Assembly: GCF_001194135.2 (NCBI RefSeq)
Contig: NC_068994.1
Span: 43,586,768-43,650,767, forward strand
Source of the DNA: Octopus bimaculoides
Lineage: Eukaryota
Direction of reading: 5' to 3'
Length of the DNA stretch: 64,000 bases
Of the stretch, positions 1 through 64,000 are shown piece by piece. The position numbers and the translations under genes are program-made. Numbering within the stretch: position 1 is the first letter of the stretch; each line of letters opens with the position of its first letter. Below the pieces are notes generated by a model. It did not search any database. It was not told the origin of the DNA and saw nothing but the letters and a program-made list of their open reading frames with translations.

Positions 1-883
1 AATACTGATGGTTTTTTACACTGGAAATTGATTTAAACTTGCTATATCTTTATCAAATATTCAGAATCAAACTTGAGGCTTCCTCTTGAGGTTTCATTGA
101 GTGTCAAACCTACATTAGAAACAGAAAATGTTTATTGAAGGCACTTACAATTTTTGAATTGTCTAGCTGTTTACATGGCAATCATTCACACAGGAGAACT
201 AGTTTATAAAGTCTACTATAAATTGCTTGCTGTGAAACTCCTACTCTCAAGAGATTATTGAATAAGAAAAAAAGTACAAGTGTGTCAAAGAAAGATAGAT
301 AGCTAGATAGACAAAAAAAGAGAGAGAGATAGAGAAAGAGAAAGGGGAGCAGGGATAGGAGGTAGAAGGGGAATAATTTATTCATTAGATTGTTTATTTA
401 AGAATTTTCAGACAACAGAAGGCTGCAGTAATAAATTAATTAATAGAAAATAAAATTACAATAGTTATAATACCAATTAAAATATATTGATTCAATGAAT
501 TATTTGTCTCTCTTTGAAACCAACACAAGATGAGGTAAAATTGAGTTTATTTCAAATAATATATATTATATGTGCAGAATACAGACAAGATGGTGTGGTG
601 AGGAAGTTTGTTTCACAACAGCATTGTTCTGGGTTCAATCTCAACGTACAGCACCTTGGGAAAGGGAAAGTGTCTTCTACTGTAATCTTGAATTGATAGA
701 TGCTTTATGAGTAAAAGATACTTATTCTAGGTGCCACCCTGTGGGATTGAACTTAAAAGTTATTTGGTTTTTGAAGCAAACTTCCTCACCAGGCACCCAA
801 ACCTTCACCTGTATGCATGTCTGTGTGTGTAAAAGTAAATATATGTGGAGTGAATGTGTATGTGTGTATGTGCACATGTGCGT

Positions 884-886
884 GTG

Positions 887-938
<52 letters not shown>
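884..938. repeat. (GT)n microsatellite
   Basis: Direct: uninterrupted tgtgtg run. Confidence 0.95.
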
Positions 939-941
<3 letters not shown>

Positions 942-999
942 CTCTGTGTCTTCTCAGTGACACCATTTATGCAAAGATGTGTGGAATAAAATCCCTTAC

Positions 1000-1390
1000 T
1001 TTGAAACTACCTCAAGGTGCCTTATCCAACCCATTCCAATATGAAAAATAAACAGATGGTCATAAAATCTGAATACATGAGAAATATCACTAATACTCTT
1101 GTGGAATGAACCCCTTGCTGTCGTCCAGATATTAGTCTCTTTGACTTCTTTTTCTGAGATGTACTGTAGAAGGTGTACTCAACAAAAATCACAGACATGA
1201 ATCATCTGAAGGAACGCAGCAAACAAATGTGCTTAAATTGACAGAAATGTGAAGTTACTGCATTTGGTTCATGTGAATCTCACAAAGCACATCAAATTTT
1301 TTATCATTAATAGTGGAAACCATGTTGAAAATGTTATTCATAGATGTAGTTGAATGAAATTATTGAAAATACACATTTTCATCACCTATA
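1000..1390 (+). mobile_element. Decayed Tc1/mariner-superfamily transposase 3' fragment
   Basis: Manual translation from ~1095 gives E*TPCCRPDISLFDFFF*DVL*KVYSTKITDMNHLKER. This resembles the Tc1/mariner C-terminal motif WPPRSPDLxPLDFFxWGxxKxKVY. Several stops, so a relic. Confidence 0.65.
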
Positions 1391-2499
1391 CACCCAGACT
1401 GAAGTGTGAATGTGTATGCATATATACCATAAAAACAACGGGCAACCCAGACTATGTTTTAACTTTATTCAACACAAGTGCCAGGAAGGCGACGCTGGTA
1501 ACAATCTCGCTCAAATGGTGCTATTTACATGCCACCGGCACGGAAGCCAGACAGCTGCTCTGGCAACGGTCAAGCTCGACAGTGCTCTTAGCGCTCCACT
1601 GGTACAGGTGCCATCACGAATTTACTTTCACTTGCCTCAACAAGTCTTTGCAAGCTGAGTTTAGTGTCCAATGAAGGAGAGGTTGGCATGGGTGCCAGTT
1701 GTCGAATTTAGTTTGATTTTGATTTCACTTGCCTCAACAGGTCTTTGCAAGCGGAGTTTAGTGTCCAATGAAGGAAAGGTACTCATAAGTGGGCTGGCTA
1801 CACTCCTGACAGAGGCCTTGGATTACGGTCTCACTTGGCTTGCCGGGTCTTTTCACGCACACCATAAAAGTAAGAATAGAACAATATATCATCTTAGGGT
1901 GTTAAATAGAAGAAATTGTAAAAGTAGGTATATGAGTATAATTGCAATATATTACAATATACTACTAATCAATACTAATGCTATAGATAAGCAGTGTGTA
2001 AATTAATGTTAGTAAATTGATACGTGAATAAAATAGAAATTAAAGATTAAAAAATAAAAATAAAGTATAAATTATATTGAAAATAAGGGGGAAATCCATA
2101 AATTAAAGATTAAATGTGTAATTAAATGTATAATTAAAGATTAAATGTGTATACAATCAAAACAATGACAATAGTTAAAGGTGCGTTCTTTTGGGTGTAT
2201 TATAATATAATATAATTAAATACTACAGAGATGAAAATGCAAATAGCCTAAAAGAAAAGAAAATAACTTTATAACATAAGACATAGTATGTTACTGCGTA
2301 GTCAAGTGATAGTTTGTTATGTAACTAGAAATGTAAACAGAATGCAATATGGAGAAAATGTATATAGACAATATTAGTAATTAATTTTAGGTGAAAGACA
2401 TTCAAAAAAGATTTATTACACTTTGTAAGTACCTAAGAAGTTAAGTAACTTAAAAGATGGAAGAACTTAATACTAGGTTTAATTAACGTGTATTGTTAT

Positions 2500-2660
2500 T
2501 CATCATCATCATCATCATCATCGTTTAACGTCCGCTTTCCATGCTAGCATGGGTTGGACGATTTGACTGAGGACTGGCAAGCCAGAAGGCTGCACCAGGC
2601 TCCAATCTGATCTGGCAGAGTTTCTACAGCTGGATGCCCTTCCTAACGCCAACCACTCCA
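2500..2660 (-). mobile_element. SINE/RTE-tail-type repeat (family ending ...CCAACCCATGCTAGCATGGAAAGCGGACGTTAAACGATGATGATG)
   Basis: The same sequence recurs near 6030-6400 (-), 10400-10790 (+), 42530-42760 (+), 48860-49100 (+) and 57710-57965 (+), and ends in a (GAT)n tail. Confidence 0.8.
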
Positions 2661-3980
2661 AGCTAGAATAGTGCTGACTTAGTTGCTAACTGTGAACTAT
2701 AAAATAACTTTTTTCAGCTTATTGAACTTCATTTAACATGAGAAAAATTTACAACCCTCTATGTTAGTAAACCACTATTGTTCCTGAAAATTGTTTTTAT
2801 ACATTCTATGGATAGCTCAAAGCTTATAACTTCCTACACCTAGATATGTATATATATATTATATTGAGCAGAAAAATGTTCACCATGTTTCCTGCTCATA
2901 TATATAGGTGCAAGCATGCTTGTGTGGTTAAAAAGTTTCCATTGCTACTACATAGTTGTAGAGTTTGATCCCATTGTATGATACTTAAGGTAAGTATCTT
3001 CTACTACAGCTTTAGGATAAGCAAACCCTTGTAAATGAAATTTTGCAGACAGAGATTATGTAGAAGTTCATCAGAGACCATTCTTGGTACGGGGTACAAG
3101 GTTTGATCTACGGTTTAACATCACCTCCTGACTCTTGAATGTCTTAGCAGGGTGTAGGCGTCCGGTTAGAGGATATTTTCTGCACTTCGTCCCACTTGTC
3201 TCAGAGGCCCTCATGAAGATCTTGGGTACTGTCATTCCTTCAATGACTAAACCATTAACAAAAGAGAAATAATAAAGGACTATACTTACTTTTGTTATTT
3301 ATCTGTAATTTTTAACTTCATTACTGTTTTCCTGATTAGAGCAGCTGCACAGATGCTAAAATTTGTTTGCCAAAAGTTAAATCCTGTAAATAATCACAGA
3401 TATTCTAAGTTGATATTGTAAATTACTTTGATTATTTGATTGGTTGGTTCTCTATCATTTTTTTTTTTTTTTTTTTTTTNNNNNNNNNNNNNNNNNNNNN
3501 NNNNNNNNNNNNNNNNNNNNNNNNNNNNNNNNNNNNNNNNNNNNNNNNNNNNNNNNNNNNNNNNNNNNNNNNNNNNNNNNNNNNNNNNNNNNNNNNNNNN
3601 NNNNNNNNNNNNNNNNNNNNNNNNNNNNNNNNNNNNNNNNNNNNNNNNNNNNNNNNNNNNNNNNNNNNNNNNNNNNNNNNNNNNNNNNNNNNNNNNNNNN
3701 NNNNNNNNNNNNNNNNNNNNNNNNNNNGTTTCTAGTCTGTTATCCATCAATAACAACTTGTATTGTCAGAATTTGAGTATTTCTGATGTTTCGCAATAAA
3801 TTTATTGACTTCTTCAAATTGAAACTTTAATTGCAGACAATGCGTAGCCAGCATACGTTGGTTAAAAGGGAAATTAAGAGGGGTAACAATATCCATTTCA
3901 CTCTGTGATCTGGGGTTTTGACTGACTTTCTCAAAGCACTGATGAACATAGTATTGAACTTGCCCTTCATTGTGGGAAGA

Positions 3981-4035
3981 GTTAGGGGTCATCTAGTTAG
4001 GGGTCATCTAGTTAGGGGTCATCTAGTTAGGGGTG
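3981..4035. repeat. 15-bp tandem repeat (AGTTAGGGGTCATCT) x ~3.5
   Basis: Direct. Confidence 0.9.
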
Positions 4036-4078
4036 TCTAATAATAAAATATTGCAGGAAAGCAAAGGAAATGTTCATG

Positions 4079-4462
4079 CATCCGGGGTTAGATTAAGACC
4101 CATAGAGGCCCTAAATACTTAAAAGATTTTGATGTCCCCATATATATGTAATTCAAAATACAAATAATAATGAACCATAGAATGAATTTTTATTTTTCAA
4201 AATGAAACAAAATAGTAAGATGGAAAATATTGTTTATTTTTGTATACTACCACTTTATTTGAAAACTTTTCTATTTGATCAGATAATGACACCATGAATA
4301 CTTCGAAATTATATTTCCAATCACATAAACCCGGTCAAAAATCATTTTAGCAAGTTTAAAGTGATTAATTTTGTACTGTAAACCATTTACCATTCCTGTG
4401 GTGCCTCGGTATCCCTTGATACCTTAAGCTTGTGCTTATTTTGCGTAATGGTTAACCCAGCA
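4079..4462. mobile_element. Possible degenerate hAT-like MITE
   Basis: Ends ccggggttagattaagacccatagaggccc ... gtaatggttaacccagcac form a loose inverted pair resembling hAT non-autonomous termini. No clear TSD. Confidence 0.3.
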
Positions 4463-5377
4463 CAGCATACATTACATGGTGTGCAACTTTCTCACCTCGG
4501 TAATTAGGAGCTGAGCCTTCTTGTTTCTATCTCTCAACAACTTTGCAGAATATTCTCCTATTCACTATCTTTTTTTTTTTTTTTTTTTTTGTGGAAATAT
4601 TTTATTTACTAATAAACACTTTAAAAAGATGAAAAATCAAGAAAAAATCAAGAAAAAAGGGGGCGACAAAGCAGCAGGAGGCAGAGTGGAGTGATGGGCC
4701 ACATATCCTCCCAGAACAAGAGTGGTGCTCTGCAGCACCCTGCAGTGATAACCATGATGGCATTGCTGAGGAAAATAGACAGCGACACTCGCTGCAGTAG
4801 CCAACCCACCACACAGGGCTCGTTTCTCCAATGGATCACCACTAGCCCCATTCTGCTGATATTTTGATGGCAACTGGCACCAACTGATAACAGCCAGCCT
4901 ATTTGTCCACCAAAATGGTCAAGCAGATACTGTCACCACACGCACATGACAAAATCCCACCCCAAACTCACCTCCTCCACTCCGCATGACACAATACCAA
5001 GTGCATGCTATCATCTAGTGCAATTGCTTCCTTCTTCTGCCTACAAGATGACCATTCCTGTTGGTAATACCCTCTTTCAAATAGGATGCTTTTATACTCA
5101 CCAAAATAATTCAATCCTTTTTTTTTCTATCTCTAATAGATAGATCTATCCCAATCAATAGAAACACATGACATCTTGTTCTTTTTCCCATATAAGATAA
5201 TCTCTCTGAGTCTGCCAATTGATATCACCCTCACTTCCAACATATCAAAGGTAATGGAGATATCTTATTACACTGAACCTCTTTCCCTTCTCAGTGACTA
5301 CAAGTATGATATCCATAGAGTAAGAGCTACCAGATACTTGTTCAGTTTTTTTTTATAGCTTTTGTATTTATTCAATG

Positions 5378-5378
5378 T

Positions 5379-5426
<48 letters not shown>

Positions 5427-5565
5427 ACTGTCTGTCTATTTATCTATCTAACTGTCTATCTATCTATCTATCTAACTGTCTGTCTATCTATCTAACTGTC
5501 TGTCTATCTATCTATCTAACTGTCTGTCTATCTATTTATATATTTATCTATCTATCTATCTTTCT
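5378..5565. repeat. (TATC)n/(TGTC)n tetranucleotide array
   Basis: Direct. Confidence 0.95.
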
Positions 5566-6029
5566 ATCTTGAACAGTATTCAGTACATCACCTTTTAACT
5601 TCTCCAGTTACATATTTTATATTTCAATATTAAACTGCATCCAATAACAAAGAAAGGAAAAAAGTATCTCACTGAGCATGCAGTTATTCACCAACACCTT
5701 TGGCTGACAAACATCCTGCCTCTTCATTGTGCCTTTTCAACAGCTTCTATAGGAACCTGTTTACTTTGACATTAGCAGGGCTCATGCTCCCTTTACTTTA
5801 TTTATGTCCCACCCCAAGCCTGTATTTTAAGAGTTTGGCAAAAGAAACAGATAGAATAATTATCAAACGTTAAAAAAATACCAGGACTGATTTGTTTAAT
5901 TAAACCCTCCAAGGAGGTGTCTTAGCATGGAACTGTCTTATGACTAAACACGCAAACGGTAAAAGACAAAACCCTTTAGAATCTTATCCCTGCTTACTTT
6001 CTTCACTCATTCATCAACCTGCAGAATTT

Positions 6030-6400
6030 TAATCATCATCATCACCATTCTTTAACATCTGTTTTCCATGCTGGCATGGGTTGGATAGTTTGACCAGAGC
6101 TGGCTAGCTGGGAAGCTGCAGCAGGCTCCAATCTGATTTGGCTCAATTTCTACAGCTGGATGCCCTTCCTGACACCAACCACTTTTTACAGTGTGTGCTG
6201 GGTGCTTTTAACATGTCACTGGCATGAGTACTTTTACATGACACTGGCACGAGTGATTTTTATGTGACCCTGACACAGGCCTCTTGCAGGTCAATCCTCT
6301 TCATCAGGGGTTGTGGCCTTAACACTTCAGCTGTGGAGGACAGGTCTTTTTGAATACATCAAGGTGCCAAATATCTGAACATTATCTTGTATACTGATTC
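6030..6400 (-). mobile_element. SINE/RTE-tail-type repeat copy
   Basis: Shares ttccatgctggcatgggttgga...ttctacagctggatgcccttcct with 2500-2660. Confidence 0.75.
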
Positions 6401-6969
6401 CACTAGTTGAGAAGACTTGTAAATGGTGTAACACTGACTAAATTATTGAAAAACAGAATATTAATAAAGAAGCAACTAAAAAGCCGCTCTTATTCACTCT
6501 TCCTTTCATTTTTTATGTTGTAAATCATAACCAAATTATTTCTAGCAAAATACATTAATCTTGTTGATCACAACATAAAATATTAAGCAAAAAGAAATAT
6601 TACAGATATTTTCGTTATTTTAAAATAAAGTGTAGTATTACATTCGAAAAATAATATTGTATTTGTATCAACAGTACAGTAACAACTTTTATTGATTTCA
6701 CTCTGTCATGAAGAAAGAACAGAGGCAGAGTTATGTGGTTCAGAATTTTCCTTCACGATTACTTGGGTTCATGTTGGATCCTACATTGTGGTCATCATCA
6801 TTATCATCACCATCATCATCATAATCATTTTAATACCCAATTCTCCAAGCTTGCATCGATCAAATTTTGTGAGAGCGATTTTCTCCAGTCAGAACTGAAT
6901 CCAAAACCATGTGGTTGGGAAGCAAGCTTCTTATTACACAGCTATGCCTGTGCCAATATATGTATATAT

Positions 6970-7016
<47 letters not shown>

Positions 7017-7481
7017 NNNNNNNNNNNNNNNNNNNNNNNNNNNNNNNNNNNNNNNNNNNNNNNNNNNNNNNNNNNNNNNNNNNNNNNNNNNNNNNNNNNN
7101 NNNNNNNNNNNNNNNNNNNNNNNNNNNNNNNNNNNNNNNNNNNNNNNNNNNNNNNNNNNNNNNNNNNNNNNNNNNNNNNNNNNNNNNNNNNNNNNNNNNN
7201 NNNNNNNNNNNNNNNNNNNNNNNNNNNNNNNNNNNNNNNNNNNNNNNNNNNNNNNNNNNNNNNNNNNNNNNNNNNNNNNNNNNNNNNNNNNNNNNNNNNN
7301 NNNNNNNNNNNNNNNNNNNNNNNNNNNNNNNNNNNNNNNNNNNNNNNNNNNNNNNNNNNNNNNNNNNNNNNNNNNNNNNNNNNNNNNNNNNNNNNNNNNN
7401 NNNNNNNNNNNNNNNNNNNNNNNNNNNNNNNNNNNNNNNNNNNNNNNNNNNNNNNNNATATATACATATATATATATATAC

Positions 7482-7516
<35 letters not shown>

Positions 7517-8806
7517 TGTTTAAGTAATATTTAGAAATTTGTTTCTCTTGTCAATTTTAGATAGTAACAACAAACACATCGAAGACACATTATCAGATGA
7601 TCGGCTTCAATGTTTGATATTTTTTTATATACATAATAATCTTTAATGTAGATTTTCACTTGAAGCATTAATATTCAAGGTTCATTTTTAATCCTCTTCA
7701 ACCATGAAAATGATTTTCCTTGGAGCAGTTTGTCACCATTCACGATAACAATAATCACAAAATTGTTTCTATATTAGGGAAAGCTAACTCAGGATTATTT
7801 TTGATGATTCTTCTTTAAATTTTCTTTTAGAATAAAAGAATGATTCTTCAATTTGTTGCTGTTTTCTTGTCACTGTTGTAATTGTTGTTATACTTGTTCT
7901 ATCGTTGTTTTTAGTTGGGTTTCTTTTTTTGGTTGGTTTCTTTTTTTTCCCCACTTCCAATGTGGAAATTTTTACTTGAAGTAGTTATTGAAGTGTGTTA
8001 GCTATCACAAAATTAGATACAACATCAATTTTTCCTTCGTTTTATTCCTAAACTTTATTTCTTTTAGCAATCAGTAATTCAAAGGCAGCTAAGCTATTTC
8101 CTTCATGAATAGTGTATCTTGGGCTATTGTGTGTATTTTTGTGTCTGTGTTTGCCCCTGCTACACCACTCAAGATCTGGTGTTGGTTAGTTGCAACTTAG
8201 CAGTTTGGCCAGAGAGACTGATAGAATACATATCTGGCTTTAAAAAAAGTGATGATGGTCAAGTCATTCGCCAAAATCTTCTTCAAAGCCCCAACATGAC
8301 TGCAGTCTAATGACTGAAATAAATAAAATATAAACACACACACACACACACATACATATATATACATATATCCATACATATATACTAACATACAAACATA
8401 TATATACAAATATAAAGTAATAACACTAATCCTTGGATGGAATTTATAAACATTTTAAAGCATCACTACGGATGTTTCCCATTTCTCTTAAGAGTCCATA
8501 TTCCTGAGATGATTAGAGTATAGTCCATAGGATCTGTGGGCATCGGATATTTATCCTACATTATATTATATTGGTACAGCTTAACACAATCCAAAAAATA
8601 ACTGGTTTACCAGTCAGCATCATTAGACTGTGGCCAGCATAATGAAATAGGAGCTTTATTCATATACCATAAACATTTCATGTAAACAGATTTAAAAGAT
8701 ATATATGTATATATATATACAAATGCATACATATATACATATATATATATGGCCATATAGCCTTTCTTGTTTATTTTCACTGTTTCGTTTTCCTGTCTTG
8801 TTTTCT

Positions 8807-9080
8807 GTCCGCCACTACATTCTTCCACGTTACAAATTTAATTTGTCTCCGTGGGAAGAGCCATTCTAACAATGCGTCCTGCCCTAACTCTTCGAAACGC
8901 TTCATTTTAGAATGGTGGCAGCTGATGAAGGAAATGTTCTCTATGTGGCCTGTATGTTTTCTGTGCTCTGTTTATCATTTTGTCCACGTTTTTTTGCAAC
9001 ATCCTGTACCCAGACATGCATCTATATATACTTGTAGATGTAGGTATATACATAAATGTACGTATATATGCATATAATCA
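8807..9080 (+). mobile_element. Interspersed repeat (Penelope-like-end candidate), copy 1
   Basis: gtccgccactacatt...ttcgaaac...gctgatgaagg...gtcctgtacccag recurs at 20371-20578 and 41074-41260. The family assignment is inferred from the CTGATGA/GAAAC motifs. Confidence 0.55.
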
Positions 9081-10012
9081 CATATTATTTGTATTATAAA
9101 TATATATATATACACACACACACACATATATAAACAAATAACAGCAGATAGATTGTGATTCACTACAACTGTTCCAAACAGGTTAATACACACTTTCAGC
9201 AGGTCAATACATGTAAGAATTAAACATTTTGAATATCTCAAAAATAAGTCAATACTGCCATTTTGACTCTACCAACCAAAATTCGGTCAGACCAAATATA
9301 TTCTAACAGACTAGTGCCACAAATAATGTCAAGAGTAGGTAGATGTAGGTTTCTTTTTCAATATCATTAAGCTTTTCCTAGAAAATATGCTACCAATTCT
9401 CACCAATTGTTGAAGACCTTACATTATACTTGACCTACCAGAAACAACAACAAATTCACTTTCAAATTACACTTTCATCATTTTAAGTGACAAAGAAAGG
9501 GTTAAGTTCAGACTGGAAAACACAGTCCTAAGTAAACTGCATCTGCTTGATGAGAGCTGATACAGGGTTAGTCATTGTCATTGTCATCATCATCCTCGTT
9601 GTCATCATGATCATTGTCATCGTCATCATTGTTGTCATCATTATCATCACCATCATCATTGTCTTTGTCATCATCATGCTACACAGTATTTGTTCGAAAT
9701 TTCTGCAGCCTGTGTTCAAATCCTGCTAACGTTGACTTTATCCTTTTGAGGTTGGTTAATAGAAGTGTACGAATTGAGAATGGTGGATTAGTGGAATTGT
9801 TAGAATATCTGTCAAGATACCTTACTGTATTTGTTCAGGCTATTTATATACTGACAATAATGTCTGCAATAAGACCTAAAGTGAGCTATCATTGTCTTGG
9901 ACAACTTTAACAGTATGAAGAACAGTGTTGCATGCATAGGCAACAGCCAGTGTTTTCCAAATAAAAATCCTTGCTGGAACCTATGCATATCCTTGTTGCA
10001 GAATAGTGGCTC

Positions 10013-10120
10013 GTGTGCCTCACTGACCCTGAGAGCTATGCTAGTAGAATGGAATGCAGGTTCCTGGTATGGAGGTTCCCATGCTAGACAGGTTAAAGGA
10101 TAGAGCTCAGATTAATATGG
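10013..10120 (+). mobile_element. RTE-clade LINE 5'-region fragment (probable)
   Basis: gaccctgagagctatgct...cccatgctagacaggttaaaggatagag resembles the RTE 5' region. A related copy lies at ~39620-39790 on the minus strand. Confidence 0.5.
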
Positions 10121-11519
10121 ACCGTCACTTCCCAGACATGATGAAGATGACAACGATTATGAAGACAACAATGATGACAATGAAGATGATAATGATGAAC
10201 AGAAGTCACAAATCATTCTGATTGTTACACTAGCTTTAAAAACAAAAATTCAAATGTTAAGTATTTTAAATTTTCATGACATTTTTGTATGAAGAATGAC
10301 TTGCTCAAATATTATTTAACATACTGCAGCATTTTAAGAGGAGTCCACACTGTAAGGTGGTTGACATTTGGAAGGGCATTCAGTTGTAAAAACCATGCCA
10401 AAACTGACCTCACCTGTGCTCATGCCACATAAAAAGCACTCAGTCCACTCTACTGGTTGGTTGGTGTTAGGAAGGGCATCCAGCCATAAAAATGAGAACC
10501 CCACAAGGAAAATTACCCCTGAGGACAACAGATGATGATTTAGAACTTCTTAATATATTAGAGAGGGGGTAATTAACCAAGAGGTGTAATTGTCCTAGGG
10601 GGTAGTTGTCGTTGGGGGGAACTGTCCTATGGGGTGGGGTAATTGTCCGGATACGATAAAAACTGTGCCAAAACAGACACAAAAGTCTGGTGCAGTCTCC
10701 TGCCTGGCCAGCTCCTGTCAAACCATCCAACCAATGCCAGCATGGAAGGCAGACATTAAATAATTACGAGGATGATACTGATAATGATGATGTGGTAAGC
10801 TGACAAGAATCATTGGCACATCAGACAAAATGCTAAGTAGCATTTCTTCCAGCTTTTTACATTCCGAGTTCAAATTTTGGGAAGGACAGTTTTGTCTTTC
10901 ATCCCTTGGAAGTTGATAAAATAAATTACCAGTAAAGTATTGAAGTTGATGTTATCCAATTTGTTCCCTCACCTCAAATTTGCCAACCTTGATCCTTGCA
11001 ATGGCCCGATATCCCATTCAACGGTGATGATGTGACCTTGGCCATTTATATGCCATAGAAACAAGGTAAACCAACCTTATGAGTTCTAAGGCTCAAGAAA
11101 CATACTAGAAAAATATTTTTTAACAAATAATTTTAACAAATGTCAGATATTATTTCTGATATTAATTTCGTAACAAATTCACCAATCCAAAAACAAAACT
11201 AAAAAGAAAAAAAAAAAAAAACAGAGATTTCGCTAGTTACAAAACTCAAATAGATTTTGCATTCAAAGTTCTATCCCATGGAAACCTAGATTATCTTTGG
11301 ATATGTATCAATCACCCTTCTCAGTTTATCCTCGTATTAACAGGAGAGCAAGCATTGGCAACGGTAGATTGGGGATCAAAGAATGCTGTTATCTACTTTG
11401 TAGAAGCTAACAAAAATGTTCACAAATGTACATTAGCAAACATTTCACTTGAAACCAAGCAACAATTAAGTGCAGAATGACCAATAAAAATTCAAAGTAT
11501 GCTCAATGCATCATCAAAT

Positions 11520-11729
11520 ATACATGGTATATGTGTGTGTATGTGTGTGTACGTGTGTATGTGTGCATGCAGACACATGCACATGTATGTGTATGTATGA
11601 GTGCATATATGTGTGTATGTGTATGCATACATATATATATATAAATACATACATACATGGGATTTACCCTAACTACCTACTAAATGCATACATAAATATG
11701 TATGTGTATATGTATATATGTATATATAT

Positions 11730-11785
<56 letters not shown>

Positions 11786-11860
11786 TTAATAACACACACA
11801 CACATAGATATATACATGCATGTAATACATACATACAAAACCCTTTGTGGTGCTATATCA
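11520..11860. repeat. Compound (TG)/(TA)/(CA) microsatellite
   Basis: Direct. Confidence 0.95.
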
Positions 11861-12169
11861 TTATATTTATCAACCCAAATAGCCAGAATATCATATAAAC
11901 TCTCTCTGAAGTTAGCTTTGTAATGGTTCATCAAGTAATTTAGCACTATTCTTTTACCTCTATTATTTTTGGGGGAGAGAAAACAAAGTAGCGAGAGAAG
12001 GAAAAAAAAAATCCTATCATGGCAAGTGACACATTTTGTACAAACAACAAACAATTAACCCATTTGTGTGATATCTGATGTTGAATCATTAAATAGGCTA
12101 AATTATCCAATATTATCCCTTTATCTAAAGTACTATTATAAATACCTTCTGCTATAAACTGATGGGTTA

Positions 12170-12229
12170 CACACTCAGATACACACACACACATGCATAC
12201 ATATATGCATATGTGTATGTATGTATATA

Positions 12230-12275
<46 letters not shown>

Positions 12276-12570
12276 TACACATATACACACACACATATAT
12301 ATATATATATACATAAGCATATGTAGTATATATACACATGTCTATGCATATGTATGTATAAATGTATGTATATATATGTGTGTATATGTATATATATATA
12401 TATGTGCATGTGTGTGTGTATGTGTGCATGTGTATGTGCATATGTATATATATATATGTGTGTGTATGCATGTATATGTATATACATATATATGCATATA
12501 TATATATACACATATATATACATGTATTGATATATATATATACACATACACACAAACACACACACACACA

Positions 12571-12607
<37 letters not shown>

Positions 12608-12660
12608 TTGTATATATACACACACTTATATACATATATGTATGTATGTATGTATGCATT
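12170..12660. repeat. Compound (TA)/(CA)/(TG) microsatellite
   Basis: Direct. Source of many spurious YI/CV/HT ORFs. Confidence 0.95.
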
Positions 12661-13022
12661 TATGTTAAAGAATTATGAATGTCCTCTAAGTATATTGCTG
12701 ACATAACGCCTCATATAATCAGCAAGAAATTACTGAATGAGTTTAATCAAGCTAAGAAAATTCTTTAGCAACTCAAGATTTTCTTTTTCAGTGTTCCTTT
12801 TATAAAGCCAATAAGCTTATAATCTGCTAACGTATCCCTAACTGAACCGAACACACTGCCAAATCACTTGCTTTTTTTCTCATCTGAAATTTTGATCATG
12901 AATTTGTAGTAAATACATATCATATTAATAAATATTTACAGACAGCTTTTGTGTAATAATTTGTATTATCCTTATTCACACAGACATCATACCTTTACTA
13001 GTCATTATTATGACAATGGTTT

Positions 13023-13240
13023 AGGTGGTGAGCTGGCTGGATTGTTAGCACACTGGACGAAATGCTTAGTGGCATGTCATCTGCTGTTATGTTCTAAGTT
13101 CTAATTTTGCCAAGGTTGACGTTGCTTTTCATCCTTTCGGGGTCGATAACTTAAGTACTAGAGAAACACTGGGGTCAATTAAATTTACTAGCCTCCTCCC
13201 ACAAATTTCAGACCTTATGCCTTCAGTAGAATGTATCATT
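13023..13240 (+). mobile_element. tRNA-derived SINE (GGTGGTGAGCTGGCAGAA family)
   Basis: Matches the copies at 19037-19270, 34192-34420, 50114-50325 and 58802-59040, including the core gcctttcatcctttcggggtcgataa. Confidence 0.8.
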
Positions 13241-13244
13241 AGGG

Positions 13245-13560
13245 TAATGGTTATTGTGGCGAGCTGGCCCTATGGTTAGCATGGAAGGCCTTGTACCAAA
13301 CTTTGACAACGAAAGTTACAAAAACAGCAGAACAGAGTGCTACTGCATTGTGCCAAAGATCCCAGCATCACCACCAAAGTACAGGACCAGATACTACAAC
13401 AGCTTGAGTTTCAAGGGCCCATGGTTCTTCGGTACCCTTCCAAAATGCCTGTGATACCTGCATGATGTGGATGTAAGTGTCTTTGAAACAAAACTGGATT
13501 CCCTCCTAGGAAACACAGATGAGGGCAGCAGCATCAAACTCCCTCATTCACCAAATGCCA
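13245..13560 (+). mobile_element. Non-LTR retrotransposon (CR1/L2/Jockey-group-like) ORF2 C-terminal relic
   Basis: Translation RYYNSLSFKGPWFFGTLPKCL*YLHDVDVSVFETKLDSLL resembles the post-RT C-terminus (GPxLFNxLP...FKxKLDxxL) of these LINEs. In-frame stop. Confidence 0.65.
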
Positions 13561-16399
13561 CATATCAGAGGAGGTTTCACATAATGGTGTAGTACAGCTA
13601 ACAGTGGTGCCCCAGCATGACCACAGCTTTAAGGCTGAAACATTTTAAAGATGAATATGAATATGCCATATGAGGCATAAAGTCTTCAACCCATAATTTT
13701 CTGCAAACAATAACTTCAGAATATTTTTTCCAAAAAACTATCAAATGTTAGGTGTTCCTCGTGGGAATATTAAAAAAGGGTCATGAAGGATTATTGATTT
13801 TTTATTTATTTAGTTTTTTTTTTATTTAGTTTTTTTTTTTATTTTACAATCAGGAAGGAAAGTATTGCTCATGACCATGGTAAGAATTCAATGAGAAAGG
13901 GATCCTCAAACCAGTGACTTTGCCCAAATACTTGCAATAGAGTGGACTCTACTAAAGGCACTGAAGGTGCCAGCTGATGATATTAAACTGGGTCATGGAT
14001 TAAGCTTACCTCTGAAGTAGACTATAGCAGGATTTGGACTCAGAATGCAAAAGGCCAAAACAAATACCACAAAACATCTCGTCCAATGTTCATACAAATT
14101 CACCAATCTACTGCCCTGACTTAATACATTTTCTCTTTTTTTTGTTTAACCCTGAAAGGATGAAAGACTAAGTTGACCTTGGTGAGATTTGAAATTGGAA
14201 TGAAAAGATTCAAAACAAATACCACAAGACATCCAGTTCAATGTTCTTACAAATCCACAAATCCACTACCCTGAATTGGTACATTTTTATCAGTTCTGAA
14301 AGGATGAAAAACAAAAGTTAACCTTGGTGAAACTTGAACTCAGAGTATAGAAGGTCAGAGTACTGAAAACCACAAAGTAGCCAATCCGCTGCTCTAATGA
14401 TCCTGACAAAATCGTATGCAATGTTGAGAAGCTGGGAACTGCTGGTCTCAAGGGCAATGATGTGCTGAATTTTGGAAGCTGAAATGCCACCAGTCTGGTT
14501 TCTGGTTCTCTACAGACTCTAGCATTACTTCTACTGTTATAAATACCATTCACACTAGTGTCACAGGCCAAATTTATTGATCTCAAAAACATCGTAGGAA
14601 GACTCATATTAAATAAATTACATGAGTAATTAAAGAAATGGCAAATACTCTTTATTTAATTTAATTATAATATGATCATCAGAAGGGATTAATGAGTGAA
14701 AACAAATGATTTCTTGAGAGTTTGTTATATCTGGCAGCCATTAAAAGTTCAACTCTATACATAGAGTTTTATGAATGATCGGGAGATCTTTTGATAACCA
14801 CAGTTAGTAATAGTTGACTTTTAGATTACATTATGTTACAAGTCAGATTTTAAATTAAACACTGAATGAAAGCTTCTGGGGGAAATATGCTTGGAAAAAT
14901 AAAACAGAATTTGAGTGATGTTTACCATTTTTTTTTTTTTTTTTTTCATGTTTCTGTATTTGTTAATTTAAAATTTTCATGCAGGCGTGACTGCATTGTT
15001 AAGAAATTTTACTTCCTAACCATGTAGTCTCTGGTTCAATCCCACTGCATGGTATCTTGGGTTAGTTCTTCTTGATTGGCCTTGGCCCACCAAAGCCTTG
15101 TGAGTGGATTTGATAGATGGGAATTTAAAGAAGTCCTATCACATGTATATACATAAGCATGTATGCATGTGTTTGTGTCTATCCTTGTCTTGACATCATG
15201 TAATGGCAGTAAATGAGCATTACCATCATACAAGAGAGGTTGTTAATTTCCTGTCTCCTATGAAAAAGATGTCTGACCACGGGGAAATATTACCTCACTT
15301 TGAAACAGGTCAGGATTGGCAACAGGAAGGGTATCTGGTCATAGAAAACCTGTCTTAACAAATTTCTTTTGACCCTGGAAAGCATGGAAAAATGGATGCT
15401 AAGTGATGATGTTTACTCTTCTCCACTAGTTTTAAATTTTAACTCTATATTTCTTAACATTCATTTAAGACTATTCACAGTCTTAAATGTGGCAAGAGTC
15501 AATCAACCAATGGTAGCAGAAAATTATATTAACTGAGGTTTAATTCCATAATTCTACTCAGAATTTTCAATTTATCAATTTATGAACCCTTTTACTGAAG
15601 AAATTAGATATATGCACTCAAGCTTCCATTCCCCTTTACTGTGAAAAGCAACTTTATATACCAATCTATATTTTCTTGAGAAATGTTATGTTTGAAACTA
15701 TTTTTTGTTGAGACATGTCTAGTTTATTGAGACAACATGACTTGCAGAAAATACCATTTCTATTTCTGGTAGATATTTACCATCATTACTGGAATAACCA
15801 TGAAACTGAATTTTGCAGTAAAAGGGTTAAGAAACATGAGTAACTTTTGATGAAATTTTTTTTTTCCCCTCTCTTTCATTGAGCTTTGAACATGGATGGA
15901 ATAAATCAGATTTAGTGGCACTTCAGATAAATTAATTGTGTGGATAGCTCATTGCAATATTTAAAATTCTGAAATGTCTTTAGCAGACCATCACAACACA
16001 TAATTTACACATTGCATGCAGTTTTAGTTTGGTAATACTATTCAGTTATGGAATAGCATCACCATAATCAAGAAGAAAGCAAGATGCATGCAAAATCAAG
16101 AATCAAAATTGAAACTCAAAACCAGGATCAAAACATCTCTCTCTCTCTCTCTCCATAATCCATAACGAAACATAAAAATATATATTTGAAAATAAATGGT
16201 AGCAGGATCTACAAAATTATTTCTTCAAACCTGTTTGATCTTTATACTTTTCTCAGTTACTCATGCAAGAGCTAATGAATGAGAACTTTAAAAAAATACT
16301 TAAATAATACAGTATGCTTGGTAGATTGTCAGAGTATTTGCAAAAATATTAAAGCAAAGAAATTCTAGCTAATGGTAGGAGGAAATAAATTTCACTCAA

Positions 16400-16708
16400 T
16401 AAATACATACACACACACACACACACTTGTATGCACATACATACATATATACATACATACATACATACATACATACATACATGCACACATGCATGCCTAC
16501 ATACATACATACCTGCATACATACATACATGCATACATACATACATACATACACACAAAAATACCCTGTTGTTGATGTAGACATTCCAGTAAAGGAGCCG
16601 TGAATCTAGCTTAGAAACCGACTCTTTCTCTATGGGCAAAAAATCTTGAAATAAAACTGAACAATCACATATATACAAACATATATACATACATACATAC
16701 ATGCATGC

Positions 16709-16786
<78 letters not shown>

Positions 16787-17000
16787 CATACGTACATACA
16801 TACATGATAGCTGTCCACTCGTGACCGAGGAAGACCATTGCTGACCTTTAGGAACATTGTGCGCTCTAGGACTAACTTATATTTTGCATTTGCAGCTCTG
16901 TTGCTGGCTAATGAGCCACACATACATACATACATACATACATACATGCATACATACATGCATACATACATGCATACATACATACATGCAACAAAAATCA
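16400..17000. repeat. (TACA)n and (TA)n arrays
   Basis: Direct. Confidence 0.9.
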
Positions 17001-17464
17001 GGTTCCCTCTGGTCAGAGTTTGTCTGACCAAAATTTCAAATATACAAAACGTCTTTTCTCAATGAATTTTACATGCACACTAATTCAAACATGCTTCTAT
17101 CATTTATCTTTTATCTTTCACTTGTTTCAGTCATTGGACAGCAGCCATGCAGTGGTACTGCTTTGAAGGGTTTAGTCAAGCAAACTGATCTGATCTCAGT
17201 ACTCGATTTTAAACTATGGTACATATTTTATCAATCTCTTTTGATGACCTGCTAAGTTATGTGGATGTAAATAAATCAATGCCAGTTGTTAAGCAGTGGA
17301 CGGGTGACAAACATGAACACAAAGACGCCTACACATAAATATGCATGCAAACACACACACATACACACACACACATATACACACACACACACTTTATTAA
17401 TATTTAGCAAAAGCAACAGAATGATTCAAAGGCCAAGATTTTCATACATTATCCCTTATCAAAC

Positions 17465-17569
17465 TAGATAGACAGACAGCTACACAAACAGACAAACAGA
17501 CCGATAGATAGATACATACATACATACATACATACATAGACAGATAGCTACACAGACGAACAGACCGAG

Positions 17570-17620
<51 letters not shown>

Positions 17621-17625
17621 CACAC
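17465..17625. repeat. (AGAT)n/(TACA)n array
   Basis: Direct. Confidence 0.9.
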
Positions 17626-18129
17626 AAAAGACTTCCATACAATTTCCTTCCACAAATTCACTCTGAAAGCATCGGTCAGCCCTGAGCTATAGGAGGAGAT
17701 ACTTATCCAAGGTGCTGCTATGCATGTGGGGTTGAACCCAAAACCACAAGGCTGCAAACAGAGCTTCTTAGCCAAACTTGTGCAACAAAAGAACACACAG
17801 ATGGGAATGTCTGTGAATTAAACACACAACAGTGCTTTGGGTTCTACTTAAACTAGGAACCTCAACCCGACTATGTATGACACCACCTCCCTCCCTTCCA
17901 ATATCAAAAATGGAATTACCACATGCTTGCAACATTGAAAGAGAAATATTTACAGCAGCAATGTATCGCGAGTAAATCTACCATGTTCTAAAAAAAAATA
18001 ATAAATGACTGTCACTTTACATATGATGATGTATCCAATCGTAAGCAGCAAATAGTAGATGCAAAACCAAAACCTACCAGGCATTACTTTACAGTGAAGT
18101 GCCTGAGAAAATACAAAAAAAAAATATTG

Positions 18130-18605
18130 CTGCCACTGCTACTGCTGTTGGTGGAGGTGATGTTATTGTTGTTGTTTGTTGTTGTTGTTGTTGTTAGTGG
18201 TGGTGGTGGTGGTGGTGGTGGTGGCGGCAGCGGCGGTGGCGGCGGCGGCGGTGGCAAGGTGGCGGCAGCGGTGGCTTTGNNNNNNNNNNNNNNNNNNNNN
18301 NNNNNNNNNNNNNNNNNNNNNNNNNNNNNNNNNNNNNNNNNNNNNNNNNNNNNNNNNNNNNNNNNNNNNNNNNNNNNNNNNNNNNNNNNNNNNNNNNNNN
18401 NNNNNNNNNNNNNNNNNNNNNNNNNNNNNGGTGGTGGTGATGGTGGTGGTGGTGGTGGTGGTGGTGGTGGTGGTGGTGATGGTGCTGGTGCTGGTGCTGG
18501 TGCTGGTGCTGGTAGTGCTGGTGCTGGTGGTGATGGTAGTGGTTTTGGTGCTGGTGTTGGTGGTGCTGGTGTTGGTGGTGATGGTGCTAGTGGTGCTGGT
18601 GATAA
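18130..18605. repeat. (GTT)/(GGT)/(GGC)/(GCT) trinucleotide array spanning a gap
   Basis: Direct. Confidence 0.9.
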
Positions 18606-19036
18606 ATAAAAAAAAAAAATCCCAGCCAAGAGTTACAGCAGACACTCTAACACGGCACCAACGTTTAAAGTAAACGAAAAGTAGGAAGAATTTAAAAAAG
18701 GAATCGTTTTTATAGTATTCTATGCATTTGTAGAAAATTGTTATCTCCAGGTTAGGACATTGAAATACTTATATCAAAGGAGAAACATCAAAGTTAGGAG
18801 TGCAGATTCTGTATAGCGTGAGAAGGAGACTCGCTTGTTGATGCTGGATGAATGAAGTTAGAGATAAATAATCACAGTGGAAACTCAATGGCTGTATGGT
18901 TAAGAAGTTCACATTGCAGCCACAGGATTTTGAGTTCATTCCCAACGTGCAGCTCTTTAGGCAAGAGTCTTTCTTCTACTATAGCCCTGAGCCAACCAAT
19001 GCCTTGTGAATGAATTTGATAGACAGAAACTGTGTA

Positions 19037-19270
19037 AAGGTGGTGAGCTGGCAGAATTGTTAGCACACCGGGCGAAATGCTTAGCGGTATTTCGTCTGCC
19101 ATTACGTTCTGAGTTCAAATTCCGCCGAGGTCGACTTTGCCTTTCATCCTTTTGGGAGTCGATAAATTAAGTACCAGTTACCCACTGGGGCCGATGTAAT
19201 CGACTTAATCCCTTTGACTGTCTTTGTTTGTCCCCTCTATGTTTAGCCCTTTGTGGGCAATAAAGAAATA
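19037..19270 (+). mobile_element. Full-length SINE inserted into an older SINE, 12-bp TSD AGAAACTGTGTA
   Basis: TSD at 19025-19036 and 19271-19282. tRNA-like head, AT-rich tail. Confidence 0.9.
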
Positions 19271-19339
19271 AGAAACTGTGTAGAAGCCCATTTTGTATAT
19301 ATAGCCCATTTTTCCTTGAGGGAAAGCCTTCCTCTCCCA

Positions 19340-19414
19340 CATTAAGTTATGGGGACATAAACACAACAGCATCGGTTGTCAAGCAATGTTGGGGGAACAA
19401 ACACAGACACACAA

Positions 19415-19465
<51 letters not shown>

Positions 19466-19635
19466 CATATGCATATATACATGACAGGCTTCTTTCAGTT
19501 TCTGTCTACCAAATCCACTCACAAGGCTTTGGTTGGCCCGAGATTATAGTAGAAGACACTTGCCTAAGGTGCTACGTAGTGGGACTGAACCCAGAACCAT
19601 GTGGTTGGTAAGCAAGCTACTTACCACACAGCCAC
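19340..19635 (-). mobile_element. tRNA-derived SINE (GGCGTGGCTGTGTGGTAAG family)
   Basis: Matches the copies near 26122-26500, 48150-48540, 51703-52000, 52650-52870 and 61180-61520, with an internal (CA)/(TA) tract. Confidence 0.85.
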
Positions 19636-20274
19636 TCCAGCATCTCAAAAGAAGTTATTGCATAGCATTTAATTCAGAAATTTGTTACAAAGCAACAAAG
19701 TTCCAGAATTATTCAAATTTTGAATAAGTTTTATAAATTTGAGGTAAAGAAAATGAATCAAATAATTCTGGATTTTGTTTTTGTTTTTCTTTTTCTTTTT
19801 CAAAATAGCATGACAGGTAATTACAGGTATACCTCAACTTACATCATTTTGCTTAATGTCTTCTCTGACTTACACCATTTTTTTTTTTCCTTAAGAAATT
19901 AATGTAATCAACTTAACTACTCCTGGGTATGAGTACAAAACAACTACACTATACTGAACCAGTGTAGCTGAATAGGCTCATCAAACCAGTATCATCTCAA
20001 GACATTCTCTGGTGGAGAAAACATACTGAGGCTCCCATCCTGCAGTGGACTGAACACGGGCGATCAAATCCAATGGAAAAATAATCTCAACTTAGGTCAA
20101 CTTATTCAACTTTACATCAGTCTCAGCAAACATATCTGAAAGCATGAAAATTTAAAAACAGTTAAAAACTGATACGGACGTGATAAGTCAAATAAAATAC
20201 AAGTGAAAGTATACATACGCCATTTAATAAAACAGATATAAGCTAATAGATTTTTTGAATGCTTTTCGTTCTTC

Positions 20275-20905
20275 TTGTTTTTTTTTTGTCACATCATTTT
20301 TTTTTGTTTTTGTTTTTTGTCACATCATTTTTTTTGTTTTTTGTCATCATTTTTTTTGTTTTTGTTTTTTGTCCGCCACTACATTCCTCCACGGCAAGGT
20401 TTAATTTGCGTATATAAATTTAATTTGCGGTCCATGGGAAGAGCCGTTTTAGTGATGCGTCCTGCCCAGTTCTTCGAAACACCGGTTTTAAAACGGGAGT
20501 AGCTGATGAAGAAGAATGTTCTCTATGTGACTTGTGTGTTTTCTCGTCTACGTTTTGTTTGCAATGTCCTGTACCCAGNNNNNNNNNNNNNNNNNNNNNN
20601 NNNNNNNNNNNNNNNNNNNNNNNNNNNNNNNNNNNNNNNNNNNNNNNNNNNNNNNNNNNNNNNNNNNNNNNNNTTTTTTTGTTTTCGTTTTTTGTCACAT
20701 CATTTTTTTTGTTTTTGTTTTTTGTCACATCATTTTTTTTTGTTTTTGTTTTTTGTCACATCATTTTTTTTGTTTTCGTTTTTTGTCACATCATTTTTTT
20801 TTTTGTCACATCTTTTTTTTTGTTTTTGTTTTTTGTCACATCATTTTTTTTGTTTTTGTTTTGTCACATCATTTTTGTTTTTGTTTTTGTTTTTTGTCAT
20901 CATTT
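20275..20905. repeat. ~24-27-bp T-rich minisatellite (TTTTTGTTTTTGTTTTTTGTCACATCA), interrupted by an interspersed repeat and a gap
   Basis: Direct. Confidence 0.9.
20371..20578 (+). mobile_element. Interspersed repeat (Penelope-like-end candidate), copy 2
   Basis: Homologous to 8807-9080 and 41074-41260. Confidence 0.55.
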
Positions 20906-22544
20906 TTTAGTTAAGTCATATGTCTTGGAACCAGTTGCAGGCATAACTTGAGGAGTGCCAGTATAAGTATAATTGTCATCAGTTTATTTCTGCCATAGAC
21001 ATTTCAAGATAGATTTAACTGTCTATTGCAAATTAGTTAACAAATCACTCACACCTGGTAATCTTTCCTAAAAGTGTAATAATCTATATTTTGGTTGCTG
21101 AGAATACTTGACAACCAAAGGTAATCACCTGAGTCATGAATACCAATAAAAAGTAGAATGTAGCACCAATTATGATATATAGCTTGGGAACATATACTTT
21201 GCTTTCACTAATTGTTTCAGGTGTCATTGTGTAGATATAAACAGACCCAGACACACTCTCAACACCTGACACTCTTGGACTGGTGGAACATCCAGAATGC
21301 AATGGCTACATCAGGGCTTACCTTAGTGCTCAACTGATATTTGTTATAGCTGAGTAGAATGGAGCAATGTGAAATGAAGATCTTTGCCCAATAACACAAT
21401 GTACTGCCATGTTCAAGAATTGAACTCCTGGCCTTCTAACCATGGGAAAAACATACTAGCCACATGGCCATGAAACTTCATTTTGTACAAGTTACCCTTG
21501 AAAATATTTCACCATTATATCTTGCTGCACATATCTTTACACTTTTCTATTTATACTAAATTGTGAAGCTTTGTCCATTATAAATTGATATTTCAGAATA
21601 TTTGAACTGAATTGGATTTGATGGGGAAAAGTTTTTTTCTTTTTTCTTCTTTTTTCTTCTTATTAGTCAGGTTGGAAGGCAACATCAATGATCTTTGACA
21701 AGGCCTTTGAGAATGGTGAGAGAGAAGATGGACAGTAGCCTCAAACTGGCAGCTTGCTTAATCCAAATACTTACAACAGAACGGACTGTTTTAATGATAA
21801 TGATATCTAAGATGTCATGTGGCGTCCTTAAACTGAGCAATGAGTTATGTCTACAATCCAAGTAGATCACAGCAGGATTTGAAACCAAAACATAATCAAA
21901 TGCCACAAAGCATCCTCTCCAATGTTCTTAATATTCCACCAATCCATCAGACAGTTTCTTCTTCATTCTTACATTGCTCTACAACAATTACCAATTACCT
22001 TATTTTCTCTATTCACAAATACCACAAGGCATTTTACCAATGCTCAAATGGCTCTACCATTTCACCACCTTGTCTGATTTCCAGTATGTGTCGTTAAATC
22101 TAAAAGACTGAGAGCCAATGATTTAATCAAATATGTTTTCATCTGTAGCAAACTGAGTTAATATATTCATTTGCCTTTATAAAGTGAACTAAATTAAAAA
22201 CACATCAGATATTTTGACACTTCCATGACCTTTAGGAAAAGAATGACTTCATATTGACTGCTTTTCAAAATCAAATACTGTACATTTGTAACAATTAGAA
22301 GAGAGAAAATACTTGGATACTATTAGTATTGGAGTGAAGAATTATCAAATAGTGGCTCAATAAATAGAAATATGGGTTGTTGTGGCAGTTTTTGCTGTTG
22401 TTTTTTGCTGTTGTTTCTGCTGTTGTTGTTGTTGTTGTTGTTGTTCCTATTGTTTAAGAATCTGTCTGTATGTTATATATACTTTCTTTTTCTCATTGCT
22501 TTTCTTTCATCTCTCTTTTATCTCTCTCTCTCCTTTTCTAACAA

Positions 22545-22970
22545 CAATGATGACTATTATGGCGATGGTGATGACGATAAGGATGGTGGTGAGGAGGAAA
22601 GTGAAGATGATGATGATGAAGACAACAACAAAAATGATGAGGATGAGGAAAAGGAGGAAGAGAAAGATGATGATGATGATGATGATGATGATGACAATGA
22701 TAACAACGACAACAATAATGATGATAACGTGATCATGGAGGTGATGACAATACTGATGGAAACTAGGCAATGACAGCAATGATATCAATAACTACAATGT
22801 CAATGATGATGAAGGTAATGACAATGATGACAACATTGATGGCTATGATGATGATGACAATGAAGACGGCGACAATGATGATGATGATAGTGGTGCTGTT
22901 GTTGCTGGTGACAACAATGCTGCTGCTGCTGCTGATGATGATGATGATAATGATGGTGATGAAGACAGAA
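22545..22970. repeat. (GAT)/(GAC)/(GAG) trinucleotide-rich low-complexity tract
   Basis: Direct. Confidence 0.9.
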
Positions 22971-24069
22971 TAAGAACCAGTCATGCACTGGATTTGAGGC
23001 AATCAACTAGCTCCAACCACCACCACCACCAAAAAATGAAAGATATTTTAGGCCTTGTGCCTATAGTAGAAAGAATAGTTGTTGTTGTTGTTATTGTTTT
23101 TAAGTACTTCAGGCAACACAATCCAATATGTTCTTTCTAAGACTTTTTAAGGTGAGAGGATGTAATTTGAAGGTGATTTGGCTTCTATTTCTAGCAAGTC
23201 AAAGTACTCAATGAGAACACGCCAATAATCAGAACAAGTGAAGTTTTTTTTATGTTGATACATTACATCAGAGTTAACTGTCATTTGACAAAGCTACATT
23301 TTAAAACAAATCTTATGCTGCTAAACCTTATTCTGTAATAAGACACAATTATTCATAACTGAAAAAAAAAAAGTTTTAAACAAGGCAGAGTTTCAGAAAA
23401 AACAACTTTATTGTAACTTATTTGAAAAATTAAAAAAACACGCTTTTTTTTTTTTTTTCAATTTTCTACATTTTAGACACTTTCAATGAATAATTACAAA
23501 TGAAGAGAAAGAAGTACAAATAGGTGTTTCTAAAAGTCACAATTTAGTTGGAAAGATAGGTTNNNNNNNNNNNNNNNNNNNNNNNNNNNNNNNNNNNNNN
23601 NNNNNNNNNNNNNNNNNNNNNNNNNNNNNNNNNNNNNNNNNNNNNNNNNNNNNNNNNNNNNNNNNNNNNNNNNNNNNNNNNNNNNNNNNNNNNNNNNNNN
23701 NNNNNNNNNNNNNNNNNNNNNNNNNNNNNNNNNNNNNNNNNNNNNNNNNNNNNNNNNNNNNNNNNNNNNNNNNNNNNNNNNNNNNNNNNNNNNNNNNNNN
23801 NNNNNNNNNNNNNNNNNNNNNNNNNNNNNNNNNNNNNNNNNNNNNNNNNNNNNNNNNNNNNNNNNNNNNNNNNNATGTATATACATATACATATATATAT
23901 ATATATAAATATATATATAGCAATTAGAAAATGGAGGAGGGTAAAATAACCCCCCTTTTACCCGCACCCACTTATTACACTTGGTATAGCACTAGTGTAC
24001 CCTCCCAGCAGTATATTGGATACATACTATCCCTTAGTGGGTTGAATCCTCAACCCCTAACTCTCTTGC

Positions 24070-24109
<40 letters not shown>

Positions 24110-26121
24110 ACAGGATTTTTTCAGTTTCTGTCTACCAAATTCCACTCACAAGGCTTTGGTCAACCTAAGGCAATAGAAGACACTTGCCCAAAGTGTCACA
24201 TCATGGCACTGAACCATGTAGTTGGGAAGCAAGCTTCTTACCACACAGTCCTGACTTTGTGCTGTGTTTGGTGGGATAAAAGACACACAGGGACATTTTA
24301 AACACACCCTAATTTCAGCAGTGTATTTTCACGAAAAAAAATGTTTCAGTGCATTAAAGCTTATGGGAGATGCAACTTTATATGTAAGACGTAGAGTGAT
24401 TCATTTTTGACATATTTTTTGAAAAAAATGTGCATTTTATATGCTATCAAATACAGTATTTAACTCTTCAGCATTCAAATTACTCTGTCCAATGTAATGC
24501 TTATTTAACCATTTTGTTTTGAGTTAACTATGCATTTTCTCACAGTTTTGAGATTACAATGATGGGATTATTTATCTTTAGAATAATACTGTAGGGTTGA
24601 TGTGAGAGGCTGAATCTGGCTGGTTTTAACATGAAACAGGTAGAATATTTGGGCTGGATATAGTTTGTTTAAATGCTAAAGAATTAAATGTTCTATATTA
24701 GCAATGATTCAGTGAAAAAGAACACAATTTTCAAAAATAAATAGTTACAAATTAGAAGGTGGGAAAAAAGGACATTAGTAAATAAATAATCAACACAGAA
24801 GCATATATACATTCCATTAGTTATTCATCATGTCAAAGAAATTTTGAGATTCTCTGACGTACTCATGGCATTACTTTGGATGATTGAGAAACTGAGACAC
24901 TGGAACAGACAAGCCATCTTCTAGAGCGGTGGGTGTGTTTAAAATGTCCCCGTGTGTCTTTTATCCCACCAAATGCAGCACAAAATCAGGACTGTGTGGT
25001 AAGAAGCTTGCTTCCCAACTACACCTGCGATAGTCAAGGGATTACTGTATGTGTGTGTGTGTGTGTGTATACACAACAGGCTTGTTTCAGTTTTTGTCTA
25101 CCAGATCTACTCACAAGGCTTTTGTTGGACTGCGGCTTAGGATGAAGACACTTATTCAAGGTATCATGCAGTGAGACTGAATCCGGAACCATGTGGTTGG
25201 GAAGCAAGTTTCTTACCACACGGCCACACCTGCACCTATATTAACTTATTTATATATTTTCGTCAGCTCAGTTTGGTCTGTCTAGGATTAACCAACAACG
25301 ACGACAATAACAAAACAACAACTGATGCACATTAAGTAAAATATTCTACCATTCTACCCAAAATACTGAATAGTAAGGACCAGCAAAGTATTGTTTTCTA
25401 AGAAACAGCAGTTTAATATTCCGTCCTCTATCGTTACTTCAACTCTACTAAGTAAAATTGAAACTAAAAAATGTAGCCTCGTTAATTTATTTATAAAAAT
25501 CCTAACTATTCTCTAATGCCACTTGTGTACAAATGTAGTTATTAAATATAGTAGAAAGGATTATTATTATTATTGTTGTTGTTGTTGTTATTACGGTGTT
25601 CTGATGATAATTATATTAATGCCAAAACTGTGTTACAAAGAGCAATCGCGGATCAAAGCTGGTTAAAATGTCAACTTATTCGTTAACTACAATGAAATAT
25701 CAAATGGAAACACCCATTTATAAATAATGTATTTAAGTTAGCCATGAGTTTTCTCCCTTACATTCACTTGGCTGTTTACGGTCAGCGAAATTTAGCCAAG
25801 TTGAATGTACAAAACTGATGTTGTTCATCAAATACTGGGCACTTTTTTTTGTGGGGTAAACTCAGATGGATGGCTGGTAAGTTGGTTAATTGGTAGCAGT
25901 GGTTCATATATTTATCTAAATAAAAGTATTTCACCAGCTGACGTGGATGTTGTTGTGTGTTTAACTTGTTCTGAGACCCATGAACATCGTTTCGAGTTTT
26001 GTCCTGCAGAGTGACATTTTGGACAGGTATGTTCTTCCATAGCATCAAACTACCTCAAAACTTTTGAGTGAAATTAACTAAACTGCATTGAAGCCGATTA
26101 TATGTAGAAGGATGGAGGGTA

Positions 26122-26500
26122 AGGCGTGGCTGTGCGGTAAGAAGTTTGCTTCCAAACCACATGGTTCAGGGTTCAGTCCCACGGAATGGCACCTTGGGCA
26201 AATCGCTTCTACTACAGCCTTGGGCCAACAAAAGTCTTGTGAGTGGATTTGGTAAACGGAAACTGAAAAGAAGCCTGTTTTAATGTATGTGTGTGCGCGC
26301 GCGCGCGTTTATCTCCTACTGCCACTTGACAGTTGATGTTTGTGTGTTCATTTCCACATGAATTAACAGTTGAGGACAAGAGACCTATTGACTAAGTACC
26401 AGGCTTTAAACAAAATAAGTACTGGGGTCAATTCATTCAAGCAAAAACTCTTCAACATGTTGCCCCAGTATGGCCACAGTTTAATGACTGAACCAAATAT
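26122..26500 (+). mobile_element. tRNA-derived SINE (GGCGTGGCTGTG family)
   Basis: Similar to 48150-48540. Confidence 0.8.
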
Positions 26501-28718
26501 ATGAATTAAATATTACTAAAATTATATAATAACAAATTATATATACCTCCCAATATAGGTAAATTTGAAAATAATAATAGAGGATAATTTAAAATTAAAA
26601 CTATGTATAGTGTAATTACCCCACCTGGTAATTTTCACGTATAAATACCCACAATTACCTATAAATACCCACAATTACTTATAAATACCCATAATTCCCT
26701 GCTATCTTCTTCCTCAAATCACCATTTTAGTACCAGCAAAAAAAAGGAAGGTAAGTATTTGAATTTTCTTGTTATATATCACATTTAAACACAAACATCT
26801 TTATTCTGATGTTTAATCTTATATCTTTAATGCTTAATTGTATTGCTTATTTTTAAAGGGATGTAAAATTAGATATATAATATTTTGAAATAGAACCTGA
26901 AGATGTGTTGGAATAATTGTAAATCTGACAATTGCATATATGTATTTGTATGTGTGTATACATGGGTATACAGTTGTGTATGTGTATATATATTGTAATC
27001 TTCCAATACTGAAACACTTGTAGTTCCTTCATATTTAATAAATATAGGTATTAACTAAAGTAGGATATAATTAATAAAGTATATTGTACACCCTGCTGGT
27101 ATTTTTGGTTATATCCTTTAAGTATTATTTCATGATGTGCAAAGTGATACCATGAGTTTACTGTCAGATATATTCATTAGGTTATTTTTATATTATCTGA
27201 AACAGAATACCCGCATATCGATTAATCCTAAAAAATTGAATTATATATATATATATATATTTATTTAATTGTTGTTGAAGATTTGATACATAGGTGAGAA
27301 TAATTAGCTATTAGAATATAAATAAATTTTGTTTTCTTGGTTCAATCCCCATGCCTAGTTGCAAGAAAACAAAATAAAATATAAAACATAATCACTGTAG
27401 TCTAACCACAAAAACTAACTTCACAGAGTTGAAACACATTCAGATATGACTTTCTCTACATATTGATTCATAACCTAAATTATATTGGTTCTCTAGTAAT
27501 TAAAATTGAGCAGTCAACCTTGTAACATTGTATTAACTTTATTTTTTGGTAAATTACAATTTCAGATTTAAAAAAGACAAAAAATCATACATGGGATTCA
27601 AAGTCCAATTTATCAGTTACAGTGTAAATATATTAATATTTACTCTTGTAATTGCTTGGGTGATGCTTATTTCTTGTTTTGTAGTCTTAGTTTTTGACAT
27701 GCCAGGGAATCATGACTTGTGGCAATTTGTTTTACTTGAGAAGACATGTCAGACTAAGTAAATTCACAGCCACCCATATGTACAGGCATGTCTTTTATTT
27801 TCATACCCCCACCCAGTCTTTCTCCCAGCTGAGAGGTCTTTGTCTTCCAGGGGCTAGCACTATGTAAAATGCACTCGTGATGGTGCCACATAAAATGCAC
27901 TTGTACTGGCACTATATACAATGTACTCATGCTGATGCCACATAAAATGCATTCATGCTGGTACTACATAAATGCACCCATGCTTATGGCACACTTTCCG
28001 AAATTTTGCAAAATGTTTTCTTTTTTTTTTTTCTTGAAATCATTGTTTAAAATATAGACAGTCCAAATTTTTGGCTTAAATACCAGCAATAGATCATTAA
28101 ATGTGTTTTTTTGGGAGAAAGATATTGGAAAACATTAATGTCAGAGTGACAAACAAACAAGGACAGAATGAGGTGGTTGTGAGAAGTACTAAAGATAACA
28201 GTTAAATACCCCCTTAAATCACACAAACTTTCTTTTTTTTCCTGCATATTCATATGAATTCCCATGTGCAGAACACAAATTCACAAAAATTTTCTGAAAA
28301 TTCTAAAAAATGAAACAAGTTATGAGGTGTTATATTCATAAAGTAGAATTCCTCCATGAATTATACCAAGACACTGTTCCACACTAAGACAATATATATT
28401 TTAAATACACATGCATGTAAATGTATGTTCTCTGTCAATTTTGATGGTGAATTTTCCAGCTGTTTGATTAGTTGATCTGTCTGCTGATTGAATTATAGAT
28501 GTAAGTAGCTGAGTATTCCACAGACATATGTAATTTTAGTGGAATCCTTAGGCAAAATCAGTCTGGCACAGTGTATGATGAAACTATGCTTTTGAATAAC
28601 AAATAGCATTTATCTAACAGATAGCAGTTGGGTTGTCAGATAAATTTGTTCATTTCTTTCCAATGTTACTTGAATTAACATAAAAAGTATTTTTAATATA
28701 GTGTTTTATATATATATA

Positions 28719-28850
28719 TTGGGTCATCCCATAAATAATACATTTTTTAAAATTGCATGAACTAAAAATCGGAAGGGGGCGGGATAAACTACCTGCATCA
28801 ACTTGCTATAAAAGCAGGTAGTAATTTTACCTTGTGCTCAATCTTAGTGC
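28719..28850 (+). mobile_element. Probable mariner/Tc1 5' terminal fragment inserted in a (TA)n
   Basis: TA followed by TTGGGTCATCCCATAAATAA resembles mariner-type termini. No matching right end seen. Confidence 0.4.
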
Positions 28851-29157
28851 AGTACCTTGAGCAGGTATCTTTTGTTATAGCATTTGGCTCACCCATACCT
28901 CATGAATAAGGGTGTGGCTGTAGCTTCAAGAGATTTCATTCTACAAACAACAACTTTATATGTATAAACCATACACATATATATCTCACTCTACCCTTTT
29001 TCCATCCCCCCTTCTTCCCTTTATATACATGTGTGAGTGTGTGCATATATATATATATAATTCCCTCCTATCTGTCAAAAGCACAAGCACTTCCACATAT
29101 GCATACACACAATGAGAACTTTCACCTACCAAATTCAAATGCAAAGCTTTGGTTGCC

Positions 29158-29204
<47 letters not shown>

Positions 29205-30892
29205 CATAAATATACAGGGATTAGCATTGAGTTGCTTCTCCAACATACTGAAAATTTAGAAATAGCAGTCAAAGAACTACTGATTCTAAACTACAAATTT
29301 TTCTCTAAACGGATGGCGATATTTATGGCACACATAGAACAAAAACCGATTTTACCGATAAAGGTTTTTTCATACTGAACTACTTGGCAAAATTGTTAAT
29401 TATTAATTCTATTATTAATTGACGATTCCCTGCCCTTATTCTTGTATATATATATATATAGGTATGTTGGTGCAAGCAAAAAAAAAACAGAACTCAGAAT
29501 ATGAGTATATGTATATTTTTATTGATATTTAGCAGAAGTAACAGAGTGACTCAAGGTCCAAGAGTTTACTGCACAAAACACTCGGACTTTGAATCACTGT
29601 TACTTCGATTAAATAATAATAATAATAATAATAATATACACGCACACAAGTGAGAGAACTAAAGAAAGTAGCAATCAGTACACATAGTTGGAGTTTTCTC
29701 TACATGAGAAACAGGTGGGGCCTTTCAGCCATAGAAAATCGTCTGCTTCAAAGAAATTTGCCTGACCCTTGCAAACCTGGAAACGTGAACGTTAAAATGT
29801 TACTGCTGCTGATGATGATGACGACGTGTTTCTATTCATTTTTTTTTTAAATCCAAAAATTTGGAGGGGGTTAGTGAAATAACTTGTAAACGGATGATTT
29901 GTAACAACATAAAATGTTCTTCCATACAGCTACGATGGGAGGATTAAATTTAGATGTGAACACTTTAAAATAAGAATTCTTATATCAACATAAAATCAGA
30001 GACAATCTCAAGTACGCTTATCTGAAAAGCATTAAATGCGCCCTCGTATCTGCAGGAGTTAATACACTTCACGTAGATAAGATAGATAAATGTAGGGGAG
30101 ACAACTGCGTCAGGGCAATACAGAATAATGATAACAGTAAAAGTAACGCTGGTTGGTCTTCACGATCGAATTTCTGTACAACGATGTTGTTTCACCGAAT
30201 CCATACTAAAAGATTTTCCAGATCCTGAAATAAACGCTGAAATTCAATATTTGTCATCTAATGATATAAGTGGTAGAGACTATTTCAACTTTTCAGAATA
30301 TTTTAGTCCAATGACACACAGCTGTCTCTATGACTAGAATTCACTGATTAAGTGTCCCAGTTTGCCTAATTGAACACCATACTGCATACTCAAATATTCA
30401 GTGATGAATTTTTTAAACGAGTCAATGTAATAGTCTGGACATGTGCCATTCTCTATAGTGTTTAGTCTATTTTTGTCTCTGTTGTTTTTCCTCGTCCCAC
30501 ATCAGCCTTTATTGAGTTGACCAATTATCGCAGACCTTTCAACTAGGATAATTTTTTTTGTTTTATATTTTATCATTCTTGATGTGAAATCGTGTGTTGA
30601 AACAGATATTGTTATACTTGGGGATAGACATATTTTGCCAATTATCGGTAAATAAGGATACATACTACTGAAGGACAAAATGGAATAAGCAGAACAAGAG
30701 GAAACATGGGGGATAGAGAGTTGCTGAAGGTCACAGGAAACTAAAATAATAATAATAAAGCTGAACTGAAGACCAAATATAAAGTGCATGTGATTAATTG
30801 GCAAAATATGACCATCCCCAAATATAACAACAGTTTAATAAAAATTATGATAGAAAAACAGCAGAATTAGTTACAAAAATATAGGATCAATT

Positions 30893-31191
30893 TTATTCAA
30901 CTTTATACAAATGTTTGATACAATAAATAAGGGCAGCAAATTTATCATTATTCCTGAAGTGAGATCTCCACGTAAATTCTGTTAAATAAGAGTTAAATAA
31001 GGCTTTATTATTACTTGAATGTTTACGTTGCAATTGTTTCTTAACTCTTGGCCACATCCTGTCGATATTTTTAGTGTGGATTTCTGGATCGTTTGGATTT
31101 TCATAGTCTATATATTCATGAGTGTATATGCCATGTTCAATCTGGTCAATTTGAAGATATTCAGCCCATATATCTGATACAATATGAGTGC
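30893..31191 (-). CDS. Gene A exon 2: C-terminal half of a Merlin/IS1595 (ISXO2-like) transposase-derived protein (329 aa in total)
   Basis: Acceptor tcattgtAG. Phase-1 exon translates (G)THIVSDIWAEYLQIDQIEHGIYTHEYIDYENPNDPEIHTKNIDRMWPRVKKQLQRKHSSNNKALFNSYLTEFTWRSHFRNNDKFAALIYCIKHLYKVE*. Carries the family SDxWxxY, HTxxI(E)xxW and YLxEFxWR motifs and is conserved in genes B and C. Confidence 0.92.
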
Positions 31192-31683
31192 CTACAATGA
31201 AAATAATGACATTTTATACAGAAATGAAAACTCACATCTACGGAATAATAGATGAAATGAAAATAGTTACAACGGAAAAGCAAAAGCAAATCATACACCA
31301 CGAATATATTGCTGTATCTTAGTGACAACACCTGTTATTAAAACATTAATCATCGCCTATAGAAGCAGTAGCTCATCTTGAAAGAAGGCATCTCTAAGTG
31401 TCGAGTATAGTGTCAACAAGCATATGCAAGTATTACATCATTTTATACAGTTGCTTCACTTTTGGGAGTAAAAATTGGTCAGCATAGTTGTTGTTGAGAA
31501 AGTTTGCAACATACGCAACAGGTAATGTCAGTTATCATTTTTTAAAGGGGATTTTCAAATTTGTCTTTCACTATTCATTTTTTACTGACAAACTTTACTT
31601 CCTCCAAAACAATTGTCAACACCATCTAAGAAATATATTTCTATCTTTGTTTGCTACACTATGACAGAAAACACAGATATCTA

Positions 31684-32109
31684 CCGTAAATACTCGAGTA
31701 TAATCCGCACTTTTTTCTCAAAATTTAATGGTCAAAATTTCTAGTGTGTACTATACACGAGGTTAAAAATGAAAAATATTTTCTAAGCAAAATTTTCTAA
31801 ATGATAAAATATGTAAAGGCAATTTACTTAATATTTATTTTTCACTAACGTTATTCCTGTTATTTCTTTATTTTCTGCAAACAAAGTGCACAAAAAAGCT
31901 ACACGTTTGCATTATGTTATATAAACAATAATAATAAAGAACGTTACTGTATATACGTTTACAAACTAAGGACGTTATATAGACCTCCTTGACTCAAGTT
32001 AGAGAAGGGGTGCGTATTATACACAAGGTTTAGGTTTTTCAGAGGTACAGCCCCCTAAAAATCCCCTGCATATTATACTCAAGGGCGGACTATACTCGAG
32101 GATTTACGG
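31684..32109. mobile_element. Tc2/pogo-like MITE, 426 bp, TA TSD
   Basis: TIRs CCGTAAATACTCGAGTATAATCCGC and CCGTAAATCCTCGAGTATAGTCCGC (2 mismatches in 25), TA on both sides. Absent from the paralogous introns. Confidence 0.9.
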
Positions 32110-32432
32110 TATTTATTTTCCTTCTTCTCGGTTTGTTGATTCAACATTACAATTTTACAATCCTGCTAAGAATGTTAGAGTTAGATACTTAGATACTTAA
32201 ATGAAGATTAATACCTAATGAAATATACTGCCTTTTCTTATGTTCTATTGTTTAGTGGGTCGAGTGAACGATCACTTTTATATAATGTTAAGCTTAATAC
32301 TTACCCCTTGCAATAGATCCTAATGAGACAACTAGTTCTAGAGCCACAGTTAAGATAATCCATTTACAAGCTGGGCCAAGCTGATAAGAAAATAACCTGT
32401 TTGTGTTGGTGCCATTACACAGAATGACTAAC

Positions 32433-32624
32433 TTTGGCATGGTGTACAAAACATGCTGCCTGGTTTAAACCATTTTCGAAACTTTGGATACCTTTTAAAA
32501 AATTGGCTTTGTTACCAGCAATCCTTTCTCTTATTGCCCTATCAGTCAGTATATATTCCAACATTCTGTTCATAGCTTGTAGATCTCTCCAACTAGCATG
32601 GGATTTGGAGGCAACCCAGTGAAA
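32433..32624 (-). other. Candidate coding exon of an unidentified gene (192 nt, phase 0-0) inside the gene A intron
   Basis: ttctgtAG ... AAA|GTTAGT. Open frame FHWVASKSHASWRDLQAMNRMLEYILTDRAIRERIAGNKANFLKGIQSFENGLNQAACFVHHAK looks protein-like, but I do not recognise it. Confidence 0.35.
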
Positions 32625-33129
32625 CTACAGAAGTAATTACTAAAGCATGTCAGAATTTGAAAAGCAATATCTGGTTTCTTTCTCCATTTCACTCAACAAG
32701 TTTTTCTTTTAAACATTATAAAACATGCAAGAATCTATCAGTTCGATAAAGTTGCATCAACTTTCTCTCCATTACTAAATACTAACATAATAATTTAAAT
32801 AAAGTGAATAGTTAAAACTAATGTTCTTTTGCTCACAGACTTTCACAACTTCGAGGAAAAGTTTTACTTCATTCCCATAGCAAAGGTCCTGTAGATTTAA
32901 TTTATATACATTGCCCTACTTCAAACTGCAATTTAAAGTGAGACAACTTTGTAGTAGTGAATATATTTGATCAATATAAATATGTAGCTGCATGTATGTT
33001 TGTTTGTGAAGGGACATTGTTATAAGTGCTTGGTTCATAATAATAAGACTGCAGGTTCAAATCCTGGAGCAGGCATCGCATTGTGTCCTCAAACATTACC
33101 CACTGTTTCAGTCTTTTCTTTTCGTCACC

Positions 33130-33419
33130 CTTTCAAAGCCTAGCCAGGCTCATGGGTCCGGTTTCCCGGTTTCAATGGCGTATGTGTTCCCCCCCCCCCA
33201 GCTAGACGGGACGCCAGTCCATCACAGCGTTACTCAAGAAACAGGAAGAAAGAGTGAGAGAGAGTTGGGGCGAAAGAGTACAACAGGGGTTGCCACGACA
33301 CCCCAGCCGGAGCCTCATGGAGCTTTTTAGGTGTTTTTGCTCAACAAACACACATGACGCCCGGTCTGGGAATCGAAACCGCAAGTCCGCTGCCCTAACC
33401 ACTGGGCCATTGCGCCTCC
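33130..33419 (-). mobile_element. tRNA-derived SINE (GGAGGCGCAATGG head)
   Basis: Same head as 38168-38550, with a different 3' body. Confidence 0.85.
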
Positions 33420-34191
33420 ACATTGTTTCAGTTTACTTAACTGTAAATGAGTACCAGCCCCATGGTGGTGCAGCTCTGTCTCCCACTACCATCACATCCA
33501 GGGCTGCCACAGTGTCAAAAGTGAGAGGGCCAAAAAAGTCTATGTCCACTTGCAACTACATGAATTCCTAAAAGCAAAAGCTTGATACATGTTACCAGGC
33601 CATATTCACTCACAAGTGACAGTTGACTCTGCAATTTCGAAGTATGGGGACTTACATGCTGGACTTAAAGTTTCTGTGTAAACAATAGAATAGTTGCACT
33701 TCTTCAGCTACTGTAAGTCTGATGCCCGCCTCTTTCTCTCTTATCTTTATTGTAGCTATTCCACAGCTTGGATTTGCAACAATGTCACATTAATCAATCA
33801 TTTTTTCAGCATCTGAGTGGTTTGTGATATTGCTTGCAACAATAATTTCTGCTGTTGAATGAAATTTGTTGAGATCCTCTCAAAAATTGTGATAAATGGT
33901 TTGTAAAATAATACTAATGATCTTTCGATAAGTATTTTAAGTGGCCAACAAAAGTTTAAGTTGGCTTCCTGTCAACAAACAATATATTTGACATTTAGTT
34001 CTTCAATTATATACTACCACTAAACTATGAAATCAGTACTTTCAATTTCAAGACTTAGGCTCATAAATTTTAAGATGAATGAATCACTAAATTTGTGCGA
34101 AAAATAAGGTAATGTGTATATAGTTTATGACACACATATATCTATGTGAATGTGTGTGTACTGATACATATACAATCTTTTCTAATGTGAA

Positions 34192-34420
34192 GGTGGTGAG
34201 CTGGCAGAAACGTTAGCACACCAGGCTGAATGCTTAGCGGTATTTCATCTGTCTTTATGTTCTGAGTTCAAATTCCACTGAGGGCGACTTCACCGTTCAT
34301 CCTATTGGGGGGGGGGGTCAATAAATTAAGTACCAGTTGCGTACTGGGACCGATGTAATAGACACGCCCCCTCCCCCAAAATTTCGGGCCGCGTGCCTAG
34401 AGTAGAAAAGAATATTTTCA
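34192..34420 (+). mobile_element. tRNA-derived SINE (GGTGGTGAGCTGGCAGAA family)
   Basis: Similar to 19037-19270. Confidence 0.85.
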
Positions 34421-35326
34421 AATGTGATCTCATTTGAAATAGCTAATTTGTATTATAACCGTAGTCTTTGAAAGATATCAAAATATTTGTAACACTGATT
34501 TAGTGCTTTCAGAAAATGATTCACAATTACCATTTTCTTCTCTATATGATAATTTATGTACTTATACCGAAAGATGACCACATTATGTTTCAATAATTTT
34601 CTAATTAAAAATCTCTTTTCGTTATTCTTTTACCTCGAAATGTATATTCGATAGTTTGGACGGCGATCTCACAGTATAATTTACAGTTTTTATTTTCTAA
34701 AACATAGGCCTTCTTTTCTAGAAAAAGTCATAAAAAGATATGCATTACAAAGAAAGTTAAGAGGACCTAAACTCAGAGGCGGAGCATCAAACTGTAGTTA
34801 TGTCTAATATCGTTTTGATTACTGTTCGACAATTTCTGGTATATGTGCAATTTATGTCTCACGAATCTAGTAGTCCTACTGTAAGTAAAGATAGTGACAG
34901 AAGCCAGCAAAAATGAAAACTACTAAAGTACTGATAAAAAATCAGGAAGGAATAAAAATTGAAGTGGTACGTTATACGCCAAGATCGCCATTTTGATTTG
35001 TATCCGTGTTGACTTAATTGTTGAAATGTCAATTTGGTAAATTTTACTCAGTGTTGTGGAGCGTCTATCAACTGAAACTAAGTGTGTTTTTACTTTGAAA
35101 TTTGAAGTTAAAACTCTGTTGATGATGTTATTCCACAAGTGCTTGTTGTTTCATATAGATACAAGGCCGTTATTATTCATTGACAGAGCGGCGAAAACAA
35201 AACAAAACAAAACAAAAACGATAGGGAGTAACGTAGGAAGGGAACTGGCGAAACGGTATTTTAAGCATAAACTAAGATCTGAAGACAATGTAGATCAAAG
35301 AAAACCATAGATATTATTAATCATAC

Positions 35327-36017
35327 CTGGTAAAATCCATCGGATAATTGCAGCTTCGAAAGCTTCTTTATTTTCATGTTCAATAGGTACAAGGAAACAT
35401 TTGTCAGTGCCACGTTCGATTCCACCGAAAACACAAAATCCTTTTATATGTTTTTCATTAGGCTTAGATCTCGAAAATGTAGTTACATCTATTTCAACGA
35501 CTTTTGGTTCACCTGTCTGCAAATCGAAGCCGCCAATTTCAGGTGGGTCATCTAATTCTTTGGGATGGTCTTCTAGAAACCGTTCTAGTAGTTCTCGGAT
35601 GAGCCGGAACAGATCAATAGTTGACTTCGGACAGACGTTTGTTTCATGGGTCATTTCGGTATGTAGATAATCTCTTGACCACATATACATAAGCCATATG
35701 AATGTTGTCAGCGAGAGATGACTATTCTCAAAAAAAGACCCCTTCCGGATCGATCGAACGAAGTTATGTTTTCGACATCTCCATCGTTTTCCATCGATAC
35801 CTTTCTTGTAGCCGACGATTGTACATGGTTTGTCACAAATGAGACACTTAAAGGAATTGCTTATGAGCTTATATTTCGCCAACCATGAAATTGCTATATC
35901 ATTCGTGGAAGTCTGTTGAAAGAGATCAGAAAATGTCCAAGACTCTTGCCTAATTTTTTCGTCATCAACGATGTCAGTGCATAACAGTTTATAGCTTAGT
36001 CGTTTACCGCGTGACAT
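35327..36017 (-). CDS. Gene A exon 1: zinc ribbon, helical region and first DDE strands of a Merlin/IS1595-derived protein
   Basis: ATG at 36017, 691 nt, ends ...WILPG at the donor CCAG|GTATGA. Motifs CxxC...DGKRWRCRKH, SIRKGSFFE, IGG...VVEID and VFGGIERGT are typical of eukaryotic Merlin/ISXO2 transposases. Confidence 0.95.
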
Positions 36018-36063
36018 CCTATTTTACAAGTGAAATAACAAAAATATTACAAATACAAGCATA

Positions 36064-36102
36064 ATACGAAACTATGGCTTAAAGAAAATATCAGTTTCGT
36101 AT
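36064..36102. promoter_or_regulatory. Conserved inverted repeat ATACGAAACT-N19-AGTTTCGTAT upstream of gene A
   Basis: Perfect 10-bp arms. The same motif is found upstream of B and C. Function inferred. Confidence 0.55.
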
Positions 36103-36530
36103 GAATTAATTTTCATTATCACAAGTCATTCAATGCGACAACAAAACAAAAAAAGTTTTCATTCATTCTAAGTTTGAAATCTGATTAGATATTCTTTCAC
36201 AATCTAGACTGAAAATAGTTCATATTAACTTCTTCAGAAATACAGAACTTAAGTAATTTTCTTGAAACTTTCTTAATTCATTTTCTCTTTTTGTATGAAA
36301 GTATCTATCTTTCGTCGTAATTTAAGTATTTTTAATTCAAAGGTTTACTCTGGCAAATTAAAATGAAAATTGATATTTTAATGTGTATCCTTAATCAGCA
36401 CATCATAATCATCACCATTTTAACGTCTGCTTTTCAATATTTGCATAGGTCACTCAGGGTTTACTGAGGCAGATTTTCTATAACTAGATGCGGCGGACGT
36501 CGGACTTAGGAAGCACCAAGTTGAAATTTC

Positions 36531-37505
36531 GGTCAATATAAAGATCTCCACCCGGGAACAAAAAAAATTAAAAAATAATAATAATAAACCAGCCTAGTGA
36601 GTGTTAACAAGTATGTAGAAAACGAATATGAAAAAAAAAATGCGCGCCGCTGACGACCGTGGGGAGGTGACTTTCGGAAAATTCGCAAGATCCCTTTTTT
36701 CCGTCATAACTTTAGGTAAAATGGATATATATTNNNNNNNNNNNNNNNNNNNNNNNNNNNNNNNNNNNNNNNNNNNNNNNNNNNNNNNNNNNNNNNNNNN
36801 NNNNNNNNNNNNNNNNNNNNNNNNNNNNNNNNNNNNNNNNNNNNNNNNNNNNNNNNNNNNNNNNNNNNNNNNNNNNNNNNNNNNNNNNNNNNNNNNNNNN
36901 NNNNNNNNNNNNNNNNNNNNNNNNNNNNNNNNNNNNNNNNNNNNNNNNNNNNNNNNNNNNNNNNNNNNNNNNNNNNNNNNNNNNNNNNNNNNNNNNNNNN
37001 NNNNNNNNNNNNNNNNNNNNNNNNNNNNNNNNNNNNNNNNNNNNNNNNNNNNNNNNNNNNNNNNNNNNNNNNNNNNNNNNNNNNNNNNNNNNNNNNNNNN
37101 NNNNNNNNNNNNNNNNNNNNNNNNNNNNNNNNNNNNNNNNNNNNNNNNNNNNNNNNNNNNNNNNNNNNNNNNNNNNNNNNNNNNNNNNNNNNNNNNNNNN
37201 NNNNNNNNNNNNNNNNNNNNNNNNNNNNNNNNNNNNNNNNNNNNNNNNNNNNNNNNNNNCCATAACCAAAAACGTAGGATTCCGTAAATAAAATCAATTT
37301 ATATCCATTTTACCGGAAGTTATGACGGAAAAATGGGATCTTGTGAATTTTCCGAAAGTCCCCTCTCCACCCCCAGGGTCTACAGCGCGCATTTTTTTTT
37401 TTTTTTCATATTCGTTTTCTACATACCTGTTAACACCTATCAGGCTGGTTTATTATTATCATTTTTTATTTTTTTTGTTCTCGGGTGAATATCTTTATAT
37501 TGACC
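36531..37505. mobile_element. Long-TIR (~200 bp) fold-back DNA element with GG...CC termini, flanked by GAAATTTC on both sides; centre in a gap
   Basis: ggtcaatataaag...ttatgacggaaa arms are reverse complements on either side of gap 36734-37259. Confidence 0.8.
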
Positions 37506-38167
37506 GAAATTTCTCAAATTTCTCCGTTTTGACGGAGATTTTTCCATGTTTGCCTAGGTCACTCAGGGTTTATTGAAGCAGATTTTCTATAATCAGATGC
37601 AGCGGACGTAGGACTTAGGGAGCACCAACAAGTTGAAATTTCTCCGTTTTAACGGGGATTTTTCAGATTTTTTTCCTGATGCCCATGGAAATGCTCTAGA
37701 CTATGTTTTTAGCAAAAAAAATAAATTTGCGAAAAAGGATGTCGTTTTGTTTTATACCCGTACCCATTGACCGATTTTGGTCGATGATTTTTGGCAGGTA
37801 CTTCACACTTTAAAACTATAGAAGCCTTTTCGGTAAAAAAAAAAAAAAGATTATAGGAGTGAGATTATAGAATACGGTAGATAGAAGAGATGGTTGGAAG
37901 ATATGAAGGTTTGGAATAAATAGACAGCAGTGGTAAGTTATATTATCCCACTATTTTAGAGAGTATTTTAACAAGGTGGTACAGGTATTGCATTTCACCT
38001 GTTGACATGGTCCTCTGTCATCTACTACGGCTGTAGCATCTTAAGATTGTTCTTCATCTCATTCCAGGCCATTTTTTGGTTTTTTCCTCACACAGGTACT
38101 ATTTCTTTTGAGTAGTCAGCTCATACTCATGTAGATATCACTCTTTCTAGCATGCTACATCTGATAC

Positions 38168-38550
38168 GGAGGCGCAATGGCCCATTGGTTATGGCAGCGG
38201 ACTCGCAGTCATAAGATCGCGGTTTCGATTCCCAGGCTGGGCGTTGTGAGTGTTTATTGAGCGAAAACACCTAAAGCTCCACGGGGCTCCGGAAGGGGAT
38301 GGTGGCGAACCCTGCTGTACTCTTCCACCACAACTTTCTCTCACTCTTACTTCCTGTTTCTGTTGTGCCTATATTTCAAAGGGTCAGCCTTGTCACACTG
38401 TGTCACGCTGAATATTCCCGAGAACTACGTTAAGGGTACATGTGTCTGTGGAATGCTCAGCCACTTGCACGTTAATTTCACAAGCAGGCTGTTCCGTTAA
38501 TCGGATCAACTGGAACCCTCGGCGTCGTAAGCGACGGAGTGCCAACAACA
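38168..38550 (+). mobile_element. Full-length tRNA-derived SINE (GGAGGCGCAATGG family)
   Basis: A-box and B-box-like head (tggcccattggtt; ggtttcgattccc), (CAA) tail. Confidence 0.9.
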
Positions 38551-39619
38551 TCTGATACAGATATATGCACACACACACACACACGTGTGTACTGATTGTG
38601 ACTTCTCTAGCTTTTCATAGTCTGTTTCTATCATTTGACCCTGTCAAACCTACATACATTCACTATAGAAACAACAATTACAGCCACTACAAGAATTTTG
38701 AAATTTCATTTCATTGGTCAATTTTGTTTAACATTTTAATTTTCATTAGAAGATGAAATAATCTGACATAGTCAGTTCAATGCTTTCCATTAGTGAAAAT
38801 TAGCCAATCAGTTTCACTCCTCAAAATCTAAGCAAACTCTCATTGGGAAGTCTATCACTTGCTGTTTAAAACACCTAACCCACAAATTTAATCAGTGAGA
38901 TACTAGTGGCCTTAGAAGCTAGGAAACCAGCCTATATTATTTTACTATTCACAAACACTCCCACAATCATTGCCATGATTGTTGCACAAACTTTCTATTT
39001 CTTGCTCACTTTATTCTCAGTGAAATTACACAATAAAAATTCACACACATATTCTCATTTGAAAAATACTCAGTAACTTTCACAAGTAGATAGACAGTGT
39101 TATTTTCCTTTCTTTTCACCTCATACAACACTTTATCAATTTTCTATTACATCAAGGTAAAACGAAGAGCTGTATGTCTTGAAACTTCCCGATCCACTTT
39201 TACCGTTGGTTCTTGGGCAGAATCAGCAGTTTCCATAAATTCAACATTGCATCTATCCAGGTTATCATGAATTTGTGAAATGTATGCTTCGCATTTAGTT
39301 CCTCTGATAGAATAAAAATTTGTTGGGATTCAAATAGCTGTATAACTGGTTTTCTCAAAGTACATCTAATCAAAATATTTTGAAAAATAAAATCCTATCA
39401 GATAAGTTTGTGCTCTGTCACCAGTCATTTATTCTTTGATGAAAATGAACCTTCATGTGAAAATTGTAAAAGTGAATGATCAACCAACCTGTTAAAGAGG
39501 GTAGTAAAGCATCCTCCAACTCACAACCTAAAATCTTACAGAAAAAGGACAGCTTGAGCAATGTGGTCTTGGTGCACTGTCTTGGAAAAAGTGAGAAGCT
39601 ATGTAGCCACTTGACCCCA

Positions 39620-39790
39620 TAGAGATACCTTACGTAAACCCATTTTTACCCCTGGGAAGAAGTGATTCACATCAGTGTGACCTCTATCCTTTGCACTGTC
39701 CAGCATGGGTGGTCCTACTTGTGATCTGCCAGTATAGCTCTGAGGGTCACTGATGGACACAAGCTACCACATTTCTACAAGGGCTAGACC
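39620..39790 (-). mobile_element. RTE-clade LINE 5'-region fragment (probable)
   Basis: Related to 10013-10120. Confidence 0.45.
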
Positions 39791-41073
39791 CTGAGGTAAA
39801 TTAGTCTGCTGTAGATTTGGAATAAATCCCTCAAAAATACAGAATGATCATGACTGGAATGCCTTTGATCATGTTTGTATGATGAAGACAGACATGGAAT
39901 TAAACTTTCTTTAATCTTTATGAAATGAAATATATTTATAAATTCCTTACAACAGCATATAGAGAAGATATGACAATGCTTTTGATGGATTGACAATTTC
40001 CCTAAAGAGATTACTGAGGGAAGTTTCATGTTGTAATAATGAACAGACATGGTCAGTAATTTATTCAGTTCAAATATTTTCTTCACCAGACCACGTATCT
40101 CACCAGTTAGAAGAATACTGCTCTTGAATCTGCTTGTTTCTAGCTGTTTAGAGTGGCCTCTGTTCAAGAATTTGCCTTATTCACCACAGTAGGCCAGCAA
40201 GTTAGCAAGGATGTTATATTAGGTAAAAGGCATTTTGGCACAGCTGTTTTGGCATCACCGATTCATTTCCCAACAGACGTTTTAATGTTTCATTTCCTTT
40301 CTCTTTGTGAGCATCAAATTATGAATGTGTAATGTCTTTCTCTCTCACTCTATCGGTAAGTGCATATTTCTACATGTGTGCATGTTTTTCCCCAACAAGT
40401 GAAATGTCCAGTCAGCCATGCCAATCATCAGCATCTAGTCTCATTCCAATTTTAGGCACCCAGGCAGAATTTGATTCAGAACACAGCCAGCTGGAACAAA
40501 TACCATAAAGCACCCAATCTGTCAATCCAACAACCTGGATTGACACTTCTTTCTTTTATCAATGTTGAAAGATAAAGCTGACCCTGCTGGGATTTGATCT
40601 CAGAACTCAAAGAATCACAACATATACTGCAAGACAGTTTGTCAGATATTCTAATGACCCTGCCTATGTCTAGATTTTTTACATTCAATATTTGGAATTT
40701 GCTTTTGAAATGAAAAGAAAACAATTCTCAACCAAAACAGCAAACAAATGTTACAAACCCTGCCCAAGATGGAGCAACTCCTGCCTCAAAGACAGCACTA
40801 CTTCTTCCTTATTTTGTCCGCCTTTATAATGTCTATCTTTAACATAATTCACAACAAATTATGTTCAGATTTAAGATACTTAAGCAATTTTATCTTGTAC
40901 TTGTTTCAGTCATGCTGGAGCACGACCTTGAAAGGTTTTAGTCAAATAGATCACCACCTATACTTATCTTATTGGTCTCTTTTGCCAAACTGCTGACTTA
41001 CAGGGATGTAAACAAACCAACACCAATTGTTAACCAGTGGAAAGGGGCCAACCATAGATATATATATATATTC

Positions 41074-41260
41074 GAAACGCTGGAGTTAAAACAGGGGTAG
41101 CTGATGAAGGAAAATGTTCTCTATGTGGCTTGTGTGTTTTCTGTACTCTGGTTATTATTATTCTCTTGTCTACGTTTTGTTTGCAATGTCCTGTACCCAG
41201 ATATGCACCTATATATACAGGTAGACGTAGGTATGCACATACCTGTACGTATATATGCAT
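41074..41260 (+). mobile_element. Interspersed repeat (Penelope-like-end candidate), copy 3, 5'-truncated
   Basis: Homologous to 8807-9080. Confidence 0.55.
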
Positions 41261-41581
41261 ATACTCATTTATTATTTGTTATATATATATATAGATATAT
41301 ATATATATATATATATATATGGGGAGCTATCATATAGTTTTCATCAACCACATTCATTAATAAAGCATTTGTAAGCCTGGAGCTATGGTAGATGAGACTT
41401 ACGCAAAGTGCCACACAGTGGGATTGAACCAAAAGCCATGTGGTTGCAATGTAACCTTCATAACCACACAGCTATGGCTGTGCCTGTAATTATTTTGGTC
41501 AATTTTTCTTAAGCACATGTTTAACAAAAATTATGATGTGAAAATTGCACAATTGGCTACAAAAATATAAAAGCAAATATA

Positions 41582-41877
41582 TTAGACTTTATACAAATGT
41601 TTGATACAGTAAATTAGGGCAGCGAATTTATCATTATTCTTAAAGTGAGATCTCCACATAAATTCTGTTAAATGAGAATAAAATAAAGCTTTGTTATTAA
41701 TTGAATGTCTTCGTCGCAGCTGTTGCCTGAATCTGAGCCACATTTTGTTGATATTTTGAATGTGGATTTCTGGATCATTTGGGTTTTCATAGTCTATATA
41801 TTCATGAGTATATATGCCTTGTTCAAACTGTTCAATTTGAAGATATTCAGCCCATATATCTGATACGATATGAGTGC
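41582..41877 (-). CDS. Gene B exon 2 (Merlin/IS1595-derived protein, 328 aa in total)
   Basis: Acceptor ttcattacAG. Translates (G)THIVSDIWAEYLQIEQFEQGIYTHEYIDYENPNDPEIHIQNINKMWLRFRQQLRRRHSINNKALFYSHLTEFMWRSHFKNNDKFAALIYCIKHLYKV*. Confidence 0.92.
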
Positions 41878-43112
41878 CTGTAATGAAAGTAATGAAGAGT
41901 TATTTATAAAAGATTTATACATTTTCCAAAGTTAAAAATCAAGTGAAACAGAGATTTAACATAGCAAAACTAAATCACAGACTTCACTCACCAAAAATAT
42001 ATTGCTGCATCAGAGTAATTTCAAAACTAAAATAATATAGTTACCACCTATATGTTAAGTAGTCTGTCTTGAAAGAAGGTATATCCAAGTGTGAATGACT
42101 ACAAAGTCACATACTGTATTATATTATATTAGTGAACCTGCCTTTATTCTTTACTGGTAATTTTCACTCACTCCCTCCACGATCAATGGCAATAGCACCT
42201 TATTAATTTAAGTGTATGTTTCTTTATTGTGGTATAGCAGTGAACAGAAATGTTAAACCATTTCTTCTTCAAAGTTAATTTACAGATTCTGCATTAAGAT
42301 CTTACAATCCTGTTTTATGTGTTAGATTTTCCATGTTTAACATATTTAACCCCAAGAAGCTCAATTACTTCATGTAATACACTGCCTTTTGTCATACGCT
42401 TCACTGTTTAATGAGTCTAAATTGACATGTACGACATTATGTAAAAGAAAAAAAAAAAAGATGAACTGGCTGTCCAAGCATACAGGCATGTCTTCTATAT
42501 ACCCTCACTTTCAAGTGAACCTAATCATGCAGGCTCTTGGGTGCTGGTGCTACATAAAAGCACCTGTGTTGGTGTCACATAATAGTGCCTGTGTTGGTGC
42601 CATGCAAAAGCGCCCATGCTGGTATCCTGTAAAAGAACACATGCCAGTGTTATGTAAAAGCATCCAGCACACTTTGAAAAGTGGTTGATGTTAGGAAGGG
42701 CATCCAGCTGTAGAAACCACGCCAAATCAGACTGGACAACAGACATTAAATGATGATGACACATGGTTACAAATCAAAATTCAAAATTGTCTTAAATTTC
42801 ATTGGGCTAAGCTTGTCATTCGGTAGATTAGTACTTCTCAAACTATCTGATGTGGCATACTGGCAGTTTCTTTTGGTATTTTTCAATGTGCCAGGGACCG
42901 GTAATATTAATTTATACCAGAAACAATATATATAATGAATATAATAAAAAGTTGACAATTTTTTAAAATCTTATTTTGTAAACAAATAATACAATATTAC
43001 ATAAGCATTTTATAATGTTTCTTTCTTTTCAATACTATCAGGTTACAATTGATTAGCTATCATTCCTTATCAACTGTAGTATTGCCATTTAATTAATTCT
43101 CAATCTCTAGAG

Positions 43113-43405
43113 CATTGGTTCTTTACCATCTTTTACTTATGGAGCCCTGTGATTACTATTTTACTCTGGGAGACCCCCAATAGCCATTCAATGTTTAAAA
43201 ACTAGTTTTATAGATTCTGCTTTCAAAATTCCTATTTTGCTTTTCCCCCAAAAAAAGTTTTTGCTGTTTCTTGCAATAAATGCATCTAAAACAAAATTTT
43301 TTTCATGGATCCTTAATATACTACACTGGGTTCCCATTTTACTATTTTGCTTGCATGGACCCCCAAAAATCTTATATGGCCCTCCAGAGCTTATATGGAC
43401 CACAG
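43113..43405. mobile_element. hAT (Charlie-like) MITE with 8-bp TSD CTCTAGAG
   Basis: CTCTAGAG at 43105-43112 and 43406-43413. Degenerate termini CATTGGTTC / CTGTGGTCC. NTCTAGAN is the known Charlie-type target preference. Confidence 0.7.
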
Positions 43406-44516
43406 CTCTAGAGCCCTAGTGCTGATAGAGCTTACGTTTATATATTAGTTTATTAAAAGATACAGGTGTCAAAGCTATTTACAAAACCTAATACTTTTAT
43501 ATTCATACTGATTTTTTTGTTACAGTCTTCTGACAGGTTTTGCATTATAAGATGTGGGGATCAACGTTGCAAGGCCAGGTTGACACAATCAATCATTTTA
43601 TTAACAACCAGATGTTGCAACTAAAGTCAGCTGTTGAGAGATTTCTGATCATAACAGAAACACAAAAATTAAACCGAATTCGTTTTTGTTTCGAATTAGA
43701 TAAAAACCATGAATGGGAAACTGTTGTAAAATAGGTCCAGATCGTCAAATAAAACGATAGCTACATCCAACAAATCTAAAGTGGTCCAATTACTGACCAG
43801 GGGTTATAAGTAAGTATCGGTGAAGCTGTTTTTTTTATTTTTTAATAGACTGTTTAATGACCTAAAAATAAACAATTTAAGGAGGTAAATCAATTACATC
43901 GACCCCTCCCACCCCCAGTATCCAACCGCCACTTAGTCTTTCGTCCTTTTGGGGTTGATAAAATAAGTCGACATTGGCGGCATTTAAACACAGAACATAG
44001 AGGGCAGGCGACATACTGTTAAGCATTTTGCCCGGCGTGCTAACGATTCAGTTAGTTCGAGGCACACTTGTGTAGGTATGCCTATTAATAAATGAATAAA
44101 TAAAATATGGAGAAGTTTCAGATAATTTTCTTTTCACATATCGAACTTATTTCCTCAAAACTATTTTTTATCCCTAAATCTTATCAACATAAGCATACTT
44201 TTTCCCCACGGGAAACATATGTATGTCGAATTACATTTAAAATTATGCATTTTATGAAGAAACAAAGTTGGATGAAAGGAGAGGTACTATTCAAGGAGAA
44301 TTATCCGAAACACCTCCAAAAATGTTTCTAAATTATATTAATACAATTGTGGTATACATCTTCAAAAATCCAATACTAAATTTAATTTTAAAAGATGCAT
44401 TTTTCAAAACATTAAAAAGGAAACAAAATCGGAAGGAGTTGCACCAAACTGTGCAGTTACACCTAATTTGGAAAACCGCACAAATCGAAGAAAATCGTAG
44501 ATTTTATTACTCATAC

Positions 44517-45207
44517 CTGGTAAAATCCATCGGATAATTGCAGCTTCGAATGCGTCTTTATTTTCATGCTCAAGGGGTACAAGGAAACATTTGTCAGTGC
44601 CACGTTCAATTCCACCAAAAACACGAAATCCTTTCAAATGCCTTTTATTAGATTTAGATCTGGAAAATGTAGTTATATCTATTTCAACGACTTTTGGTTC
44701 ACCTGTCTGTAAATCTAAGCCGCCTATTTCAGGTGAGTCATTTAATTCAGTGGGGTGGTCTTCCAGAAATCGTTCTAGTAGTTCCCGGATGAGCCTAAAC
44801 AGGTCAATACTTGATGTTGTACAGATATCTGTTTCAAAGGTGATTTCATTATGTAGATAATTTCTTGACCACATATACATAAACCATAGAAACGTTGTCA
44901 ACGAGAGATGACTATTTTCAAAAAACGATCCTTTGCGTACCGATCGAACGAAGTTATGCTTTCGACAGCTCCATCGTTTTCCATCGCCACCACTGTTGCG
45001 AGTGACAAATGAACAAGGGTTACTACAAGTGGGACACAGAAAAGAATTGCTTATAAGCTTGTATTTCGCTAACCACATCATTGCTGTATCTTTCGTGGAA
45101 GTCTGTTGAAAAAGATCAGAAAATGTCCAAGTCTCTTGCGTAATTTCTTCATCCTCAATGATATCTGTACTTATCATTTTCCGGCTAGGTTGTTTAGCGC
45201 GAGACAT
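44517..45207 (-). CDS. Gene B exon 1 (Merlin/IS1595-derived protein)
   Basis: ATG at 45207 (MSRAKQ...), 691 nt, the same length as in A and C. Donor CCAG|GTATGA. Confidence 0.95.
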
Positions 45208-45252
45208 TATGATACAAACCAAACAACGAAAAGAATAAGGAAATTTCACTAC

Positions 45253-45292
45253 ATGCGAAATCAAATGCTTAAAGGGAATGTCAGTTTCGTAT
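45253..45292. promoter_or_regulatory. Conserved inverted repeat upstream of gene B (ATGCGAAATC-N20-AGTTTCGTAT; one arm degenerate)
   Basis: Positional and sequence match to the A and C motifs. Confidence 0.45.
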
Positions 45293-45863
45293 CAACTATT
45301 TTGTATGACAAATGAGTTAATTGCTCTCAGACACACAAAATAATTAATATAAAATTCTTCTTTAGAAATATAGGACTTAATTCTAAAAGTAACTTACTTA
45401 AAGCATTGCCTTTTCGTTATAGAAAGGAAAGAAGCAGTTTAATCTTTTTTTTTTCTGTTTTTAATGCTGGTAAACTTAGATTTTTAAATGACAGCCTCGG
45501 TGTGAAATGTAAACAAATATGTTGCATTTCAGATCCGAAATAGGTGGAGTCTTGATTAAAGCACAACGTTGTTGCTTCACTTTTGTCAATAATTTTCTCG
45601 CATTTTTTATATGGTGCTCTATCGCCTCGCCGAATTATGTTTTCAGTATGAAAAATCATGCAAAAAAAAACAAAAAAAAAATTCACAATATTTTGGTGAA
45701 TTTTTCAGCGGAAATTTTTAATAAATGATTGCAAACCTCATGGGGGAAGATAACTGACAAGTAATGTATCTTTCTTTTATTTATTTTCTTTTTGGCAAGA
45801 CTTCCTTTTGTACCCCACCCTCAAAACATCCCTTTATTATTATTTTTTTTTTTTCTTCTACAT

Positions 45864-46266
45864 AAACCCCCGTTTTCGGCTACGGAGAATACGAATCTGC
45901 AAAAGAAATGGGCAAAAATCGGCATTTTGAAATTACCCCCACCCCAATTTCTTCATTTTTAACTTTTTTCAGGAATTTTTTTCTTTATTTATTTATTTAT
46001 TTTTTCAAAATATGCGGAAAATTACGGAGATTATGGTTCTGAAAAGCATTTCCAAAAATTTTTGTAAAATTTTTTTTCAGAATTTTGTTTTTTCAANNNN
46101 NNNNNNNNNNNNNNNNNNNNNNNNNNNNNNNNNNNNNNNNNNNNNNNNNNNNNNNNNNNNNNNNNNNNNNNNNNNNNNNNNNNNNNNNNNNNNNNNNNNN
46201 NNNNNNNNNNNNNNNNNNNNNNNNNNNNNNNNNNNNNAATCTCCGTATCCGAAAACGGGGGGTTTT
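45864..46266. mobile_element. Inverted-repeat (MITE-like) element spanning a gap
   Basis: aaacccccgttttcggctacggaga and tctccgtatccgaaaacggggggttt are reverse complements. Confidence 0.6.
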
Positions 46267-47679
46267 TTGGAGAATAAAAAAATGGGGAGAAAATGGGGAG
46301 AGACGCGAGAAGTCTTTCCTTCTTTTTTACCCACACAGCGGAAATTACACCACCCAACAAAATTTCAACTTTCTACATTTTTCGTGCTCTCGTTTTTTTT
46401 TCTCCTTCAAGAAACAGTGATAACTCTTCCAGAACTACCGCATCCAAAACATCTGGTACTACCTAAATACAGGTGTTACGTGCACAACATTTTAAATATA
46501 CGTTATGTGGACGTGTAATGACACCCTAACCCTAAAACTACCCCCCCCCCTTCATATCGTTACGTAGATTCAGCAGTACCTCTGTATTTAAGTAGTGCCA
46601 AATATCCTCCTTTTACATTTTTCAAATTGTTTTCCGGCTTGTTTATTTATTCATTTTTGTATGTTTGAAAAGGTGGGGAGTATGATTCGAAAAACAAAGT
46701 TGGTGATCTTTCGCACCTAAGAAAGCACTTTCAGAAATTGCAAAAGTTATGAATGATTCAAGGTCTCTGCGAAACAGGAGATAAACTACAGCAACTCCTT
46801 TCATTTTGTGTATGTGTGTGCATGGTACCAATTGTAAAAGCTTCTTTGTGACTGAGTATACAAATTATAAAAGTATCTTGTATGTGTGTGTGTCAGCATG
46901 CATGCTCAGTGTCTTTCCTGGCTTCTTAAGTATGACTATATGATTTCAAGACTCTATTTACAGTACTATTCCACCACATTTTCAGCTTGGGTTGGACTGG
47001 AACCTTGCACCACCCACAGGCTTCGTCTGTAGCCTGCAACAGATTGTTATCTAATAACTTCCAGATTTTTTGTGCTGAAAGTCTCTACCTTGTCTTCCTT
47101 TCTGACATAAGCATCAGCTAGAATCTTTCAGAATCTAGCTGGAGGCTCTTTTATCTTCCATGTCATCTTTCTCCAAATTGTACCCTGTCTCTGAGTCTAT
47201 CAAACTCATACTCTAAAGTAACTAATCACTACTCTATGCCAGTGCTTTCTTCACTAGGGAAACACTTAGCCTTTACAAGCATCTACCTGTCTTGTTTGCC
47301 TAACATTTAGATGATAAGGTGGCTGGTCAACTTCTTGAATTTCTGTTGTAAATGGTTGTGTCATTTGCACCATATAACTTGACTTTTGATCACAAAACTA
47401 TAAGCCATCATAATATTGTTTCATTATTTTAAATATTTTTTATATAATAAGCTAGACAACAATTGAGGTTATTGAAAAATTCATATTTAGGTAACTTATA
47501 TTGTTAGAAACAATGCCAAATATTTAGCATAACTCAGCAGATGTAAATTTCAGGGTATTCCATTATTCAGGTGAGAACACCTCTGTACACAATGTGTTTT
47601 GTAACATGACTTAACAGTTGGACAAAAATTATGAGAGAAAAAGAACTAAATTAAGTACAAAAATATAAAATCAAATTTA

Positions 47680-47975
47680 TTAGACTTTATACAAATGTTT
47701 GATACAATAAATGAGAGCAGCAAATTTATCATTATTCTTAAAATGAGATCTCCACATAAATTCTGTTAAATATGAGTGAAATAAAGCTTTATTATTTATC
47801 GAATGTTTACGTTGCAATTGTTGTTTAACTCTCTGCCACATCCCGTCAATAGTTTTGGTGTGGATTTCTGGATCATTTGGGTTTTCATAGTCTATATATT
47901 CATGAGTGTATATGCCTTGTTCGATCTGGTCAATTTGAAGATATTCAGCCCATATATCTGATATAATATGAGTGC
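47680..47975 (-). CDS. Gene C exon 2 (Merlin/IS1595-derived protein, 328 aa in total)
   Basis: Acceptor cttcattacAG. Translates (G)THIISDIWAEYLQIDQIEQGIYTHEYIDYENPNDPEIHTKTIDGMWQRVKQQLQRKHSINNKALFHSYLTEFMWRSHFKNNDKFAALIYCIKHLYKV*. Confidence 0.92.
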
Positions 47976-48149
47976 CTGTAATGAAGATAACATTTTATAC
48001 AGAAATGAAGATGTATTTGTAGAACTAAAATGAGGTGTTTCATTAATACATTTTCCAAAGGACAAAATGAACAAAAAGTTCTAATCAACAAGCAAAACCA
48101 AATGACAGTCTTTGCTCCCCAAAATTATATTGCTGTATCTTAATGACTG

Positions 48150-48312
48150 AGTGGCTATGTGGTAAGTAGCTTGCTTACCAACCACATGGTTCCGGGTTCA
48201 GTTCCACTGTGTGGCACCTTGGGCAAATGTCTTCTACTATAGCCTTGGGCCGACCAAAGCCTTGTGAGTGGATTTGGTAGACGGAAACTGAAAGAAGCCT
48301 GTCGTATATATG

Positions 48313-48345
<33 letters not shown>

Positions 48346-48540
48346 TTGTGTTTGTCCTCCTAGCATTGCTTGACAACCGATGCTGGTGTGTTTATGTCCC
48401 CGTCACTTAGCGGTTCGGCAAAAAGAAACCGATAGAATAAGTACTAGGCTTACAAAGAATAAGTCCTGGGGTCGATTTGCTCGACTAAAGGCGGTGTTCC
48501 AGCATGGCCGCAGTCAACTGACTGAAACAAGTAAAAGAGT
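48150..48540 (+). mobile_element. Near full-length tRNA-derived SINE (TGGCTATGTGGTAAG family) in the gene C intron
   Basis: Multi-copy in this window. Confidence 0.9.
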
Positions 48541-50113
48541 AATCTATTATTATTGTCCGTCAGACACAATTTCTCTTACCCCCAATCACTCTGTTTTCAT
48601 TATACTCTCGCTCCATTCCCCCACTCATTCTAGTTCTGTCATTGCTTTGTTTTTTTACTTCAACCACATCAGCTCACATGAACATATGTCTAAGAGTAGT
48701 GAGGACTCTTTTTTTTTTTCTCACACTGTACCAGGCAACTCCACTCATGCTGGTGCTACAACAAAATGCACACCCAGTATATTCCAAAATGTGGTTGGTG
48801 AACAAGCAGAGAAAATATAGATTCAGGGGGATACTTTAGTCTTATATTGTCTAGGACATTATAAGACTAAGGGGTGCTCTGATAAAAATGCACCCAGTAC
48901 ACTAAAGTTGTTTGTGGTAGGAAGGGAGCACATTCAGCTGTAGAAAGAAACCAAGCCAAAAATGTATCATACATGGTAACTCCAACCAAGCTATGAGGGC
49001 AGTAATTTCCAATAATAAAAAAAAACTGACTACGATCATGACAACTTCTCCAACCCATATCAGCATGTAAAGTGAACATAAATGATGATGATCATGCGTA
49101 TGAAGATGATAATAAGCAACAATCCATCTTGAAGAAAACACAACTAAGCAGAGGATGAATACATTGTGAACATAATAAAACAATTTTTTTTAAAGAGAAT
49201 GACACCATAAATGCTCTATAAGTGTAAGTGAATGTACCAATATATTTTACAGACAAAATTCACTTACCTCTTCAGAACACAAGTCAACATCAGAGCAGTG
49301 TACATAAATAAATGTTTTCTTATTTCTTCTTCAAAGTTGATTCTGCATTAGGATTTTAAAATCTCGTTAGGTGTGTTAGAGTTACTTCCTCTTCGGTACT
49401 CAACTACCTTATAAATGAAATTTGGTGTATTACTCATATTGCTGAAGCGTCTAATTAACTCTCAAGTGTTTTCAGTTGAAATTAGAAGTGTGTGTTTTTA
49501 AGTAGATATTTATATTAACATCCTGTCTATGACATGTTTACACATGTATTTGTTGTTTCATTGCAATAGATATAACATACGAACAAATTCACTCGTGATT
49601 TCTATCCTAACTATATCAATAAATTACGCGCTTCTTTAGAAGCACACCTCTCCGAGTAAATGACACCTAATTTCTAATAAAAAAGTTATGGAAATGGGAA
49701 ATATATTCAATCGCAGACGATATTGTCTGGCTCATTGTATCATCAATATCTGACTGGTAAAACTAAGTTCAAACATGTTTGTTTATATTCGCGAGTAACC
49801 GTTTTCCGTATTTTATTTTTTAGTATAAAATATTTAAAAAATAGATGAGTCTTCCTAATTTTTTGCATGCTTCATTTATTTTGGATATATTTCCCATTTT
49901 CGTTACTTTTCTTTAACAAGTAAGCGTCATTTTCTTGGAGAGGTGCGCTTTTAAAGAAGCCCCATAAATTATTAGTGCGATAGGAAAAAAAGAAAAAACA
50001 AATTAGCCAAGGATTGTGACCTTTGAATATAAGGCTCTGCTATCCTCGCAAATTTTATTTTTATTGTAGTTGTTCATTGATACAAGGCTGTAAATATTAT
50101 TAAACTATTCATT

Positions 50114-50325
50114 AAGGTGGCGAGCCGGAAGAATCGTTAGCACGCCGGGCGAAATGCTTAGCGGTATTTCGCCTGCCGCTACGTTCTGAGTTCTAATTCC
50201 ACCGAGGTCGATTTTGCCGTTCATCCTTTCAAGGTCGATAACATAAGTACCACCTGAACACTGGATCAATGTAATCGACTCGTCCCACCTCCCCCAAGCT
50301 GCCCTTGTGGCAAAAATTTGAAATA
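50114..50325 (+). mobile_element. SINE with 18-bp TSD ATTATTAAACTATTCATT
   Basis: TSD at 50096-50113 and 50326-50343. Confidence 0.9.
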
Positions 50326-50647
50326 ATTATTAAACTATTCATTTTAAGTGTTGTTAAATATCAACCGTTGTTTAGTCCTAGGTCGCTGGCCGTCAAAAGA
50401 AATTGTAGAAGCAGCGGTTTGACAAGAGCTCCCTTTATCCAAGAATCGCCAACAGGAGGAACGAAAGAAAAGTAAAGGCAAAGCTGAATTTTAGAAATAG
50501 TATATCGAAACGAAGACCGCACAAACCAAAGGAAGGCGAAGGTAAAAAATACGCACACCCGGTGGTTAAGGATAGGGTTACGCCGAAAATGGGCGGTGTG
50601 CGTATTCTTAACCTGCGCTTCAAAGGAAACTGTTGATTTTATCATAC

Positions 50648-51338
50648 CTGGTAAAATCCATCGGATAATTGCAGCTTCGAAAGCTTCTTTATTTTCATGC
50701 TCAATAGGTACCAAGAAACATCTGTCAGTGCCACGTTCAATTCCACCAAAAACACAGAATCCTTTCAAATGTTTCTTGTTCGGTTTACATCTGCGAAATG
50801 TGGTTACATCAATTTCAACAACTCTTGGTTCACCTGTCTGTAAATCGAAGCCGCCAATTTCAGGTGGGTCATCTAATTCTGTGGGATGGTCTTCCAGAAA
50901 CCGCTCTAGTAGTTCTCGGATGAGCCGAAATAGATCAATAGTTGACTTTGTACAAACATTCGTCTCATGAGTAATTTCATTATGTAGATAATCTCTTGAC
51001 CACATATACATAAGCCATAAGAATGTTGCCAGCGAGAGATGACTATTCTCAAAAAAAGACCCTTTGCGGATCGATCGGACGAAGTTATGTTTTCGACATC
51101 TCCATCGTTTTCCATCGATAATATCTTTCTGGTTTACAAATGTACATGGGCTGTTACAAATGAGACACATAAAAGAATTGCTTATGAGCTTATATTTTGC
51201 TAACCATGTAACTACTATATCATTTGTGGAAGTTTGTTGAAAAAGATCAGAAAATGTCCAAGACTCTTGCCTAATGTTTTCGTCGTCAACGATGTCAGTA
51301 CATATCATTTTTCGACTTCGTCGTTTACCGCGTGACAT
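50648..51338 (-). CDS. Gene C exon 1 (Merlin/IS1595-derived protein)
   Basis: ATG at 51338 (MSRGKR...), 691 nt. Donor CCAG|GTATGA. Confidence 0.95.
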
Positions 51339-51367
51339 GGCAAAGAACGTAAACAATAATATTGGCT

Positions 51368-51411
51368 TTATACGAAACTAATTCTATGAAGAAATTAATA
51401 GTTTCGTATAA
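51368..51411. promoter_or_regulatory. Conserved inverted repeat TTATACGAAACTA-N18-TAGTTTCGTATAA upstream of gene C
   Basis: Perfect 13-bp arms. Confidence 0.55.
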
Positions 51412-51702
51412 ATTGTTTTACATTATGAAAAAAGTTCGGGCACTACTTTGATACAGAGGTCCCGATGCATCTACGTAACGATATGTTTTTACAGTGCACA
51501 CTCGTTTGGGCGTTAGGATTAGAGTTAGGTTTATGGCAGTATACTTAATATTTTGAAGTTATAAGCTTCGCTGTGTAATATAATCAAACGTTTATGCATC
51601 TCCGTGGCATGCAAAATATTGGAATTGCTCTGACTATTTGTAGATTTATCGAGAACAAGTGACTTCGTTTTATGCTCACAGAGAAATTTATAGTTTATAG
51701 GC

Positions 51703-52000
51703 AGAGGCATGGTTGTGTGGTGAGAAATTTGCTTCCTAACCACATGGTTCTGGGTTCAATCCCACTGCGTGGCATCTTGGGCAAGTGTCTTCTACTAGAG
51801 CCTCGGGTCAGCCAAAGCCCTGTGAGTGGATTTGGTAGACGAAAAGTGAAAAAAGTTCATCGTATATGTGTGTGTGTGTGTCTGTCTGTGTTTGTCCCCT
51901 CGCCTCGCTTGACAACCGATGCTAGTGTGTTGATGACCTCCGTAACTTAGCGTTTCGGCAAAGAGACAGACAGAATAAGTACTAGGCATATAAAGATAAG
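51703..52000 (+). mobile_element. tRNA-derived SINE copy
   Basis: Similar to 48150-48540. Confidence 0.85.
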
Positions 52001-53414
52001 TCTGAATAGTGGAAAAATCGTTAGTCCGACAAAATGTTCCTGTTTCTCGGACAAGCGATTGTGTATTAAACATTTTAAAAATTATAACTATTTATATCAA
52101 GCACGTGGTCTCTCGAAATAATATTGTCATGCGTTGATTGGCAGTTTCATATTTCCAAACAGAACTAGCTATTACAACAACCGAATATTTCGTTGCCCAT
52201 AGATACATATAAACATTTCACAACGAGGCTTACAATTGAAACGTTCGCAGCACACTTACCTCAAAAAGAATTTAGATTAACCTGTTTACACTGTGAGGTG
52301 CACCATTACCGCAGGGCGCGACTTTTCCTTTTCCGGGATATGTGACCCACCCNNNNNNNNNNNNNNNNNNNNNNNNNNNNNNNNNNNNNNNNNNNNNNNN
52401 NNNNNNNNNNNNNNNNNNNNNNNNNNNNNNNNNNNNNNNNNNNNNNNNNNNNNNNNNNNNNNNNNNNNNNNNNNNNNNNNNNNNNNNNNNNNNNNNNNNN
52501 NNNNNNNNNNNNNNNNNNNNNNNNNNNNNNNCCACCGTCTTCCGCTGCTTTGCTCTCAGTCCCACTTTTTCTTTTCTTTTATATTGATCCTTTTTAAGCG
52601 TATATTAGTAAATAAAATATTTTACATAGAGGAAAAAAATTTACTTTTATGTGGCAAGTAGCTTGCTTACCAACCACATGGTTCTGGTTTCAATCCCACT
52701 GCGAGGCATCTTAGGCAAGTGTCTTCTACTATAGCTTCGGGGCGACCAAAGCCTTGTGAGTGGATTTGGTAGACGGAAACTGAAAGAAGCCCGTCGTATA
52801 TATGTATATATATGTATAAGTATGTGTGTGTGTATGTGTCTGTGTTTGTGCCCCAACATCGCTTGACAAACCGCGATCCTATGACCGCGAGTCCGCTGCC
52901 CTAACCATTGGGCCATTGCGCCTCCACATCATATATGTATAGATCATGATCTACATATTCACACACACACACACAATGTTGCATACAACTTGCTATATGG
53001 GACTCTTCTGTTAATAAAACCAATACTGTTGGACGTTGCTGAAATTGTCATCTCCAGTCAACAGTTGATGGAGGAAGACAATGTCCAGGTTATTTTAACC
53101 TACACTGTAGCACACTTCTTTGTCATCCATGCAGCCACCCCACCAAAATATATGCAAGTATGTCATTATCCAGTTATATTTCAAAATTTGGGGCTAAAAG
53201 AGAAAGAGCCAGATTATAACCTAGATCCAAGGCCCATTCATTGGAATTTCATCGTCAACAACAGGATATTTTGGTATGTTTGTATACATGCAGTTTTGTA
53301 CGTTTTGTTTTACGTGTGCCTTCTTATCCATATACTTGCACATCTAGACATGTTCATATATACTTAAATGACAAACTTCTGGAAAGTTTTTGCAGATTAT
53401 TTATGTATGTATCC

Positions 53415-54317
53415 GTAATCTTCCAGTTTCGGGAGGTAAAAAAAGTAAATAATACAAGGGAAATAACTTAACGTCTTACTAGTATTATCCGTACTCTCCT
53501 CACTCCACCCGTTCGCAAGCGCGCATTCTTCATATTCGTTCACAGCAAGTTGTTTTACACCTATTACACTAATTTATTTTTTTATTTTTGAGCTCGGGTC
53601 AAACGCTTTAGTTTGACTGTTATTTCCCTACACTGGAAGATTACCAGAAGTTGTTGTGCAGCCGGTACTATGATATTCAATCTCGTGTGTGATTTATATA
53701 TAAACAGTTAACTTCAATCACGTGTGTGATTTTATTTATAAACAGCTAAAAAAAAAAAAAACATTTCAGAGTAGTACGGATAATACTAGTAAGACGTTAA
53801 GTTATTTCGGATCTTTTTTAAAACGGGGGCNNNNNNNNNNNNNNNNNNNNNNNNNNNNNNNNNNNNNNNNNNNNNNNNNNNNNNNNNNNNNNNNNNNNNN
53901 NNNNNNNNNNNNNNNNNNNNNNNNNNNNNNNNNNNNNNNNNNNNNNNNNNNNNNNNNNNNNNNNNNNNNNNNNNNNNNNNNATTTGCTGTTTTACCCTAA
54001 CCCTAACCCTATCACCGATAGAATTGTTTCAGAATCGTTTGTTTATGTAGTCGGCACTTAATGTATATCGGCTGAATGGACGTCAGTGATTGGTTGAAAT
54101 TACAGAAATACGACAACTTTAACATGGAATAACTTAGGGATTTCTTTTTTTTTAAAGAAGACTAAGAGAAAAAGATGTTTTATATGACACATTCTACCAG
54201 TGTTCCAAGTTTCAAAGTGTTTCGTTAATGAAAAATGTGGCCCCCGTTTTAAAAAAGATCCGTTATTTCCCTTGTATTTTATTTACTTTTTTTTACCTCC
54301 CGAAACTGGAAGATTAC
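53415..54317. mobile_element. Nested inverted-repeat DNA element(s): outer TIR pair with an inner 35-bp perfect TIR element (53461-53807)
   Basis: Outer arms gtaatcttccagtttcgggaggtaaaaaaag... / ...cctcccgaaactggaagattac. Inner arms aaataacttaacgtcttactagtattatccgtact and its exact reverse complement. Confidence 0.8.
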
Positions 54318-54583
54318 CCAGTATGTATATTTTCCTATGTAGGTGTATGAATGTAAATACATACAGCTTTATATAACAAGGTATCTATGTTTGCATCAAT
54401 ATGTATAAACCCTCTATCTAGTAATATCAGTTACTAATAGAGCTGATACTATTGTTTTTTTTTCTCTTTTCTTTTTGTGAGGCGGGGTTTCTTTATTTCA
54501 AGACAGTATAGTGTGATTTGAGGAAAATGTTACTGCTATTTCTGCCAGGACACATGATTATGTCGAGGCTCCCTCGTTAGCTC

Positions 54584-55551
54584 TGTAGTGAAATCTCTCT
54601 CTCGGGCATTCAATCACAAATGATAACGAAGCTGCTAACATCTCGCCTACGGTTGCCTTGGACCCTTCTTTCCATCATCCTGATTGGTTCTTATTTGCGC
54701 GGCAATTGTCCCCATGTTCTGCTTGCTAAGGGGGCATTTCGTCCAATCATGGCTTCAGATAAAGTCACGTGATAGAGAGTTTTACAGAACACAGCTACAG
54801 CCAGTTCCAGCGCCGACGTCTTCACCACCTATGTATTGTCTACCACAATGTCGTGCGCCAGCAACCCCACCACCAGGGACACTCCAATATCAACAAACTA
54901 TGTTTTATCTTCACTGTTTGAGTGGATTCTTTCCACCGCGAGCAACAGTCAGAACTAACCAGCTAGAATATACTATACCAGGTAACACAGGTCACAGCAT
55001 TCGACGCTCAACACACATATTGTGAATCCACAGCCAGCTCTGCTACTTGGCCACAACTTCCTGCGTATGAACATTTTCTCTCCTTGTGTAACTCTTATAC
55101 GAACAGGTATTTCTCTATCTCAGTGTTTGAGACTTGTAGTCTATGTTACAGACGCTCTTTCTATGTTCTGTGTTTCCTCTCATTCACATTCACACTTGTA
55201 CACTCACATGTTGTACACACACTATTGTTTATACGACTGTCCGTCACTTCACATTGTTGTATACATTCTCTTGTACACAAAGGCCTGACTTATCTACTGT
55301 GTTAATTATATATGTCGCATGCACACGCACACAAACAGTTTCACTTTGTTAATAAACTTACTCTCATTATATATCTAACGGTTGAGTTTGTCCTAAGTTC
55401 TTTTACTGGCACCATGGCTCGTATTTCACGCTGAGCCTACTCTCTATATATATAATCTCGTATTTTTGTGTTCGACCGTGCGACATGGTAAAAAGGTGCT
55501 TTTTCCGTCTACGTCGCCATCTCCTTTGGTTCGCACTGTCGAAATATTACA
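54584..55551 (+). mobile_element. Solo LTR, 968 bp, 4-bp TSD GCTC (Gypsy-like)
   Basis: TGTAGT...ATTACA termini. GCTC at 54580-54583 and 55552-55555. AATAAA at 55351. More GC/CpG-rich than the flanks. Confidence 0.8.
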
Positions 55552-57631
55552 GCTCAATGTGGTATTCTAATATAGCAAAGTGATTCCTATTCTGAACGTT
55601 GCAATCGCCCAATAAACAGGGGAGATAACAAAATTCATAATTCAGTCGGCAACATTATTTATTTTCCTAGGTTGTTCCCCCTTGCAGTAATTAACTTGAA
55701 CATAAAAATAAAAAAAAAGGGCAAAACCTATTTATCTTGTTAAATACATTTCTACATTTGTATATATGCACACTAGTTGAACACTGGAAACCATGTAATC
55801 GATTTATCACCTTCCATCAAAATTTCAGGCCTTGTGCTTTGTAGAAAGAATTATTAGAGTTATAATTATCAATTATTTGTTTTAATAGTTTTAATTCTGT
55901 TCCAGTTTTGTAAGGCAGAAATTAACACGATCTGTGTGTCTTAGGTACGTGGATTGCTTTTGTTTTGTGTGTGTTTCATAAGTACACTTATTGAAAGTTT
56001 CTAATAGGGTTATTTCTGTTACGTAAGTTGATGCAGACACATTGTTCATATTTTACCTGTCGTGGTAAAAATTGCAGAGATAGTCTAACACAACCTTACA
56101 AAACCTCAGGTAATAAACATGAGTAGATAACATGAAGCCTATATGTCGATTAACTCAGTGGACTGGTTACCACTGATAATTATGCACATATTTCTGTTGA
56201 AAAGTAAAATCACAGCACCTGCAGGTCAGAAAATTTAGTTAATTATCTGTAAAGCTCTAAAAATACACAGCATTGCTCAGTTGAGATTCAGTTGTATTAA
56301 AAGAAAAATGTCAAAAAGATTTTATTTTAATTAATATTTCAATTTTCATTAACTTTAAAATCATTTACTTATTACTGTAAATCCAAGTCGATCTTTTTAA
56401 AACCTATTATTAGTAGGATTTTTAAAATTCATTTCCATGAAGATAAAATAAAAATAACTTATTGTTTACCGAAATTTTAATGAAGTAGTTTAAAGAATGC
56501 ATTGCAAGGGCAACAACTTAGTGTTTTGAAAAGCGAAACAAGATAAGATTTTGTAATAAATTGAAAATTAAAACGAATGTTATTTAGAAGAGAAATGGAG
56601 CATTTAATAAGCCAAAAATTCACCTAAATTTAGTAAATGGTCAAACACATACATACATACATACATACTTACATACATATATATCTGTGATCTTGAGCAC
56701 ATTGGTTTTGAACATACACATAAGTAAAACTTTTTTTTTTCAGCATACATACAGAGAGACAGACAGATAGATAGATAGGTATAGATATGAGCACACATAA
56801 GCAAATTGGCAGAATCATTAGAGCATCGACTAAAATGCTTTGCAATATTCATTCCAGTTTCATGAATTTGGAAGTCAAATTCCTCTGAGGCCAATATATA
56901 TGAAGTACTGGGGTTAGTTCTTTTGACTTTCCATGGTCTCTGCCAAGTTAAAAATGTCCATGACACGTATGCCACAACTGTTCTCTTACATAGTTTAGGG
57001 TTGAAGGCAAGACATATATACATATATATGAATGTGTGTGTGTGTATATATAAAGATATTATTAGTAATAAATAATAATAATATAAGCGGCTAGCATGCA
57101 TAATAACGAAAAAGGTAAATTTATAAATTTATAATTAAGGGCACAATATAGTACCAGTGTTGCTAGAAATAAGAGTAGAAAAGTACTCAAGTAAGCCATA
57201 ATATCACTGAAAATGTAACAAGCTGACAAAATCGAGGAGTGAGTGAAAAGCTAACCTACCATTGTGTGGGGAAAGACACAAAAGAATTTGCAGATATACC
57301 TATATGATGTGATTTTGAACTCTGAGATGTTACTCTTAGTTCTCTTCAGTGGGTCTCACTGCATGGGGTTTAACTCATACCCTACTTCGTCATACTTGTT
57401 GAAATCGTTGAAAAACTAGCACCAAATACAGATGTTATTATTAATAAATAATAATAATATAAGTGGCTAGCATGCTAAATAACTAAAAAAAATTTCAGTG
57501 ATTTTGTGGCTTATTTAAGTATTTTTCAACTCTGATTTCTAGCAATGCTGGTACTATCTTGTACCCTTAATTATAAATTTATATATACATATATAAATAT
57601 ACATACATATATATACATGTGTGTGTATGTG

Positions 57632-57662
<31 letters not shown>

Positions 57663-57709
57663 ATATATATATATATATATTTATATATATAGGTTTTAGG
57701 ACTGTTCCC

Positions 57710-57963
57710 TTTGGTGGGGTAAAGCAGTTGCGTCAGTGCCATGTAAAAACACTTGTGTGGTGCCACATAAAAACACCCAGCACACTCTATAAAGTGGTTG
57801 GCATTATGAAGGGCATCCTGCCATAGAAACCATGCGAAATCAGACTGGAGTCTGGTGTAGCTCCCCAGCTTGCCAGCTCCACTCAAACCATCCAACCCAT
57901 GCCAGCATGGACAACAGACGTTAAATGATGACGGTGATAATGACGATGATGATGATGATGATG

Positions 57964-57965
<2 letters not shown>
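57710..57965 (+). mobile_element. SINE/RTE-tail-type repeat with (GAT)n tail
   Basis: Multi-copy family. Confidence 0.8.
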
Positions 57966-58018
<53 letters not shown>

Positions 58019-58539
58019 ATATATGCACATACATTTATTTGCATGTGCGTACATTTATTTATACCATGGAAAGGTTGTACTTTGTTTTATTACTGCTTCT
58101 CTTTCTTTCTTATAGTATTAATGTGCGTGTGTGAGTGATTTCATATCTCTCTCATCTACATGTGAGTTTCACTCACAGGTTGTGAACAGTGGCTTCACTG
58201 ATAGTCATCTGTTTCCAGTTCTCCATATCTTCATACCTGAGCTGCATGTTATTTGATAGACTGGGAAATTATTATTTCTTTTGGAAACAGGTGGAGTAGA
58301 GGATGGGGGGGGGTGTAGTTGGCAACAACAAGAGCATCTGGTTGTAGAAAATTTTACCCCAGCACACTCTCATCTCACTCATGAAAAATTAAGCATTAAA
58401 ACGATGACAATAATGATGATAATATAGATACACATACACACAGACACACACTTATATATGTATACATATATGTGTATCTGTATTTGTATATCTGTCTATA
58501 TATGTACAATATCTGTATATATATATATATATACACATG

Positions 58540-58571
<32 letters not shown>

Positions 58572-58801
58572 TATTATAACAAAATGCCTTAAGAAATATA
58601 GAATGGGTCTCTGGCTGTCAAAGCATATAAGTATCTTCACTGAAAGTAAAACGTTATATATTCTAATGGGAATGGTATTTTTTAACTTTAATATGAAACT
58701 GTAAAGTAAACTCTGCTGAAAAAAAAAAAAAGTTTTTACTTATGTGTATGTTCAAAACCAATGTGCTCAAGATCCCAGATATTAATATTTAGCAGAGATA
58801 A

Positions 58802-59040
58802 GGGAGCGAGCTGGCAGAAGTGTTAGCACGCCAGGCGAAATGCTTATAGTGGCATTTCGTCTGCCGTTACATTCTGAGTTCAAATTCTGTCGAGGTCGAC
58901 TTTGCCTTTCATCCTTTCGGGGTCGATAAATTAAGTACCAGTTACGCACAGGGGTCAGTGTAATCGACTTAATCCCTTTGTCTGTCCTTGTTTGTCCTCT
59001 CTATATGTTTAGCCCCTCGTGGGCAATAAATAAACAAGAA
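58802..59040 (+). mobile_element. tRNA-derived SINE, followed by a second degenerate copy to ~59230
   Basis: Similar to 19037-19270. Confidence 0.88.
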
Positions 59041-61179
59041 TTGTTAGCATGCCAGGCAAAATGCTTAACATCATTTCTTCCCTCTTTACATTCTGTGTTC
59101 AAATTCCACCAAGGTCGACTTTATCTTTCATCTTTTCAGCGTCATTAAAATAAGCACCAGCTGAGCACTGGGGTCGACGCAATTGACTTCTCCGCTCCCC
59201 TGAAATTGCTGGCTGGTCCAAAATTTGAAATTAATATTTAAAATAGGTTAGTGGATTAGTATAATTGGTGGTATAGTTACAACTTCACAATCTGAGTTCA
59301 AATCCTGCTATGGTTAGTTTGCCATTTAACGTTTCGAATTTGATAAAAGTACCATTATAGTACAAGTGAAGGAACATGGCTTAGTGGTTTGAGAATTCGG
59401 TCCATGATCGTAAAGCCATGAGTTCAATTTCTGGCAGCACATTGTGTCCTTTGAACAAGACACTTTATTTCATATTACTCTAGTTCACTCAGCTGGCAAA
59501 AATGAATTGTACCTGTAATTCAAAGGGCCAGCCTTGTCATATTCTGTGTCACACCGAATCTCCCTGAATCTATGTTAAGGGTATGGGTGTCTGTGGAGTG
59601 CTCATCCACTTACATGTAAATTTCAGGAGCAGGCTGTTCCATTGACTGGATGACAGGAACTCTCTGTTTTTGCTTTTTTTTCTTATTAAAGTACTGGAGT
59701 TGATTGCATTGATAATACTTCTCCCACTAGAACAAGTAGCATAGCCTAATGCCAATGCTATGAATTAATATTTAGGCAGGCTTGGCTAAGTAAGAAGCTT
59801 GCTTACCAATTATGTGGTTTTAGTTCAGTCCTGTTGTGCGGCACCTTGGGCAAGCATCTTCTCCAGTAATCCTGAGATGACCAAAATCTGGTTAGTGGAT
59901 TTAGTTGAAGAAAACTGACAGATGCTCATCACATATATCTATGCATGTGTGTGTGTGTGTAGGTATGTTGGTGCAAACAGGAAAAATAGAACTCAAATAT
60001 GAGTATATGTATCATTATTATCTTCATCATTGCTTAACATCTGCCTTCCATATTTTTATTAATATATAGCAGAAATAACAGAATGATTCAAGCTCCAAGA
60101 GGTTCATGCAATGGCACTTATCAGTGAGACTCTCGGACCTTCAGTCACTTTGTTACTTTTGCTATATATTAATAATGTGTGTGTGTGTGTGTCTCCCTGT
60201 TTTCCCATTGTATGATGGCTGTAAACAACTGTCACTCATTGTCACAGAAGCAATGTTGTTTCTTTCCAGTCTTCTATGAAAGACCTACTGTGTCCAGCTA
60301 TCTGAAAAACGTTACCTTGCTCGGAAACAAGTGAGGGTTGGTGACAGCAAAGGCATCCAGCTGTAGAAAACCTGCTTCAGAGAAATTCTGTCTGACCCAT
60401 ATAAACATGGAGTAACAGACATTCAAACAATGATGATGATAACCATGATGATGGAGATGTTACTGATGATGACGATTATGATAATGTTGTTGTTGCTGCT
60501 ACTGCAGCTAATGATGATGATGATGATGATGATGATGACGGCAATGGTGTTGGTATTCTAATATTCAAAGTTTTGGGGTATCAAGTTGACAGAAGCATTA
60601 GAACAAAATGCTTTGCATTCTGAATTGAAAACTGCTGATGTTAAACTTTGTCCTTCAACCTTCTGGTTGGGGAGGGGAGGAGGAGGCAACAAAAGTACCT
60701 GTCTAGGGTGGTGGATTAATGGAACAATAACAGTGTTGAATAGAATGCCTTGCGGTATTTTGTTCTGGTGTTCCAAGTTCAAATCCTGCCTGGGCCTACA
60801 TGAATGGCAGGCCTACTTTATTGCTCAGGTTGACAAAACCACTTGGCTCTTGGGTGGTGTTAGCAAAGTCCATTCTGTTGCTAGCATTCAGGTCATGCCT
60901 TCAGTTTGAGGATAACTTCACCCTTCCTATATGTCTCGAAATCCTTTGAAAGAGCCATCGACAATGCCCTGTCTCCTAAGTGATAAAAAGAAATAATTAA
61001 GGGCAGGTGTGGCTGTGTGGTTAAGCGGTATGCTTTTTAGGTTCAGTCCCACAGCATGGCACCTTGGGTAAGTGTCTTCCAACCAATACCTTGTGAATGA
61101 GTCTGATAGACAGAAACTGTGTGAAAGCCTTTCATATATGTGTGTGCATATATATATATATATATATATTCTTTTATTC

Positions 61180-61520
61180 TTTTATTTGTTTCAGTCATTT
61201 GACTGCAGCCATGCTGGAGCACCACCTTTAGTCGAACAAATCAACCCCAGGACTTATTCTTTATAAGCCTTGCACTTATTCTATTGGTCTCTTTTGCTGA
61301 TCCGCTAAGTTACTGGAATGTAAACACACCAACATCAGTTGTCAAGCGATGATGTGGGGACAAACACAGACACACAAACATATGGGCTTCTTCCATCAAC
61401 CAAATTCACTCACAAGACTTTGGTCAGTCCAGAGTTATAGAAGATACTTGCCCAAGGTGCCACACAGTGGGACTGAACCCAGAACCATGTGGTATGTAAG
61501 CAAGCTACTTACCACACAGC
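61180..61520 (-). mobile_element. tRNA-derived SINE copy
   Basis: Reverse complement of the 48150-48540 family. Confidence 0.85.
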
Positions 61521-62739
61521 CACTCATATATATTTATATATGTATGCACATATATGTGTGTGTGTTTGTTTGTTTATTTCCATCCCCATGACTTTGGACA
61601 AAAGAGACTGACAGAATAAGTGGCAGACTTAAAAATAAGTACAAGTGTTGATTTGTTCAAGTAGACCTTTTAAGGCAATGCTCCAGCATGGCTGCAGTGC
61701 AATGACTAAAAGCAAGTTAAAGAAAAGCTTAAAAAAATTTTTTAAAAACCATGAAACGAAATTTTGTTTTTAGAAGTAAAGATGGGATTTTGAAACCAAG
61801 GTCAGTGTGAATATTTCTAAATTTTTATCACCATTTCAACTTCATAAGTTTCATCGCAGGCTCTTAAAATATTTCTCTCTCTTTTTTAAGTAAGAGCTGA
61901 TTCTTGTTAAAAATTGAAGCTCTGATGTCATCAAGTTGCTCAACATGTTAAGAATAAAACTGACTAAATTAGGTAAATAAATGACAACTACATTATATTA
62001 ACATGTCTTTATGTATAAATAGAAGGGAGCCCATAGATAATAAATACAGTACAATATTATCTTATGTAATCAAAAATCAAAGCATAGAGTATAAAAAAAA
62101 ATGTAGTTCTTAAAGAAAAAAGAAAATGAGATAAAATTCACAGAATTTTAGATACATTTGAAATACATTCTTACACACTTCAGTTAGACTGCAGTCGTTT
62201 GTGACGTTTTTTTTTTTGTTTTAAATTTTATTTTCAAATATTTATCCTAATCAGAAATCAGAGAAACGGAGGTGCAAATGGCTCATTTTTGCATTTTAAA
62301 CAGTACACACACGAATAAACACATACTTGCTTGTTGCATGTTGAGGTTTCAGTTACTTGTGAACATCTTATAGAATAATGAGTTTTCCCTTTCTTTTCTT
62401 TTAATTATCACATTGTGGAACATCGTAAAAAGACCTTAAAAGCTCATACCACTAAATAGAGCAATTATGAAGGTATTTTTTTCTCAAAGAAGCTGTTAAC
62501 TACTCCTTTCTTTTACATTTGAAAGAAAGAGAATTTCAGAGGGTATACAGCTAAACTTCTCTCGGACGGTTTTCAACAATTTATGAATTTGATTGTAAAG
62601 ATATAGGTGGACACTAAATGTGAATTTCACTGTATACATAGAATTTATTACAAAACTGCAAAATTGTTCCCATATAAATCATTTTTATCATTTGCTGGTT
62701 CACTTTCATGGAAACCACATATATGTGTGTATGTACACA

Positions 62740-62781
62740 CTCAGACACAAGTATATTGAGATATGTGTGTGTGTGTGTTTA

Positions 62782-62824
<43 letters not shown>

Positions 62825-62829
62825 GTATA

Positions 62830-62864
<35 letters not shown>

Positions 62865-63108
62865 GCACATATATATATATGCAAGTACATGTGATAAAAA
62901 GCATAGTCAGTCATACATAATTAAACACATGCATTTTTGTATGTGTTTGTATTCATAGGTACTAACTCTGACTCAGATGTGTGATATACATGTATTTATA
63001 TATAGATATAAATATATAGACATATAAATATGTACATACATATATATATATATATATACACACGCACATAGACATATACATACACATATATATATATGTG
63101 TATATATG

Positions 63109-63203
<95 letters not shown>

Positions 63204-63370
63204 CTTTATATACATAATGTGTAATATACACACACAACACATGTGCGTACATACATGTATATCAATGTATCTACACTTTACATGCACTCACATCGACATA
63301 TACATATGTATGTATGTGGGCATGTATATGCATGCACAAGTACACACACACACACACACACTAATATCTA
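62740..63370. repeat. Compound (TG)/(TA)/(CA) microsatellites
   Basis: Direct. Confidence 0.95.
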
Positions 63371-63729
63371 CCAGTTTTATACTTATACCAGCAGTTCAAT
63401 GGTTAATTTAACCACAACCAATAGAAGTAAGAGGAATGCATTGAATACTTTTACATACACAGTAAATTCCAGTATTTCACCATATACATATTTATATTAT
63501 ATTATATTCCCATATGCTGAAATCTGGCATTTTCACAGTACATCTAACACTAATGACACAGAAGTTATACACAAGTTATCAACCAGAACAACAACAACAA
63601 TGACAACCATTTGAGATGGGAAAATATTTACAAGATAATGATGACGATGATGATGGTGATGATGACGGTGATGGTGGTGATGATGATGATGATAATTCAG
63701 TGATAAAGTACATTACAGTAGGTTGGTTA

Positions 63730-63891
63730 TGTGTGTGTTTGTATACATATATATATATATAAATATGTATATATATTATGTATATATGTATATATATATA
63801 ATATATATGTATATATATATGTATTTATATATATACACACATAATATATATATTTATATATATACACACATATAATATATATATATATATG

Positions 63892-63941
<50 letters not shown>
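63730..63941. repeat. (TA)n-rich microsatellite
   Basis: Direct. Confidence 0.95.
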
Positions 63942-63943
<2 letters not shown>

Positions 63944-64000
63944 TAACTTTTAACCCACCTCATCAGCCTCAAGAGCGTTAGTACTCTAGTTCAGTTCATG

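What the first reader, a model, noticed from the sequence alone, without database searches (positions are those of the whole stretch)
30893..51338. Tandem cluster of three intact, spliced Merlin/IS1595 transposase-derived genes: a probable domesticated gene family
Seen: three same-strand paralogs, each with a 691-nt exon 1 and a 296-299-nt exon 2. None has a frameshift or premature stop. A and C are about 88% identical and B and C about 79% in exon 1 (manual counts). Their introns and flanks have diverged and carry different SINE/MITE insertions. I see no TIR or TSD bracketing any copy. Established: Merlin elements are eukaryotic IS1595/ISXO2-type DDE transposons with TIRs and 8-9-bp TSDs, and transposases are repeatedly co-opted as host genes. 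Inference: an immobile, host-recruited transposase amplified by local duplication and kept by selection, possibly a cephalopod-specific DNA-binding or genome-regulation system. I cannot tell whether it has been described.
Basis: partly seen in the sequence, partly recalled or inferred. Interest (0 to 1): 0.9.

Follow-up and report, generated by a model that had tools for sequence, protein, structure and literature searches.

The report
Domesticated Merlin transposase genes in octopus
Three neighbouring octopus genes descend from a Merlin "jumping gene" enzyme but no longer jump: they sit at the same chromosomal place in three Octopus species and are kept intact by selection, so the host uses them for a job that is still unknown.

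Summary
The window is Octopus bimaculoides chromosome CM046614.1. The three minus-strand two-exon genes are identical to RefSeq LOC106868238, LOC106868237 and LOC106868236, all named "uncharacterized protein". Both flagged assembly gaps are intergenic.

All three spliced proteins pass Pfam's threshold for the ISXO2/IS1595 (Merlin) transposase domain. The cluster C-B-A is collinear, introns included, in O. sinensis and O. vulgaris, with one-to-one orthologs. Ortholog dN/dS is 0.04-0.15, and dN is 0.18-0.54 of the local non-coding divergence. A fourth copy in those two species has decayed, which shows what neutral evolution does here.

Relatives at about 40% identity are intronless Merlin elements. 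One has GG-terminal inverted repeats, an 8-bp target duplication and a D-D-E triad. The octopus genes have none of these: the catalytic Glu is Asp, Asn or Ser, the residue after the first Asp is no longer Glu, and 4 residues are deleted from the core.

So this is a domesticated, tandemly duplicated, Merlin-derived gene family, seen so far only in Octopus. It is catalogued in databases but I found no description of it as domesticated. Its function is unknown. It is a new member of a known kind, of moderate interest.

The parts
35327..36017 (-). Gene A (LOC106868238), exon 1, 691 nt from the ATG. It encodes the basic N-terminus, the CxxC..CxxH zinc-ribbon-like motif, the helical region, and the first part of the RNase H-like core including D177.
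   Evidence: protein identical to XP_014768891.1
31192..35326 (-). Gene A intron, 4135 nt, GT..AG, phase 1, no N. Collinear with the longer O. sinensis intron and carries SINE-like insertions.
30893..31191 (-). Gene A exon 2, 299 nt including the stop. It encodes D237, D274 and the strongly conserved C-terminal helices. An AATAAA signal overlaps the stop codon.
44517..45207 (-). Gene B (LOC106868237), exon 1, 691 nt.
   Evidence: identical to XP_014768889.1
41878..44516 (-). Gene B intron, 2639 nt, GT..AG, phase 1, no N.
41582..41877 (-). Gene B exon 2, 296 nt. The third catalytic position is Asn (HIQNINKMW).
50648..51338 (-). Gene C (LOC106868236), exon 1, 691 nt.
   Evidence: identical to XP_014768888.1
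47976..50647 (-). Gene C intron, 2672 nt, GT..AG, phase 1, no N.
47680..47975 (-). Gene C exon 2, 296 nt. The third catalytic position is Asp (HTKTIDGMW).
36064..36102 (-). Conserved promoter-proximal palindrome ATACGAAACT-N19-AGTTTCGTAT, 47-85 nt upstream of A's ATG.
   Evidence: also present in the O. sinensis and O. vulgaris A orthologs
45253..45292 (-). The same element upstream of B. The second half-site is degenerate (GATTTCGCAT).
51370..51409 (-). The same palindrome upstream of C (N20 spacer, both half-sites perfect).
51439..51485 (.). Upstream arm of the 47-nt inverted repeat that brackets gene C only.
   Evidence: orthologous arm at L002 9854-9900
46553..46599 (.). Downstream arm of the same inverted repeat, 1.08 kb beyond C's stop codon.
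   Evidence: orthologous arm at L002 16135-16181
36734..37259 (.). Assembly gap, intergenic, upstream of A. The adjoining segment 36206-36667 is inverted relative to O. sinensis and O. vulgaris.
46097..46237 (.). Assembly gap, intergenic, between C and B. The flanks are collinear with continuous O. sinensis and O. vulgaris sequence.

Best explanation
A, B and C are host genes descended from one Merlin (IS1595-like) transposase gene that had already acquired a phase-1 intron.

Shown here:
- The ancestral gene was triplicated in tandem before O. bimaculoides split from the O. vulgaris/O. sinensis lineage.
- The copies have stayed at the same chromosomal place.
- Each copy has been kept intact by purifying selection.
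- The hallmarks of a mobile Merlin are absent.

Inferred from motifs and an AlphaFold model:
- Each protein keeps the full transposase architecture: a basic N-terminal tail (possible nuclear localisation signal), a CxxC..CxxH zinc-ribbon-like element, a helical DNA-binding-type region, and an RNase H-like core.
- The active site is remodelled. The triad is D177-D237-D274 in A and C, and D-D-N in B.
- The Glu that follows the first Asp in every transposon relative is replaced.
- A 4-residue deletion lies in the core and a 6-7-residue acidic insertion lies before it.

My commitment on mechanism, all inferred:
- These are nuclear DNA-binding factors that act as homo- or hetero-oligomers.
- They no longer move their own gene.
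- They use the transposase fold for DNA recognition and assembly, possibly with residual nuclease chemistry in the D-D-D members.
- One candidate target is their own conserved upstream palindrome.

I put about 0.85 on domestication and about 0.4 on this specific mode of action.
For: Homology: PF12762 scores 48.9, 31.8 and 50.4 bits against a threshold of 27. The match spans the exon junction, and exon 1 alone gives no hit.

Fold: the AlphaFold2 model has mean pLDDT 78. Foldseek's top hits are retroviral integrase cores, and the ISCth4 transposase also appears, at rank 41.

Fixed locus: window 53400->28700 is collinear with O. sinensis L002+L001 and O. vulgaris L003. This includes introns and intergenic DNA.

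Orthology: a neighbour-joining tree gives A, B and C clades with 96-100% bootstrap support and a monophyletic Octopus family at 85%.

Selection:
- Ortholog dN/dS is 0.05 (A), 0.04 (B) and 0.12-0.15 (C). Fisher p values run from 1e-16 to 4e-37.
- Against unique non-coding DNA (p = 0.085 over 5,877 sites), pN is 0.22, 0.18 and 0.54 of neutral, with p <= 8e-5.
- Both halves of the protein are constrained, with dN/dS 0.07 and 0.09.

Neutral comparator: a fourth copy between B and A in O. vulgaris and O. sinensis is riddled with stops, frameshifts and an insertion.

Transposon contrast:
- Relative P0017 (40% identity) sits in a 1905-bp intronless element with 29-nt GG.. inverted repeats and a perfect 8-bp target duplication, TTTCAGTG.
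- Position 274 is Glu in 11 of 11 transposon-like relatives and Asp, Asn or Ser in 13 of 13 Octopus proteins.
- Position 178 is Glu in 11 of 11 relatives and Val, Ile or Met in Octopus.

One ancestor: the intron position and phase are the same in the second cluster on another chromosome.

Low copy number: only about 10 clusters at 60% identity or more, all from Octopus or one unnamed sample.
Against: - No transcript or protein evidence could be examined. The gene models are RefSeq/Gnomon predictions.
- I could not search whole octopus genomes, so unannotated dispersed copies are excluded only indirectly.
- The acidic triad survives as D-D-D in A and C. IS1595-family elements naturally vary at the third residue (my own knowledge of the family; not checked here). 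Catalytic competence is therefore not excluded.
- Gene C has a 47-nt inverted repeat around it.
- Synonymous rates here are abnormal, about 3 times the non-coding rate, so classical dN/dS overstates the constraint. The comparison with non-coding DNA still shows constraint.
- O. bimaculoides has many other Merlin-domain proteins: 191 in PMC8101967.
Confidence: 0.85

Rival explanations
1. A domesticated recombinase or nuclease system. The D-D-D paralogs (A, C and most second-cluster members) would still cut DNA. The paralogs lacking one carboxylate would be non-catalytic partners: B (N/S at the third position), LOC106879048 (first Asp is Gly) and O. sinensis LOC115214311 (second Asp is Gly). This would resemble PiggyMac with its PiggyMac-like partners, or RAG1.
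For: The RNase H-like half is as constrained as the DNA-binding half (dN/dS 0.09 against 0.07). It is the best-conserved part of the family. Ten of 13 family members keep three acidic residues. The family is a mix of triad-complete and triad-incomplete paralogs kept side by side.
Against: The Glu is replaced in every member. The DE motif is lost and a 4-residue deletion sits in the catalytic core. No target sites are known, and no programmed DNA rearrangement is known in cephalopods (my own knowledge). I have no biochemical data.
Confidence: 0.1
2. An immobilised but still functional transposase source. The copies cannot move themselves but mobilise non-autonomous Merlin elements elsewhere in the genome. 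Selection would then be element-level rather than host-level.
For: Octopus genomes contain Merlin elements, including recently active ones in O. vulgaris (PMC13282606). O. bimaculoides has 191 Merlin-domain proteins (PMC8101967). The acidic triad is retained as D-D-D.
Against: Three separate fixed copies are each conserved one-to-one across species at dN/dS 0.04-0.15. Element-level selection does not preserve particular immobile copies. The catalytic motifs are systematically altered relative to all 11 transposon relatives. No matching inverted repeats were seen in the window.
Confidence: 0.04
3. Ordinary Merlin transposon copies, recent or decaying, that merely look intact, or open reading frames preserved by gene conversion without selection.
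For: The family belongs to a superfamily that is abundant in this genome. Gene conversion between B and C is visible in O. sinensis and O. vulgaris.
Against: Orthologous positions in three species and introns too diverged to align between paralogs. Non-synonymous divergence is far below the non-coding rate. No TIR/TSD are present. An adjacent unconstrained copy has decayed. Conversion alone cannot lower dN relative to dS.
Confidence: 0.01

Closest known systems
Merlin superfamily DNA transposons / bacterial IS1595 (ISXO2, IS1016) transposases
   Same: [quoted passage not shown] Protein length is about 320-330 aa. A CxxC..CxxC/H element precedes a helical region and an RNase H-like core. Identity to a bona fide Merlin element found here (L006) is 37-45%.
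   Different: No 5'-GG terminal inverted repeats and no 8-9-bp target duplications. An intron is present. The loci are fixed and orthologous. The triad is D-D-D or D-D-N instead of D-D-E, and the DE motif is lost. A 4-residue deletion and a 6-7-residue insertion are present. The NCBIfam IS1595 score (51-59 bits) is below the cut-off of 75.
Merlin-related conserved ORFs without TIR/TSD in Stentor, Symbiodinium and Perkinsela, proposed as domesticated (PMC8101967)
   Same: Intact Merlin-derived ORFs with no transposon ends. Some were amplified by segmental duplication, some are syntenic between species, and the DDE motif is often altered.
   Different: Those are protists, with no dN/dS analysis. 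That paper listed the three octopus proteins only in its bulk sequence appendix and did not discuss them.
C. elegans MAB-31, a nuclear factor of the Sma/Mab TGF-beta pathway (PMC2921377)
   Same: This is a lead only. NCBI names Hydra homologs of this family (39% identical to A) "male abnormal protein mab-31". That implies MAB-31 resembles Merlin transposases. MAB-31 is a constitutively nuclear protein with a developmental role.
   Different: I could not compare the MAB-31 sequence itself. The 2010 paper reports no homology outside nematodes. If the link is real, it is an independent domestication.
Multi-paralog domesticated transposases: PiggyMac and PiggyMac-like proteins of Paramecium, vertebrate PGBD1-5, insect PIF/Harbinger-derived DPLG genes (PMC9710019)
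   Same: Whole-transposase domestication followed by duplication into paralogs. Some of those paralogs keep the acidic triad and some lose it. All show purifying selection at fixed loci.
   Different: They come from different superfamilies (piggyBac, PIF/Harbinger). Their functions are at least partly known, whereas none is known here.

Membership tests
Merlin / IS1595 transposase (protein homology) | DDE_Tnp_IS1595 (PF12762) domain above Pfam's gathering score | tested here: met
   48.9, 31.8 and 50.4 bits against 27 for A, B and C
Merlin / IS1595 transposase (protein homology) | NCBIfam NF033547 IS1595-family transposase above its curated cut-off | tested here: not met
   58.6, 51.4 and 58.9 bits against a cut-off of 75, with full-length alignment
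Merlin / IS1595 transposase (protein homology) | N-terminal zinc ribbon (PF12760) | tested here: not met
   No hit at E <= 10 for A's N-terminal part. The best among relatives is 12.6 bits against a threshold of 25.4. A CxxC..CxxH pattern and a three-stranded sheet in the model suggest a zinc ribbon of some kind.
Active Merlin transposon | Catalytic D-D-E triad in the conserved motifs (EIDE.., SDGW, N[VI]E..W) | tested here: not met
   Both Asp residues are kept in A, B and C. The third residue is Asp (A, C) or Asn (B), against Glu in 11 of 11 transposon relatives. The Glu after the first Asp is Val or Ile.
Active Merlin transposon | Terminal inverted repeats with 5'-GG ends | tested here: not met
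   None around A or B. C has a 47-nt inverted repeat that starts CATATCG. Positive control: L006 has GGTTATCTCC.. repeats.
Active Merlin transposon | 8-9-bp target-site duplication | tested here: not met
   The flanks of C's inverted repeat do not match (..CCCCCCTT | .. | TTTTTACAG). The control element has a perfect TTTCAGTG duplication.
Active Merlin transposon | Multiple dispersed, similar copies | tested here: inconclusive
   Only about 10 protein clusters at 60% identity or more exist in the protein collection, all in two tandem clusters per genome. The genomes themselves could not be searched.
Domesticated transposase gene | Orthologous copies at the syntenic position in several species | tested here: met
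   Collinear C-B-A cluster in O. bimaculoides, O. sinensis and O. vulgaris. One-to-one clades have 96-100% bootstrap support.
Domesticated transposase gene | Purifying selection on the fixed copies | tested here: met
   Ortholog dN/dS 0.04-0.15. pN is 0.18-0.54 of local non-coding divergence.
Domesticated transposase gene | Transcription and correct splicing | not testable with these tools
   Only indirect support. My models equal the RefSeq models, the splice sites are canonical and conserved, and Pfam is hit only after splicing.
Domesticated transposase gene | A demonstrated host function | not testable with these tools
   No literature was found on these loci.

The most novel reading that the evidence does not exclude
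The Octopus lineage has built, from one Merlin transposase, a small set of triad-complete (D-D-D) and triad-incomplete paralogs. These would work together as a host DNA-cleaving or DNA-rearranging machine, comparable to PiggyMac with its partners or to RAG. This would be the first such system derived from the Merlin/IS1595 superfamily, and it would be in an animal with an unusually reorganised genome.
Probability: 0.08. Interest if true: 0.85.

Novelty: new member of a known kind. Interest (0 to 1): 0.5.

Why it matters
Domestication of transposases is a well-known route to new host genes. In what I could search, however, Merlin has no characterised domesticated gene in animals. The only hints are suggestions in protists and an unverified link to C. 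elegans MAB-31.

This locus gives a clean, testable case:
- three one-to-one orthologs and a second cluster;
- strong constraint on the whole protein;
- a remodelled active site;
- a decayed sister copy as an internal neutral control;
- a conserved upstream palindrome as a candidate binding site.

The family appears to be lineage-restricted in a group whose genome biology attracts attention for transposon expansions and RNA editing. Knock-outs and binding assays in Octopus are becoming feasible.

Tried and rejected
- Pfam on exon 1 alone: no hit. The domain is recognised only after splicing.
- PF12760 zinc ribbon: not detected in these proteins or in their relatives.
- Extending the 47-nt inverted repeat outwards: the outer flanks score no better than shuffles (33 against 27 +/- 5). 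The ends are therefore sharp, but without a target duplication.
- An apparent tblastn extension of B's exon 2 into the intron (aa 207-231) was judged spurious: the extension adds only about 4-5 identities over 22 residues.
- Resolving the N gaps with the chromosome-level O. bimaculoides assembly: it has identical sequence and the same gaps.
- Look-up of P0002's contig: not on record. This was solved through cluster members.
- Sensitive tblastn for a fourth copy in window 37260-41581: nothing.
- Sequence search of the PDB: no relative with a solved structure.
- Rfam and tRNA scans of the window: nothing.
- Paper searches for the LOC identifiers, for "ISXO2-like transposase" with Octopus, for the sample accessions, and for mab-31 with transposase: nothing relevant.
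- Gene conversion among A, B and C as the cause of the high synonymous divergence: rejected, because the O. sinensis paralogs are more diverged from each other, not less.
- RNA editing as that cause: rejected. Editing hard-wired into the genome should give A>G on the coding strand only (established knowledge of A-to-I editing), but T>C is as common or commoner.

Full report
**1. What is in the sequence**

A self-comparison of the region shows three blocks of homology on the minus strand, each in two pieces. Reading the junctions gives three genes with the same structure. Each has a 691-nt first exon starting at an ATG, a phase-1 GT..AG intron, and a second exon of 299, 296 and 296 nt ending in a stop codon.

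| Gene | Exon 1 | Intron (nt) | Exon 2 | Protein (aa) |
|---|---|---|---|---|
| A | 36017..35327 | 4135 | 31191..30893 | 329 |
| B | 45207..44517 | 2639 | 41877..41582 | 328 |
| C | 51338..50648 | 2672 | 47975..47680 | 328 |

There is no internal stop or frameshift. tblastn finds no further copy in the 64-kb window.

Homology between the copies covers the exons, about 100 nt upstream of the ATG and about 65 nt beyond the stop. The introns share only dispersed repeats.

**2. The assembly gaps**

No exon or intron contains N. Gap 36734-37259 lies 717 nt upstream of A's ATG. Gap 46097-46237 lies between C's stop and B's ATG.

The window is the reverse complement of O. bimaculoides GCA_001194135.2, chromosome CM046614.1, at about 43.62-43.64 Mb. 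Locus L008 matches it with zero mismatches and has the same gaps, so that assembly cannot resolve them.

The gap-free O. sinensis and O. vulgaris assemblies are collinear across the second gap. Its 141 N correspond to 116 nt at L002 16479-16594. Next to the first gap, segment 36206-36667 is inverted relative to both other species. That region is therefore either rearranged or misassembled. It lies outside the genes.

**3. Identity of the genes**

The three spliced proteins are identical to RefSeq and UniProt entries, all uncharacterised:

| Gene | RefSeq protein | Locus | UniProt |
|---|---|---|---|
| A | XP_014768891.1 | LOC106868238 | A0A0L8HW81 |
| B | XP_014768889.1 | LOC106868237 | A0A0L8HXC6 |
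| C | XP_014768888.1 | LOC106868236 | A0A0L8HW78 |

UniProt calls them "ISXO2-like transposase domain-containing protein".

All three hit PF12762 (DDE_Tnp_IS1595) above Pfam's threshold, and the match runs across the exon junction. Exon 1 alone hits nothing. That independently supports the splice.

The NCBIfam IS1595 model aligns end to end but scores below its cut-off. PF12760 (zinc ribbon) is not hit.

An AlphaFold2 model built from a 16-sequence alignment has mean pLDDT 78. It shows N-terminal helices, a small three-stranded sheet carrying C58/C61/C81/H84, a helical region, and an alpha/beta core. Foldseek's best PDB matches for that model are retroviral integrase catalytic cores, and the ISCth4 transposase also appears at rank 41. 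No sequence relative has a solved structure.

**4. Host gene or transposon?**

*(a) Fixed orthologous locus.* O. sinensis (L002+L001) and O. vulgaris (L003) carry the same cluster in the same order, C-B-A. They are collinear with window 53400->28700 through introns and intergenic DNA, at 75-96% identity in unique blocks. A neighbour-joining tree recovers one-to-one A, B and C clades (96-100% bootstrap) and a monophyletic Octopus family (85%). The triplication therefore predates the species split.

*(b) Selection.*
- Among the three paralogs, dN/dS is 0.18-0.30.
- Between orthologs it is 0.05 (A), 0.04 (B) and 0.12-0.15 (C), with Fisher p values from 1e-16 to 4e-37.
- Synonymous rates here are abnormal (see section 8), so I also compared non-synonymous divergence with 5,877 aligned unique non-coding sites (p = 0.085). 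The ratios are 0.22, 0.18 and 0.54, all with p <= 8e-5.
- Both the DNA-binding half and the RNase H-like half are constrained, with dN/dS 0.07 and 0.09.
- C's higher value is partly explained by a B-to-C gene-conversion tract at the end of exon 1 in the O. sinensis/O. vulgaris lineage.

*(c) Internal neutral control.* Between B and A, O. vulgaris (L003 17884-18385) and O. sinensis (L001 1844-1963) hold a fourth copy. It has stop codons, frameshifts and an insertion. The O. bimaculoides window has lost it altogether.

*(d) Transposon hallmarks.*
- Inverted-repeat searches find nothing bracketing A or B.
- C is bracketed by a 47-nt inverted repeat, 46553-46599 and 51439-51485, with 41 of 47 positions complementary. 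The ends are sharp, starting CATATCG. There is no target duplication and no 5'-GG.
- The same arms sit at the orthologous places in the other two species and drift independently. This is an old relic, not a sign of recent mobility.
- Positive control: relative P0017 (40% identity) lies in a 1905-bp intronless element with 29-nt GGTTATCTCC.. repeats and a perfect 8-bp duplication, TTTCAGTG. These are the hallmarks given for Merlin in PMC8101967.
- The contig of the nearest transposon-like relative, P0011, is bounded by 35-nt inverted repeats.

*(e) Copy number.* In a collection of 5.8 billion protein clusters, only about 10 are at least 60% identical to C. Nine come from the three Octopus species and one from an unnamed sample. 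They fall in two tandem clusters per genome. The second O. bimaculoides cluster is on chromosome CM046607.1, next to a DHHC gene. It has the same phase-1 intron at the same codon, so the whole family descends from one intron-bearing ancestor.

**5. Active-site changes**

I aligned 13 Octopus proteins with 11 transposon-like relatives.

| Position (A numbering) | Transposon-like relatives | Octopus proteins |
|---|---|---|
| 274, third catalytic residue | Glu in 11 of 11 | Asp, Asn or Ser in 13 of 13 |
| 178, after the first Asp | Glu in 11 of 11 | Val, Ile or Met |
| 238, after the second Asp | Gly, Asp or Ser | Ile or Val |
| After 258 | about four residues present | deleted |
| Before EIGG | none | acidic insertion EL(G)DDPP |

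Two second-cluster members have lost the first or the second Asp. Conversely, residues 136-165 and the C-terminal 30 residues are much better conserved within Octopus (0.92) than among the transposon relatives (0.45-0.67).

The enzyme has been reshaped, not merely preserved. However, D-D-D could still bind metal, so loss of catalysis is not proven.

**6. Best explanation**

This is a domesticated, tandemly duplicated, Merlin-derived gene family.

Shown: homology, gene structure, orthology, constraint, absence of Merlin ends, and an altered triad.

Inferred: nuclear DNA-binding proteins that use the transposase fold for DNA recognition and oligomerisation and do not mobilise themselves. A catalytic (nuclease or recombinase) role for the D-D-D members, with the incomplete-triad paralogs as partners, is the most interesting reading left open. 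I give it about 0.1.

**7. What is known**

- A survey of Merlin (PMC8101967) counted 191 Merlin-domain proteins in O. bimaculoides. It lists these three in its sequence appendix but does not discuss them. It proposes domestication only for protist cases.
- A survey of transposon-derived transcription factors that included Octopus does not mention Merlin.
- No paper in the library mentions the LOC identifiers.
- NCBI's name "mab-31" for Hydra homologs points to C. elegans MAB-31, a nuclear developmental factor (PMC2921377), as a possible independent Merlin domestication. I could not test this.
- No close relative appears in annotated proteins of Argonauta (only a 37%-identical transposon type), squids, cuttlefish or Nautilus. 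On present data the range is the genus Octopus, not cephalopods in general.

**8. Side observations**

*Synonymous divergence.* Four-fold degenerate sites differ by 24-29% between O. bimaculoides and O. sinensis, against 8.5% in the surrounding non-coding DNA. In A and B the changes are mostly AT-to-GC on the O. sinensis/O. vulgaris branch. GC3 rises from 0.31-0.33 to 0.43-0.45. Non-coding changes are symmetric. I have no explanation.

*Upstream palindrome.* ATACGAAACT-N19/20-AGTTTCGTAT sits 47-85 nt upstream of the ATG of A and C. It is degenerate upstream of B and of a second-cluster gene, and is kept in the orthologs. The 10-mers occur nowhere else in the window. It is the best-conserved part of the upstream region and a candidate regulatory or autoregulatory site.

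*RefSeq models in O. sinensis.* RefSeq merges A and B into one gene there. One predicted isoform joins B's exon 1 to A's exon 2.

**9. Verdict**

The genes are annotated but, as far as I could find, not described as domesticated. This is a new member of a known kind, of moderate interest.

Noticed in passing
window exons of A and B (35327-36017, 30893-31191, 44517-45207, 41582-41877) against L001/L002: Synonymous sites diverge about 3 times faster than the adjacent introns and intergenic DNA. Four-fold p is 0.24-0.29, against 0.085 over 5,877 non-coding sites. The changes are directional: most are T>C and A>G on the O. sinensis/O. vulgaris branch, and GC3 rises from 0.31-0.33 to 0.43-0.45. Gene C is balanced, and non-coding changes are AT/GC-symmetric. 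The cause is unknown.
   Followed up: partly
window 46553-46599 and 51439-51485: A 47-nt inverted repeat (41/47 complementary) brackets gene C only, 4.9 kb apart. The ends are sharp (CATATCG..), with no target duplication. It is conserved at the orthologous positions in O. sinensis and O. vulgaris. Part of the arm (CTGTATTTAAGTAGTGCC) recurs nearby, for example at 46451-46472. It is probably a relic of an unidentified element.
   Followed up: partly
window 36064-36102, 45253-45292, 51370-51409; L007 9931-9967: A palindrome ATACGAAACT-N19/20-AGTTTCGTAT lies at a fixed distance (47-85 nt) upstream of the ATG of each paralog. It is kept in the orthologs and is degenerate in the second cluster. 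The half-sites occur nowhere else in the 64-kb window.
   Followed up: partly
L003 17884-18385 (O. vulgaris); L001 1844-1963 (O. sinensis): A decayed fourth copy of exon 1 lies between B and A in the two other species, with stops, frameshifts and an insertion. No trace of it remains in the O. bimaculoides window (37260-41581).
   Followed up: yes
window 36206-36667, next to gap 36734-37259: This roughly 460-nt segment just upstream of A's proximal promoter is in the opposite orientation relative to both O. sinensis and O. vulgaris. Parts of it are duplicated on the far side of the gap (for example 36431-36500 against 37540-37609). It is either a real small inversion or a local misassembly.
   Followed up: partly
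O. sinensis LOC115219239 / LOC115218985 (P0001, P0002, P0038, P0044): RefSeq merges the A and B orthologs into one gene. One predicted isoform (X2) joins B's exon 1 to A's exon 2. Separately, the C ortholog carries a tract of about 90 residues at the end of exon 1 that is identical to B, which indicates B-to-C gene conversion.
   Followed up: partly
L007 (O. bimaculoides chr CM046607.1, 56.31-56.34 Mb): A second tandem cluster of the same family lies on another chromosome, next to a DHHC palmitoyltransferase gene. Two members lie in L007 (a 327-aa protein and LOC106879049); LOC106879048 is on the same chromosome with the adjacent LOC number. The intron position and phase are identical. One member has lost the first catalytic Asp.
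   Followed up: partly
L006 5580-7484 (ENA ERZ24894579 contig ctg23959l): A textbook Merlin element: 1905 bp, 29-nt GG.. terminal inverted repeats (97% complementary), a perfect 8-bp target duplication TTTCAGTG, and an intronless 322-aa D-D-E transposase. The host organism is unknown.
   Followed up: yes
window 48149-48542, 61170-61525, 26122-26506, 51710-52002, 19343-19640, 52650-52869 and others; also 19036-19236, 58800-59000, 34190-34363, 50114-50280, 13023-13179: Two short dispersed repeat families, about 390 nt and about 200 nt, each have many copies in the window and in the O. sinensis and O. vulgaris loci. These are the different insertions that fill the introns. ARAGORN finds no tRNA-like part and Rfam gives no hit.
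   Followed up: partly

What the first reader, a model, noticed from the sequence alone, without database searches (positions are those of the whole stretch)
30893..47975. Altered catalytic triad: D-D-D in A and C, D-D-N in B
Seen: the first Asp (VVEID) and the second Asp (SDIWAEY) are retained. The family's HTxxIE glutamate is D in A (HTKNID), N in B (HIQNIN) and D in C (HTKTID). The acidic residue usually following the first D (IDE) is V or I, and the usual VNH motif reads IDY. Established: IS1595/Merlin transposases use a DDE triad. Inference: reduced or changed chemistry in A and C and probable inactivation in B. That fits non-transposing roles such as DNA binding or dominant-negative control of Merlin elements, or a repurposed nuclease.
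Basis: partly seen in the sequence, partly recalled or inferred. Interest (0 to 1): 0.75.

Follow-up and report, generated by a model that had tools for sequence, protein, structure and literature searches.

The report
Domesticated transposase gene trio in octopus
Three neighbouring Octopus bimaculoides genes descend from an IS1595/Merlin "jumping-gene" enzyme, have a rebuilt active site (D-D-D or D-D-N instead of D-D-E), and have been kept as ordinary host genes under strong selection, so they are a tamed transposase family and not live or dead transposons.

Summary
The window, which is from Octopus bimaculoides, holds three intact two-exon genes on the minus strand: A (LOC106868238), B (LOC106868237) and C (LOC106868236). 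The two assembly gaps are intergenic and touch no exon or intron. Alignment to close mobile relatives and to annotated bacterial IS1595 transposases puts D177, D237 and residue 274 on the family's D, D and E. Residue 274 is D in A and C and N in B.

Roughly 70-93% of about 330 relatives are DDE, including Merlin-like proteins from Octopus and Mytilus. DDD is essentially confined to the octopus clade. That clade also lost the E after the first D, the N-H motif (a 4-residue deletion) and several conserved basic residues.

These are host genes:
- A and B have no terminal inverted repeats.
- One intron sits in the same codon in every copy examined.
- The A/B/C trio is present in three Octopus species, and the family has at least eight paralog lineages.
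- Ortholog dN/dS is 0.04-0.15.

B, the DDN copy, is the most constrained, so it is not an inactivated gene. Two other paralog lineages lost D177 or D237 and are still conserved. A catalysis-independent role, most likely DNA binding or assembly on DNA, fits best. Residual nuclease activity in the DDD members is not excluded. This is a new member of a known kind, of moderate interest.

The parts
35327..36017 (-). Gene A (LOC106868238) coding exon 1. It runs from the ATG at 36017 to the donor after 35327. It encodes the zinc ribbon (C58, C61, C81, H84), the helical DNA-binding region and strands beta1-beta3 with D177 (codon 35489-35487, GAT).
30893..31191 (-). Gene A coding exon 2. It holds D237 (31174-31172), the third position D274 (31063-31061, GAC) and the stop codon at 30895-30893.
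31192..35326 (-). Gene A intron: 4135 nt, phase 1, inside the Gly231 codon, with no N bases. Its blocks are colinear with the O. sinensis ortholog at 82-95% identity.
44517..45207 (-). Gene B (LOC106868237) coding exon 1, with D177 at 44679-44677.
41582..41877 (-). Gene B coding exon 2, with D237 at 41860-41858 and the third position N274 at 41749-41747 (AAC).
50648..51338 (-). Gene C (LOC106868236) coding exon 1, with D177 at 50810-50808. This exon lies outside the finding's stated span.
47680..47975 (-). Gene C coding exon 2, with D237 at 47958-47956 and the third position D274 at 47847-47845 (GAC).
36064..36102 (.). Conserved palindrome ATACGAAACT-N19-AGTTTCGTAT, 47-85 nt upstream of A's ATG. 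It is shared by all paralogs and orthologs examined and is a candidate promoter or operator element.
45253..45292 (.). The same upstream element in front of B. The left half is intact and the right half is degenerate (GATTTCGCAT).
51370..51409 (.). The same upstream element in front of C, with a perfect 11-nt stem.
36734..37259 (.). Assembly gap. It is intergenic, between A's ATG and B's stop, and sits at the centre of a foldback of about 1.2 kb (arms 36431-36733 and 37296-37642).
46097..46237 (.). Assembly gap. It is intergenic, between B's ATG and C's stop.

Best explanation
A, B and C are three members of an Octopus gene family of at least eight paralog lineages. The family arose when an IS1595/Merlin-type transposase (zinc ribbon, helical DNA-binding region and RNase H-like DDE core) was captured as a host gene.

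Shown:
- On the stem of this clade the active site was rebuilt. The changes are E274 to D, E178 to V/I, a 4-residue deletion that removes the N-H motif, and loss of conserved basic residues in the beta1-beta2 loop and on the catalytic helix.
- An intron was acquired.
- The gene then duplicated in tandem and onto other chromosomes.
- Every copy examined has been kept by purifying selection.

Inferred:
- The proteins no longer carry out cut-and-paste transposition.
- They most likely work as nuclear proteins that bind DNA through the retained zinc ribbon and helical domain. The strongly conserved RNase H-like core would then serve as a DNA-contact or multimerisation scaffold.
- An intact acidic triad is not needed for the family's function, at least in B (DDN/DDS) and in the DGD and GDD paralogs.
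- The palindrome conserved upstream of every paralog is a candidate shared regulatory, possibly autoregulatory, site.
For: Homology:
- PF12762 scores are above the gathering cut-off for all three (48.9, 31.8 and 50.4 bits against 27).
- NF033547 aligns over residues 98-309.
- The AlphaFold model has pLDDT 84 and the RNase H strand and helix order. D177 is on beta1, D237 follows beta4 and residue 274 is on alpha4.
- The best Foldseek hits are retroviral integrase N-terminal plus catalytic-core fragments.

Host-gene status:
- A and B have no TIRs beyond A-runs.
- By contrast, the Hydra relative P0029 sits in a 1700-bp intronless element with perfect 29-bp TIRs that start with GG.
- The same phase-1 intron is present in A, B, C, in LOC106879049 and in the O. 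sinensis and O. vulgaris orthologs.
- Introns and flanks cannot be aligned between paralogs (45-57% identity), while coding sequences are 85-89% identical.
- The A/B/C trio is found in the same order in O. sinensis and O. vulgaris, and A's intron is colinear between species.
- Each of the paralog lineages has a one-to-one ortholog in two or three species.

Selection:
- Paralog dN/dS is 0.18-0.26.
- Ortholog dN/dS is 0.050 for A, 0.036 for B and 0.12-0.15 for C, all with Fisher p < 1e-16.
- dN is still well below the intron divergence of 9.4%.

Catalysis not required:
- B has had a non-acidic third residue since before the bimaculoides/vulgaris split. It is N, N and S in the three species.
- The LOC106879382 lineage is DGD in two species.
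- The LOC106879048 lineage is GDD in three species.
- All of these keep intact, conserved reading frames.

Shift of constraint:
- Residues 171-200 and 261-290, the first-Asp loop and the catalytic helix, are the best-conserved parts of the outgroup. They are the relatively least conserved parts in the octopus clade.
- Residues 141-170 and 301-328 became almost invariant.
- 18 outgroup near-invariant columns are replaced.
Against: - D177, D237 and D274 are each kept in 7 of 8 paralog lineages.
- The RNase H core (residues 201-260) is the most conserved part of the protein. Both points would also fit a retained metal-dependent activity.
- DDD triads are catalytically competent in other superfamilies, namely mariner and piggyBac (my own knowledge).
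- There is no direct evidence here for nuclear localisation, DNA binding or expression. RefSeq isoform models are the only hint of transcription.
- The model's confidence is low (pLDDT 55-58) exactly over residues 261-290, and I could not measure the active-site geometry.
Confidence: 0.6

Rival explanations
1. The family keeps enzymatic activity. The DDD members (A, C, LOC106879047, LOC106879049, LOC106877799) are still metal-dependent nucleases or recombinases with altered specificity. The triad-defective paralogs (B, the DGD type and the GDD type) are non-catalytic partners in hetero-oligomers. This resembles PiggyMac with the PiggyMac-like proteins of Paramecium.
For: - Two aspartates plus a third acidic residue are kept in 5 of 8 lineages and in all their orthologs.
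- The RNase H core is the best-conserved region.
- The basic residue 7 positions after residue 274 is kept.
- The paralogs are retained together in tandem trios in three species.
- RefSeq models even splice B exon 1 to A exon 2.
Against: - The whole clade lost the otherwise invariant E178, the N-H motif and several conserved basic residues.
- The catalytic helix and the first-Asp loop show relaxed constraint.
- Each triad position was lost once without loss of the gene.
- No target such as TIR-like repeats was seen in the window.
Confidence: 0.25
2. The proteins are repressors, dominant-negative or TIR-binding, of active Merlin/IS1595 elements in the octopus genome.
For: - Octopus genomes carry many Merlin-like sequences. 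There are 191 blastp hits in O. bimaculoides (PMC8101967) and two Merlin families with 11 recent insertions in O. vulgaris (PMC13282606).
- DDE-intact Merlin-like proteins exist in O. bimaculoides and O. vulgaris.
- The DNA-binding N-terminus is retained.
Against: - No mobile relative closer than about 45% identity was found. The octopus clade collapses into a single cluster at 50% identity and the next hit is at 39%. Shared TIR recognition or heteromerisation with today's elements is therefore doubtful.
- Eight anciently diverged paralogs under long-term constraint are more than is usual for a short-lived repressor of one transposon family.
- Nothing here tests binding.
Confidence: 0.1
3. A, B and C are copies of a still-mobile or recently mobile transposon whose transposase happens to use DDD, or they are decaying relics.
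For: - PF12762 domain.
- Several copies in the genome.
- An inverted pair of 47-75 nt flanks gene C.
Against: - A and B have no TIRs, and the pair around C is absent from A and B.
- An intron splits the catalytic domain at the same codon in all copies.
- The copies are orthologous and syntenic in three species.
- dN/dS is 0.04-0.26 with no frameshifts or stops.
- There are no near-identical young copies.
Confidence: 0.03

Closest known systems
Metazoan IS1595/Merlin-type transposons with a zinc ribbon, for example the Hydra vulgaris element that encodes P0029 (named 'mab-31' by NCBI), and relatives in Biomphalaria, Batillaria, Pycnogonum and Periplaneta
   Same: - 35-45% identity over the full length.
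- The same architecture of zinc ribbon, helical region and DDE_Tnp_IS1595 core.
- The same spacing, apart from the 4-residue deletion.
   Different: The relatives are intronless and DDE. The Hydra copy has perfect 29-bp GG-TIRs. The octopus genes have an intron, no TIRs (A and B), a DDD or DDN triad, and fixed orthologous positions.
Bacterial IS1595-family transposases: ISAcra1, ISEc75, ISAcr1 and a Pseudosulfitobacter copy
   Same: - The three catalytic columns, the basic residue 7 positions after the third one, and the N-terminal CxxC...CxxC ribbon all align.
- ISAcr1 carries H at the third position, so non-E variants exist within the family.
   Different: - Only 23-33% identity.
- They are prokaryotic mobile elements.
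- ISAcra1 and ISEc75 lack the zinc ribbon.
SETMAR/Metnase, a primate mariner-derived gene with a DDN triad (from my own knowledge, not tested here)
   Same: It is a domesticated DDE/D transposase under purifying selection whose third catalytic residue is Asn, as in B. DNA binding is retained.
   Different: - It belongs to a different superfamily (Tc1/mariner).
- It is fused to a SET domain.
- It is a single gene, not a multi-paralog family.
PiggyMac and the PiggyMac-like proteins of Paramecium (from my own knowledge, not tested here)
   Same: It is a family of domesticated transposase paralogs in which some keep a DDD triad and others have lost catalytic residues, yet all are retained.
   Different: It belongs to the piggyBac superfamily, occurs in a ciliate, and has a demonstrated role in programmed DNA elimination. 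Nothing comparable is known in octopus.
Conserved Merlin-derived genes proposed as domesticated in Stentor and Perkinsela (PMC8101967)
   Same: [quoted passage not shown]
   Different: They are from protists. That paper lists the octopus proteins XP_014768891 and XP_014768889 only as Merlin blastp hits and does not analyse them.
C. elegans MAB-31, a nuclear factor of the Sma/Mab TGF-beta pathway (PMC2921377)
   Same: NCBI names Hydra and Oratosquilla members of this domain family 'mab-31' or 'mab-31-like'. This hints that MAB-31 is itself a co-opted relative with a nuclear role.
   Different: Homology to MAB-31 was not tested here because no sequence was in hand. The 2010 paper reports no similarity outside nematodes. 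This is a lead only.

Membership tests
IS1595/Merlin transposase superfamily (protein homology) | DDE_Tnp_IS1595 (PF12762) domain above Pfam's gathering score | tested here: met
   A scores 48.9 bits, B 31.8 and C 50.4 against a cut-off of 27. NF033547 gives 58.6 bits, below its 75-bit equivalog cut-off.
IS1595/Merlin transposase superfamily (protein homology) | RNase H-like fold with the acidic residues on beta1, after beta4 and on alpha4 | tested here: met
   The AlphaFold model has pLDDT 84.4 and elements E173-181, E194-201, E207-212, H217-227, E233-236 and H271-286. The top Foldseek hits are retroviral integrase fragments, E about 1e-5. No structure of this family has been solved.
IS1595/Merlin transposase superfamily (protein homology) | N-terminal zinc ribbon (Zn_Tnp_IS1595 type, CxxC...CxxC) | tested here: inconclusive
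   C58, C61, C81 and H84 align with the CxxC...CxxC of bacterial IS1595 transposases, with the fourth Cys replaced by His. No Pfam hit to a zinc-ribbon family was reported at E <= 1.
IS1595/Merlin transposase superfamily (protein homology) | D-D-E catalytic triad | tested here: not met
   The third column is D (A, C) or N (B). Relatives are DDE in 93 of about 108, 80 of about 133 and 102 of 110 sequences.
Mobile Merlin/IS1595 element (an actual transposon) | Terminal inverted repeats (Merlin: starting 5'-GG) and 8-9 bp target-site duplications | tested here: not met
   No inverted repeats flank A or B beyond A-runs. C has a 47-75 nt inverted pair that A and B do not share. The Hydra relative has perfect 29-bp GG-TIRs.
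Mobile Merlin/IS1595 element (an actual transposon) | Single uninterrupted transposase reading frame | tested here: not met
   A phase-1 intron of 2.6-4.1 kb sits at the Gly231 codon in all copies. The Hydra and Biomphalaria relatives are intronless.
Mobile Merlin/IS1595 element (an actual transposon) | Copies at non-orthologous sites, or young near-identical copies | tested here: not met
   The trio sits at the same position in three species with a colinear intron. Paralog dS is 0.36-0.52.
Domesticated (host co-opted) transposase gene | Orthologs at a conserved genomic position in several species | tested here: met
   O. bimaculoides, O. sinensis and O. vulgaris all carry A, B and C. The family has at least eight paralog lineages with one-to-one orthologs.
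Domesticated (host co-opted) transposase gene | Intact reading frame under purifying selection | tested here: met
   Ortholog dN/dS is 0.036-0.15 and paralog dN/dS is 0.18-0.26, with Fisher p < 1e-12 throughout.
Domesticated (host co-opted) transposase gene | Expression and a host function | not testable with these tools
   Only RefSeq isoform models (X1-X5) suggest transcription. There are no expression or phenotype data.
MAB-31 family (C. elegans nuclear factor) | Significant sequence similarity to C. elegans MAB-31 | not tested
   The only evidence is NCBI product names on Hydra and Oratosquilla relatives. 'mab-31' does not occur in the supplements of PMC8101967.

The most novel reading that the evidence does not exclude
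Octopuses have built a lineage-specific, multi-subunit DNA-processing or DNA-marking machine from an IS1595/Merlin transposase. The DDD paralogs would keep a modified metal-dependent activity. The triad-defective paralogs (B, the DGD type and the GDD type) would be obligate non-catalytic partners. The composition could be tuned by splicing between tandem paralogs, as in the B exon 1 + A exon 2 isoform. It might also be tuned by A-to-I editing of B's AAC codon 274, which would then read as Asp.
Probability: 0.1. Interest if true: 0.8.

Novelty: new member of a known kind. Interest (0 to 1): 0.45.

Why it matters
Co-opted transposases are a recurrent source of new regulators and DNA-processing enzymes. 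Well-supported cases from the IS1595/Merlin superfamily are rare, and I found none described for animals in the literature I searched. Here a whole family of at least eight paralogs, conserved across three Octopus species, shows a clean natural experiment. The active site was remodelled once, from DDE to DDD along with loss of neighbouring conserved residues. Each triad residue was then lost once in a different paralog, and no gene was lost. That makes the question of whether a domesticated transposase needs its chemistry directly testable by comparing paralogs. It also corrects the census of octopus 'Merlin' sequences, some of which are host genes and not transposons.

Tried and rejected
1. 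Assembly gaps interrupting the genes. Rejected: both gaps are intergenic and the gene spans contain no N bases.
2. More or degenerate copies in the window. tblastn with protein A finds only A, B and C. No other long gene-like reading frames and no tRNAs are present.
3. TIRs. A and B have none. The inverted pair around C (46553-46599 and 51439-51485) is not shared by A and B, and I do not take it as a transposon end.
4. An alternative catalytic Glu. E267 is conserved within the octopus clade but falls in a column that varies in the outgroup, ahead of helix alpha4. It is not the family's E.
5. Literature on IS1595 third-residue variants (DDN, DDH). I found nothing in the searchable library, so I tested the point directly with annotated plasmid copies. 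ISAcr1 has H in that column.
6. MAB-31 link. I found no paper that connects mab-31 with transposases and no occurrence in the supplements of PMC8101967. It remains a lead.
7. PDB sequence search. No solved relative exists, so the catalytic residues rest on alignment and on a predicted fold.
8. O. sinensis B (P0002) and O. vulgaris P0005 could not be looked up by exact protein. I recovered B's exons from the neighbouring locus L008 instead.
9. Polarising the synonymous changes with same-genome paralogs. I consider the result unreliable because parallel compositional drift in the same genome could mislead it.

Full report
**What is there.** The window has 34.7% G+C and nine N gaps. Region 30.9-51.3 kb holds three tandem genes on the minus strand.

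| Gene | Exon 1 | Exon 2 |
|---|---|---|
| A | 36017-35327 | 31191-30893 |
| B | 45207-44517 | 41877-41582 |
| C | 51338-50648 | 47975-47680 |

- Each gene has GT..AG splice sites and a phase-1 intron inside the Gly231 codon. The reading frames are intact and give proteins of 329, 328 and 328 aa.
- The proteins are 100% identical to O. bimaculoides LOC106868238 (A), LOC106868237 (B) and LOC106868236 (C). The window is therefore from O. bimaculoides.
- tblastn with protein A finds no further copies, and the window has no other gene-like reading frame.

**Gap test.** This was the first thing asked for. Gaps 36734-37259 and 46097-46237 lie between the genes. They are 717 nt and 890 nt upstream of the ATGs of A and B. 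No gene span contains an N. Continuity and reading frame of the coding sequence are therefore not in question. The independent RefSeq proteins and the colinear O. sinensis locus agree.

**Observation.**
- All quoted motifs are present at the stated positions.
- All three proteins pass Pfam's cut-off for DDE_Tnp_IS1595.
- In alignments with the nearest relatives the consensus is VVEIDESKFFHRK / SDGWAAY / VVxHxxNFVDP / HTQNxENMWMRAKRKLRRQ.
- The octopus proteins read VVEID(V/I)TTF / SDIWAEY / YIDYENP / HT(K)NI(D/N)(R)MW.
- Four annotated bacterial IS1595-family transposases taken from plasmids anchor the columns. D177, D237 and residue 274 align with their D, D and E, and the basic residue 7 positions later is kept.
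- The spacing is D-59-D-36-D/N.
- The predicted structure has pLDDT 84.4. It has the RNase H order with D177 on beta1, D237 after beta4 and residue 274 on helix alpha4. Its best PDB matches are retroviral integrase N-terminal plus catalytic-core fragments. No member of the family has a solved structure.

**Is the change unusual in the family?**

| Set | DDE | Source |
|---|---|---|
| Close relatives | 93 of about 108 | |
| Representatives at 50% identity | 80 of about 133, many of the rest fragments or single-residue variants | |
| Canonical Merlin-like proteins (including O. bimaculoides, O. vulgaris, Mytilus) | 102 of 110 | |
| Octopus-clade sequences | 0 of 24 have E | |

- Apart from one 174-aa fragment, DDD occurs only in the octopus clade.
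- One caveat applies. A non-E third residue occurs in annotated bacterial elements: ISAcr1 has H, followed by K seven positions later. From memory, ISfinder lists DDN and DDH subgroups in this family. I could not find that in the searchable literature.

**These are host genes, not transposons.**
- A and B have no terminal inverted repeats.
- The Hydra relative P0029 lies in a 1700-bp intronless element with perfect 29-bp TIRs that start with GG, inserted in (TA)n. The Biomphalaria relative is also intronless.
- The intron sits in the same codon in A, B and C, in the unlinked paralog LOC106879049, and in the O. sinensis and O. vulgaris orthologs.
- Between paralogs the introns and flanks are at random-level identity (45-57%), while coding sequences are 85-89% identical.
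- The trio occurs in the same order in O. sinensis (CM016872.1) and O. vulgaris (OX597827.1). A's intron is colinear at 82-95% identity.
- Cluster membership shows at least eight paralog lineages. These are this trio, a second trio (LOC106879047, LOC106879048, LOC106879049) next to RPS10 and a DHHC gene, and the singletons LOC106877799 and LOC106879382. Each has one-to-one orthologs in two or three species.
- The whole clade collapses into a single cluster at 50% identity, and the next relative is at 39% identity.

**Selection.**

| Comparison | dN/dS | Source |
|---|---|---|
| Paralogs A, B, C (dS 0.36-0.52) | 0.18-0.26 | |
| Ortholog A | 0.050 | |
| Ortholog B | 0.036-0.037 | |
| Ortholog C | 0.12-0.15 | |

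- All ortholog values have Fisher p < 1e-16.
- Even with intron divergence (9.4%) as the neutral yardstick, dN of 0.015-0.047 is well below neutral.
- B, the DDN copy, is the most constrained, so it is not an inactivated gene.

**What happened to the active site.**
- All the clade-wide changes trace to the stem of the clade. They are E274D, E178V/I, the 4-residue deletion that removes the N-H motif, and replacement of R184, Y186, G188, W195, R215, Q287 and G289.
- Later, each triad position was lost once. Residue 274 became N in the B lineage (AAC in O. bimaculoides and O. vulgaris, AGC = Ser in O. sinensis). D237 became G in the LOC106879382 lineage (two species). D177 became G in the LOC106879048 lineage (three species). 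All three lineages stay intact and conserved.
- A conservation profile shows that residues 171-200 and 261-290 are the best-conserved segments in the mobile relatives and the relatively least conserved segments within the octopus clade. Residues 141-170, 201-260 and 301-328 are nearly invariant there.
- The pattern is relaxed constraint on catalysis-specific elements, with new or continued constraint on the fold and on two clade-specific surfaces.

**Interpretation.**
- Shown: this is a domesticated IS1595/Merlin-type transposase family with a remodelled triad.
- Inferred: canonical transposition chemistry is not needed for the family's function. The proteins most likely act by binding DNA through the retained zinc ribbon (C58, C61, C81, H84) and helical region, with the RNase H-like core as a scaffold.
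- I put the domestication itself at about 0.9 and the catalysis-independent mechanism at about 0.5-0.6.
- The main rival (0.25) is that DDD members keep a modified nuclease or recombinase activity, with triad-defective paralogs as partners. The retained aspartates and the very conserved core fit this.
It is weakened by the absence of any mobile relative closer than about 45% identity.
- Live transposon or decaying relic is effectively excluded.

**Comparison with what is known.**
- The proteins are homologs of the IS1595/Merlin superfamily but fail the defining features of a mobile element: TIRs, a single uninterrupted ORF, mobility and a DDE triad.
- They meet the sequence-based criteria for a domesticated transposase.
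- From my own knowledge, they resemble SETMAR (DDN) and the PiggyMac/PiggyMac-like set in how they may work.
- PMC8101967 lists XP_014768891 and XP_014768889 among 191 'Merlin' hits of O. bimaculoides without analysing them. It also states that Merlins lack the zinc ribbon, whereas this subgroup has one that aligns with the bacterial ribbon.
- A survey of transposon-derived transcription factors that included Octopus does not mention this domain.
- NCBI's 'mab-31' names on relatives hint that C. elegans MAB-31, a nuclear TGF-beta pathway factor (PMC2921377), may be a precedent. I did not test this.

**Verdict.** This is a new member of a known kind, a co-opted transposase, and of moderate interest.

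Noticed in passing
window 36064-36102 (A), 45253-45292 (B), 51370-51409 (C); also L002, L007, L008 and L001 just upstream of each ATG: A block of about 45 nt with the palindrome ATACGAAACT-N19-20-AGTTTCGTAT lies 47-85 nt upstream of the start codon of every paralog and ortholog examined. The surrounding upstream DNA is otherwise unalignable. The half-sites change independently, with no compensatory pairs. It therefore looks like a DNA site (promoter or operator) and not an RNA hairpin.
   Followed up: partly
O. sinensis LOC115219239 (L008 + L002); equivalent to window B exon 1 (45207-44517) joined to A exon 2 (31191-30893): RefSeq treats A and B as one locus in O. sinensis. Isoform X2 (P0278) is exactly B exon 1 plus A exon 2. 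This read-through splice between tandem paralogs swaps the exon that carries D237 and residue 274, turning DDS into DDD.
   Followed up: partly
coding exons of A, B and C compared with L002, L007 and L008: Four-fold degenerate sites differ by 24-29% between O. bimaculoides and O. sinensis/vulgaris orthologs, against 9.4% in A's intron. The differences are strongly asymmetric, with A/T in O. bimaculoides and G/C in O. sinensis/vulgaris. GC3 of A and B is 0.31-0.32 against 0.43-0.44. The intron shows no such asymmetry. Possible causes are non-equilibrium codon composition decaying at different rates, biased gene conversion, or selection on synonymous sites. The cause is unresolved.
   Followed up: partly
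window 46553-46599 and 51439-51485: An inverted pair of 47-75 nt, 87% complementary, flanks gene C only. It is single-copy in the window, and the upstream arm is conserved in the C orthologs. Telomere-like CCTAACCCTAA lies next to both arms. A and B lack it, so it is probably not an ancestral transposon end.
   Followed up: partly
window 36431-36733 and 37296-37642, around gap 36734-37259: The assembly gap upstream of A sits at the centre of a foldback of about 1.2 kb whose arms are 86-87% complementary. Such a structure would explain why the assembly broke there. Gaps also lie 0.9-1.0 kb upstream of B and C.
   Followed up: partly
L009 2706-4405 (Hydra vulgaris CP147930.1): The protein that NCBI names 'male abnormal protein mab-31' is encoded by an intact 1700-bp Merlin-type transposon. 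It has perfect 29-bp TIRs that start with GG, sits inside a (TA)n tract, and has an intronless DDE reading frame. The product name is misleading for that copy.
   Followed up: yes
window 41749-41747 (minus strand), B codon 274: B's third-position codon is AAC. A-to-I editing of its first base would be read as GAC (Asp), and coleoids edit heavily. O. sinensis has AGC at this codon. This is an untested idea.
   Followed up: no
window 48149-48542, 19430-19640, 52650-52870, 61165-61525, 26120-26280, 24080-24250; tRNA-like heads at 33326-33419 and 38168-38275: A dispersed repeat of about 200-390 bp, SINE-like, has many copies in the window and in the octopus loci L001 and L002. Long (TA)n and (CA)n microsatellites adjoin several gaps.
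   Followed up: no
L001 (O. bimaculoides CM046607.1:56311835-56337287): A second tandem trio of the same family (LOC106879047, LOC106879048, LOC106879049) lies next to a DHHC palmitoyltransferase gene and RPS10. In the 90% protein clusters, RPS10 sequences and LOC106879047/LOC115214512 isoforms fall together. This suggests fused or read-through gene models there.
   Followed up: no
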